From positions 682,001-746,000 of the forward strand of contig CAJINV010000020.1 of NCBI GenBank assembly GCA_905178155.1: a stretch of 64,000 nt of DNA, written 5' to 3'. Source of the DNA: Amoebophrya sp. A120 (lineage: Eukaryota > Protista > Dinoflagellata). The notes under the pieces were generated by a model. That model saw nothing but the letters and a program-made list of their open reading frames with translations. It did not search any database and was not told the DNA's origin. Made by a program: the position numbers and the translations under genes. Positions 1-64,000 of the stretch are shown in pieces. How positions within the stretch are numbered: the stretch's first letter is position 1; each line of letters opens with the position of its first letter.

Positions 1-36
1 TGAAATAAATTCGAAAACTACAAACTCCTACCACAG

Positions 37-2617
37 ATCATCCACGAGGGCGGTGCATCGTATTCCGCTCTCTGGCGTCTGCTGGACGGGCGGATTGCGG
101 TGATCTATGAGATTGGGAACCTGTCGCCAATTTTCATCCCTTTGAACATCTACGTGAAGATCCTGCCCCCGTTGGATGAATTTCTCTTCCCCGCCGGAGG
201 TGCAACTGTCCTTCCCGACTACTCATATGCATTGCAAATATGTCTGGGTCTGGAAACTTGTGATGCCAAGTGGTGACGACTGAGCACACTCCTGAGTGCA
301 GTCAAGCATGACACATTTTCAGGACGCCTTCTCATGTGTAATGCGCATGAGAAACTGCGCTTTTGCATGACAAAGAATTCGCGCTTTTGTGGGGCCGCAC
401 GCAATACAGATTTTACAGGAGTGGTAGTGGAAGACACGCATTACAGATTCCAATTTTTCCAGACCCAGACATTTTTGCACTCGATAACCCCCCCGCCGAC
501 ACAACCTCCTTCGCCTCCATGGGCTGCGCCGCTTCGTTATGAAATGCAAAAGCATCGTACTAGTATAAATTGCATTACAAATTAGCTCAGCACTACAAAT
601 AAAATTTGTAAATGCTGTTTTACCTTAGGAAAGAGATTTGTCATGCCGAACAGCAATTACTACGAGTACGATACTTTTGCAGAGCATATTCGTCTCCTCG
701 GACTGCGTACCGCACCGAGCCGCGCAGGTTCTGGCACATCGACGGCACGGACGCGTTTGTCCCGGTGTCCAGCACCGGGGTGCAGTACCAACAGCAGGCT
801 GTTCTAGTACCTTCCGGAACGGGAACGACTAGTAGTACAAACGCGACGTTGTCTGCAATGATAAACAGTGACTACCCGACCACCTGGCGGCCGTTTCAGG
901 TGCACAGTATGGATTGGCAGCAGCGACAGAAGTCCCGGTTTGATTCCAGCAGCTTCATGTTTTCCTTCACGTGGTGGGTGGTCATGTTGCTGCTGAGCAT
1001 CACCTTTGTGCTCAGCTTGCCTCTCCTCTTCCTCAGTTCGATGTGCTGCTGCTTGCCGACGTGTCGGCAAAGAAGAAGCAGTGAATTTTTGATCGTAGCC
1101 GGCGGCTGTGAGGGGAACTGTGCGGCGATTGGGGGGAACTTGCGGGAGAAGCTGGCTTCTCTAAAGCGTACTGCGGCCACTGCGAGGGACACAAATTCGA
1201 TGAAACAAGTCGTGGAACAAGAAGATGAACCACTCCAGTGCGCCGAAGATTCATCGACAGCTGCGGGAACCACCAGAGCCAAACCGGAAAGAAATACCGG
1301 AGATACAACTAGCGCCACTGTCAATATGGTTGACCCCCGTCGCGAAGAACAAGTCGAACTGGCGAATCGGAAAATAAATCTTCCGGCGGGAAGATCATGC
1401 TCGTCCTCGTGCACGACGACGACTGATGTCGAAAATATTAAAGGACTACAACAGCAGCTGCAAGATGAACGGAGTTCCTGCAAAAATAAAAGACAAATGA
1501 AAGAACATGAACATGATCGTCAACAACGACAACGTCAACACGATATTATGATGAAGGAGGACGCAAAGTGGTCTACTTCACCTACTACACAGCCGGTGAA
1601 CATGGGTGAGAACCAAAACCATGAAGGTAGTTTCAAAACACTGCTTGAAGTAGAACAAGAAGCATCAAGCTGCTTGAAGACCGAAAATGCCAAAGACTTT
1701 GGCGCCCTCTACCTCGCCGACAAGGAGCTGCAGGCTGGTGAGCAGGAGAAGCAAATGCGGATGCCATGCAAAGAGTCCGATCTCGTCCTCGGCGAATCAG
1801 AATCAGTTTCGATCACCTCGGTGAATTTCACGGACGCCAACAGCACTGCGACGCCAGTTGACCAGGAGACGGATCAGACCTCCAAAACGGATTTGAATAC
1901 AATTTTCGTACCACCCGCTGGCGTGACGAAGGATGTTGACGATGAGAATGGTCTACAGCTTCAGAAGTACTACTCCGCTACTTCAACTTCCCCAGGGGAC
2001 GAAAAGAACCCCGACGAGAGGTTGAGTGCAGCTACTTCTGTAGTTGCTGTTCTGAAAAACTTGAGCCGGTGGTTCCGCGACAACCAAAACCAGCAGCAGT
2101 ACCTGCTTCCCCTTTTGCAGCTTCTCAACAGTCTGTGGTTCGGGTTTTGGGCCTGTGGCGCGCTCTATGACAGTGCACAACTCCCCCTCGTTCTCATTTC
2201 TCATGCAAAATACCAAATCCACGCTTTCCCTCCTGTCACTATTATGCATGACAAGTTCTGGCAGCCCAAACAGAACTACACTCCAGCGCAAATTTGTCAT
2301 GCAAAACCGGTACTTTTGCTGGACTGGTGCTTGTATTGCCGTTCACGCTATACAAATGAGGGGGAGGGGGAGTTGTGCATTCTCATACGCTCCTCGCCGT
2401 CTTCTTCTCGCACGACGACCCGATCCGCTGGCTTTTCCAGACCAACTGGAGCCTTTTCGGCATGGCGTTTTCGGTCGTCTTGTGCTTGTTGAAAATGCAG
2501 TTCTTCGCCGAGTTAGGAAATTTAAAACAGCAGATACTGCAGCGGCCGAGCTTGGAGTTGGGGCTGTTAGGGATTTTCTTGCTCGTGCTTACCGGGGTAT
2601 TGTCGAAGACGCTTTGA
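37..2617 (+). CDS. 5'-partial multi-exon membrane protein; first visible exon resembles the C-terminal blade of a GH33/BNR sialidase
   Basis: After acceptor ccacag|37 it reads IIHEGGASYSALWRLLDGRIAVIYEIG (YSxL..DGxIxVxYE, sialidase-like). The frame is rebuilt across introners 226-486, 538-688 and 2166-2387. Hydrophobic segments follow (FTWWVVMLLLSITFVLSLPLL and C-terminal TMs); stop TGA at 2617. Confidence 0.7.
226..486. mobile_element. TIR introner, family A (tgcaaatatgtctgggtctggaa)
   Basis: TAT..ATA ends, ~30-bp TIR, flanks actca/acccc. Removing it plus 5 nt gives ..PDY(P/S)PADTTSF.. Confidence 0.85.
538..688. mobile_element. TIR introner, family B (tgcaaaagcatcgtactagta)
   Basis: Perfect DR ttcgt (533-537/689-693); joins ..GCAASSPRTAY.. 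Confidence 0.9.
2166..2387. mobile_element. TIR introner, family C (tatgacagtgcacaactcccc)
   Basis: Perfect DR cgctc; joins ..ACGAL|LAVFFSHDD.. Confidence 0.9.
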
Positions 2618-3956
2618 TAGTGCAACATTTATTAAAATCTAATCACTTTCTCGTCCTGGTAGTTCTTGTTCTGCCCGGCGAATAAACCCAGGGTTAGTAC
2701 TAGTGCTGCAGAATGTGTCTGGTGGTATTGTCAACTGAAATTTTAAAGCAAAAAAGACAAGTACCCGATGCGGGAACTTGTATTTATTCGAAATTTTGTT
2801 TGCAAACGAAAAAAGGAATTTTTCAAATAATTTTTTGTACAATTTGGGTTTGATTGAAGATTATGAGTTTACCTTTGTAGTTTCAGAAGACGCTGCTTCC
2901 TGCGCAGGGCACAGGGTGCACCAGGTATGGCGTTGTCTCGATGCGCTTCATTTGTAGCACTTACATGTACAAAATGCGTTGTGGTCACTACAAATGCTCT
3001 ACTTGCTGTACTACACAACACGGCATTGAAGATGTGTCGAATTATGCAAATAGACGTAGAACAAGGACAAGCACAAAAGGATACACCATGAAAAATCCAG
3101 CTAACAAGATAACGCTCTGTAGCAACCCGCGCACAGGAGCCACAGTGTTCTCCCCTTTGAGGGGTCTAGTAATGTGAACTATGGATCACTCCAAGTAACA
3201 TATGTTGCACAGCCGTGCAATCAACGATCAGATCCGTCCCCCTGGTCCATGACGTGGCAGCAAGAGCCACGGGACTGAGCAGATGATCGAATTATATTTT
3301 TTGGTCTTAAACGATAACGACCCACTGTCACGATTTTTACTTGCATCTAAATTTTGTAAGCTGCACGACACCATTTCGCCTTTTGCTTCTCAGGCCAAAT
3401 GTCGCACGGTTCTTTAACGAGTTTATACATCCACAGTTAGTTTAAACAGTAGAGTAAAATAGCAACATTGATAACGTTGGACAAGCCTCAGAGTATAACA
3501 AGGTACCATGTTAGAGCACGTTCTCTTGGTCGCATATTTTGGGTACATTTTTCTTCTTTACTTAGACGCCACCAACGTTCTACCTAAGTTCAAGACCACT
3601 TCCAGAGCCGGTGTTGGCACCCCAGCCGCAGCTGGTACCGGCTCGAACTGTAAACATTTTTACAATTAACTTACTACACGACGGGTCGTGTCTTGTATCT
3701 ACCACCAACATCTGGTGGAAATCGAGGTCAAGAAAGAAATTCGTTTTATTTCAGCTTTTCCCCACCAGGACGAGCGCTTGCCAGCTTTCCAAAGCAACAA
3801 CATGACGGGGCCTCGACGTTGACTAACTTCAGGACCAATTTTCCTGCACTGCTTTGCCGGACAGGCAGGTGCCTGGAGTTCTTCTTGCTTTGCAAGTTGG
3901 CGCAAACCAACGGCGGTAGTTCAATAGCTGCTCCGTCGTGCCGGCAGTAGATCAAG

Positions 3957-6900
3957 ATGGGTCGGGAGTCGGATGACAATTGCACCGTCTACATCTGCTT
4001 GGAGGCCAAGCAGAGCCCCAGCCAGCAGGAGCTCGGGCAAAAGCTGGCCTCGAAACGGGATGACGACAAAATCGAGGCGCTGGAGCAGATCATTCTGCAC
4101 ATGGTCAATGGCGAAAGCTTTTCCCAACTGCTCATGCAGGTACTTGAACTTTTTATACCATCGTTATGATATTATGCAGTCATGGTGCACTACATGAGGA
4201 AACACACAGAAATTCTTTGCCACGATAACAACTCTTTTCCACAGAAATTCTTTGCCACTTATCGTGGTCAACTCTTGTGGAAGAGTGACCACGATAACAC
4301 AGAAATTCTTTTCCACAGAAACTAAGAACATAAGTCTCTGCTGCGCTGTGCAGCTCCACCAGACGTGCACCACCAGAAGTGCAGAACTGGCGGCGTTGCT
4401 TGTTTTAGCACCATCAGAAGTGCGTAACTCGCATGCCGGGCGTGCCATGTCAGGATGTCAGGATAAAGCAGTCAGTCAGTCAGTCAGTCAGCAGTCATGG
4501 TGCATGATTTTTACATATACTTCACCAGGTGGTCTCTAATCTCTTTCTTTCGGGGAATCCGCATGTAACTATTACTAATGCTGAGGGATTTCTATAAGTA
4601 CGACTACGATACTTTTTTTTTCAAAATCACAAAGAAATAGAATGCAAAACGTTCTGTACACCTCCTCTACTGTCATCAGGTTATCCAATACACGGTTACC
4701 TCGAACAACCACCGGATAAAGAAGCTTCTGATGCTGTACTGGGAAATCGTGGACAAGTATAAGGAAAACGGAGAGTGGAAGGAGGAGATGATCCTCGTCT
4801 GCAATGCCATCCGAAACGACCTCCTCCACAGTAACGAGTACGTGCGCGGGAGCACCTTGAGGCTCATGTGCAAAATGAGGTAAAGAACTTTGATAGAGAA
4901 GTGGTCCTCGCCGCGGAGGTGGAGAACGCTGCTGATTTCTGTCAACATATTAAAACGACGAGGAAGTATTAAGTGGATGTTGTGCATAGGAGCCTGATGC
5001 CCACGAAGGGGGAAAAAGCCCACCGTGCATGTGGATCGGAGAAAGACGTCGGGGTACTACCAATAAGGAGGCGTAGAAAGCCGTATTATGAAAGAATAAG
5101 AACGAGGCAAGAAGATAAACTCTACGAAGATGATCCTTCATATACTTCCCACAGGTACTACAAAATCTTGGAGCCACTGATCGAAGCGATCCTGAAGAAT
5201 TTGACGCACAAGCACGCCTACGTACGGCGCAACGCAGTCATGTGCGTTTTTGCCATCATAAAAACTTTTGGCATCGAGGTTATTCCCACGGCGCTGGAAG
5301 ACGTCGAGCAACTCCTGATGGTCGAGGTACAAGCGATTATATTGTAAATTTTTGTGCTGAGGGTGAGGTAAACGTGAAGAACTACATGTGATTTTTGCTC
5401 CCATAGCAATACTGAGATTCGCAATCAATTTTCTTTGCAAGCATGTGCATGAAGCTCCAAGCATGGGCTTCTCTCCATCATTACAGGGCGATCTGTCCAC
5501 CAAGCGCAATGCTTTCCTCATGCTCGTCAACTGCGACATGGATCGCGCGGTGCAGTTCCTCGTGTCAACCCAAGATTCCGTGCCCACGTCTGGCGATCTG
5601 TTTCAGCTCGCAGTGCTGGAGTTGATTCGGAAAGCGTGTCGGGGGTCCGCGCAGTCCGGCAACACCGCCAACATGCAGCAGAACAAGACAAAACTGCTAC
5701 GAATTCTGTACAACCTTGCCGACCCCGCGCTCAGCAGCTCATTAAGCAGCACGGCAGTTGCATACGACGTCGCTTCGAGTCTGGTACAACAACTTCTGAT
5801 AGCTTCCTGCTGCCTCAATACAAGACATGGATTTTCATCATCCGACTTGAACGGATGCTCGAAAGCATGCATGTTGAGGATCTAGTTCTTAGCTCAACAC
5901 GTCGACCAACCTCACACAATTAGCATGCCGAGATATTAGGATCTCCAACAGGCAGCTGCCCCCCACACAGTACTAGAATAGATGCTCTCGTAACAACTGG
6001 CCGTTTGAAGATCCTACTTGTTTTCCCAGCTACTTATCAGGTTTCTCTAACGGGGAACGCGCAAGCGGTGACTACCGCAGTGCAGAACTACGTAAATCTT
6101 CTCACCGAGCAAAGCGACAATAACGTGAAACTGGTGGTGTTGGGGAAGCTCAAGGAAGTGCGAAAATTTCACGGGGAGGTGGTGCAAAATTTCGTTATGG
6201 ACACGTTCCGCGCCTTGTCTTCTCCGTCCCTGGATGTGAGGAAAAAAGTCATGGACCTCTGCTTGCCTCTGGTAATATTTATTGCGAAAAACAAGTACTA
6301 CTACAACCCTGGTTACTTCTTCATTCTCCGAGACTTAGTTTCTCTTTCTGAATAAAACAGCGGTAGACTGCGACTTGCTTTATTTGACCTGGGATTTATG
6401 CATCAGAATGTTTTTGCTTTTGCAAATGCAACGAAAAATTAAAATGATAGAAGGGAAACTCAAACTGCACGATTACAGGTTTCTTCCAAGAATGTGAAAG
6501 AAGTGGTGGCCCTTTTCAAGAAGGAATTGATCAAGACGTGCGGGACCGACCAGAGTGACAAGGAGTATCGGCACGAATACAGAAAAATGCTTTTGAAAGC
6601 GCTGCACGTCTGCACGATGCACAGCGCAGAGGAAGCACAGACGTTGGTACTATTAGGGGATGGTGCAGTAAGAGTAACTGCAATTTTGTTGTTGTTTTTC
6701 ATGAATGAAGAAAAGTGATGCACCACAGGACAGTGTACAGTCACAGCTTGCTGTCGTGCTTCGCTGCGTTCATACGTCCATGCTAATCGGAACTGTCAAT
6801 GATCTCTGAATGCAACGCGGCGTTTATCATGATATAACATCAGGTCTATCTCTTAATCGACTTCCTGTCGGAAGCAGACTACAACGCCACGGCCAACGAG

Positions 6901-9900
6901 ACCATAATGTATCTTCGGGAGCTGGTGGCCACCTTCCCAGAAATTCGTAGCAGCATCCTGGCAAGGTTATACCAGACGTTGCCCGACATGCAGCACAGCC
7001 GGGTCTTGAGAGGGTACAAGAACTTCTAATGCTGAAAATTTATTTATCAACATTTTATTTTTGTCATTCATTCTCTGAGGAAGATTAAAGTGATTCGGAA
7101 GTAGAGCCGCTTCTAGGTAGTTCCTCGTTGATGACGTTGTTATGGGAGAATCTTCTTCTATAATTGATCTGTATCTGCTCCATATATCAGCACCCTGTGG
7201 CTGTTTTCTGAGTACAGCGAGAAGGAGGGCCTCGAAACCGCTCTGGAGTCCACGCTCGAGGTGCTTCGGCCGCTGCCAATCATTGCGCAGAAGGAGAAGG
7301 AGGAGAAGAAAGAGGACGTGACGAAAAAGGAGGTCGAGGAAAAGAAGGAATCGAAGCAGGTGCAAACGCGCACCGTGGTGCTTGCGGACGGGACCTACGG
7401 GACCGAGGCGGTACAGGAACCGAGCTCGGAGCCCGTCGTGGAGGAGAAAAAAACGATGCTGAAGACCCTGCTTCAGCTGGGCGACTACCTACTCGCGAGC
7501 TGTCTGGGCGTCGCCCTCACCCGGATGGTCGTGCGACTCGGGGGCAAGTGCGGTGCGGAAACGAAAAACGAAGTGTTGTTCGTGGTCGCGAATTTGATTC
7601 GCCTCCTGAAGGCCACGCACAGCGCCGCGGAGAACAACGACAGCGTGTTGCGCTTGCATTTGTGCATCCGGCTCTTGTATGGATTGCAAATATGTCTGGG
7701 TCTGGAAGATTGCAACTTGTCATGCTAAATCTGAATCATGCATAAATCTGTGTTGCATGAGCGCCAAAAGCTGCCCACTTTCGGCCAAGTTGGGAGGGAA
7801 TTTCTCATGCAGTATAGGCATGGCGAAGACCTCACAGAGTTTGTCATGCTAGGTCCCGCATTCCAGACCTCATGGGTCATAGAAATCCTGCATGACAAAG
7901 CTGGCATCCTTCCAGACCCAGACATTTTTACATTTGATATCTTGACCACGCCCGAAGGCTCGACGCCTGCACTGGACCGTGTCCGGCAGAACTGGAAAGG
8001 CAGCACGGGATATCAAATGCAAATGTGTCTGGGTCTGGAAACTTGTGATGCTAAAATGTGCATGATGAAAACACTTCCGAATTTTGCCCAGCATGACAAC
8101 TTTCCAAAATGCTTTCTCATAGGCAATCCGCATGACAAACTGCGTTTTTGCATGACAAGAGAGGCTGCGACTTTTGTTGGTTATGCAATACAGATTTCCC
8201 AGGAATGTAGAGCTAGCATTACAAGGTCCAACCTTCCAGACCCAGACATTTTTGCAGTGCATACGGGCAAAGAGGACCTGATGCGCGTGATCGAACTGGA
8301 AGCGCAGAACTCCGAGTGGAGTAGGGAAAAGCTAGTGGATGAAGCACAGGAGTCAGCGCAACTGGTATTTTCTAATTGACACGACAAGCACAACACGCAG
8401 AGCTTTATTCTCATCCCGCCTGGCCTATGCATGTGCATGTCTTCTACCACGACTACGAGTTAAGTTTCTTTGGTGCATAAAATTGAATTCAAGCCTACTG
8501 GGCGTCGAGGGTAATGAGACCGCTGCAAGACGGTTCCTATAAGAATACAACCCTGGACATGGAAGATGGAATAAAAACCACGACAAATAACAGATTCCTC
8601 CCGGCGAGGCGATTTGCTTCCGGCAGCTTCGCAGGGACGGCAGGGACCGGGTAGCGAACACGCTGGACTTATCCTGTGTAAAAACGTCCCCACCGAACTT
8701 CCCAGAGTCAAGATGGAAACCTTGCAACACAGTTGTCCCAGAAGCCTTGGGGGTGGTCTCACGCATGACAACTTTTTATCTGTATTGTAAGTGGTGCAGG
8801 TTCATCGCAAAAAGGAAGGGCAGCCACGTAACAAAGTCATCTGCTTATCCCGTCTACAGCTTTAGAATGAAATGCCAAAAATGTAGGAAGAAGAAAGCCC
8901 CTCATCGTTGGGATGCGCATCGGCATCACAGACGTCTTTCTAGATATAACTCTGCATGACAAAAAGAAAAACTCTAGGGTGTGGGCCCCGTTTTTTCTCA
9001 CGATAAGACTTCGATGACGAGGGAGATTTCAACATGGCCCGGGGAGCCCTGGACCAACTCGAAAAGGACGGGTCGCTCTTCGGGGAGCGGTTGGTATGAC
9101 AGTGCACAAGTCCTGCCCCTCCCCCTCGTTTGTGATGCAAAATCCCATATCCAAGTGCTGCCTTGTGGCACCGTTTGCATGACAGATTCTGGAAGCCTAA
9201 GAAATCAGTACTACGCGCATGGTTTTATGATGCGCAGGCTTCATATGTGCAGGTGTTTCTTTTGCTGCTCATGCAACCCTTATGAGGGTCAGGGGGAAGG
9301 GGAGTTGTGCACCCTCATAGTTGGCCAACGTGCAGCAGATGACAGGCCTCGCGGATCCGGTGTACGTCGAGGCTTTCCTGCAGGTTCACAGTTTCGACCT
9401 GCTCTTGGAGATTCTACTCGTGAACCGCACCAACGACATCTTGCAAAACTGCACCGTCGAGCTCTCGACCCAGGGCGACCTGAAAATCGTCGACCGGCCC
9501 AGCCCCGTCATGCTTAGCCCAGGCCAGCAGCAGATCGTCCACGCAAGCATCAAGGTATTAAAGAGCAGTGTCAATAATTTTGGTCGGAGTATAGTAACGA
9601 CGCATCTTCCACTTCTGTGCAGTTGCCATTGAATTTTTCTAGTACGCCATTGAAACGTATGAATAACAAACAAAAAGAAAAAGTTTAATTTAAAGTTCTC
9701 GGATTGTTCCTCAGGTGTCTTCCACGGAGACCGGCGTAATTTTTGGGTACGTGAGTTTCGAAAAGAAATCGGCGGTTGACAAAGAATCCATTGTTCTCAA
9801 CGAACTCCACGTCGACATTCTGGACTACATCGAAAAGGGCTCCATCCTACGACGTGCAAGTACGATCATCTTCACCATCATTTCGACTAAGACAATTAGT

Positions 9901-11791
9901 AATTTTTATGTGTGCAGCAAGATTTATCCACGGCCACATTCACATGAAAATTCAGATGTATACAGAGCCCTTCGTGTGGATGAAGATTGAATTTTTGCAT
10001 ACTCCTAAGCGACAGCATCAGCACACATAAAATGCGCATCAAAACGATATATGTGCGCAGGCGGTGGTGAAGATAGATGCTTTTGCACAGCATAGGCTTC
10101 CGAGCTGAAGTTTCGCACGATGTGGTCTGAATTTGAGTGGGAGAATAAGATCAACATCAACACGCAGTTCAAAGAGGCCGGCGCGTACCTGATCCACATC
10201 ATGAAGAACACCAACATGATATCCTGAGGAAAATAAACGTCCCCACCTCATAGTCAGGCTGGGAAATCAGCTAGTTTTGCTTCTGGCTGGTGTTGCGCAG
10301 CATGACAGGTTCTTTGGGCTCGAAATCTAAAAATCGCAGCTTTTAGCTAGTGCAGCTGCATCACAGATCTTTCATCTCATGCTGATTGTAGCATCGCAAA
10401 TGTCATCAAACAGCTGTAGAAAATGCGTCTCAACAACATGTTGGGGCTCCGTATGAGAGACATCTTATATTACACCATGGCGATTCCGATTTCTTGCATG
10501 ACGACTCTGGGGAGGTGGGGACGTTTTCCCACAGGATGCATGAGCATTGTCGGCCGGGCCGCCGCGTCGCCCACAACTACGTCTACTGGACCAGCGGCGA
10601 CAACGACCGCCGGCGCCGTGGCAAACGGCACCACTTCCTTTATCCTGAGTATAAACGTCCCCACATCAGAGCCAATGTGGGAAATCTGCTAGACAAATCA
10701 ACCAGCTCTGGTTGTTTCGCATGACAAGCTCTTTGCCCTCGTAGTGTAATACTACCAAAACACGAATAGAAAATGCTAATGCTTCCGCATGAGAAACTTT
10801 TTCTTTCTGTGCATGCAGATTTGATTGGCATGACAGTGAGCTGGGATGGGGACGCTTTTACGCAGAATATCCTCCCTGGCGAACGGGACGAAGCCCGCTC
10901 CGGTCGCGGAGAAGCGGTCGCTGCAGGCCATTTTGAACGCGGCCAACGCCGGAGGCGGGTCGAAAACTACGATAGCGGACACGGAGGACAACCCGGTGTT
11001 GCTGATGGGCATATGCATTGCAAAGTCGTGTCGTACTAGCACACATTGCATCACAAATTTCATCGGCAAGAACAAAAGTGGAGTTTGTCGTGCTGATTTA
11101 GGTTATTTCAGAATAAAAAATATTTGTAATGCATGACTGCGAGTGCGACGAAGACGATATCACTTTTGCAATTCATAAGGCAGGAACGATAGTAAGTTGT
11201 CCAAGGAGCAGTCGTTGCAGCTGCAGAAGGAGTCGAACAAGCAGAGCAAGAAGCACCTCAACATGGGGGAAATTTTCACGCAGTTCGAGGAGGCTTTGGG
11301 CATCAAAAAACTGCTTTCTATCATTTGTACAAACGTGGTCCACCTCCGGCCCAGAGTTTGAGTTGTCATGCGGATTTGCAATGACAGGAAAATCTGTATG
11401 AATGCGCACGTCGTCCTCCATGAGAGGCATTGATGGATTTTTGATGCGTTTGTCCTTGCTGACCTGTACACACTACACCGTCAGGACTGCAAGATGAACT
11501 TGTGATGCGTGAGTCCCAAAACTTCTAGGTTTGTGTTGCAAAGTCGATCACTCTGGGGAGGTGTGGGCCCCGTTATTTTTTCTCACGATACCTTCCCAGT
11601 CTAACTTTGTGGGTCTCAATCTCTACTCTCGGAGCATTTTCGGGGAAGACATCCTTGCGAACATCAGCATCGAGCAGATCCGCGACGACAAGGGCGTGCC
11701 GACCCGACTCTCCGGCTCCGTCAGGATACGGAGCCGTGCGCAGGGCATCGCGCTGTCCCTGGGAGAGCGGGTGTCGGCCGTGCAGCGGTGA
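3957..11791 (+). CDS. COPB1: Coatomer subunit beta (beta-COP), ~19 exons
   Basis: Conserved motifs KKLLMLYWEIVDK, EMILVCNAIRNDLLHSNEYVRGSTLR, HAYVRRNAV, QMTGLADPVYVEA, FRTMWSEFEWENKININT, NLYSRSIFGEDILANISIE, SVRIRSRAQGIALSLG. Nine GT-AG introns (4140-4679, 4880-5154, 5327-5486, 5784-6040, 6272-6478, 6647-6843, 7014-7190, 8365-8593, 9555-9714) plus nine introners. Confidence 0.96.
4205..4497. repeat. Intronic imperfect repeats (acagaaattcttt x3) and a (CAGT)n microsatellite
   Basis: Seen directly in COPB intron 1; the CAGT run is at ~4469-4497. Confidence 0.7.
7678..7939 (-). mobile_element. TIR introner, family A, reverse orientation
   Basis: Perfect DR tcttg; joins ..CIRLL|TTPEG... Its left interior matches the reverse complement of the right interior of 30669-30912. 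Confidence 0.88.
8011..8263. mobile_element. TIR introner, family A
   Basis: DR cggga/cgggc; joins ..KGSTG|KEDLMR.. Confidence 0.9.
8670..9005. mobile_element. TIR introner, family D (aaacgtccccacc)
   Basis: DR ggact/agact; joins ..NTLD|FDDEGD.. Confidence 0.85.
9095..9319. mobile_element. TIR introner, family C
   Basis: Perfect DR gttgg; restores the COPB motif RLANVQQMTG. Confidence 0.92.
9848..10094. mobile_element. Degenerate TIR introner (TAC..ATA, DR eroded)
   Basis: TIR tacgacgtgcaag..atcttcacca / tggtgaagat..ttttgcacagcata; flanks catcc/ggctt do not match. Removing it plus 5 nt restores DYIEKGSxSELKFRTMW. Confidence 0.75.
10220..10538. mobile_element. TIR introner, family D (TAT..ATG)
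   Basis: Perfect DR catga; joins ..KNTNM|SIVG.. Confidence 0.88.
10641..10869. mobile_element. TIR introner, family D
   Basis: DR tcctt/tcctc; frame restored. Confidence 0.85.
11012..11177. mobile_element. TIR introner, family B-like
   Basis: DR gggca/aggca; joins ..LLMG|RNDSK.. Confidence 0.85.
11319..11590. mobile_element. TIR introner, family D-like
   Basis: DR ctttc/ccttc; joins ..KKLLS|QSNFVGLNLYSRSIFGED. Confidence 0.88.
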
Positions 11792-13411
11792 GATAGAGAA
11801 TTCATATTCATCTCCCCTGGCCGCGTTGCAGCGACAGCAGCACTTCTTGGTCCGTCTTGTCAATGAAGTTTTGTCCTGAAGCAAAGTGGTTGAACCCTAC
11901 AGGCAGAACATAAGTACAAGATCAAGTGCTCGCGTTATGATGAGCCTGGGCGAGGTTTTCTTTCCAAGAATTACACAAGAATAAGAAAACAAAAAGCAGG
12001 TGTGGTAACTAAATACAACAATTTTTATCGGATCAATTTTTATACGTGAGTAGGACTACTTCTACTTGTTCGCTCCGCTCCGAAGGGATGAAAGGGTTGA
12101 TATTTTTTTGCGGCATCAATTGAAGCGGAAAAAAAAAAACGCTTGCTTTTTTCCGAGAAAAGCTTGCTTTTTTCCGAGAAACTTTGCGTGCCTCAGCCTC
12201 AAGGTAGCGACACTACCCCCCCCTCTGATTTCTTCTACTTCGCGACATTATACTCTAAAGTTACCTTGAAATTGTCGTGCATGTTTCATCAACACCATGC
12301 ACCTGCCTCCGGCAACTTGTTTGAAGAAATTACCCTCTTTGAATTTGTTCGCGTTGTCAGATCTGGCAACCAAAGTGTGTTTTCGTCGTTCCTGGTTTAT
12401 TTCGTCTCGTAGTGCTTCGGGGGCAACCTCGAATGTCAGATCGTGAGCATGATCCAAATGGAAATGTCGTTGAGCAGGTTCCATTGATGATCAGGTTCCG
12501 CCGTACGAGAAGAGAACAAAATAAACCGAAAAAGAGTAAAATCAAGTATGCACCACAACTACTTCTTAACTTAGGTTAGTGATGACATTCTCGGCAATAT
12601 CACTGATTCTTGTTCCGTTTCCTTGTCCTTCAAAAAGTAGGGCACTATGAAAGTAATCGACCGCCAACGAAGGAAGTTCGGTCCGTTCATATAAAGATCC
12701 AGAGAGTAGTACGAACAGGAACAACACAGTCAATGATCGGTGCTGGTGGTGCAGTTGGAAAGAGATATGAATGTTTTCTCGGATGATCGATCCTCTTCAT
12801 CCCTTTTGCCTGCAGAGGTGGAGCATGTACATGTTCCGAGGAACAAATGTTCTTGATCCTGGTGAATCTCAATACCGATCTCCCAAAAGTACTAAGCAAG
12901 ATCAAGAAATCGCGCCAGTCTGAACTACCTCAAACAAATTTATACATTGTCTGCTAAGTTAAAGTTGTAGTTGCTGTGCTTTCACTTTCTCACGCCCTCC
13001 TCGGTAAAAACAAAGGGACCGCAACAACTCGTGACGATAATGTATGACGAGACTGCGCAGTGGGAAAATAATTTTTCTTCCACAAGCAGTGATGGTGACA
13101 GCCGCAGCACTTCCACTTTTACAACTCTATAAAAATTTCTTATCCCGAATCCACCACCGCAGACCGCTAGTACCTTCGTACCGGTCAAGTCCATTTGAGA
13201 CCGTCTCAAAGGCAAGCCTAATTATTAAGAGTAAACTTCTCTCCAACTTCACTGCCGCATTGTACCGCATAGTCCTAAACAAGAACTCCTCAAGCCGTGA
13301 ATACAACTTGAAATTTCTCGACTCCACCCACACGTCGACTGTCGAGCCATCAAGTTTATCGCTTTTTGCGCGCCAGCTAACGCAAAGTTTATTCGTTTAA
13401 TCAAGCAAAAA

Positions 13412-15054
13412 ATGGCACGGTGGGGCTCTATTTACCGTATGACCCCCGTGGTCGGTGGTGCGTTGCTGTCTTTTTTCTGGCAACTACACGGTGCGGGACT
13501 CGGAATGATCCCTGAAGTCGAGGCCACGCCTTCGTTGCGCAGTTCTGGACACCAGCCGCGCGGCTCTACTACACGCGACCGCCTTGTTTCGTTGCGCACT
13601 TCTGGACACGAGCCGCACTCTACTCCACCCGGCCGCCTCCCCCGTGACGAATGCGGAGGCGCCCTCTTGAGTTGTTTGTTTCGGCCGGAAAGAACGGGGG
13701 CGAACACATCGGACGACATCGAAGAGCGAGGGGCGGCTCAAGTGGACCCTCTGGCTTTGCGTCCTGCGCGTCGAAGTCGATCCGAGCAGGGGAGGGCAAA
13801 CCTTCCCCGGCGTCCGTGGAGAAATCTTCCCCTGGATGGTCCGGGTTGTTCTACGGCTGACAACATCACAAACGCAAACGCAAACTTGCACAGCATTTTG
13901 CACCTTGATCACGTGCGAAAGAGCATTGGGCAATACGCATATCCATATGTCGCTGCTGCACTCAGACCAAACAGCCCAGTACAACTATATTGGGGCGCCT
14001 TTGTGCGGTCCCGCCATTCGTCCAATTACCTCGACGACGATGGTCTCAGTCGAGGGGTCTTCCTCGTAATCTCCGGCTCGCGCGATCCCCAGGCTGCACT
14101 CCGGAAGGAGGGGTTGGTGCTGAAGGTTGGTCCTGAAGGTTTCACTGCGGAAGCAGGGGCTTGGACCAGAATCTTCCCCCCGCACCCCCCGCCCCGAAAC
14201 GGTATGCCGATGCTGGAACTGGTGCTGAGCACTGAAATTGTTTTGCGTACCGATGCACCACCTGTGTTCCGCGTCCAACCAGCTGGGGAAGAGAAAACTC
14301 CGATTGGTGACGAGAATACGCCCCTTATCTTGAGCAAAAACGTCGCCACCCCAGAGTTGTATATGCAAATCTGCGTGCTATAGCTATGATAAAACGCTTC
14401 TCATGCGAGGAGGGACCCATGAGAAGCATTTTCTCGTGGTGTTTTGCGATTTGTGATGCTCGAATCAGCATGATGCACTAGATCTGCGATGCTGCTGCTC
14501 TGCCTACCTCCTAAACAGAACTACATTGCGAGCCCAAATTTGTCATGCGCAACAACCAAAGGCTATTAATGTAATGAAGATTTTGAGTTTTCTAGCAGAT
14601 TTCCATTTCCCAAAAAAAAAAAAAAATTTCCCAACTTGACTATGGGGTGGGGACGTTTTTGCTCAGGACACCCCTCGAAGAGGTTACGGACTTGCAGAAG
14701 CAATTCCTCGTCGGTCTTGCCCGAAAAAATTGCGGTCGGTCTCGCGGCGCCGCACGCTGGCTCGACAATTATCATCAGCTTGTTCGGTCGGAGATGCCTT
14801 TGCCGAGGTGGGACCTCCTTCTCGAGGACATCCAGCGGGGGTGCAGGAGCCAAACCTGTCGATACTACTCTAACGCAGTGCGCTTTGCGACGGACTTCGC
14901 TGAATTTTCTCACACTGGGGAGGAGGGGTTGGGTCTGATGAACGCGAGTTACAATACTTCGATGCCAGCAGGAAATGCTACCCATCTCAGTTTTCGTCGA
15001 TGCGAGAGTGACTCGCTGGAGGCAGATCGGCACGAGCACACATTTATTGTTTGA
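13412..15054 (+). CDS. Hypothetical protein with signal-peptide-like N-terminus, 2 exons
   Basis: ORF 13412-14325 joins ORF ..15054 in frame across introner 14326-14670 (NTPL|EEVTDLQ). Short internal duplication (SLRSSGHQPR/SLRTSGHEPH). Confidence 0.7.
14326..14670. mobile_element. TIR introner, family D (TAT..ACA)
   Basis: Perfect DR cccct; TIR tatcttgagcaaaaacgtcgccacccca / tggggtggggacgtttttgctcaggaca. Confidence 0.9.
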
Positions 15055-17569
15055 TTAAGCACCCGTTATACGTAGTAACCACACACACTGTAGTTGTGTT
15101 TTGTGCTGTTATTTATCATCCTAATTATAATGTAGAAGATGAATCATGAATCACGATTATATTTGGCGGGCATGGAGTTGGTTTTCCGGCCGGATCATGT
15201 GAAAAAAGTCACAGGAGATGACGGACCACGGACCACGCGTGCTAATTGTATACGTTGCAGCAGGTAGCCTGGAACGTACCTCAACACTTGAGTACACCGG
15301 AGAAGGGGGGGAGCTAGCTACCTCAACACTTGTACAACTCTCCGGTGTACTTCAACCACTCCTGTAACCGGCATTTATTTGCACTTTTCATTTGCTGGAG
15401 GAACAAGCAGAACACTCAGAGCGAGTAGTTTCCCTCTGAAAATCTTCGCGTTTTGTTTCTTCAACATAGTCTAGAAGCAAGAGTTTACCGCTCCGAAATA
15501 ATTCAGCCGTTTGGAAAAAAAAAAAGATCTTTTCTTGCGGGCTGTGTGCATTTTTTGCTTTTGGCAATTTTATTCTTTTTGTAATGGGCGCCGAGGCCGA
15601 CGTATTCCATACTGCTGCGTTTTCTGATGCTGGTAGGCTGGCGGATGTGATGAACGCGAGTCTGCGAGTTTTGGTACATGGCGAATTAGGCGGCCAACGC
15701 TGATAGTTCAAAGTTTCGGAATTTCGGTGCATACTGTAGCATCATTTCCGACTTCGCAAAAACCCAACTGCGTACGTGCTGGCGTATTCATATTTATAGT
15801 AAGATGCTCTGCGGGTGCGGAGCAGGCGCCTCTCCTCTAACAATTCTGTTTTTTTTGAACCCCTTCTGTTGGTGCTTCCTCTACGGATGAATTTATCAAA
15901 AAGGCAGACGCAGACAAAAAATATTTTTGCCGCTGTCTGTTCGTAATAGTCAAATGAAGGAGAAGGAGAAGCATGTACTTTTTCTCATTCGTATACTATT
16001 GAGTACGCATGGACTTCGTAGAAAAGATTATAGACATATGATCCGGATGCATCAAGCACCCGAAGACGCCGCCCGGCGCGGAATTTTTGCCGCGAGGAAA
16101 GTCCTCGCCCGGATCCTCCCGAAAGTGCCACAATGAGGAAGAGCATTCAAGATTGTCATTGTATGCAAAGCAATAATGTATTGCTGTATACATATACAAC
16201 CAATACCAATACGACCACTGCACAGCAAGCACAAGCAGAAGCATTGCGATAGTATGTTTGGCGCCGCGACACGGAAAAAGTTCAAATGTTGATCCACCAG
16301 CACACGGGAGAAACGTAAACGGAAGAGATCGATCCACAGAGCACGGTCTTGGCAAAGAATGAAACATCGGTCAAAGAATGAAACATAGATCACCAGTGTG
16401 GAGGACAAATGGATGTCTTGCCGTCATGGAGGTCATGAGGTCGAGGACCCAGCTGGACGATCGTGCTGCAAAGCTTCTTGATTGGACAGAAAATAAGCGA
16501 TCGGCCGCGATCACGAAAAATAGAAATCTACCCTAGGAGAGGAGATCCACTTGGATTGTCATTGTGAAAGAGTGATTTTCTACTTCATCGATCTCCTTCG
16601 TGAAAGAAATATTAAATCGTTCAGATGAAAGCAGAAATTGGAATTGCTTCGCCTTGAGGTGGTACCTCCAGGCGAAGCAAACCACCGTGGTCAGCATAAA
16701 GTACATCATACGTTCTCCTTCTTTATTTCATGGAAAATCGATCGCAAAGTCGCAAGATGATCTTGTTCTTGTCGTGTGCCATTTTGTAATTTCTCGGTGA
16801 ATATTTGGCGGATCTTTTTGAATGATTTGGTTTCACATCTGTCGGCTTTTGATACAGGGACCACGACCGCGACACGGGCTATTTTCTTAGTTTGTTGACG
16901 TATGCTATTCTATCTCACTTGATGACGAATAAAGCGAACAAAGCGTCGACATTGATAGAAGCACGAAAAGAAGTAGAAGAAGAGGTGCGTAGTTATTCCT
17001 GCATAGATTTAGAGTTAGATGTAAAGAAAAAGAACACGACTATTAAAGACTCATTGACAGTCTCCGACAGTCCTGCTATAGTACTTTCATCAAGCGAGGA
17101 GCAAAAAGCGGAAAAAAGTGGCAAGAGCCACTTCTACACGAAACTTGTGCGCACCCGATCAAACCAGCGCGAGGTGCTGGTCAGCAATTTTCTATTACCT
17201 GGTGCCCAAGCAGCTTCTACTTCCCCCTGCTTCCCGCGAGAACTCCGGAGCGCAGGAGAGCGTCAAGCAGCTTTGAATGTTAAATACCCCGACTTTGCTG
17301 GTGTTGCGGAAGAGCAGGAGATAAGTTGCAGGCCAGGAGATTATAAAACATCGGGATCATCATACTCCTCTTCGTCCGACCGTGGGTCGTTTGGCGGGCG
17401 TCCAGACTCGGCGCAGGCATGCAGACGTCGAGGCCTTTGTAGGAAAAACATCAGCGAACAAGAAGTAGATCAACAGGAAGAGCAGGTGTCTTTTAGTGGT
17501 TCAGAAACGACTTGTTCCAAAGCACAACGTGAAGAAGAATTATTATCCACCGCCACGACACCAACCACA

Positions 17570-18725
17570 ATGGTGTACTTCATTTGCCAGGGGTGCCAGG
17601 AGACGCTGAAGAAGCCGGCGGTCAAGAAGCACCTGCAGACGCGATGCTGGGGCGCGAGTATGACTTGCGTGGACTGCTTCGTCTGTTTCACGGGCGACAG
17701 CTGGGAGAAGCACACCAGCTGCATCTCGGAAGAGAAAAAGTTTCACGGCGCGCTCTACTGCGAAAAGGCGGACAAACTACCCAAGGGACAGCAGAAACAG
17801 GAGGGGTGGACGGCGAACTTGCAGAAAGCACTGGAATTCAGCAGGGGTGGCAGGGTCGAAAAGTGGATGGAGAAAATTGTACTTCTACACGAGCTTTCTA
17901 TTCATCTTGCCTACTTTCTGTTTGATGCGAAAAGTTGGTCGTAGTGTTCATGATTTTCGTATTGTAGTTTTCTGGAACTACGCGGCAGACAGACGAGCTA
18001 CACTAGTAGTTTGGCGCAGCGGGGCGGGGGCCGGGGGCAGCCACCTGCTCCTGCTTTTTACGTTTCATTCATCGACCACGCTGCGCCGAGCCCTATGTGT
18101 TGCCGGACTTTATAGTTTCAGCAGTGAAATAGTAATAGAAATTGAAAAACATTGCGCCGACAATAGCTAGAAGTTTGCTAATTTACTTTGACCTCTATTG
18201 TGTTTACGCCCCAAGAAGAGGAAGAGCGTACTCTGTCGAAAAACCGAATTTATATCCATTATGCCAAAAACTTCTACTCTACTGCAGGTTACTTACGACA
18301 ACGTGCCGCGAAAACGACCCGGCTTTGCCAATTTCGTGAAGAATTCTTGTAGAATACAAGACGATAAGCTGATTTCCGAGATGTGGGCGCTGATTGAAAA
18401 AGCCAACGCCAAGGAGCCGAAGTCTGCAGATGGTACTACAACTTCGAAGGACGGCGCGACAACCGGTTCTGCGGGTGGTGCCAGCATTTCGAAAAAGCGC
18501 GGTCGGTGGCTTGGCTGGGAGAAGGAGATTGACCTCACGCTTCTCGAGAACGGCGGCGCTATGGCCTGGAGCGACCTCGCCGAACAGCTGGCGCAGCGCT
18601 ACGAAGAGCAGAGCGCGCAGGGCGTCGTGAAAAAAAGAAAGCGCTGCGTCCTGGCTGACCTCGTGCTCAGCAACGTACCTGAAAAGTACCTGAGCACGGA
18701 GTGCACAGAAGTCAGGAAATGCTAG
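17570..18725 (+). CDS. LYAR: LYAR-type C2HC zinc-finger nucleolar protein
   Basis: MVYFICQGCQETLKKPAVKKH..C..MTCVDC..F....HTSCISE, then YDNVPRK. GT-AG intron 17879-18287. Confidence 0.9.
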
Positions 18726-19645
18726 TGGGACGACGGGGGTTTCTTCATCTTCTATGATAAAAATTCGCTTCATCCAAGAAGAGATGGAAATGCAGTGCGG
18801 TGTTGATAATATAAAATGCATAGAGAATAAATCATGAACGCACAGCATGAACATAAAGTAGACATACCGTAAGCCGTTCAACAAGCAGTTTCCATGAACG
18901 TCGCTCCGAGCGGTGTCAGGAAGGCTAAACGTAAACGTGACCACTCGGTATTTTCTTTCGAGTTGATATAGCCGTTTTCGTCGATTGCCCAGATCAAGAG
19001 TTCCATTGTAACACCGCAACATAGATCGCAAATGAATAATGAGTTTGAGCTGGAACAACAACCTGCTGCAAACCGATCAGTGTGCGCAGGCTCGTACCAG
19101 CACGGACGACCAAAAAAACGATCTGGATGTGGAGATCCTGATGCTAGGAAAAATACGGTGAATCGGTGGATCCAATTGGAATTGCAGTCCCCCCGCCCCG
19201 ATACAAAAAAACGAGAAGAAATGTAAATGATCATAGCAAAACCAGAAGCGCCTCTGCTCCGCAAAGTTCAGTCCACTGTTGTTGAAGGTCGAAAACCGCC
19301 GGCTTACGCGCTTTTTGCCGATCTATCTTTCTTGTGTAAACAACTTCAGCATGATTTCAATCCTGATTTCAATTTGTCAAACTTCCAGCAGCGGCAGATG
19401 GGTGGAAACGCAGATGCATATTGAGTTGTACGCAGCAGGACAAGTTGTGTTTATATATACAATACATAGTTTAATACCTCTTCAAAAATTTCATACCGTC
19501 GCAAACACAACCGATAGAAACAAATCAAACTGAAACACGACCGAAGAGAAAGCAAAGCAGCGCTCGTCGTCCTTAACGACCTCACAGGAACATACCGGAA
19601 GTACTTGTTTACTAGATTTCTTTTGCGCGTCGTCGAAAAGAAAAA

Positions 19646-20476
19646 ATGCAGCCGGCTACTTCTAACACACCCGCAAGCGACGTCGATGAGCCCAAAACCG
19701 TATATATCGACGGTAAGATGGTTGAGGTGACGCCCGTGCCGGGGTCGGATGGGCAAAAAGTGACCATCAACGGGCAGGAATTTGATATCCGGGACATACA
19801 CAACGACACTGCGACGGCGGCGACCGCGTTCTTTCCGCACAACGACGAAGAGATTTCCGTGGAAGAAACCTTCGAGGAGTGCTTCATCAATGACTGCCGC
19901 TTTGGCGAGCTCGAGGACGTGAAGCAAACGCTTGTGGAAAACCCAGACAAAACCATCCACAGGCACCTGGTGAACGCGCAGAACGAGAAAAAGCAAACTG
20001 CGTTGATGATGGCGGCCAGCAACGGGCACGCGGACATTGTGGACCTTCTGCTGCAAATCGACGGGATCGACCTCACCTTGCAGAACGAGGAAGGCAGCAC
20101 GGCCCTGCACTGGGCCGCATTCATGGGGCGGAAACAGATCTGCGCGAAAATTTGCGCGCGCCTGCCCAAGATAAAGGACCTCACACCTAGTACAACAGGA
20201 GCCGGGGCGGGCGACGAAAATGAGGAGGACGAAGACGAGAAAGAGGTGTTGCAAAACGTGGCGAATTTGTTTAACAACCGGAACAAAAAACCCTTCGATG
20301 TCGCATTTGAGAAAAACTACACCGGGGTGTGCGAAGTCCTGGCAGAGTACACAAACTTCAAATACTGCAGCCCCGAACCCGACGAGGAAACAGACAAAAA
20401 CTACAGAATTACACCCGGCATGGGCGGTAGTGGTACTGGCGGGAATAATATTAACGCGGGTGCTGGGGGTGCGTGA
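19646..20476 (+). CDS. Ankyrin-repeat protein, Yar1-like
   Basis: DCRFGELEDVK, QTALMMAASNGHADIV, NEEGSTALHWAA, NKKPFDVA; single exon. Confidence 0.85.
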   Translation: MQPATSNTPASDVDEPKTVYIDGKMVEVTPVPGSDGQKVTINGQEFDIRDIHNDTATAATAFFPHNDEEISVEETFEECFINDCRFGELEDVKQTLVENPDKTIHRHLVNAQNEKKQTALMMAASNGHADIVDLLLQIDGIDLTLQNEEGSTALHWAAFMGRKQICAKICARLPKIKDLTPSTTGAGAGDENEEDEDEKEVLQNVANLFNNRNKKPFDVAFEKNYTGVCEVLAEYTNFKYCSPEPDEETDKNYRITPGMGGSGTGGNNINAGAGGA

Positions 20477-21373
20477 TTTGTTTTCCTGTGTTGAAGATTT
20501 TTCCCCCTGCCTGCGTGGTAGGTTTGCGGCGTGATCGTGAAGTAGTTGAAAAGCAAAAGATAAGAAGTGCCGCCTTTATTTGAATTTGATGGAGGTCGTA
20601 CCTTCTGCAGTCTATACTTCACTCATTTGCCAAGAACAGACGGCGCCTTGAGGATGTTGTTCCGTGCATACGTTTATACATATCACTGTACACAACTGGT
20701 TTGAAGAAGCTCTTGTAGAACGATGAACGCTACTTCTCGTTTTTGGTGGCGCTTTGTATCAGTGTTCCGTGCAACATGCATGGTGCAAGATCCGAATCCC
20801 ATCTGTTGATGGACGTGGATCCCTAGTTTTGATACCGGTGAGATCACTTTATGCAGCTGAGCTGCAGCCGCTGCTACGAACGCACTCGAAAAATGAGGGC
20901 GAGAAAGCAAAAGCGAGACGGTCATCTCTGGAATCTTTGTTGCTCTGTGCTGCAAGAAATGCTTATGCTACAATTACCAAGGATCAAAAGCAAATAAGAT
21001 CTCGAAGATAGGAGTTCATTCAGCAGCACCCAAGATTCCCTCCGCACTTATCTTCTTATGCTTAAGCCTCGGTGTCATTCTTCTGTCTCTGTAGAAAACG
21101 ATACAGGCGACCCGGCGGTTTTATGCCCGCATTTACAACCATACTTCGACGAGGTTTGTAGTAGCATTAGAACTTTAGCTATCAGTAACGCTCGTCGAGG
21201 ATCATGATGAATTTTACCGATTCGGTTTCTGCCTCTGACTGTCGCATAATTCTCAGGCATTCATTGGCCACGGCGAGAGGTAGAGGTTAATTCTCATCCT
21301 GTAAAGATTTGTACTAAAAGTCATTGGCATTTCCATTTCCACTTCTCATCTATCATTATCAAAACACAAAATA

Positions 21374-23023
21374 ATGGGCAACTGGAAGAAGCGCAACGAG
21401 GCCAAGCGGCAGCGTACCTTGGAAAATGCCCGCTTGGCGACACTGGATGTAGTTGAAAAAGAAAAAAACAAAGCGGGGCTTTCTACCGTCGAATCAAATC
21501 TTTCACCCGGCGCCAAGAATGGAGCGGGCGGTGAGGTGAATGAGAACAATGTCGGGCCACATGAAGATCAGCATGATAGACACGACCTCCACAGCAGGTG
21601 TAGTGACGACGGCGGTATCCAATTTGAGAGCCTCGCACTTGACGCTGCTCTTCTAAAAACCCTTCGCACGCTGGATCGGTTTCATTGCGCCGGGTGCAGC
21701 AGCCGGGCCAGCGTGTTTTGCCCGAAATGTCTGACCCTGGACAGCCGGCTGTACCGGAAGATGGCTACCGAAGTTGCGCTGGAAAGCGCGCAATTCCCCA
21801 TCAAGTTGCACATCATCACGCACCCAGGGGAAAAGCTGCAGAAGTCCAGCGTCGCCGGGTTGAAGTTCTTGTGTCGAGAGTACTACCAAAACGGGTGGAT
21901 TCAGAGCAGCGATGAACAAATGAGGGAGGTGGATGAAACACCGGTGCCCCAGGCCGAAACAAGAAAGCGCTTCTCGTGTTGGGATTACAATATGGACCTT
22001 CGCGACGTTGTGGACGGTTCCTGTTCGAAGGATGTCAGGCCGAATATTGTCCGTGCTGACGGCAAGAAGATGAGGAAGATCCAAACGGACAAGCTCCCGT
22101 GGATCACCACGAGTTTGTTTCTGACCGAAGAAGAACTACAGGAGGGCAATAAGACCAAGAACGAATCGCCCTCCATGTTTTCCTCGACAAGAGAATTCTT
22201 CGAACTTGTAGACCTAGACGATTGCGTCCTGCTGTTTCCGGAGGATGACGTGGGAGATTCAGCCGCGTGGGACGACGGTATTAGCGCAAGAACGTTTTCA
22301 AGAAATGGTAGCTTTTGTCCGGGAGGTCGTGGTGCTGTGCGTGGACCAGATGGGAAAGAACCTAAGTCGGAGATTGTTTCAGCGCAAAACGACCGAAATA
22401 ACAGCTCTGAAGCTGCTGCCACGGAAGGTGGTGGAGAGTTCAGTAGTTCATCCCTTACTAGTCAAAAACCTAAAATCGCGATTTTGATCGATAGTACGTG
22501 GTTCCAGACAGAAAAAATATTGCAGTCCTTGCCCCAGGGTTTAAGAAAGTACGGGCTAAAGAGTCACACAACGCGGTTCTGGCGGCACCACGGACGCGTG
22601 CAGGATCAGGGTCTCACGGAAAAACATCTGAGCACGGTGGAAGCGGCCTATTTCTGTGTGCGGCAAATGTGGCTAGAAGATGAACAGCGGCTTGCTTGCT
22701 GTGAGCAGGGGACGACAGACGAGGTGGAACTGGACGTCGAGGGCCTGCTGGTCAGCACAGAGAACAAAATAGAAGCGGGTGAAACTTATCAAAAAAAGTT
22801 TGTTCTGACTTCTTCTGCTGCAGGCGGTGATGTTGAAAAGAACACATTAGTGCAAGGCTGTAAAAAAAGGTCTTCCGGCATCAGAACTGCAGATGAAAAA
22901 TCATCTTTCGAAAGTAGCATGATAGGCAGGTTTGATAACATGCTTCTGTGGTTCGCGCACCAGCACTCAGTAATCGAGCAAAACAGAATAAAAACACGAA
23001 GAGAAAAAGCCATGAAGCAGTGA
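21374..23023 (+). CDS. DTW-domain protein (tRNA-uridine aminocarboxypropyltransferase, DTWD1-like)
   Basis: CxxC..FCPKC, IITHPGEK..KSS, LLFP, ILIDSTW, TRFWRH, LSTVEA, FDNMLLWF. Confidence 0.88.
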   Translation: MGNWKKRNEAKRQRTLENARLATLDVVEKEKNKAGLSTVESNLSPGAKNGAGGEVNENNVGPHEDQHDRHDLHSRCSDDGGIQFESLALDAALLKTLRTLDRFHCAGCSSRASVFCPKCLTLDSRLYRKMATEVALESAQFPIKLHIITHPGEKLQKSSVAGLKFLCREYYQNGWIQSSDEQMREVDETPVPQAETRKRFSCWDYNMDLRDVVDGSCSKDVRPNIVRADGKKMRKIQTDKLPWITTSLFLTEEELQEGNKTKNESPSMFSSTREFFELVDLDDCVLLFPEDDVGDSAAWDDGISARTFSRNGSFCPGGRGAVRGPDGKEPKSEIVSAQNDRNNSSEAAATEGGGEFSSSSLTSQKPKIAILIDSTWFQTEKILQSLPQGLRKYGLKSHTTRFWRHHGRVQDQGLTEKHLSTVEAAYFCVRQMWLEDEQRLACCEQGTTDEVELDVEGLLVSTENKIEAGETYQKKFVLTSSAAGGDVEKNTLVQGCKKRSSGIRTADEKSSFESSMIGRFDNMLLWFAHQHSVIEQNRIKTRREKAMKQ

Positions 23024-23776
23024 CAGGGAAAGCAACTTCGTATCTAAAACACATTTACAACTGTCGTGTATACGAATTTCATTCTCAGTTGTAGCATGAA
23101 GACATACTCAAAGAAATTGCCTTGGCATGAAAATGACCACGATCATCAATCCTTGGTCGTGTCCTGAGGATAATCAAGAAATAAGCGACTACGACTCCAG
23201 TATAGCATAGCGAAAATTGTAATTTACACAGCGAATAAATTATAAACACAGATCCATATAATTAGTGTGAGTGTCGAAGAACCTCCCCAATCTCTTGCTT
23301 TCGCCGGCTTTCGCTGCCCCTTAGTAGCAGACCGAAGTTGTTCGCAGTCGGAGTGTGGACGTGGTGCTTCGTGTTTCATACTTACAACAGAGCTTACAGC
23401 TCATCCGAGAGTGGTGCGCGTCGAGAGATCCAAATGTGAAAGTGTGAAAAAAATCGAACTGTCTGCTGTTCGTTATCTGATTCATTGGGTGTGAGAGAGA
23501 GCGACACCAAAAATTCTGTTGCTGTGTGAAAGCAAAGCAAGGGTAAGGAAGAGTGTCGAGCCTCGTCATCAAAGACAAAGTCGACTTGGTGCGGGTTTAG
23601 GTAGTATGATGGAGTCTATATTTGGCACTTGCATCTGGTCGACTGCGGAAGACCCTCTACATTTTTAGAGCAGCCGGGGTGTTTGTGTTTCTGCTTTCGC
23701 TAGGCCTGTCGAAATATATCCCTTCTTGGTGTATATCGTTGTCGTGTTGTTGAATAAACCTAAAGCCTCGTACAAA

Positions 23777-26700
23777 ATGAGAGTGCAGGCGAGCAGCAAA
23801 ATCATGCGGATCTTGCGCGCACGACTTGTCGCGTCGGTCATTCTCTTTTCGATCGAAGCCGGTCCTGCTCTCCGTTTCGTCAGCAGCCTTGCCGTGCACA
23901 GCACGACAAGTTTGGATAGTACCGCCAAGCAGCCATTTGTGATATTTCCCTGGCGCGACAGCGTGCAACCGCTACCGGAGAGCTTGAAAAGCGACGGGGG
24001 AGCAGCTACAACGACTTCGGACAATGAAGCTGCGATTGATGCAGCTGCAATTGCAAAGTCTCCAACAGCCCAGACGAGAAAACGGCAGGAAGTAACTGCC
24101 TCGCAGATAGGAAACCAAGACCAGCATGATGCTTCCGCACCAGCAGAAGCACAACCAGAAGGGGTAGTTGCAGGGATCGCACATCATCAACCCTTTGCCG
24201 TTAAAAACAGCCTCACGACCGGGCAAGAAGAAGAAGTTGATGCTAGCGAGGAGGTGACAGGTCCTGAGCGAGAACGAATAGGTGTGCCGGTAAATGATGC
24301 TGATAGTGCTACAACCGCAGCGTTACGAAACGTTTTCGTACAGAAACAGGACGCAGATGAAGACGACAGCGCTCCACCACGAGTGCAACCCCAGCCTCTG
24401 CCTACTCCGACCGCTAGAACAAGTAAACACAGTGCTCCTGGGTCCTCCTCTCTTAGCTCCACGTGGTTGGGCGCCTTACTGGAGCGACTCCCGGAGCCAC
24501 GACCTCTGAATCTGCTCCGGACAACGCTGTTCAGTGAAGACGGCGAGATGAAAAATCAACAAATAGACGAAACCATTTCCGCCGCGAATCTCGGGGTGAG
24601 TCGTGGTGGACCATCTGTAGTGTCAACAACGTCTTCTCCTGCTAGTAGTACAACACCTTCGCAGAAAGAAAACGACCAAAAGATAAACAAAAAGGTAAAC
24701 CAGGGAGAACCGGCATCGGTTCTGAAGCAAAGTTCGACCCAAACAGGAAACCCCTCGCAGGAAGTGAACAAGGCCGTGGCGCGGAGCATTAAAGCGAACA
24801 CCCGACTTTCGTCGGCCGAGCGGTTCGGGCGCATCCTGGCGTTTTTTGCGATGATTTTTCACGGCACGAGCTACCTGTACATCAAGGGGCTAAAGGCCGA
24901 GGAATACCGGCAGATGGGCCTGAACACCCACCCCTTTCTGTACTACGAGCCCTACCTGATCCAGATCTACTTCTACCTCGGCTCTCTGCTCGCGAGCACT
25001 GTCAGCTTTCTGTACTTGGAAAACGTAGCGAGTGGCGGAGGAGGAGGGGGTCATGGAAGTGGACTTTCTCCCAGCATGAACCCCGGCACGACAACAGCAC
25101 CTGGAGGTGGTGGAGCGGCGACCACTCTTCCGCCGTCTTCGTGGCAGCACTTGGTGGGGAACAGAACAGCGGTTCTCGGCGAACGCAGTAGCAGTTTGTA
25201 CGGTAACATCTTCAAAAACGCGGAGTCTTCAACCTCATCCTCGTCTTCCTCGCACAATAGCGCAGGCTCTCCTACTACCGGCACGTTCATGAACAGCACT
25301 CAACCGTTTGTGTATGGTGACACAGGGACGGCGGAAGGAATGGCCTCTTACCTGATGAACGGTGGTGGCGCTGGTGCGGTCCCCGGCGCCCCGAGCTCGC
25401 ATCTTTTCCACCGGCTCGCCCTGGGCGAGCAGGAGACGCAGCTGGTGAGTTTTGTGCAGGAGAGAGAACGAGGACGTCGAGAGATGTTGGCGCACACCGC
25501 GGTGTACGCAAAAGGCGACATTTTTCCCGACGCGTTTCTCCATCCGAGCGGGATGCTGAGCGGTGCGATGGCCGCGCTGTGTATCAGCTGTGCCTTCATC
25601 ACGGTGGAGCACATTGGGGTGCCGTTAAGTACCAGTCTGGTGTCCTTGACCGCGGTTTTGGGATCGTTTTTTCTCGGTATAGGAAGAATTATGATGGGCT
25701 GGCGATGTTGAACGACATCTGTTACTTGTTGGTTTGTCATTGTATTTGTATGGTGCTGAAAAAATAGAAGTTTGTCCTCCCTGCGACGCCAGCCGTAGTT
25801 TCATTCTCCTCCTGCCCCCGGTTCTAGTCTACTAAACCCGAAGGAAGCTGCGGAAGCGAGACAACTTCCGAGATGAATCGCATGATAACTACGACTTCGA
25901 TCATCTACACCATGAGACTCAACAACACTCTGCGCCACTGTTGCCAACATACAAAACATTTACAGGCTTCAACGTGTTTGAAAACGAGGTTTGGTCCGCG
26001 AATATGGCTCTGATCGGCCTCACGCTCATTCTGCTCGGTCTTTTCGGCGTGTGCATGGCCCGCGAGCTGGGGCGGTACGTCGCTTGCTCCGAGGAAAGGT
26101 CGCCGCTGCTGCAGGTCTTTGAGCTGGACGCGTATGCAACACACAGTGCTTATTTCTGTACACAGCGTACTTCTACAAATGCATAAGAATGCATCAAGTA
26201 CACCTTTCATCCATAACCATAGAAACAAGCCGATTCTACTTGTCATGTTGTCAAGTGCAATACTTACTTCGAGCAAAGGCTTGTCCGCATGCAAGAAAAA
26301 TGCTACTGCAAGTCCTGTCCAAGTGTACGGGGAATTTGAATTTCCTTTTGATATCGCAATTTGGGAAGTGAACAATCGGCTGGAGAAGAAGGTCACCGGC
26401 ATTGTCCTTGCGGTGCTCGTATGCATTGCAAAAGTATCTTGCTAGCATGGATTGCATGACCTCAATAAAAAAGCCAGAGCCTAATGTCGTGCCATGTGAG
26501 ATTAGGTAGAGGTTGAAAAAGAAAATATAGTCTTGCCATGCACGCCTGCAATTCCTACTAATACGATAATTTTGCAGAGCATAGCTCGGCGGTCTCGCGG
26601 GTGCTTTCATGTTCGTCCCGTTTCAGAGCACGGCGTTCGCCCCTACGGTGCAGCTCGTGCAGGAAAGCACGTGGAGCATGAGCAGTTTGCAGGACGGATC

Positions 26701-27573
26701 TTTTGAGTCTGCGGCTGAGCAGGGGCAGCCCCTCACGGTCGGGAAGATTGCAACGCTGACACACCTTTTCACGTACGTTGGTTTCACGGTGTTTGTGATT
26801 AACATAACTGATAACTCTAAATTAGTAATAATGCTTGATCTGCTTCTGCCCGTAGACCTCCGAAGTAATAATGCTTGATCCACTTCTACTGGGTCTTTAC
26901 ATTGCACATGACGCTCTGGCTCTGAAGATACTAAAATTCCTATTCTAGCAGGCCGGTTTTCCCGACGTGCAGTTACGGAAGCAGAGCGACTGCAGTGTTT
27001 GTGTTTCAATGATGTTCTCATCTCAAACAAAAAAAAACCAGTTTTCTTCCCTCCTTTGCGTTTGGCGCGAGCTGCACGGGGTGTGGAATCTCGGTGCTGT
27101 ACTACCTGACGCACTGGGAGGCGTTGCGCATTGCGTGGAAGAAGCACCCCGACTTTTTCGAGGTGTTCTGTGCCGTCATTGCGGGGCTAGTTTGGCTGAT
27201 CTCCGTTTTCTTCACTCTGATCGCGATGAGCTACGTCGGTTTTACCATTGCCTGCACTTTTTTCCACTCCTGGATGCTGATCTATTCCGCCTGGAACATT
27301 CTGCTGTTCAATATCCGCAGTACATTCAACGTTCCGCGTACGTTCACACAAATGCGGTGTCTGCATGATAAAATTTGCTCGTCCATCCTATTCAGCATGA
27401 CAACTGGTGCACTCTAAGTTGGCAAAATTGGTCACGTGTTTGTGTGTACGCGTGCGGTAAATTTGTGTTGCATACCGAACGAGATCCGCGGCAAGGGCTA
27501 CTCCGTCTACTCCTTCGCGCAGCTACTCTCGCTGGTCGGATTCATGGCCCTTTGCTTGTCGATGAACAAGTAA
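23777..27573 (+). CDS. Multi-pass membrane protein, TMEM144/DMT-like, with long low-complexity N-terminus
   Basis: Hydrophobic helices AFFAMIFHGTSY, SGMLSGAMAAL..IGVPLS, GIVLAVLGGLAGAFMFVPF, AGLVW..AWNILLFNEIRGK. Two GT-AG introns (~25678-25966, ~26773-27040) and three introners; stop TAA at 27573. Confidence 0.75.
26133..26353. mobile_element. Degenerate TAT..ATA introner
   Basis: Flanks acgcg/tcgca, weak TIR; joins ..ELDA|IWEVNN.. Confidence 0.65.
26420..26583. mobile_element. TIR introner, family B-like
   Basis: Perfect DR gctcg; joins AVL|GGLAGAF. Confidence 0.9.
27312..27474. mobile_element. Degenerate TAT..ATA introner
   Basis: Flanks ttcaa/ccgaa; removing it plus 5 nt restores LFN|EIRGK. 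Confidence 0.7.
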
Positions 27574-29510
27574 GTACAAGTCGGATGCCTCAGTGTCGTC
27601 CTTGACCTAGTAGAACCTAGTGTCAGTGGAGGCAGCAGGACGATTAAGTTGCGGTGGCGCGGACAACCGCTTCGAACTGGCGGCACGACAGAGTAAGCAC
27701 AAGGGTGGAAGCGAAAGTCAAAGTGTTTGATCTGAAAACACTTAGCGAAAATTATGCTGGTCATGTGGATGTGATGTTACACCTGCTGGGTATGGTGCGT
27801 CAACGTCAATAAATATCTCAGCAGATGATTCTGCTTGAGTCTCACCTTCGTTTTAGTTTGCTGAGCTTTTCTTCTGTGACAAGGAACTCATGCGACTATT
27901 TTTGAATCTGAGCTGCCATGGCAGTGTCGAAATCGGATTCGACAAACATTCACAGATGAATCACTCTAAAGAGAAGTTGTATTCCTATTCGGCAACAAAG
28001 CAGCAGGCAGCAGACTCATTCTGTCGAGTATTGCTATTCAGGCGTTGGATGAAAAAAACTGGGTTAGGAGCAGGTATCGTATTCATACATCCTCGAACAA
28101 CCTCTCCCTCTAGGGGAAGCGGAGTTGCTCTACAGTGCCCGAACATGATCTGCGGTAAGAACGCTGAGGGCGATAATTAAAAAGTAGGCATTTCTCCTGC
28201 TTCTCCGAACTGTGCCTGCGACTGGTCTCTGTGTGCCAGAACTCGCAGGAAGCTACATAATTTTTTTTCCGGGTTTACTTACTTCAGATGGCGTTTCCTT
28301 TTCATTTTTCTCTTCCTTCTAGTCTATAAGAACTCGACGAGTGACACAAAATTACTCCTCTTCCACCGGTCTTCTGAGAACTTACAGGCTATTCCTATTC
28401 GATTAGCTTGTTTACACCTAACGATAACAACCACAGCGGTGCTCCTGCTGGGTAGTGTGATTTGTCTGCTTCTCGAGGTCGTTTAGCACACGCCATCCTT
28501 TCTCTCACCGCTACTGGCTTGATGTCCTGGCTGCTGCCACGAACTGCACGCACTCTTTTCGGAACAGCTACCTCAATAACGAATCGTCGATGCAAAAAGT
28601 ACTCTACTGAAACAAATAGAACTTGATCTAACTGCTACTTTCTACTTTGCTTTTAGGTTCGAACGACGAGTCTCTTTGGTTGTTTGGATTATGATGTTTA
28701 CCGACGGAGATTATGAACAAAAACGACGATGATCATACTACCTGGCAGCGGCCGATGAAACTTTTCCGAACGAAAGCCTTGAACTTCGTTTTTATCTTGT
28801 CCCTACTACAATGAGTATTAAGTCCGGTCTGGTACTACGACAGCGACCAAAAAACATGAGTCAGTGGCTGCTACCCGCTAACGGTTTTGCGGTCACCGCC
28901 ACGCGTGAGCATGTGTTTTCTTCAGAAGCATGATAGGGTACTGATAGACATCGATTTTGCATGAGTTTTTCAATCATGTTGTACTGATTTGCAGTTCCAG
29001 TTTCGTTTCAGTTTGGTCGTGATACTCGTTCACTTATGTTGCGTCTTTCTCGTTTTCGTTTTCCTCGTTGACTTTGACTTTGTCACAATGGCACCACGGG
29101 ACACCTGGGGCCGATGAAACGTACAGATCGTTACAGATGAACTGTTATTTCGTACACCAAGGTCTTCATGCTCTGGCCGTACTTCCGTCCATCTATGCCC
29201 TCAAATCGCGTTCGTTCTCGTGTGTGATGCCGTTCTGCAAAGTAATGTAGTAGTCAGATCCAAGTGATTCTTCTTACTGATCTCCAAACACCGGTGACCA
29301 ACATTCGTTGTTCTTTATTACTCGTCCTATCTCACGGCTGTCCTGATGTGATTCCTCTACTCAGATTCGAGCTACATACTAAGCGAGTATCCCTCGGATA
29401 AAATATAAATCATTCCATTGAAAACGATTTCAAAAGAACACTTCGACAAATTTTTGGTAAGTATTCGTCGCCCGATACAAACAACCAAGCTGGCTCAAGC
29501 CAATAAAAAC

Positions 29511-32500
29511 ATGAATTACCGCATCCCCTCTTTCGAAGCGCACAAGTTCGACCCGAACCATTTGGCCGGGCTGAGCAATGAGGCGCTGGACAAGTTGCGG
29601 GAGCGCGACTTTATCCGTGCGGTCCGGGATTTTGACCACCACAGCAACAAAGTCGGGCTGAAGGATTACCACCTGAAGCCGAAAGAGCAGTTCAAGCGGA
29701 CTTCGGACGATATCGGCGACTTTTACACGACGACCGGCGGAACCACGGTTTTAAAGTACACACCGAAGGTGGGCGGCGTTCGGATTCACGACGAGCAGCA
29801 GCTGACCCACCCAAATAGCTTGGGGAACCAAGAACAGTTCCGCGAGTCGGGGAGCAGTAAGATGTACGACTTTTCGCACCGAAAAGACTACGATTTCCGT
29901 CCCTCGGTCAGGGAGCGGTTCTACACGACCCGGTGCGACACGGGCCGCGCGACCTCCGCGCCAAGGTGGATCCGCAGGAAAGATATCGACGTGTTACAGC
30001 AGTACCGAAAAATGGGGCCCGCCGGGCTGTCCCGTGCGGCGTACTTACACGAGGGGGAGGAGAGCGAGCCATTGGAGGTGGGCCACGACGCGCTCTTCGG
30101 GGTCAGCGTCCACAAAAAGGACAGCTCCTTGAAAATGGAGCGCCGGAAAAACAGCCCGGGAGTTGCTGGGAGCAATAGAAATACTAACAAGGGAGGTGGA
30201 CGAGGTGGACCACGAGGATCCCCGTTGTACTATCAAGGTGAGCAAAATGACACCACAAGTCTTCAGAAGAAGAACGTGATCGCTAACAAATCGCACCCGG
30301 ACCACCTGAACGCCATTATGGAAGTCGAGCGGCGAACCACGCGGGGCGACCACAAGCACACCGAGGCGCACGGTGCGTTCTCCTCGCACAAACACCACGT
30401 AGCGCACGCGGGGATCAAGCCCGCGGGCTTCCACGCGCAGCACGAGCAGCGGATGCGCGGGCGCAGCACCGAGGGCCACGTGATGTACAGCAATTCGGAG
30501 AACGTGAAACGCTTGATGTCAACCCCCACGGACCTGGAAATCCAGGCACTGCAGAACAGCCGTCCGAAGCGGCTCATGCTCCCCCCGGCGCAGTTCGCGA
30601 CGCCCTGCGACCGGAGCGGGGGCCGCAAGGACCGGTTCGACATCGACCAGGTCGCCCGGAAGGCCCGGTATGCATTGCAAATATGCCTGGGTCTGGAAAC
30701 TTGTGATGCAAGTCCGCGAACAATAAGTGCTCTGTAATGCGCCGCCAAGCATGACAAGTTTTTGCGTGCTTCTGTGATGCGTATTTCGCATGAGAAACTG
30801 CGCTTTTGCATGACCGGCAAGACGACCTCTTGGTGGCCGCGCAATACAGATTGCAGAGTCATGCCAGACTAGCATGACAATCTTCCAGACCCAGACATTT
30901 TTGCATCTGATACCCGGTGGGCCAGCCCGATCGGCCGGACGTCGCAGGGCGGGGCGGAAATTCTCCAGTTCCACCCTAAAGGGTTCACGGAGGTTGATGA
31001 AGCGGCTTTTGAGAAACAAGAGTCGAAGCTGGAACGGTCCCGGTCCGCGCCGCCCGGGATGCTCGTGCACGGAAAGGGGAAACGCCTGATGAAGGAGCGG
31101 GCACACACGACGTACGACAGCAGCAACGTGCTGAAGGTGCTGGTTCCGCCAAACAAGGAGGACGACAACGACCCGATACCGGAGGTCTTCGGGTTCGACG
31201 AGCTGATCACGTTCCACCCCAACCGCTTGGCCGGCCAGGCGAAGCGGGTGAACAGCGACGTGATGATCGACTGTCTGCGGTCACCGGACGCGGACTTCGC
31301 CTGGAACACCTATTCGAAATCGGGGTTGCGTTGCCGCGTGGCCGACGCGCACAAGGGGTGGCACTTGAAGAAAGAGAAGGACTCGGAACACGACAACGTC
31401 GACTATTACCGAAAGCTCCACCGGGCAGGGGACAAAAACTTTGACGCGATTCGCGGGAAAAAACACTTCCCGTACGAGCAAAAGGATGAGGTCACGTTTC
31501 ACATGGTGGAAGAGGAGAAGGGAAATGATGCAACTCAAGAACGGGGAGGACCAGTGGAATCGTATCAAGTAACTGCGCTCCCGAATTACCTTGAAGATGC
31601 GTCGTCTGCTCAGGTGGGTTTAGCTGGTGCAGAAGGGAAGGAGGAGATGGGCATGAAAGGAGAAGGACCTCCCGCAAGGGCGAGTCCAGTTTCGAAGAAT
31701 AAGCAGAAGGGAGCCAAGAGGTCTGCTAAAGTCTCTACGTCTCAGTACACCGAAGACGACATCATAGCAGCCTCGCCCTATCGTGCCTCCTCGATCATCA
31801 GTCAGGTGCCAGAGGAAGAGATGCAGATTCAGGGAGCTGGTGGCAATAAAAGTAAACCAGGTGGCGCAGCCACCAGAGCCTCAAATAAATCGAACGGGCG
31901 GAGCAAGTCGAAAAACAAAAACGGCACGAATTCATCCCCGCAGAGGAGGAGCAAAACCGAGGTGAAGCGGCAGGCGCCGGCTTTTCGAGCGGCGTCGATT
32001 ATCAATCAGGTGCCCGAAGAAGAGATTGTGATGGATAGCGTCAGGCTGTCATCTGCTTCTAGAGGTGGTTCTGGGGTAGAAGATTCTGCGAAGAGGGGTA
32101 AAAAAGACGCGCAGAGAGATGCACAACCAAAGCTGCGGCAAGGCCAAAATAGAACCTCGAATAAGCCAAGACCTTCATCCGGTATAGACAGCTACGTCGA
32201 CAACCTCAAGAAGCCCGCGAGTGAGGTGATTGCACAGCAAAAGGCAGCCAAGAGCAAAAAGGATAAAGGTTCATCGAGAGGAGCAAACGCAGAAAGGGAC
32301 TGGGCCACTGTCGCGGAACACCGCAGGAGTGTGCAGGAAGGGAGACTACTGCAGCAAGCTGCAGCTATCAAATGCAAATGTGCCTAGGGGGTAGGGTAGG
32401 CCCAAAGCTTTTGGGTCGATAAAAATACAGCTTTTTTTGCATTTTTGGCATACTTGCTTCAACAAAATTGCAGAGCTTTTGCCCCATTTGCACAGTCCAT

Positions 32501-33981
32501 ATGTATCCACTTATTGCGCCACGGCTTCGTCTGCGCTTTCTTTGTTTTGTGCGCGTGCTATGTGGCTCTTCAATTTTGTGCTGCGCGTTGAAGATGCTGC
32601 GCCGCTAGTCATCTCGCCATGAAGAAGTCCACGGGGGGGCCGTTGTCGGGGGCAGGCCGCCGCCTGCTGCTGCAGCGCTTTTCTCAGCGGCAACGGGCCA
32701 AAAAGTTCTGGGCCCGTTGCTGCAAGTGGGATCTGGAGCAAATTTCTCGGCGTAGCCCGAAAGGCCCGCCCGAAACCCCAATCGCGATGATTTGTCTGCA
32801 AAGGTTTACACTTAGTTGCGAACAAATTCACAGTCGTGCCATGGCCTTTTGCGAGTACGCAGCAGCGTGCGTACTCGCTCCTCACCCATGGCCTTGGGCC
32901 TTTTTCATCGCAGCGCGGCGCTTCCAGGCACCTTCGTCGAAACTGCTTGTGCGTCTTCGGCATCCGCTTCTCATTTGTGGAAGGATGTTTTCTCTTGTCC
33001 GGTGCGTCTTCGGCACCAGCTTCGGCACCAGCTTCGGCACCAACTTCGGCACCAGCTTCGCCACCAACCTCAACACCGGCTTTTTTCCACCTTCTCGCTA
33101 ATTTTTTCTGTGTTTATCCTACCCCCTAGGCACATTTGCACAGGATAGCCCTAGGCACATTTGCACATTTGCACGTGCAGGAACAGAGACTACTGCAGCA
33201 AGCTGCAGCAACGGCAGAACCAATGGCAATGCAGCAGCGCGCGTCGGCGGCGGAGGCAATGGCAGCAGGAGCAGGTGCTCACGAGCCTGTAATTCCACCA
33301 GCGACCACGATTGGCCACCGCGGGGACGGAAGGTACTGAAATCAATGTTTCCTTTGGAAGGTGCAACTGATTTTTGAACTCAACTAGGTTCTTCGTCTTC
33401 TGGAACGAGATTGGGATTAATTTGAGTATTCTTGCGGAACATCAATATGACAAATCCAATCAAGATGTTAGTAGATGTTCGCTTGCTGGCACATTCGTAC
33501 TGATCATTTGTCCAGCCAAACAGCCATCAATTTCCTATTTATTATCCCTTCCCACCTCAGCCACTTCGACGCTTCCCAGCGGCAGGCCCCGCACGTGTTT
33601 CCTTTCAACACCGTTCACACCCACCAGCGGGGCCCCAACCACGGGCACAACAAGCGACAGACCCGGCTGTCGCGGACCGCGCGAAACGTGCCGCAGTTTC
33701 AACACATCTGGCACAACGAGATGCTGCACAACCGAAACGACCTGCAGGCGACGCGGTTCATTCGCTCGAACTTTCAGACCGAGTCCAACCGCGTGGGCGC
33801 CGGGCGCGTGGACCCGCCGTTTGCCCCGGGTAGTGCGGACCACTACCGACAGCACAAGCGGATCCTGATCGCCATGGACCCCTCGAGGTTGCACGGCGAA
33901 GACCCCATCACCTGGAAAACGGACAACACCCGGGAGGGGCTTTTTGACGCAAAAAGCGGGGATGAGTATGATTTTTTGTAG
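29511..33981 (+). CDS. Large hydrophilic hypothetical protein, 4 exons
   Basis: ORFs 29511-30668, 30918-32365, ~33210-33332 and 33561-33981 join in frame across two introners and one GT-AG intron (GGA AG|gtactg..ctcag|C CAC). No family recognised. Confidence 0.7.
30669..30912. mobile_element. TIR introner, family A
   Basis: Perfect DR cccgg; joins ARKAR|WASPIG. Confidence 0.92.
32366..33147. mobile_element. Long (782 bp) TIR introner with internal cargo
   Basis: TIR tatcaaatgcaaatgtgcctagggggtagg / cctaccccctaggcacatttgcacaggata; internal 12-bp tandem repeats at ~33009-33075; followed by TIR fragments and a 35-bp exon duplication. Confidence 0.85.
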
Positions 33982-36107
33982 GGAAAACACAGGCGGACGC
34001 ATTCGTTCAATCATCGTGAACGTAAAGCTAAAGATTTCATCGCTAGTCGTCTGCTGCTGTTTGGTGTATGCGTCACCGAAGAAATGGAAAGTATTACGAG
34101 AGGACTACCCAAGATCAAGAAGATGAACATCAATGCTTTTTCAGAATTTTGATTTTGATTTTGCCTATCACCCAGGCGCCTGCAGGCGCTTTGTTTCTTA
34201 GTTTTTGGTCATCTACTACACCCATCTACTTCAGTATCAGTACATACCCTCAGAAGTTGTCCGAATACCCTTCGGCAGATGCGGATGTCAAATATTTGTT
34301 TCTTTTTTGCTGTCGGATGACTTGAGTACTCTACCTTGAGTTTCGGAAAATGGAGCCACGACTTTCGATCACATTGTCCGCCTGCGGTACTTTTGCTCAG
34401 CGGTTTCGTTGATCAGCAACATGCACGTCATTGTTCTACTAGTACTCGTCGCTGCATATTCTGGAAAAGGCCCAAGCACAAACTATGACCGAGTGCGTTG
34501 TGCTATGCGCTTCCATCGTAGAAGAAAGTGACGCTGGTCGTTGGCGACGGAAGTAAAAAAATCGGTGACCACTTGCATCCGCTTTTCTTTGATGATCCCA
34601 AGTTCTTCTTGCACTAGATCCTGATGTACGCTCAATGTCAGCAGCGCCCAAAGTCTCCTTGAAAATAAAGGCAACGCAACATTATAGTGTGATTCTTGTT
34701 TCCCCTCGACAAGTTCAAGTTTTTTTTCCTGTGGAATTCGGTGACGTCAGAATCAAAGTAGGTGTTTGTGGGTTGCGGCGATCATGTTTGTACCATTTAG
34801 AAAGTCCACCGACCTGCGGATGAGCCAGAGCTGAGCATTAGATAGGATATGTTTGCACGACTTACAGGAGCATTACTTTTGCTAAAAAGGAGGATATAGA
34901 ATCTTTGATCTTTGCCATTGGCATTGCAATGGTTCCTGTTTTCTCCTGGTTCTAGACTCCACACTTTTTTCATCATAGTCGGAATGTTGACCGCCTCCCC
35001 CGTTCGTTCTGGCGTGCTTCCACGCGAAGTAGTCTTCTCGCTGGTGAAGGGAACGCAAGGCAGACAAAACCACTGCTATGGGATTGCCGCGCCGCGAGCG
35101 TTTAAACACCTGCAATTTTCCTATTGGGGACGGCATGCAAGGGAAAGGCAGTTCCGTATAGACGCTAGTTTTTTTTTTCATACCAAAATTTTTGCGGTAG
35201 GCCAATGTATAGATAGAGATACGATTTGTGTCGATAGGGTCTCTACATGATAAATGTTGATGTAGCAACCCAACCCCCGCAAAAAGAAAAATCTTCATTT
35301 TCCTGTACGCAACTCCGAGTCGTTGTCGTAATCAACCTCCAGGAACCTATTGGATCAGCAGAATAAATCCGGCCTGCCGGGAGTACGGACTGCCCTATTC
35401 GAGGATGATTCTCGGCATGCGGCGCGCGAATGTGCACCTGAATCGGAAAATGTTGGCGACGCTTGTGGAGTCGGAGCCGGTTTCTTTCAAGTGCCTCGTC
35501 GACGAGGCAAAACGACTCGTCTATGATCGCGACCCGAATGCAAAAGTGCGCAAACTCGCCCAGTTTTAGATAGAAGACGGGCTACTTTTTTGCAATCAGC
35601 CTGCTTGTATATTCCTGAACGAAATCAACATGGACCACAGAAAAGTTACAGGTGTCGTGAAACGAATGAGGTATAATTAGAGGTACACGACATTCACCAT
35701 GTTGCAAGCGCAATGTCATTCATTTATTCGGAAGATTCACCGTTTCTCTCGAACAGCATAGGCGATCGAAAGGTAGTACCCAGAGGAAATGTCGGATCTG
35801 GGAGCTGTTCCCCTCAGTTCTTGTTCTGCTGCTGATTGCCATTGAGTAGAAGATTAGCAGAGACCATTTCAACAGAGACAGAAAGGATTAAACGAGAAGT
35901 TACTTCTCACTCTTCAGCTGCAGTTTTTCGTTTTTGAGTCGCGATCGGAAGTTGATGTGAGAAGCAATTTTTTTGAAACTTGTTCTCCGAGGACTACCCC
36001 GAGTCAAAAGTACCTGTGCAAGATGCAGATATAGTTAGATTGCTTGCTTTGTCAGGTTTCGCAGTAGAAGAATTCGCGATCATACATACCTCTAACGTTG
36101 TTGCAAA

Positions 36108-36591
36108 ATGACCTCCGTACCGGGCTTCATAAGGATAGTGACTCCGGACGGGCAGGAGTTTATTGCTGACGAGAAGATATTAGACCAGTGCGACGTGCTC
36201 AAGCGACAGATTGCGAAAGAGGCGGTCGAAGAAGGAACGACAAAAGTACTTTTTTCCATTGTCCCGTCTGATTTGATTCGCATAATATCCAGCTGGGTTT
36301 TCTTTTTCGTTTTCCTTGCCATGTGATGCATGCATTGCAAATCCGATACAACTCTTTAATACTGTTATTGCAAAAACAAGTCCCAATAAATTTCCAAAAC
36401 AAAAAAAGACCATCTACATGAAGAGCGAATGGTGTCTGGTAACGGGGAAGATCATGCAAAAGGTGCTGGAGTACCTGTATTACCGATATAGACACACGGA
36501 CTCCAAGGAACCCATACCCGAATTTTTTATCGAAGACGATCTGGTGCTGGAGCTGCTGCCAGTAGCGAACCTGCTCGGGTTGAACTACTGA
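36108..36591 (+). CDS. ELOC: Elongin C (SKP1/BTB fold)
   Basis: IVTPDGQEF, KVLEYLYYRYRH..IPEFFIE..VLELLPVANLL; GT-AG intron 36246-36408. Confidence 0.85.
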
Positions 36592-37511
36592 TGAACACCG
36601 ATGAAAATGTTGATCCGATATAAAGAAAACGACTACGACTGCCTGCGACACATTACGCTCCACACATGAGTACATTTACGAACAATCACGACACTTCTTG
36701 GAGGACTTGAGCTATTCCGCCCTGGCGCAAAAGGCGCAGACGCAATTTCGCGGATAGAAGTCAAGCATTCCGATAAATGAATAGCTCGAAAGCAAAGCAC
36801 TAAATGGCCAAACTAACAAAAAGAGGGTTCTTCGCCACGCGTACAAAGAGGTTCTTGCAGTTAGTGCCTCAGCATTCCTGCGGAGAAGTTTTTACCGCCA
36901 GCACGAGCGCCAAGATTATATATGCCAAAATTGCTCTTGCTCTAGGGTAGGTACGCGTACGGCCAATGCTTGTGCCGAAATGTTGAGAGCTCAAATTGAT
37001 CTAAAACGAGAAGGAAAACGAAGCAAGACGGAAGTCGGTTTTCATCGACAATGAAGAAAACTATGTACGGCACCTTCATACAAGTACGACCACGAGGCGA
37101 ATTCGACAAATCACCTCCTATTTCAGTGATGACAATGACAAAGAAGAAAATATGGTTTACCACATGTAGAGTTTTAAAAAGCTTTTACATAAGCGTTACC
37201 GTTACCGCAAGTCCTTACGCTCCTTCTTCATAAGCGAAAAATAATGACGAAAATAAAGCGGCGACAGTCTACTTCGCTCACACATCTTCGCGATGTAGTT
37301 GCCAACTACATGAAGGCCGCTCCTTCCAAGAAGTGAGAGATTTGCGGCCGGTGGGCGAGGTGTATTTATGACCACCTTGTTCCTTCCCTGAACGATCGAC
37401 CGCTTTTCCTTGATCTGCGGCTCCTCTTCCATCACATCGATCATACCAAATTGTACACGTCCTCCTGCCCCAAACCCCCGGAACGCGTAGAGCAGCTCCA
37501 CGACCGCCAAG

Positions 37512-40370
37512 ATGAACCGGCCGCTAGATTTTAATCTGCAGGTGACGAAGTTTTCCCCGACGTCCAGCGGGTCCATATCAAATGTAAAAATGTCTGGGTC
37601 TGGAAACTTGTGATGCTGGGTGGCGTCTCATGATGAGGCTACGGATGCTGGCTCAGCATGACAAGTTTCTGAGCTCCTAGGTGTTGCTTATTCTGCATGA
37701 CAAACTGCGCCTCTGCATGACAGAAAAACGGAGCTCTTGGGTAACGTGCATGACAGATTCAAGAGTCATGCCAGACAAGCATGACAGACATGAATTCTTC
37801 CAGACCCAGACACTTTTACAGTTGATACTCCACGTTCCAGTACCATGTACAAATAACCTCCGGTATGCAAGAGAAAAACTGTGTAACAGATGCAAACATG
37901 CAAATACAACTACAAACAGATGCAGGTACAAATAACCTCTGTGATGCAGAACATGCAAAAGAGTTCCACTTGTCATGCCAAACACTCATGAAGTCCTCCT
38001 ACTTTTCATCGTGTGTTTTCTCGTACTAGCTGCGCATGACAAACTTTCCCTGTGAACATGCGGAGGAAGCTTGTCATGCTGTCACTGCAAGGGAGACACC
38101 TACAATAACACCGTTTTTTTCTTGGATAGCCGGCCCGACCCTGAGCTGGGAGGTCATAAAGCGGTTTTCGGACTTTGACCGCTTGCTCGACCAGCTCGAT
38201 TCGCAGCGGTATGGCTGCCTCCCGAAACTCCCTCCCAAAACCCTCGCGCGACCCCTGGATGTCGAGTCCGCGACCGAGCGGCAGCGACTTCTGCAAGTGC
38301 TGCTGCACGAAATTCTCAGGAGGCCGGACCTGCGGAACAGCACGCCCCTGAAGGATTTTTTGGAAGTATAATTGTGCAAGACAAAACGGTTTTGTTTCTC
38401 TTCTGCTTTTCGATTTTGCAGCCCCTGATAGACACCAAGATACTAAATCACTGACCAGCGCCGCGGCTATTGTGCTGCTGCTTCTTGTTTGCATCGCCTC
38501 GAGGAAACCTAGTTAATGGATTCGCTACATACTTTCACCTGTGGCATATGATAATGATTCATCACACATCATCAGATCGAAGCCCACATTCCCACTCTCG
38601 GCGATGTGGACCTGCAGCCACAGATTATGCGCAGTTTCGAGGACATGCGGTACTCCGCGAGCGGCATCGTACCCGTGCCCAACCGCACCATCGTCCTCGC
38701 CGTGCACCAAGACAATTCCTCCCTGTCCCGTCTCGGGCGCGTCTGGAGCATCGTGGAGCCGGATGAGTTGGGGGTCTTTCACCTGTGGCAGCACGGCGAG
38801 GAAAAGGGCTGGGAGAGGAAAGACGACGTGTCCTGCCACCAGAAGCCAGTTTGCACCCTCTACGACGACGCGACTGACAAAGTTTTCGCAGGCTTCGACA
38901 ACGGTCAAGTCAAGATCTTAGGTAAGAAATGTTGTGCTGCTGATTTCACATGATGACTTCAAGTTCAACAACCTAGACCTACTAACTTTCTCTTACGATT
39001 CTCAATCACATCTGTTATTGCTCATCTTCCAAGTGTTGTGTTTCTGCACGAAATGGTGCATTCCAAACATGGCGATGTCGTGTACTCCCCGTTAATATTT
39101 CATCAGGATTATTGCACACCGACTCCGACAAAAACAAACCCAAGGTATCGACATGGAGCGTAGCATGAAGAAGATTTTTGCGAACGACGCCGTTCAGATG
39201 CACCACCTCGCTTCCGTGGTGGATATGAGCCTGGGCGGCGGCCGCCTGCTCTCCATCGGCTACGACAGCACGTTACGCCTGCTCGACACCAGCTCCCACG
39301 GCATCGTCGGTGGGGGCAAGCTCGGAAAGCGGCTACCGGAAGACACCTACCTCACCACCTGCTTCCTGGATAGCGAGCAGGACCGAGCCTTTCTCGGGTC
39401 CAGCGGCTACGACGTTTTTGTGTTTTCCGTCGCGAACAACCCCCCGGAGTTTCTCTTCCACTACAAATTCCCGTTGGTCGACCTAGGCTTGAACGTCGTG
39501 GTGTCGCACAGCCAAACGAATCTGCTGCCCATCCCGCTCGACGGGCGCTACGTCGCGGGAATCGGGAAGGGCGGGAACACCATGGCGTTTGCGCACAGCA
39601 ACGTGGTGACCATCTTCCCCTACATGGCGCGCAACCAGGAGCAGCGCATGTTTGACCGGAAGATCGTGGACTTTTCCGCGTACGAAGACAGCCACATCGT
39701 CGACCTCCAGGTCGCCGCCGACCGCTCGATTCTGGTCGCGGGCTTCTCCAATGGCGGAATCGCCATGTGGAACTACGACTCCCCCTCGCCCATTTTAGTC
39801 GTGCAGGCGCACGAGGGCGGCGTGTCCCGCATATTGTGGCTGGACTCGCTCCACCCCTGGGGGCCGGCGCTGCTGTCGGGCGGCAACGAGGGCAAGATCC
39901 ACACCTGGTCCTTTCAGGCGGATGTGTTCAACGACTATCACCACTGGAAGGCGGACCCACAGTTCCTCGCTATCACACAGAAAAAAGCAGGCAAGTCACA
40001 TTTGTTGTAATGCAAAAATAAATACACAAACACAAAAAGCTCTGTATTGCATATACGAAACAGCATGCTATGGGTCCCCCCATGACAAGTTTCTGTGTAT
40101 TTATTTTTGCATTACAGATATGCCCTGCCACTGCCAGCTTTTTTCTCTGGGATACTCGCGGCCGCCAACAAGGAGGCGCCGCGGATCGTGGGGAAAAGCA
40201 CCTTTGCGACCACGCAGGTGCTGGCCACCGCCGCCACTGCCGCCACGGACTCACCCGAGAAGCGACCGCTGCGAGTGGGGGGCTTGTCGCCCGGTCAGGA
40301 TACCACCGCTCCGACGTTGCGGCAACCCGACGAAGAAGACAGCGACGACGACTTGAAGGGCGTTTTTTGA
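37512..40370 (+). CDS. PX-domain + WD40-repeat protein
   Basis: FQYHVQITSGPTLSWEVIKRFSDF..LPKLPPK..ERQRLL..LKDFLE (PX domain); WD40-like LLSIGYDSTLRLLD, VAGFSNGGIAMWN, LLSGGNEGKIHTW. Three introners plus GT-AG introns at ~38366-38575 and ~38922-39145 (approximate). Confidence 0.85.
37576..37827. mobile_element. TIR introner, family A
   Basis: DR gtcca/ctcca; joins SGS|TFQYH. Confidence 0.9.
37864..38128. mobile_element. TIR introner (tatgcaagagaaaaac family)
   Basis: DR tccgg/gccgg; restores the PX segment QITSG|PTLSW. Confidence 0.85.
39971..40154. mobile_element. TIR introner (tatcacacagaaaaaagc family)
   Basis: Perfect DR ctcgc; joins QFLA|AANKE. Confidence 0.9.
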
Positions 40371-41554
40371 CACGGAAAGTGACGAAGATGTGTGTGTCGG
40401 AAATGTGGTCAACTCGGTGCTCGAAGCGACTTACTACCTTGATTTGTGAAGCGGCGGAACGCGGCGACTACGACATGAGACACGGAAGAATGCACGAGAG
40501 GATCTTCTTGGGCATGATTGAGGTCCGAAGATGAAAACCACCGCCGACTGTCATGCAATATTGAACTCCGACGCTAACAGTCAGTGTGGCCCCGGTGGTG
40601 AACATGCTCGAGCAACACCTGCTTTTTTCCGTGGGGATGGCTATGGCTCCGGCTGCAGAAGATGTAACCATGCACAGGAGCGCGAGCGCCAGATGAACTT
40701 CTAGAAGGGACTGCTACATGATCTACACGTTGCCCAAACTCGAACCAGCAAACGCACTGCTAGGAACAGGCACTGTGGTCGTGATGCAGCGAGTTGATGC
40801 CTTGTTCGTGGACGCGGGCAACAGCCGCGGGGAGATGGTTGCTGTTTATGTACGTAGAGGAGCATGAGCAGCATGTCGCAGTACAGCTACAGGAAAATAA
40901 GACTCACTGCTATAAGTCGCTCGCACGACCTAGATGACCTAGACTCACACGGCTAAAAATCGCACTTTCGCCCATGTTTTTGTCGCATGTCAAGCTTCGT
41001 CGAAGTAACGAGGTGGAGACAAGACGTAACAGCAATCGCAATTGCGTCGATACGCAGCAATGTGCTCTTTCGCTTTTTACAAGGCGAGAGCAAAGCTGGG
41101 TCGTGATAATGTTCTTGGTGCTGGAAGCGCTCTCAAGTTCAGAGAGGCATCTTCGCAGGCTTGTAGTAGCACTTTCGTTGAGTGGCTTCTGAAAAAGAAA
41201 AAAAAGCAGATGCAGAAATAAGAATGAGGGAAATTAAGAATAAGCTGAAGCAAGGGGTCTGTACCGTGCGAGTTGTTTCAACCGCTTCCATGATGGTGAA
41301 TGTGGGTCGTCGTCGTTCTCTTTGCTGGGTCGTGATCGTTAATGGCATACTTATCCTAAACCTCGTGCACTCTCACTCGCAGGTCGTGGGGAAGCGCTAG
41401 CGACGAAAAGTATCGTGGTCACATATGATTTATGAATGTCAAAGATGAACCATATTAAAATTAATGGAGATGATAAAAACGAAAGTAGGGCTTCTACAAG
41501 AATAGTGGTGGTCTTGTTTTATGATACAATTTTAATTTTCACGAGAAAGCGAAA

Positions 41555-42799
41555 ATGAGAATAAAGCGAAGAAATAAGCAAGGCGGTGACCACCACGGCG
41601 GGCCTCAGCTGTCGACGGGCGCCGTGCTCGCGGTCTCGTTTTTCTTCATCAAGTGTGTGGCGCCCTTCTTCTACGGCGCGACCTGTTTGCTGTTCGGGTA
41701 CAGCGGTCTACCTACGCATGTCGTCATGGCCAAGGACCTCCGCAAAGTGCATGTCGCTGTGGGTAGTTCTGGTGGCATGGCGGACGGAACGAGCAGCTCC
41801 AAAGCAGCGGAACAAGGTGGTCCAGCGTACTACGACGAATTTTCTGACCAAACGGACGTAGATCATGAGACCGACCAAGCTGATTCGTCGCATCGGCTGC
41901 TGTCATAACGCTGCGAAGCCGGCGTCGTTCGCAACTTCGGACAGTAGTACAACAAGTTCCGGCTCTATCGTTCTCAACGCGACTGCGGTAGCGGCGTTCC
42001 CGAGTTTCAGCCCAGCTGCTTTGGAGAAACTGCAGGGGGATGAGGCGCAGATCCAGGAGTACCTGACGGGACAGAATTTTACGGAGTACCAAATCAACTT
42101 GGTGATGGAAGCGTGGATTGATGCGGGAAAGGACTGGGATGCGGTATGGTTCGAAGAAATGCTGACGCTAGCGGTTTTTTTCGTTTAGTGCGCAAATGAA
42201 CAGACGACACTAGTTCATCGCTTTGAGATGGAAAAGAAATCTCACCTATGAACGTATTACATCAGGTATCCCAACTGCGTGACAGCGGGATGCTGGCCGC
42301 TTTTGAGCACCTGGACCACGACAAAAGCGGCGTTTTGGGCGAGTCGGAATGGTCCACAGAATGTGTCCGCGCAGCCGATGTCGACAAGAGCGGCAACGTT
42401 GGGGTTTCGGAGATGGGCGAGTTCTGCACTCATCACGACAGCAATGGGGCTACGACAGCGGATGCCGCATTCCTCGAAACCAGGGCGATAGGGATGTGGC
42501 CGTTCAACATGTTGTCGTCATGCTGCTATCTTCACGGTGGACTTCCAAAGCACGACGTCGAGGAGATCCAGGTCCGCGATGCCAACAGAAACCCGGAACA
42601 GGAAAGATTTGAGGAGCGCAACAACCCGTTCGGCTTTCTACCTGGTGACCTACCTCCAGAGGATGACAAGCGCGGCCCGTCGAGCAACCCTTCTTCACTT
42701 AGCGGCCACACCGACACCGATTCCGATACGCCCGGCACCGGCTCGCCCGGCTCAATTCCCCCCCTGCCGGAGCGATCCAAGTACATGAATTTCGCGTGA
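41555..42799 (+). CDS. EF-hand protein with N-terminal hydrophobic segment
   Basis: EF-hand loops DHDKSGVLGESE and DVDKSGNVGVSE. Probable introns at ~41858-41918 (uncertain) and ~42174-42265. Confidence 0.6.
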
Positions 42800-43216
42800 T
42801 TAGTACCCATTCTGAAGATGAGCGTCACACTCACACTCTTCAATAGCGTTATTCTTATTCATTGATATTTCACGACTCTAATATGACAAACAAGCAATAC
42901 CAATATCTATATCAATCAAGAATGTGAATGATTGAAGAAAGCTAAGCAGCAGACGATGAAGTGGAGTACTACTTGCAAGTATAATTCGTCCCCAAAAAAA
43001 ACATCAGCCCCAGAAACATGCGGTTCATTCCCCTCGGGGGAACCGGCACCCCCCGTGACACCTCGTGAAGTTGGCGTGGCGCATCCCAAGAAAATAATGG
43101 AGCTTGGCTACCACAGGCACAGCTAACATGAAAATCACACGTGCTCCCTTTCCGCTGCTTTAGCTTTGAAAAACGAGTTGTTATTTTGATGAGAAAACGA
43201 TAGGTATAAATATATT

Positions 43217-43641
43217 GGTTGACAAACCAAAATCTCAACCACGCCAATTTGTCTCAACGTTGAGACAAAACGCCCCAACGTTGACACCGACGCCTCAACT
43301 TCGGCACCGTTTAGGGATTAGGGTCTAGGGTTTGGGGTTCTGGTCGTCGGCCAGGGCAGCCGCCGCCGGCCGGCCGGCCGGCCGGCGGCGGCTGCCCTGG
43401 CCGACGACTCTCTCCTTTCCTTGTGTTGTGTTCCACACCCGGCGCACCCCTGCCCGTGTGTGTTGCCGCGTCCTTGCCCTCCTTGTGTCTCATCGACCCC
43501 GCCTCGCGTCAATGGCGGCGGGCGTACCTCTCCGCCGCTACCGACGAGCGTTGTTTGGGGCCGCCGGGCAATCGTTGAGACGATTGCCCATCGGCCTCAT
43601 GAACGTTGAGACAAGAACGTTGAGATTCTGGTCTGTTAACC
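43217..43641. mobile_element. Mutator(MULE)-like MITE, 425 bp, 9-bp target-site duplication (TSD)
   Basis: TSD aaatatatt (43208-43216/43642-43650); TIR ggttgacaaaccaaaatctcaac / gttgagattctggtctgttaacc; subterminal aacgttgaga repeats. Confidence 0.88.
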
Positions 43642-44401
43642 AAATATATTTCAATCTGATGCTACTTGCAGGAACATCAAAAGAAAATGAAAAATAAAGA
43701 TAGAAAATAAGCCCGTTTGTGGCATGTGTCTATGTATCTAGTATGGAAAGACAGGACCAAACAGCTAGAGTGGTCGACCACATCAACCCTTAACCCAGTT
43801 GCATGTTATCAGAAAAGCCCCACAGTGTGCTTAACTACAGACGTTCAGTGTTTACTTTGCCCTGCTGGGATTTTGCAACGTATCAACATAGCGATTTGTT
43901 GCACAGGAAATTGAAAATGTATGATGCTCTGTCTACAACCTCTTGATGCGGATTTCACTTGCCATTGAAGATTAGTGAGAATTGTAGCAACTTCAACACT
44001 CGACTCGCGATCGCGTGGGCCCCCTTTGTTGTAATTCTAATTTGTCGTCAGATTTCCGCAGTGCTTGATCTCGATCCTTACTAACAGTGAATTTTGTTGT
44101 GTTTATCTATCACGGTATCTTCACTGATGGTGCAAACGAATGTTCTGTTCGGTGCCGCTTTCGCGTCATGATGCGTTTTGCTTACTAGCTTCGTAAGTAG
44201 TTTGAATTTTTCTACAATGAGACTTGGATTTCGGCTTCCGTTTCCCTACAAGTGCAATCAAGCCGGGCAGCGCGTTTTCATCTCGAGTGTGACAGAGCTA
44301 GAGATAGAGCGGGTACTTGCAGAGTGCGAAGGGCGAGTGTTTTTTTTCAAATTCCACTTGATAGAGACCACGACGACATGTAAGTAGATGGGTCACGGAA
44401 G

Positions 44402-46036
44402 TTGACTCGAGTGATCGAGGATATGGATACAGACAAAAAGCAGATGTCAGCATCTCCGTCTCCCTTCGGAATTTCGCTCCCGTCCGCGTGTCTGGGCCAT
44501 GCCAGCACTCAGACGCCCGGTCGTATATTACCACGGTTTCTCACTTTCGTCCTTTGCCCGGCAGCTCTGTCCCTCGCGCAGGCAGCACAACAAGAAGAAA
44601 GCCAGCCGCAGGAGTACGCGTATTCTCCCAACGCGGAGCTACAAATTGAGGCCGGAAATGATCGTGGTTCAGATACACAAGACAATTCTGTGGCCCCCTC
44701 TGCATCTGCAGCAGCGCCGCAAGAAACTACAGGTACATCTTCTACCACCGTCCAACAAGGGCAATCCCAACCTCCAGCAAAGGTCCGGCACACCCCCGAC
44801 CAGCGAGAGTGCAGCAACAACTGGCTGAGTCCGGATTTTTGCGCCGACATGGTGTGTTGTATTTGTCCCGCCGAGCAGTGGCAGATGTATCCGGCGGAGT
44901 ACCAACTGGACCCGACGCAGATGTACCTGTACAAATCGCGGGGTAACAACGCGTTTTTCTGCGGTTGCGCCGCATCCGTCCCCGACCCGCAGCGCCCGGT
45001 GCAGATTCCGGAGGACGCGGCGGTTTTTCCCGACGCCAGCCCCTACAAGGTTCTCGGCCTCGAGGAGGACGCGCAACTTTCCCTGCCGGAGCTGGAGCAG
45101 CGCGCGGACGAGAAGATAAACCGCGTGTCATATCAAAATGAAAAATGCCTCCAGCCCAAAATTTGCAAAAGTTCTTTCTGATGCAAAGTTTCCAAATGAA
45201 GACTTCTTGTCTTGCACGAAAGGACTGCGAGTCTCATTCTGATGCAGAAGAATCTAGGCTAGTGAGGCATCTTTATCTTTTACATTACAGGCCCGGCTGC
45301 TGCTGGGCTCTTGCGCAACACAAATTTGAGCCATTCAGCATGGCAAATTTGTGATGCTGATATATGCAAGACGGGGAGTGTTTCTATTGGAAAGGTTTGC
45401 AATAGAAATGCTGCCGAGTTCTTCAGGGGAGGTGGGGGCATTTTTCATTGTAATATGTGCTTCCCGTACTTCGCCGACCCGCGGTTCGACCGCGTCACGC
45501 TGTCCTACGGCTTGCCGCAGTCGTGGAAAAAGCTCTTTCCCGAAGTGGACGACCGGGAGCTGAAGAACTGGCTGGATGCCCAGGTCGCGCTGTTGGCGAA
45601 GGCCAAGGAGACCGTGCAGGTCGGCTCGGTCACGCGGACCAAGTACGCGGACGGCCAGGTGATCGCGGACGTTTTCCAGAAAAACGCGGAAGTCTCCGGC
45701 AACGCGGACTGCATGTGTCCGCCGGGCGCCCGCCGCCAGCAAACCGTCCGGTACGGCTTTGTCTGCCGCGCCACCTCCCCGCCGACCCTGCTCACGGCCA
45801 CTGGAGCTGCCGCCGGCGAGCAAGTGCTGGCTTCTACTCCGTCGGGGCAGGAGGAGAACAAAGGACCACAAGGAAAGCTGCGCGGAGGACAAAAGGGGGA
45901 GCGGGTTCCCTTTATCGAGTGGGACCTCGTTCGGGAAAAACTGGCGGAGGCCACGGGAGGTGGGGGTTTGTCCAACATGTTGCCGAAACAAAGCATACGG
46001 ATCACGCAAAACGGGGATGTAGATGCCAAGAACTAG
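44402..46036 (+). CDS. Probable secreted Cys-containing hypothetical protein (start codon uncertain)
   Basis: Signal-like FLTFVLCPAALSLAQA; joins across introner 45131-45455 (INRV|CFPYFAD). PYKVLGL resembles J-domain helix I but no HPD is seen. Confidence 0.65.
45131..45455. mobile_element. TIR introner (tatcaaaatgaaaaatgcc family)
   Basis: Flanks tgtca/tgtgc; right end ggcatttttcattgtaata. Confidence 0.85.
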
Positions 46037-47288
46037 TTTTTCTGGAAGAGCGTGCAACATCTTTGTGTTGTTCGGAGAAGCAGGCGAAAAAATAAAAGGA
46101 AGAGAAAATCCGCGCGAAGCATCATCATGTCGCGTGGAGACCGACTGAAGACGAGTGAAGTCCACTCACATTGTGGCTCTTGTCCCTGATCTGTGTATCA
46201 TTTGTTCCTTGGAGCGATCCACCGCTTGATGTACAAGTAGAGTACAACTTGCTCGACGTGCGAGTGAGTTATCTAGGAGATCTGCACAACGACAACCTAA
46301 ACCCGCTTTCTTGGGAAGATCATCATCTGGATCATAGCACAAAACTGTCGGATGTCATGTCGTCGTTGTGTTTGTGACTTGATGAGATGAAGATGCTCTC
46401 ATTTTTCATACGATACACTTCAGTCTAGTGCTTCATTTTTTCTTTGCAGCTGCGTCTTCTGTTATATTTATCTAAACCCTGACGTCCGCGCAGTGTTAGA
46501 GCTCGAGTTAAGAATAAAATGTGCTGGGTGGCCTAACGCCCTTACCTAAACCGCGCTGGGGGCTTGCAAATTCTGTTGCCGAAAGCGATGGTCTTTGTAG
46601 GTCAACGTGAGTCCGCTGGTTGGGGGCTACAGCGTAATTTTCCTGGCTGCGCAAACGCCTAACTTTTCGACAATCTCTCACAAGGTTAAGCTCGAAATAA
46701 GTTCGCAAATTGCTCAAGGTCGATATTTTTCGGGATGTGTAGATGGTGAGAAGGCGTTGATCGCTCGAAATGTCTCTCTCCAGCACAAGATCGATTTTTT
46801 CGCGTACAAGCACCAACGTCAGGAGAAGTAAGAAAAGCACTGGACTACATTTTTGAGGGGAGGCTTAGATCTGCGAGACGCTCAGCGAAGTTTTAAGCAC
46901 TACTGAAAAAGACAGAGTCTAAAGATCGGACAAGGTTAAACGTTTACCCTGCAGTTCCTGTAGTAGCATCGACCAAAAAGTATAAATAAGCCAGCTCAAC
47001 AACCAAAGCGCCTGTCCTTTTTTCACTTTTTCTATATCGCTTTTGTCTAGTTGCACTAATTTTCTACCGCCGCTTTCGAGCGAGCATTCATGAACACTCT
47101 TTCGAGTGCTTCTTGAAACACTACTTGACTTGACTTGCTTGACGGACTTTATTTCTTGGAGTCATGATCTAAAGCCTTTTTTCAGCTTTTTTTCTTTTGG
47201 TGCAAGAAACACGATCGTGGTACGGTTCTTTGTAGCAAAAGATGTGAAGATCCTCGTCAAGTTTTTTTTCGATGGATTATAATATGCC

Positions 47289-49770
47289 ATGATCACCTCG
47301 AGCTCGACGCAGGGTAACAAGAAACGCCGTGTCACCACTCCTGACAAGGATCATAGCCCCGTGGAGACGAGTAGAGCACAAGGATCAAAAGCCAGACGAT
47401 CACCGAGCCCACGGAACGTATCACCAGCAAGGGACGATCAAAGCCACAGTGTTGTTCAAGATTCTGGTCGAGTTATGAAGAAAGCGGTGCAACCAACATT
47501 TTCATCCAGCAGTTCGTCAGCCGCACCCCCAAGCGGAATCACCAGCATGGTGACTGGTCCTGGTACATCAACACCGACCTCCGTTCCTTCTCTTTTGGCG
47601 GGGATGTCTGCCAGTAGTTCCTCTGCGCAGAAGATGAACCAAGACAAACAGCGGCAGGATGCGAGGTGGATGAAGATGGCGGTGGAGGAGGGCGAGAAGG
47701 GCAGACTTGTAACTGCCCCGAATCTATGCATTGCAAACGTATCTTACTAGTAGTAATTGCATTAGAGCGGGGTAACAAATGTCCCGTTAACTCGCACCCG
47801 CGAGTTAGCCGTCCGCCCGGCCGGCCGGGCGGTTAACTCGCGGTTAGAAGTGTAGACAAATCGAAAGGTGGCGCAAATCTAACCCGAAGGCTCGCCAATC
47901 CTCACTGCAGCATGCTGACCTTTCGATTTGTCTACACTTCTAACTGCGAGTTAACCGCCCGGCCGGCCGGGCGGACGGCTAACTCGCGGGTGCGAGTTAG
48001 TGGGTCATTTGTTACCCCGCTCTTACAAATTTGCTTATCATTACAAATGACATTTGTAATGCTGTTTTACGTTAATAAGGAGATTTGTCATGCATAACAG
48101 CTGCACTTACTACGAGTACCAGTACGATCCTTTTGCAATCCATAGAATCCCTGGGTGGGGGTCGTGATCGTGCACGACCCGACGCAGACGCTCCTCGGGG
48201 TCGGCCACCACAAAGGTCCCGGCACCCCGCACGCCGAGCCGAACGCAATCGCCGACGCGGAGGGGAATTTCGCGGCCTTGCTGCCGCGGCTGGGAAGTGA
48301 TAGTGAACGAAAGGAGGACAATCACAAAGACAATATGTTCGAGAATTGCACACTGTACTCCACCCTGGAGCCGTGCCACCGAGGCCCTGGGAAGCGCACG
48401 CCGCCCTGCGACGAACTGATCGTCGCCAAGAAAATTCCGCGGGTTTGCATCGGCGTGGTAGACACGGACGCGACTTTCGGGGCGCGTAAAGGCATCGCGT
48501 TTCTTCAAAAAAACGGAGTAGAGGTTTGCACCGTGGAAGGTGGTATCATCGACGAGGTGGATGAGGATGCTTGTAAGAGCTGCATAGATCATGTAGATCA
48601 CGACCAGCATCTTGACAAATCGTCATCTACTCGCCCCTTTCGCCCGGCGCTGGACTCCTTGCGCCCCTATTTACATCAGCGTGTATTCGGGACGCCCTAC
48701 GTAGTACTGAAAATAGCGTGCTCGATGGACGGGAAAATCGCCTGCGCAGATTCCACTTCGCAGTGGATCACGGACGCTCCGGCCCGCGAAGACTCCCACC
48801 TAAGGTTTCGCGCACGCTCGCAGGCCATGTTGGTCGGCAGTGGGACCTATCTCAAAGACAAACCGCGCCTCAACGTGCGGGTACCTTCAAATAGCGTGAA
48901 CCATGTAAAGATGTTGAAAAGTGCTTCAACTACAAGTAGTGCGGGCGGAGAGCAGCAGCGCGCCGAACACCAAGACGACAAGGCTGGTCCAGGCCCAGTT
49001 AAAAATCAAACACCCATACTACAATTTTACGACCCACTGAGGGTCGTGCTTGACAGTCGTGGGCGGCTAGCAACACTACCGGATCCGTATATGCTTTGGA
49101 AAAATTTTTATCTTCGGTGGTCGAGCACTCGATCTCTGTTTGTGCATCGCGACAGATGATTTACTGCGTGTTCGCTTCTAACAAACAGGTTTACTGCTTT
49201 TAAAATAAAATGAAGTTTCAGTTTGACCTGACCACCTGGATGATTTTTTGTCCCTCGATACGCGTAACGGCCGGAGAAAACCCGTGGCTGCTATTCACAC
49301 ACCAGCCAAAATCCACATTCCCGGAACACATCCAGCAGAGCGCCGAGATCGTGTGTTTGCAACAAGAACGGGCGGGTGGACTACACAACTTGCAGAAGGA
49401 TCAAAGTTCTCGTCGCGAGAATATTAACAGCATCAACCTCCAGGAAGTTTTACAGTTTCTCGGCAAGGAGAAGAAGGTTTTACAGGTTACCGTCGAGGGG
49501 GGCAGCGCGTTGCAGGGATCCTTTCTCCAGGAGAATTTGGTGCAAGAGGTGGCGATCTATCAGGGCGCATGTCTTCTCGGCTCCTCGGGTATCCCCTGGG
49601 CCACGGCTCCGTTGACGAGCACCATCTCCGAGGCGCTTTTCTGGGAGTTAAAAGACGTCTCGCGCCACGGTGAGCGGGATGTTTTACTGCAGTACGGGAA
49701 CAAACAGTGGGCGGAAAAACTGGAGGCGGCGTTTGTCAGTGGAAGTGGTACGAAGGCGCCAACTACGTGA
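47289..49770 (+). CDS. ribD: Bifunctional riboflavin biosynthesis deaminase/reductase RibD with low-complexity N-terminal extension
   Basis: APNPWVGVVIV (after introner removal), HAE, YSTLEPCH..RTPPC, PYVVLKIACSMDGKIA, SQWIT, VGSGT..DKPRLNVR, PLRVVLDS, VEGG. Confidence 0.95.
47725..48144. mobile_element. TIR introner, family B, containing a nested MITE
   Basis: Perfect DR gaatc; removal restores APN|PWVG. Confidence 0.95.
47765..48022. mobile_element. PIF/Harbinger (Tourist)-like fold-back MITE, TTA TSD
   Basis: ~105-bp near-perfect IR arms (47765-47869 / 47918-48022) starting gagcggggtaac. tta is duplicated at 47762-64/48023-25, splitting the family-B consensus aattgcattacaaat. Confidence 0.9.
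49090..49260. mobile_element. Degenerate TAT..ATA introner in ribD
   Basis: Flanks ccgta/cgcgt; removing it plus 5 nt joins LPD-x-VTAGENPWLLFT in frame. Confidence 0.65.
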
Positions 49771-50465
49771 ACATTTTTTCTAGCCCTTCGTCTGTACTAC
49801 TGCCACTGCAAAATGCATAGAGACTGACACATATCATGACAAAAACCATATGTAAAACATGAGCGAGCAGCACAAGCAGATCCAGATCTCTGCTTCAAGC
49901 AGACAAAACAGCTTGAGTGCTTTTCATTTTTTATGTGAAGACACTCTGGCAGCTCTGGCTACATTCATAAGCAGACCGGGTGACATCACAGATGGCCACC
50001 ACTTATCTCATTTATCTCGCCTCGTAGTCGTCACGTCCCCCCTTGGGCGAGAGATTGAGATTCTCCCTTACTCTACAGAAAGCGAAACTCGATGAGAAAT
50101 CATGATGATGAACGAGAAGCGAGGGAGGCAATCGCGTGATCGGATCTGAGTGCCAATCTGTCGTCGGAACGAGCGCGGCAACGCGAAGGCATATTCTCGT
50201 GAGAAAACCGTGTCTGAATTGTCAGCAGGGAAAAATAACCGCTTCGTGGAATAAGAAATTTTAACCGTAATAGTTTATCGACAGGACCACCATCAGCATT
50301 TCCATCACACCACTTGTAACTCAAGAACAAGATGGGCATCATGTGTGTTTCGACGTCTTCTGAAGCTTTCCGGTTTGGTCGTTGAGCACGCTTGCAAAAT
50401 AAAACTTTTCGTATTCAGCGCGTTGCCAACATGATCATGTCATCGTACCTTTCGAGCAGAGCAGA

Positions 50466-51848
50466 ATGAGGGCATCTGCACCCACCTCCCGCAATCCGTC
50501 CTCGTGCTCCATCCGCGTTCTCTACGGCCTCTGTGGTGAGGAGCGCGAGTTCGAGTTTCCGTTGCAAAAACTTGACCACGAGAAAAATGGACGAGAAGGG
50601 GAAAAGCATAAACATGTTTACGAAGCGCCGCTGGTCCGGGCACTCCTTGACAAGGTGGCCGCTTGGCAGCAGGTACCTGCCTGTCTGCTGAGGTGGCGGG
50701 TGTACTGTGCTGCAAAAGGCGCCGGCGCACAATCACGAGACGGAACAGAGGGTGTGAGCACAGATGATGATGTGAACGATCACGAGCACGACAGCGACAG
50801 CGTAGCAGACAGTACCGACAACCTGATTGAAGGTCATGACCAAGTGGTTGACAATACATGCCAAGAACCAGACGCAGACCCAGGAGAGGACGAGCCCATG
50901 AGCAGCGGTAGTTTATTCGGTTTTCACAATCTCGTCCCTGTTGCAGCCCTACCTGCGGATTCTGTTGGAGACAGGTTGAACATCCGCAATTACAATCGGG
51001 AAGACGAGGAGGAACTTTTTGCGAACGTCGTCTACGATAAGACCGTGGAAAAAAGACGGGAAACCAGGCTGGATTTGCAGGGCGTGCGGGTAGTATTCGC
51101 AGCAGATAAAGTTGATTCTGATCGAGTGCGCGAACGTACTGAATCTGAACACGGCACGACACGACCAGGACAATGTGCGAGGGTATTATCCGAGCAGGTG
51201 GAGGATCCAGATGAACTACATGAGCGGCCGCAAGGGACGAGCCTAGAAAGTCTCGGCGTTGACATCGTGTACCATTTTTTCCTGGCCTGTCCCTCCCTCG
51301 AAGACCTCGTCTGGGATGAAGCGTTTCGAAGCAGCATGAAGAGTTCAGGATCAAATAGGTCGAGCAAGACCTCCACCAGCCTTCCAGCTGCGAAGGAGCG
51401 AGAAGAAGATCTTCGTGACTCCATTTCTCCTCGTGGTTCCGATGGAAAAAATGATGACGGCTTTGCGGGGACCAGTTGCAGTACTACAGATGATGATGAT
51501 GAAATAAGTCGAAGGGCCGCGGAAACAGAAATGGAAAGAGCGGCCGCAGTGATGGGCAGAGCCTTGTCGCCGACGCGTCCATCGTCTATTCTCTCGCTCG
51601 CGGTGTGGCGGCAGGTTGCACAGAGGGGGTTCGGAGGGTGCTGCGCGTTTTTGTTCCTGCGTCTGCACGAAGACTGCCCCTTTCTGGGTTTTGACGAAGA
51701 AAAGATGCAGCTGACCGATTTGCCGCAGTGGGTGCAACTACTAGAGGCCAACTGCGAACTGTACGCAGCACAGGAGTCCGGCCCAGCTTCGGAAGCGAAA
51801 ACCTGGCGAAGGGCACGGTATCTCATCCAGACAATGGCGCGTCGGTAA
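50466..51848 (+). CDS. Hypothetical protein, 460 aa
   Basis: Long single ORF with acidic low-complexity loops between structured-looking blocks; no family recognised. Confidence 0.65.
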   Translation: MRASAPTSRNPSSCSIRVLYGLCGEEREFEFPLQKLDHEKNGREGEKHKHVYEAPLVRALLDKVAAWQQVPACLLRWRVYCAAKGAGAQSRDGTEGVSTDDDVNDHEHDSDSVADSTDNLIEGHDQVVDNTCQEPDADPGEDEPMSSGSLFGFHNLVPVAALPADSVGDRLNIRNYNREDEEELFANVVYDKTVEKRRETRLDLQGVRVVFAADKVDSDRVRERTESEHGTTRPGQCARVLSEQVEDPDELHERPQGTSLESLGVDIVYHFFLACPSLEDLVWDEAFRSSMKSSGSNRSSKTSTSLPAAKEREEDLRDSISPRGSDGKNDDGFAGTSCSTTDDDDEISRRAAETEMERAAAVMGRALSPTRPSSILSLAVWRQVAQRGFGGCCAFLFLRLHEDCPFLGFDEEKMQLTDLPQWVQLLEANCELYAAQESGPASEAKTWRRARYLIQTMARR

Positions 51849-53176
51849 CTAGTACGGGTTTCGTCGTAAAAATAGTCGTAGTTGTCTAATTTTACTACAA
51901 CTAGGGATAGTGGCATTTTTGAAATTAATGGAGGTGAGGAAGTAGAGTTCTTGTAATCGTACTTGTAGCCGAACTAAATGTGAATACTAGTAGAGCAGAC
52001 GAATTGATAACAAGAAACAATCGAGGAATAGCAATAGGTTTTTCGCAGAGCTTTTGGTTTTAGTGAAGCTAAATGTAAAATCCAAGCAGCACCAGTGAGG
52101 GGTGCCCCGTCGTAGTGTCATTTTGATTGATATTTTGAGCTTTTATTTTGCCGGATGGTAATCTGCGTTTTGCTGGTATTGAGTAGACGGCTACGCTACC
52201 AACAAGAATAAATGTATACCTGCTACTAGGAATCTTCTGGCGCCAGAAGCAGAACTAAGGAGCCGACTATTTCTTCGTTGTAAATGTAAGTGTAATTATT
52301 CTAATTTCAAAAGAGACCGACGACGCTATCTAAAGCGCCTCATCATCCCCATCGCCATGTTTCACGCGATGAACAAGATTTGATCCGTTACCGTTTCCGA
52401 ACTAATACTAAACGAGAGCTTCACTTTTGCTATGTTGTTCGCCTTATGGTTATGGATGCTTATAAAGAAACAAGAAGAACGTAGAGGCAAATGTGGGAAC
52501 ACCACCACCGCGAGTTTTGTGCGCAAACATGTGTTGTTTCCTCCAAAGTTGTTGCTGTTCTTCGCAACAAGGACACTGCAGTCCCTTTTACGTACCTCTC
52601 GTGATCTAAGTTCTGTGATGCAGTCATCGTGTTCGTCGTGCGTGTCTTTCTGTTTCACTTTCTTGTCGTGCAGCTCGTTGTGGGTGGCAATAAAGAAATC
52701 TAGTACCTTCTCCACAACCACCACCAGATCTTCACTTCCTTCCTCGTGCGTATTCGTATTTGTTGTCGTTTGATGTCCGCCTTCGTTCCGGTGCCACATC
52801 GTGTTCGTCGTTCTTCGTTTTCAACCCCATCTTCGTTCTGGTACAAAAACAAATGGAAATAGGCCTAGACTGATCTTCAAGGCGAAGGTATAGTCTATTA
52901 CAGCTTCTTTGGCTCCTCGTCGTCGTCCATCTTCCCTCAACTCGAAATATACGCAAACTTAATTTCAGGCGGCGAGAAACAAAAAACCCAGTTCTCAAGA
53001 TAGTTACTTACAGCTTACATTAGTATTGGTTGCGTTCGCCGCAATATTTCTTTTTGGCCGACGAGATAAAAAGAAAAAGAATATGATCAAGAATACAAGA
53101 GTCAAAAGTTAGAAGGATCAAAAATTTCCTCTTTGGTCTTCAAGATGCCTCCAATTTCTTCCAACATCTCAACATC

Positions 53177-56100
53177 ATGATTCGGGGGAAACCGCCGCGG
53201 CGGCGCCTCAGTGCGGCTGTTGCGACCTCACCGCGCAGTTCCTCCGAAAGTGCGACGCCGTTCCGGAGCTTGATAACGCGGCAAAACGAACGGAAGAGCC
53301 GCCAGCCTCCCCCGCAAATTCTACCTGTTGAAGTGAGGAAATCGGATCCACCACAAGCAGACAACAACCGCCTGCGCAGTTCGGGCAACTACAGCCTCAA
53401 CACGGGGCAACATGACGAAAGGTCAGCAGCAGGTTTGCCCCCTCGACGACTCACGTCCGGTCGTGAGTCGGTGCGGAGTGCGGCCTCATCGTCGAAGCCC
53501 CGTCGAGTCAAGCGAAGCCCCGTCGAGTCAAGACGCGTGAAGGATCAGATCAAGCACGAAATGCAGCAAGTTTTGCAGCAAGAAGACGATGTTTCTATGG
53601 TGCCTAGTATTGGCAGTAAAGCAACTACGTCGATGAAGAACCACCAGCATCCTTGGTCGCCGAAGCAAGCCCGGTCGCCGAAAGACAAAGATCAAGTTCT
53701 CCAAGCAGAAAATAGCAAAGTATCGCCGAAATCGAAACGACACAAGCCCTCCGTGAAAGAAAAGTTCCTTGAGAAAATGACCATCGGGGGGCCGCGAGGC
53801 GGGAGTAAAGACGGGATTCTTGCAAACGAGCAGTCTTCGCAGCAGCAGCAGCTTCCGGCCGCCGGCAAAGCGAGTAAGGCGATCAATGTCAATGCGGTAG
53901 ACCACCGACTGCATCATGGCGACCAAGCGCAACAGCAAGATCATCTTCGTGAAAGCGCCGATAAAAGAACTACAAACACCGATCTTCAACACCATCATCA
54001 GCAAGTTCTCCTGAAACCGATGAAGCTTCCGCATTCGCCGTTGGCCTCTCGGCGGACACGTCCACAGACCGGCGGTGGCTCGCCCGGAGGGGCTGGCGGA
54101 TCATCGTCTCCAGTTGCAGCTTATGCATTGCAAAAGTTGTATCTCACTAATCCAAATTGCATCACAATTTTTTTCAAGAAGAAAAATGGAATTTGTAATG
54201 CTGATTTGCCTAAAAAGGGATATTTGTGATGCATGATAGCAATTACAACTACGAGTACGATTACGATACTTTTGCACAGGATACAGCTTCGCAGTTCGAA
54301 GACGCTCCGGTTGTCTCGCCACGAGATACGAGTCGGAATCTGCTTTCGAAAGCTGCAGCTGCACAAGGCCAGCAAAGTTACAACCAGCAGGCCCAGGCGC
54401 AAGGTCAATTATGTCTTCCGCTGTCCCCAGCGCAGCAGCGTAATCATCAGCTACATCCTCAGCAGAAGAATCAGGTTCCGAGTACGCAGGACGCAGCCGA
54501 GGACCAGTACAGCAAGAAGAGGCTAGATGAGCAGACCTCCTCCTTCATTCTGCCGAAGTTGGTAGGGGCCGCGGTCGCATGACAAAGTTCGTCGAGGGAC
54601 TACGGTTGACTCAGCGATCTGGAAGCAGCGATTACGTCTGGTCGTGAGTCGGTGCGGAGAGCGGCCTCATCGTCGAAACTGACCACAGCCACACCGTCCT
54701 CAACGTTGCACCCCCCGCAAGAGGACGGACAAGTAGACCGCCGCCGGAGCGGCAAAGGTAACACGACCATTAAGCAGTCTTCTAAGAATCTGGTGGACCA
54801 GCAGCAGTTGGAGCTCGATTTCCTTCGGCGCCCCAGCGTGTTTGAGACTGCGGAGAACAGGTTTGCTTCGGTCCACGGGGGTAAGCGCGAAGCCTACAAC
54901 CTGTTGCTGAACCTGTGTTCTGATGACGTGGTCCGGGCGCACGGGTACGACCCGGACCGCTGGAGTTACCAAGTGTACGAGTCGCAGTGGATGACGGGGT
55001 TCCTGGTCGCTGTGGTGGCCGTCAACGTGGTGCTGATTGGTTTCGAAGCCGCCGACGAAATGAACAACAAGCCGGAGAACCAGACCTCGCAGGAGGTAGC
55101 GGACGACTTCATGTTTTCCTCCTGGTGGTTTGTGGAGCTTGGGTTTTTCATCATTTACTTGGCGGAGATATGCCTGCGGTTTCACGCGTACGAATACCGC
55201 AGTCTGTTTTTTCTCCGCGGCGACTGGTTCAACAACTCCCTTGACTCGTTGCTCCTGGCACTGCAAATCGTCGAGCTGGCTGGCGCGTCCAACATGGGCA
55301 TCGACCTCGGGTTCATGAAGATGGTGCGGCTGGCGCGGTTGACCAAGCTGAAGGCGAGCGAGAGCATCTGCATGACCTCGGCCGTGTTGATTGAGTCCAT
55401 CCTGGAGTCCGTGTTCCTCTTTTTCCTGCTCTTCCTCCTGATCACCGTGAACGCCACGGTCGTCATGGTCTACCGCGCCTCGTTCGGCAAGTTCGAGGCG
55501 GATTCGCTGGAATTCGGAACCACCGCGTTTTTCAGCGACTACGGGGCCGCGGTCTACACCTTCGTGCAGCTGACCCTGGTGGACAGCGTCTTTGACCGGT
55601 TTCGGGAGCTCACCGGCGAGGCGCCGGTGCTCGGAGTGCTGGCGATTTTGCACATTTTGCTGGGCTCGATCATGATCATGAGCCTGGTCATCGGTCTGGT
55701 CACGGACATCCAGTTCCGCACGCAGAAGGCCATGCGCCTGCAGAAAAAGCTGGAGTCGGCCGTGGAGCTCGCGAATTGGCTGATCGTAAACGTCGGGGCA
55801 GTGGATTCCCATCTGAATAGTCTCATCCTCGCACGGGAGCGCAGAAAAGAAAAAGATGAGGAAGATGGCATGGGGAAGGGTGGAATAAATCTACTCAACA
55901 AGAACAACAACAAACCACTTGATGGCGCTGCACCGGGTAACAATGAAAACGAAAAGGATGGCGTCGAAGAAGATGTTCATCTTGGGGGACAGAAGCAGGC
56001 GACAATGAAAAAGGCCGACAATGATCCTAGTTCTCCTACAAGTTCTACTCAAGACCAGCAGGCGAACGCCAGTGCTGATGCACCGCCTCCCGAGGACATC

Positions 56101-58439
56101 ACACATGCGGGCCCCAAAGAGAGCAAACCAACAGGAGACCACGTGGTGAAACACGTACTAACCAAGGAACAAGATACCGGACCCGGGCGCGAGGAGACGC
56201 AGTTGCGTGCGACGCAGGGTCTGACCATCCCGTATTGAGAGGAAAAATCCCCCCTCCCCATATCGAAAACGAAATTTGTGATGCTGTATTTGAGTACACA
56301 AATCGACTTGTAATGCTAGAAGGCCAAGAGCCGCAGTTGTGGCCTCGTTTGCAGGCAATTTGTCATGCTGTTTCCCACTTCCAGTTGCTTCCTGTCATGC
56401 TGAAGATGCAAGGCTTCCCCACGCCACCCAGCACTACAGTCCGCATCCTTTATTCCCGTCTAGCATGACAAAGCTGATTTGTGACTGCAAATCTGCATCA
56501 CAGATTTCCGTTTTGATATGGGGAGGGGGGATGTTTCTTCTTGATATCCCGGTGAGCGTGTTTTACGATCCGGTTGTGCAACGGCAGATGCGGGTGGTGG
56601 GGCACGTGAACGAAGAACACATTCCCTACGTGATTATCTCCGCGATCCAGGAAACCGCCCGGGCGGCGGGGGTCCCGGACGACGCCAACCTGCATTCCGT
56701 GACGGCGATGGCGGTCGCCGAGAGCATCTACATGCGCGAGCTGGACCTGGGCCGCGACGACGTTCTGACCGCTTTCCAGGAGACCAAGCGGGTGCGCAGC
56801 TTCATCGGGTGGCAGAGCCGCCTGCAGTTTCTCGGCATGGAGCTCCAGCGGCTGGTGCTCTATACCCTAGGGCACATCTTGGAGACAAGACCAGAAATAA
56901 CTACAACAAACAAGCAAGGCGGGTCGCCAGCTGCTGCGAAGATGTCCAGCAAAATAACTTACGACCCAACTAGTACTTCTAGTTCTGCTGGAAACTACAG
57001 AGTAAGTACAGGCACAGCTACTGGAGGGACACGACCAGCAGATGATGGGGTTCTAGCATCGGGCAGTATGATTTTCCCGGAACGTGGTTTTGCCCCGACC
57101 TCTACATCACCGGGGACCGAGTACCTGCTGCCGTCCAGTGGTAACAGCTACAAGGACCGACGAGACAGTACAACTAGCACAACTTCTGTGCAGCTGGATC
57201 CTCAAAGAACGGGCGTTGCCAGCGATCAAGCACCCTTCAGTCCTGCTGGTAGCAAAGGCACGACAAAGTTGGCAGTTCCCCGCCCGCACGGCGTGCTTCC
57301 CGAAGGGGAAGGACTCCAAGAAGGGCTAAGAACTACGAGCAGCGCCGATCATGCCGGCAGCGACCACGAGCTCCTGCTCGAGGAAAGTGATACAGACGAA
57401 ATTTTGTTCGGAGCAGAAGCGCGTCATCTTGCTGACGCCCCTGCAGCACTGCACGTGCACCTTGACGAGGCACTGCACATTTACGAGAATACCGTGCAGA
57501 ATCAGAATAGGACGTGGTCGAACCAGAGAAACAAAAACCAGAACTACCAACGAAAGAATAATGTGCGTGCCGAGGGCGAAATGGCGGGCGAGCTGCCGGC
57601 CATGTCAGTGCAGCAGGGACTGCTGACGCCGGCCATGAAGAGGCGGCTGCAGGAACGGCAGGAGCAGGGCCGGTCCTCTCTCCTGAGCCTGTTCAGTACG
57701 AACAGTCCTCCGGGCTTCCGTTCGTTCGACAGTTTGAACAGGAGCACGATGGCTAATAAGCACCTGGTTGGAGTAGACCACCACGCCGAGCTGCATACCC
57801 TGTTGCTGCAGCAGATGGCGTCTCTGGAGCGGTTGACCAAGGAACAGGACTTCTCCCAAGATATTCTGTGCAAAAGTATCGTACTCGTATTGCAATCATG
57901 CATTGCTGCAAATCCCTTTGTTAAGCTTAAGGTAAATCCGCATTACAAATTTTATTTCTCACGCTGAGGAAATTTGTAAATGCATTTATAGGACGAGTGC
58001 GATACTTTTGCAGTTCATACAAGACGACTACAGGCAACACATCCTGGCGCGGTGCACCGGCGGCCGCGGGGTCGGCGGAAATAAGAAGGGATCGTTAGGC
58101 GCGGAGATGAACAACATAGAGGCTCCTGACGCACCAGCCGCCGGCTCCTCGCCGTTGGAAAATAAAACCACGGAGGCACGGCTGCTGGAAATCATGGAGC
58201 TTTTGTACCTGAAGTGCGAGGCAGAGAACATGCTCCCTTCGTGTGGGGTCAAGTACCACAGTGCCAGCGCGGCCATCGTGGACGACTTGGTGCGGGACCG
58301 GCTGGAGCGGCAAGGGAGTACCCTCGCCTCCGTCCTGCAGAACCGCCTGCAGAACGCGCTCAGAAGCGAACTCTTGCAGCAAGGCATGCAGATCGACACG
58401 CAGGTCTTGCAAACCAGGATTGGCCACACGGTTTCGTGA
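53177..58439 (+). CDS. Single-domain 6-TM voltage-gated cation channel-like protein with long disordered termini (linkage of the 53177-54557 part is uncertain)
   Basis: S1 FLVAVVAVNVVLIGFE, S2 FFIIYLAEICLRF, S3 WFNNSLD, S4 MKMVRLARLTKLK, pore FSDYGAAVYTFVQLTLVDS, S6 IMSLVIGLVTD. Introners at 54122, 56233 and 57862; putative 57-nt intron 54558-54614. Confidence 0.78.
54122..54283. mobile_element. TIR introner, family B
   Basis: Perfect DR cagct; joins PVAA|SQFEDA. Confidence 0.9.
56233..56546. mobile_element. TIR introner (long TIR, atcccccctccccatatc family)
   Basis: Perfect DR tcccg; joins GLTIP|VSVFYDP. Confidence 0.9.
57862..58019 (-). mobile_element. TIR introner, family B, reverse orientation
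   Basis: Perfect DR caaga; its reverse complement aligns by eye with 538-688 and 61434-61583; joins FSQD|DYRQH. Confidence 0.9.
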
Positions 58440-59677
58440 TAGAAGAAGTGCAGCTCTTTATTTGTTTTGGTTTTTCATTTTCAGATGCACGAGCTCGAGC
58501 GCGTGCACGTGAACACGTAAGGTGTGTGGGGTAGATTGATCGATGTCTAAGCCCAGACCACGTGGGTCACAGTCAAACCTTTTCTTTCTACACATCCTTA
58601 TCCATGATCGTATACGATACTAGATTGATATATTCATATTGGTACCAAAAAACGGCGTTTCTTGGCACATAATGTATGCATTTGGAAGAGCTATCGCCCG
58701 GCAACTTTTCTTTCCAGAATGAAAAAGTAATATTTTCACGCGATCACTTCGAGTATTTCTATTTTTCGTTTTCTTCAGTTTTCGCCCCAAGCGAGAGCTC
58801 GTTCTTGAAATTTCGGTGTCGGTCTTTCTCTTTCTGGTCGTGCGGCTGCTGCTGTGAAAGAGTATAAATCTATTTACTTCTTGGCTCGGATCGATTCCAT
58901 CGTACGTCATTACTGTTTTTCCTCGTCCTACTCGTTCGTCCTCGTTTGTGTAGTTTGAAAAAAGTGTAATTTATCGTCAGGCACAGGCCCTGCTCGGTAC
59001 TCCTTTTGACTCAATTGTGAATTGGTACTAGCTCGGTGGCTGGTCTCGTTCATGGATGTGGAAAGTTTCGTCTTCGTTCTCATCGTCCCCACGTTCTTTC
59101 AGGTTTTACTGAACAAACGTATACACGTCGTCGTACCTATTGAGGAACGCCCCTATGACTTGCGCTTCCTGGTTGTTTTACTGGTGTGGCTTCGCCCGTA
59201 GAAGTTTCTCCATCATTGTTTCTTCCGTCATTTCACAACAGCGGTTCTTTTCACTCCCCCCCCGCTCAGAAATTTTTCCCCGAAATAGATATCCATGAAG
59301 TTTCGAAAACAAAATGTAAAGTATGCACAAGTGCAACAACAACATGAACATGATGATGTGTGTCTGTCGTGTTGTACACCCTATTTTTTAGAAATGTCAC
59401 CAATTTCTGGCTAGTAATTCGTAGCATTTATTCCCTCGTGCTTTCCGCACAAAATTCATTCAGAAAGTAAGGAAGCTTATTCTTTATTTCTTCGTACGAT
59501 TCGCTTCTACTTCTTTTATGTTGACCACCTCCTGTCAGCTTCATCGTGGAATGATATTAGCGTGTGGTCGCCCGCCGCGGCGCCGGGCGACCCTGAAGAC
59601 GATGTAGTTGCGCGGCTTGTTTATCGCTTTCTAGAATTGGAGAATTGACAGCTGCGAACAAACGTTCTATTTTCATC

Positions 59678-62600
59678 ATGTCTCACGTTCCGTGCATCGG
59701 AGTGGCGACCACAGGCGCTTTCGACGAGACAGCAAGAACTCCAAGACGAAAGCGACCCCACTTCTACAAGAACCGGGTGGCGGGTCTAAGAATTACAAGT
59801 AGAATTACCGGGGCAAGCGCCGGGTATTTGCTACTGTTTCTGGTTTGGCTATTGGGAAGAGCAGTGCATCACCTTCTGGTGCAGCACCCCTTGCTAAGGC
59901 AAGAATCCGAATCGTTGCCACTAGTACAGCAACCACCTCTACTACTCGTGGACGCGGTTACCGTCCGCCGCGTCTACAGGGACAACTACACGAGGAATAA
60001 GCAGAGGAGCGTCAGCACCAGCGTGACGAGTACAAGAACCACGGGAGCTGCGACCGGATCCAATGAGGTTCTTTTGCGACGGAGCGGCATTTCGACCGTG
60101 CAAATCGATACTGGACGAACCACACATGAGAATGATGAAGACGAGACCGCAACAGGCCCGGATTGCGAAGGCACGCTGAAATGGAAAATGGATTCGACGG
60201 CCTCGGGCGACACGGAGATCTGGAGGGACACGCACGCAGACGCCGTAAGTTACTGCAAATCTCCCGATGTGGTCCCCTCTCTTACTGCCGCACAAGCCAC
60301 CAGTTTCACCCGTCAATTCCAAACGACCCTCGAGCCGGGTACTGGAGGCAAAAACTGCGACACAGTCGAGGATGAACTGGTTCAAATGCTGAAGGGCGAT
60401 CTGGGCGACGCCGTCTTCGACAGCCAACGCACAGTCGCCTGTAGTGACCACACGGCCATCAACTGTGCCGGGCGCTGGAAAATCATCTCCGACCCGCCTT
60501 CCGATTACACAGAGGAGTACGCTGACCTAGGGCTCGCACGGCACGCAGCCATCCGGGAGTGTGTGGACCTGGGAAATGACGCTGCGGAGAATGTAAACAG
60601 GACGCTGCAATTTGTGGTCGACCAGGAATCCCTGAATGGCGGAGAATCTTGTGAGGATTTCGTCAATTCACAGAACAATCCCACGAACGTCGTGGTCAAG
60701 AACGTCGACACTGAACAAATCACACACGACGTAATCTGCAAGGACCACCAATGCGGGTGCACGAAGGGAGAGGTAGACACGAGCGACTCGGGGAAAGCCA
60801 AATGCGAAGGCACTGGGAACGAGGAACAGAATTGCGAGAAGTGCAATCAAGGGTTCAAGATTAGGGAAAACTGGCCCACCGTGAACCAGACTGGATGTGT
60901 GCCGTTTTGCGGCGGACTTCCGCCGGCTGAGTGGAGTGCCACTGATGGGACTTATTACACGTTTTGGGGTTCGCTAACCTCTACCAGCCATTGTCCGTAT
61001 TTTGTTGAGAATTTCTTGACGCAGGAACAACTACTCGTTGTCCTCTCCGAGACAGGGTTGCGCAATAGGTTTTGCAGAAAAGAATATGATCCGGAGCGCG
61101 GCCTGGGTGGGTGTTTCGAGAAGAAGCAAAGCTGCATCGAGCCGGACAGCGCTGCGGTTCAAATTTCCTCAGGATCATGGAGCTCCTCCATTTTAACCCG
61201 TGCCTCGTTGGCCCCCGGCGGGAAAATTGTTCACGCAGGCACCTTTAGGGAAGTTGACCACGCGGTCAGCATCCCCGAACTGAATCCGTCGTGCCCGAGT
61301 CGCTACCAGGGCGAGCCGAAGTTTTACTGCACCGACGGCGGAGAGCCGCTAAGTGTGACCGGTTGCACACTTATTCCCAGCGTGACGTACGAGTTTTACC
61401 TGACGATCAAGGGGGCAAGTGATACGGTTGCGGTATGAATTGCAAAAGCATCGTACTAGTATAAATTGCATTACAAATCTTCTCAGCATGAAAAATTGAA
61501 TTTGTTATGGTGTTTTACACTGGAAAGGACATTTGTCATGCATAACTGCAATTAGTACGAGTGCGATACTTTTGCACAGGATACGCGGACCTCGATAGCA
61601 ACGGGGAGTTCAAAGACGCCGTCAAGGAAGGGCTTCTGGAGTACCTTGGGAACGAAAAAGGTTTCGACCGAACCAAACTGAGCATCGAAGAAGTGACTCT
61701 GGAAGTACACAGTGCGAGCGCTTCGTCCTTCGTGCAGCTGGGAACGACCACCGCCGTAGTTGAGCGACTTGTAATAGAGGAAAACATTGAACAAAAGCAG
61801 GCGACGAGGACGCACGTCGAACTCACGCGGAAGGAAAAGAAGAACAAGAAGCTTCATACCGAAACAACAAAAGTTATCAAAGTAACCGTGGTTGTCCGGC
61901 CCACTACTGCAGATGTCGTTGTGAACAATATTTCCCTACCGGCTTCTGACGCAGACGATTACTTTGATACCGACGCGGACGCGTTGGAAAACCGGGTTAG
62001 TGACGCGCTCTTGGCTAGTACTAGCAGCCAACCAAGTGGCGCGTTGGCCTTGGCGGGTGTACAAGTCGGACGTGACTGCGATGGCTTTCTTCAGTACGAA
62101 GTTCTTGGTTCTTCCGAGCCGACAGTACTCCCTTATTACGAAAACGCCACAGACTACTGCATCCAGCTCACCTCGTGGTCCGAGGCAGTGGCCACGAATG
62201 TAACGCGGACTTTCAAAATGACTTCCCCACAAAGCGGCCAAGGGCTTGACTGCGATGCAAAGCACGCACAGCTGGAAAGGGTAGCACTGACACTTTTGAA
62301 GCTTGAGCCGGTAGTTCAGTGTAGCAAGTACGTGGAAATCGATTGCGAGGGGTACTGGCGGCTCACGCGTGTGGAGGACCACTCTGGTAATAATCAAGAA
62401 ACGGAACTATCCCAAACGGAAGCCAATCTCGCCGACGCGCAGAGTGCGGCGGGGAACGAATGTTCGAAGGAAGGGAGCGTGCTAACCGTGACGGACGTGA
62501 TACGCTTGGACTTTGTGCAAACAGTACAGCCGCGGAACGCTGGAGACAGCTGCGCAGTAGTTTCCGGGGGGAGTATGGACGCCAGCGGCACGCTACTTCC

Positions 62601-64000
62601 AGTAGAGGTCAACTGTGCTGATCACATAGTGTTTGATTGCGTTTGCAACCACGGGAACCCCGGGCCGCCGGCTCCGGTGTCTAGCGAAGGGAGCTGCACG
62701 GTCGCCGGCCATCAGAATTGCGAAAGCTGCACGACCGAGGGCTACAAAGTAAAAGACGACTGGCCGAGCACAGGCGAGAGGGGTTGTGTGCCGACGTGTG
62801 GCCCACTTCCGCCCACGTGGGACGCGACTTCCGGAACCTTTTACCGACAGGGCGGATACGAAGACGATGACTACTGCCCCATCTTCATCACAGAAGGAGA
62901 TGCACGCGCCGACGCGATTGGTGCCGCATTGCAGCAGGCTGCTGCCGGACAAACAGGACAGTCTGAGGAGGTGCAGAGGCTGTGCCTCTTTGGTGCCCAC
63001 ACCGAAGCGGACGCGGTCCCGAATTTGAGCTGCTACAAAAAATTGAAGAGCTGCATCGCCCCGGGTCGCACGACCCTGCTCCAACTCGCGGCCCATGACC
63101 GTAGTGGGTGGAACGAAGCCATTCTCACAGACGAGAGCTTACTGCCTTCAGCCTCCAAGATTCCACAAACTTCCTATCCCGGCTGGGTTGAGTCGCTCTC
63201 GTGCAAAGTGAGTGGCACGCCGCAGTTTCGTTGCGAGAAAGCCGGGGAACCACTAGAGATCGCCGGATGCGCGGCTCTGGCTCGAGCCGCGTACTGGTTC
63301 CCGTTGCAGCTCACCGCCGACCGCGACACCGCGGTGGAGGACCTGACCAACAGCGAAGCACTGAAGGAGGCCGTGCTAGACGGGTTTAAAACTTACCTCA
63401 GGGAGAAGCTACCGGGGTCGCAGGACTTGAGCGGATATGCGTTTGAAGTGACACTGGAGGTGAAGGACCACGGAGCTGGTGACAGCAGTTCGTCGTCGTC
63501 CAGTTCTTCCTCCTTCCTGCAGTTGCGGTTTTTGCAGCAGCAGAAAGAGAAACGCAAACAATCGGAGCGCGCACAGCTGCGCCTGGAGCGCATCAAGATG
63601 CACATCAGGCGTCGCGCGAGTACTGGTCAACACGCCGGGGGGCGGGCCCAAGAACATAAGGTTTTGGCACGACATGGGAAAGAAGAGCTACGAGGAAAGA
63701 AGAGTGCGCCGAATGCTCAGGAGTCTCAGCAGGTGCAACTCGAGGCCAAGGTCGAGGTCGAGGCGGCCGAGGACGCCGCCGTTGCCAATGTGAGCAGCGC
63801 TCTGTCGGCGGCGGGCACCGACGCGGCAGACAGCGACGACGGCGCAGCGGTGCCGACCAACGTGGCGGCTGCTTTGGAAAGCAGCGTCAGCGAAGCTGTG
63901 ATAGTGATTGCGAACTCGGCGGAAGAAGGTGCCGCTATTTCGGGTGTGCAAAACGTCGGCTCAGACTGCGAGGGTTCGCTCGCGTGGCGGGATTTGGGCT
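59678..64000 (+). CDS. 3'-partial large Cys-rich surface/secreted protein with repeated TSP1-like modules
   Basis: Hydrophobic YLLLFLVWLL; repeated DCEG.L.W / NCAGRW..RT.QF...GG..C modules and a duplicated C.C..G..NCE.C..G..W....GCVP.CG.LPP.W block. The frame continues past introner 61434-61583 to the window end. Confidence 0.75.
61434..61583. mobile_element. TIR introner, family B
   Basis: DR tgcgg/cgcgg; joins DTVA|DLDSNGEF. Confidence 0.9.

What the first reader, a model, noticed from the sequence alone, without database searches (positions are those of the whole stretch)
226..61583. Intron system made of TAT...ATA transposons with 5-bp target duplications and no GT-AG
Seen: 28 elements of 150-780 bp interrupt coding exons. 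They begin TAT (once TAC) and end ATA (once ATG, once ACA) with terminal inverted repeats. The flanking 5-mers are identical in 13 copies and 4/5 identical in 8. Deleting the element plus exactly 5 nt restores the frame (32366 is the exception), including conserved motifs such as RibD APN|PWVG, COPB RL|ANVQQMTG and PX ITSG|PTLSW. For the ribD copy the six possible registers give GA-TA, AA-AG, AT-GA, TC-AA, CT-AT and TA-TC, none canonical. Established: IR/DR-bounded non-canonical introners are reported from Amoebophrya genomes, and to my knowledge their excision mechanism is unresolved. Inference: a fixed rule (TAT/ATA stem plus one 5-nt repeat) defines the junction, implying structure-guided removal by a modified spliceosome or another enzyme. 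An essential gene such as COPB carries nine of them, so removal must be efficient.
Basis: partly seen in the sequence, partly recalled or inferred. Interest (0 to 1): 0.9.

Follow-up and report, generated by a model that had tools for sequence, protein, structure and literature searches.

The report
Amoebophrya hairpin introns: one fixed cut
These are the already described transposon-like introns of the parasitic dinoflagellate Amoebophrya A120; transcript assemblies show them cut out without GT-AG signals, every junction that could be read fits one fixed position (one base before the hairpin, four bases after it), and this likely reflects a modified spliceosome guided by the hairpin.

Summary
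Observation confirmed: 28 TAT...ATA elements, 13 perfect and 8 four-of-five 5-bp duplications, nine in COPB. The window is Amoebophrya sp. A120; the elements are its published introner elements (Farhat 2021). Transcript contigs skip exactly element+5 nt at 14 of 14 fully read junctions; three more follow by arithmetic; a DNA run keeps the elements. 32366 is no exception. The addition: all junctions allow only one common register, intron = N-TAT...ATA-NNNN; three fix it uniquely (P about 0.01 if registers were random). That puts U at +2 and A at +3, as in 11 of 11 canonical introns here (GTA), with no G(+1) or AG requirement. The paper's text calls the sites variable or unknown; I could not see its figures. 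Best guess: a U1-less spliceosome reading N|UA with the stem placing the 3' cut (0.5); rival: Euglena-like nuclease/ligase (0.33). No lariat or circle data. Ten elements lack RNA checks; a public model reads through 2166. The scan noted similar hairpin introns in other genomes, none in this one.

The parts
226..486 (+). element (predicted intron 225-490); flanks 3/5
   Evidence: public model P0121 is spliced here and needs register 3 or more; no RNA joint shown
538..688 (+). element (intron 537-692); flanks 5/5
   Evidence: spliced in P0121; no RNA joint shown
2166..2387 (+). element (predicted intron 2165-2391); flanks 5/5
   Evidence: removal unverified: P0121 reads through it, no joint shown
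3957..11791 (+). COPB (coatomer beta) gene, 9 GT-AG introns and 9 TAT...ATA introns
   Evidence: 1092-aa ORF identical to P0001; Pfam Adaptin_N, Coatamer_beta_C, Coatomer_b_Cpla on exons
7678..7939 (+). COPB element (intron 7677-7943); flanks 5/5
   Evidence: RNA joint 7672-7940, skip 267
8011..8263 (+). COPB element (intron 8010-8267); flanks 4/5; register 4 or less
   Evidence: RNA joint 8004-8263, skip 258
8670..9005 (+). COPB element (intron 8669-9009); flanks 4/5; register 1 or more
   Evidence: RNA joint 8665-9007, skip 341
9095..9319 (+). COPB element (intron 9094-9323); flanks 5/5
   Evidence: RNA joint 9089-9320, skip 230
9848..10094 (+). COPB element starting TAC (intron 9847-10098); flanks 0/5; register uniquely 4
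   Evidence: RNA joint 9846-10099, skip 252, no ambiguity
10220..10538 (+). COPB element ending ATG (intron 10219-10542); flanks 5/5
   Evidence: RNA joint 10214-10539, skip 324
10641..10869 (+). COPB element (intron 10640-10873); flanks 4/5; register 4 or less
   Evidence: RNA joint 10635-10870, skip 234
11012..11177 (+). COPB element (intron 11011-11181); flanks 4/5
   Evidence: contig length sum 1177 = 1177; P0001 needs register 1 or more
11319..11590 (+). COPB element (intron 11318-11594); flanks 4/5; register 2 or more
   Evidence: downstream piece starts 11593 and length sum fits
14326..14670 (+). element ending ACA (intron 14325-14674); flanks 5/5
   Evidence: RNA joint 14320-14671, skip 350
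26133..26353 (+). degenerate element (intron 26132-26357); flanks 3/5; register 1-4
   Evidence: RNA joint 26128-26355, skip 226; absent from DNA run X5
26420..26583 (+). element (intron 26419-26587); flanks 5/5
   Evidence: RNA joint 26414-26584, skip 169; absent from X5
27312..27474 (+). degenerate element (intron 27311-27478); flanks 2/5; register 3-5
   Evidence: RNA joint 27309-27478, skip 168; absent from X5
30669..30912 (+). element (intron 30668-30916); flanks 5/5
   Evidence: contiguous RNA pieces ending 30663 and starting 30913
32366..33147 (+). 782-bp GC-rich element (intron 32365-33151); flanks 2/5; register uniquely 4
   Evidence: RNA piece ends 32364; bin depth 3.95 equals a restart at 33152; frame open
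37576..37827 (+). element in PX/WD40 gene (intron 37575-37831); flanks 4/5
   Evidence: RNA piece ends 37571, one side only
37864..38128 (+). element in PX/WD40 gene (predicted intron 37863-38132); flanks 4/5
39971..40154 (+). element (intron 39970-40158); flanks 5/5
   Evidence: contiguous RNA pieces ending 39965 and starting 40155
45131..45455 (+). element (intron 45130-45459); flanks 3/5; register uniquely 4
   Evidence: contiguous RNA pieces ending 45129 and starting 45460
47725..48144 (+). ribD element (predicted intron 47724-48148) with a nested insert; flanks 5/5
   Evidence: 627-aa frame; Pfam deaminase and RibD_C; outside the stretches laid with RNA
49090..49260 (+). degenerate ribD element (predicted intron 49089-49264); flanks 1/5
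   Evidence: frame; RibD_C profile 1-83 before and 109-170 after; no RNA check
54122..54283 (+). element (predicted intron 54121-54287); flanks 5/5
   Evidence: no RNA check
56233..56546 (+). element with an inner second TAT...ATA pair (predicted intron 56232-56550); flanks 5/5
   Evidence: no RNA check
57862..58019 (+). element, reverse orientation of the 538 family (predicted intron 57861-58023); flanks 5/5
   Evidence: no RNA check
61434..61583 (+). element (predicted intron 61433-61587); flanks 4/5
   Evidence: no RNA check

Best explanation
The elements are the Amoebophrya A120 introners, likely non-autonomous DNA transposons with 5-bp target duplications, which are missing from the transcripts at junctions that all fit one fixed register (one base before TAT, four bases after ATA), and are likely removed by a modified U1-less major spliceosome. 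Shown: anatomy, repetition, both orientations, loss of element+5 nt from transcript contigs, retention in DNA contigs, and one register common to all junctions read. Inferred: a transposase made the 5-nt staggered insertion; the 5' site is read as N|UA(U/C), the canonical GUA of this genome without its G; the inner stem (arm positions about 8-24) brings the two ends together and places the 3' cut by distance, replacing the AG and the G(+1)-G(-1) contact; the near-invariant A at -7 is a candidate branch nucleotide (speculative). Because one copy of the duplication leaves with the intron, the coding sequence is restored wherever the element lands and in either orientation. Confidence by step: known A120 introners 0.98; RNA-level removal 0.93; single register 0.85; spliceosome as catalyst 0.5.
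For: Skip = element+5 at 14 of 14 fully read non-canonical junctions; allowed registers intersect only at 4; 9848 and 45131 are unambiguous, 32366 too by piece end and depth arithmetic. Chance of a common register if each were random: 0.012 for 15 junctions, 0.005 for 17 when one-sided ones are treated as resolved. The same contigs lack GT-AG introns, so they are spliced cDNA. At that register +2 is T and +3 is A in 28 of 28; the 11 RNA-supported canonical introns all start GTA (7 GTAC, 2 GTAA, 2 GTAT; A follows internal GT in 28 of 136). In the yeast P complex U(+2) pairs with U6 A51, whereas G(+1) pairs with the 3' G(-1) (10.1101/212811, passages): the kept base is the snRNA-read one and the two lost ones are partners. 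U2, U4, U5, U6 and most spliceosomal proteins are present and U1 undetected in A120 (PMC7789003 section 10); a relative with GT-AG introns has U1 (PMC12005148). In A25 the repeats start TTA and all nine commonest non-canonical pairs start TT, which would again give U+2 and A+3 from a different element. Terminal mismatches (TAC at 9848, ACA at 14326) do not block removal. One family is spliced in both orientations (7678 and 8011).
Against: No lariat, circle or protein evidence at all. The stem would bury the 5' site and the usual branch region (arm positions 8-13 pair 142 of 168); +1, -1, -2 and -3 are free in the window and in 207 oriented copies of another assembly (G at +1 65 of 207, AG 21 of 207; coding background G 0.295, AG 0.072), so the known step-2 contacts are absent. 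TA at +2/+3 comes with the transposon end and one register in six gives it by chance; copies were also found by that motif. In 133 oriented copies found without requiring TAT/ATA, +2/+3 carried 3 changes against 2 at the partner positions -5/-6, so no extra constraint was seen (orientation calls were right in 16 of 19 window cases, no RNA). Only three junctions are unique, from two samples of one study, as contigs; 11 and 118 joints were not displayed. Ten of 28 elements have no RNA check and public model P0121 reads through 2166. The A120 pairs of Table S4 all start NT but eight of nine also end AN, so aligner choice can explain them. Euglena's similar introns leave as circles and are thought not to use the usual spliceosome.
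Confidence: 0.5

Rival explanations
1. Same elements and same fixed register, but removal is by a dedicated stem-measuring endonuclease plus RNA ligase (or a second, unrelated machine), as proposed for euglenid non-conventional introns; the intron would leave as a circle or linear piece.
For: No base requirement at +1, -1, -2, -3; cuts at fixed distances from a stem; works in both orientations. Euglena introns obey a fixed-offset code N3CDG...CH'GN5-6|R and their authors favour distinct factors (PMC12501133); circles reported there (PMC11282704).
Against: The register is the one of six that reproduces the canonical +2U/+3A, apparently also in A25. The flanks are direct repeats, so no exon-exon helix for a bulge-helix-bulge substrate; cuts lie outside the duplex with a 3-nt stagger, unlike RNase III (both geometries recalled). 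U1 loss coincides with these introns.
Confidence: 0.33
2. Removal is exact in length but slides among registers within the duplication (as the 2021 paper's text suggests); the common register here is luck.
For: Only three unique junctions; seven of the 15 resolved ones allow every register. Fig. 3 and S23 legends describe variable positions, 1-5 nt from the repeat.
Against: Intersection of all ranges is exactly one register, P about 0.01; public models agree at 226, 11012, 11319; aligner placement inside direct repeats explains apparent spread, as noted for Euglena 'slidable' introns.
Confidence: 0.1
3. The junctions are reverse-transcriptase slippage across a hairpin between direct repeats (falsitrons).
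For: Hairpin plus short direct repeats is the described substrate (PMC8240250); all RNA data here are cDNA contigs.
Against: Exact removal with flanks 0/5, 2/5 and 3/5 (9848, 32366, 45131); retention would shift or stop the frame in at least 26 of 28; COPB homologues align straight across conserved insertion points.
Confidence: 0.03
4. The elements are excised from DNA at some life stage (IES-like) before transcription.
For: Transposon ends and a duplication-restoring junction; only one DNA sample examined, and contigs drop rare forms.
Against: DNA run X5 shows depth 0 at the three non-canonical joints listed, one contig runs unbroken over 25900-30697 (three elements) and others cross element borders. 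The cut is asymmetric (4+1) on the transcribed strand although the termini are symmetric (inference).
Confidence: 0.03

Closest known systems
Introner elements / non-canonical introns of Amoebophrya sp. A120 (Farhat et al. 2021, PMC7789003)
   Same: Same genome and same elements: inverted repeats starting TAT, seven variable bases, then A run; 3-5-nt direct repeats (5 bp in the Fig. S19 legend); 29,850 copies; no transposase; RNA-supported.
   Different: The text and legends I read call the splice position variable or unknown and the repeats variable in length; here the duplication is strictly 5 nt and the junctions fit one register, N-TAT...ATA-NNNN. Figures were not visible to me.
Non-conventional introns of euglenids (PMC12501133; review PMC11282704)
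   Same: MITE-like, terminal pairing, direct repeats, no GT-AG, cuts at fixed offsets from paired triplets, defined from non-slidable junctions.
   Different: Euglena: N3CDG...CH'GN5-6|R; here N1 TAT...ATA N4 with no purine rule (next exon base is a purine in 13 of 28). Circles are reported there; nothing is known here.
Introners of Polarella, Symbiodinium and Aureococcus (10.1101/2020.10.14.339549)
   Same: TIR elements with fixed-length duplications that create introns, some in both orientations.
   Different: Those recruit G-starting donors and AG from the element or the duplication and use several registers; these need neither and use one.
Non-canonical introns of the tunicate Fritillaria borealis (via PMC11282704)
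   Same: MITE-derived, TIR and TSD, handled by a changed major spliceosome.
   Different: Fritillaria keeps preferred ends (AG-AC, AG-AT); here only +2 to +4 and -7 to -5 are fixed.

Membership tests
Amoebophrya A120 introner elements (Farhat 2021) | host genome is A120 | tested here: met
   exons 100% identical to proteins named Amoebophrya sp. A120; spliced COPB identical over 1092 aa
Amoebophrya A120 introner elements (Farhat 2021) | inverted repeat starting TAT, about seven variable bases, then at least three A | tested here: met
   TAT 27 of 28; A at arm positions 11-13 in 26, 24, 25 of 28
Amoebophrya A120 introner elements (Farhat 2021) | 3-5-nt direct repeats at the borders | tested here: met
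   5-nt repeat, 21 of 28 at 4/5 or better
Amoebophrya A120 introner elements (Farhat 2021) | repeated families | tested here: met
   families at 67-83% identity within the window; high DNA depth over elements; about 310 stretches with one arm motif in the metagenome collection
Amoebophrya A120 introner elements (Farhat 2021) | absent from transcripts, non-canonical ends | tested here: met
   14 junctions read on both sides, 3 by arithmetic, 1 one-sided, of 28; no GT-AG register in any
MITE / non-autonomous TIR DNA transposon | terminal inverted repeats and fixed-length target duplication | tested here: met
   46 of 63 perfect 5-bp duplications in other loci, none to five at other lengths
MITE / non-autonomous TIR DNA transposon | insertion in either orientation, no coding capacity | tested here: met
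   reverse matches within families; longest frames of the 782-bp element have no Pfam match
MITE / non-autonomous TIR DNA transposon | cognate transposase and empty sites in relatives | not tested
   no whole genome held; no orthologous empty site fetched
U2-type spliceosomal intron | GT/GC...AG ends | tested here: not met
   at the fixed register 8 of 28 start GT, 1 of 28 ends AG, none both
U2-type spliceosomal intron | U at +2 (and A at +3 as in this genome's canonical introns) | tested here: met
   28 of 28 and 11 of 11; partly built into how elements were found
U2-type spliceosomal intron | lariat through a branch A, snRNP dependence | not testable with these tools
   only assembled contigs; raw reads of X8, X9 did not lay on the window
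Euglenid non-conventional intron | N3CDG...CH'GN5-6|R signature | tested here: not met
   N1 TAT...ATA N4, purine after the intron 13 of 28 (signature)
Euglenid non-conventional intron | excision as full-length circle | not testable with these tools
   no reads of excised RNA
Ciliate-type IES | removed from somatic DNA | tested here: not met
   DNA run X5 keeps the elements and lacks the listed joints; one sample only
RT-slippage artefact (falsitron) | junction depends on flanking direct repeats; gene intact without removal | tested here: not met
   exact removal with 0/5 repeat; frames need removal

The most novel reading that the evidence does not exclude
Amoebophrya A120 (and A25) run a spliceosome that has dropped U1, the 5' G, the 3' AG and their mutual contact, keeping only U(+2)/A(+3) and letting a transposon-derived stem measure the 3' cut, perhaps with the A at -7 as branch point; one simple code, N|UAU...AUA-NNNN|, would then account for tens of thousands of seemingly random splice sites and make any insertion of these transposons harmless in either orientation.
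Probability: 0.35. Interest if true: 0.85.

Novelty: already known. Interest (0 to 1): 0.5.

Why it matters
How Amoebophrya removes more than 60% of its introns without GT-AG has been open since 2021. A single register turns apparently random splice sites into a code with exact predicted ends, which can be checked at once on existing RNA-seq, fixes gene annotation, and tells where to place primers for lariat or circle sequencing. If the spliceosome does it, it would show that the intron-end contacts thought to drive exon ligation can be replaced by RNA structure; if not, it points to a second splicing machine that arose apart from the euglenid one.

Tried and rejected
No whole genome is held, so no genome-wide junction or transposase search was possible. 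No listed holder is on record as RNA; X1 and X4 were taken as cDNA because they lack GT-AG introns. Raw-read runs X8 and X9 gave 4 and 2 partial reads: no evidence either way, so no efficiency figure. X7 behaved as noisy DNA of the same sample as X5. A search for the public RibD model, which could have tested the register at 49090, found nothing among proteins of 294-2000 aa. Rfam found nothing in the window. No Pfam match in the two longest frames of the 782-bp element. AT-drift at mismatched duplications gave no register signal. A test for extra constraint on +2/+3 was negative to inconclusive; +4 had 5 changes against 1 at its partner -7, a hint only. Mismatches at arm positions 4, 5 and 7 are a family trait of the two ends (18, 18, 12 of 63 paired), so I do not read them as selection for an open 5' site. 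My first start for one element (27321) was wrong and was corrected by RNA. Three guessed canonical introns (38366, 38922, 42145) had wrong borders and were dropped; canonical counts use the 11 RNA-supported ones. Table S4 of the 2021 paper was not counted as support for A120 because aligner choice confounds it. No branch consensus was evident by eye in the 11 canonical 3' ends.

Full report
Observation. Flank identity is 111 of 140 against 41 in shuffles, and only length 5 fits. Arms pair at positions 1-3 (81 of 84), weakly at 4-7 (52 of 112), and well at 8-13 (142 of 168) and 14-24 (211 of 308). The elements fall into families of 67-83% identity, some in opposite orientations, and no extra copy was found outside the 28.

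Organism and prior work. A COPB exon and an exon of the first gene are 100% identical to proteins named Amoebophrya sp. A120, and the spliced COPB frame equals the 1092-aa public protein. Farhat et al. [quoted passage not shown] Gozashti 2025 (PMC12130899, passages) assigns A120 introners to several transposon groups without a splice rule. Four literature searches listed no paper giving a fixed register; subscription papers, figures and bioRxiv supplements were outside my view.

Removal from RNA. Two assembled runs, guessed to be RNA (two samples, one study), were laid on 1-15000 and 25900-45899. In one search, 15 of 26 joints were displayed: 7 GT-AG and 8 non-canonical. In one search, 15 of 133 joints were displayed, of which 4 were RNA joints (1 GT-AG, 3 non-canonical) and 11 were repeat-to-repeat matches of DNA contigs; three more junctions come from contiguous pieces in its table 8. 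All 14 skip exactly element+5 nt. 11012 and 11319 follow from a contig length sum (1177 = 1177), 32366 from a piece ending at 32364 and a bin depth of 3.95 that equals a restart at 33152, and 37576 is seen on one side. Ten elements have no RNA check: six lie outside the stretches laid, four were not displayed; public model P0121 is spliced at 226 and 538 but reads through 2166. The DNA run X5 keeps the elements and has depth 0 at the listed joints. Contigs give no efficiency.

The register. Where the two flanking 5-mers differ, the transcript shows which copy each base came from. Calling k the number of upstream bases kept, the ranges are 4 only (9848, 45131, 32366), 3-5 (27312), 1-4 (26133), 4 or less (8011, 10641), 1 or more (8670, 37576), 2 or more (11319), and unrestricted for perfect repeats; they meet only at 4. 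With registers drawn at random, a common value arises in 1.2% of trials for 15 junctions. The public proteins allow 3 or 4 for COPB and 3 or more at 226; their independence from these runs is unknown. The intron is therefore N-TAT...ATA-NNNN. Its first two bases are AT 9, GT 8, CT 6, TT 5 and its last two are spread over 12 pairs. All host genes examined read on the + strand, so this is the transcript's direction.

Wider sample. A pattern scan of the metagenome collection returned 148 loci (146 in the script folder, 415,651 bp) carrying the same families; the 80 loci listed lie on contigs of one assembly. Family-anchored copies start TAT in 66 of 70 and end ATA in 67 of 70; 46 of 63 have a perfect 5-bp duplication. 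Among 297 copies, 207 could be oriented by a codon model (right in 16 of 19 called window cases, partly training data): G at +1 is at background (65 of 207) and AG at the end is near background (21 of 207). There is no RNA for these loci. A test for stronger conservation of +2/+3 than of the partner bases was not positive.

Mechanism. Shown: transposon anatomy, RNA-level loss, one compatible register. Inferred: the catalyst. For the spliceosome: the register is the one of six that gives U+2 and A+3, shared with all 11 RNA-supported canonical introns; in the yeast structure U(+2) is read by U6 while G(+1) is read by the 3' G (10.1101/212811, passages), so the bases lost are mutual partners; the A25 data would give the same +2/+3 from a different end sequence; U1 is missing where these introns occur and present in a relative with GT-AG introns. 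Against: the stem covers the 5' site and the branch region, all 3' contacts are absent, and Euglena, the closest analogue (PMC12501133, passages and Discussion; review PMC11282704, passages and section 6; diplonemids PMC12621601, passages), has a fixed-offset stem code with circular products. I put the spliceosome at 0.5 and a nuclease/ligase at 0.33. RT slippage (PMC8240250, passages) and DNA excision are unlikely for the reasons listed under rivals. Introners of other dinoflagellates recruit G-starting donors and AG in several registers (10.1101/2020.10.14.339549, passages), unlike these.

Membership and verdict. The elements are members of the A120 introner class on every feature tested. 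They work like MITEs (transposase and empty sites untested) and like euglenid non-conventional introns, but fail the euglenid signature and the GT-AG rule, so they are filed under neither. The system is already known; the single register is the part I could not find in print, rests on three unique and seven bounding junctions, and makes the open mechanism directly testable. Earlier notes of this scan describe similar hairpin-bounded introns in other genomes and none in this one; I did not check them and they did not change my reading. Interest 0.5.

Noticed in passing
window 47765-48022: 258-bp, almost fully palindromic insert nested in the ribD element and flanked by a TTA duplication; looks like a second MITE type (PIF/Harbinger-like by its TTA site, label recalled).
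   Followed up: partly
window 56261-56518: A second TAT...ATA inverted pair inside element 56233-56546, without its own direct repeat; the family has 84-93% identical copies in other loci.
   Followed up: partly
window 43207-43650: Intergenic element with about 35-nt inverted ends in an AT-rich site, internal palindrome and telomere-like TTTAGGG-type units; DNA depth about ten times single copy.
   Followed up: no
window 33148-33210: After the 782-bp element lie a partial copy of its 3' arm and a near-copy of about 35 nt of the upstream exon, now read in frame: a likely repair footprint that became coding.
   Followed up: partly
window 2166-2387: The public protein model reads through this element instead of splicing it; annotation miss or real retention.
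   Followed up: partly
window 4140-36408 (11 canonical introns): All RNA-supported canonical introns start GTA and 10 of 11 end CAG, with no evident pyrimidine tract or branch consensus.
   Followed up: partly
window 25700-25965: An RNA contig continues from 25965 into sequence matching the coding stretch near 25650-25680, implying a further intron that joins the upstream frame to the 25965-27570 gene (loose end).
   Followed up: no
window 36246-36588: Short gene with a GT-AG intron whose product resembles elongin C by eye (recalled; no Pfam match on the 59-aa exon).
   Followed up: no
window 33400-45129: Single RNA contigs span several neighbouring co-oriented genes (for example 35343-37571 and beyond), which may be overlapping UTRs or assembly joins.
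   Followed up: no
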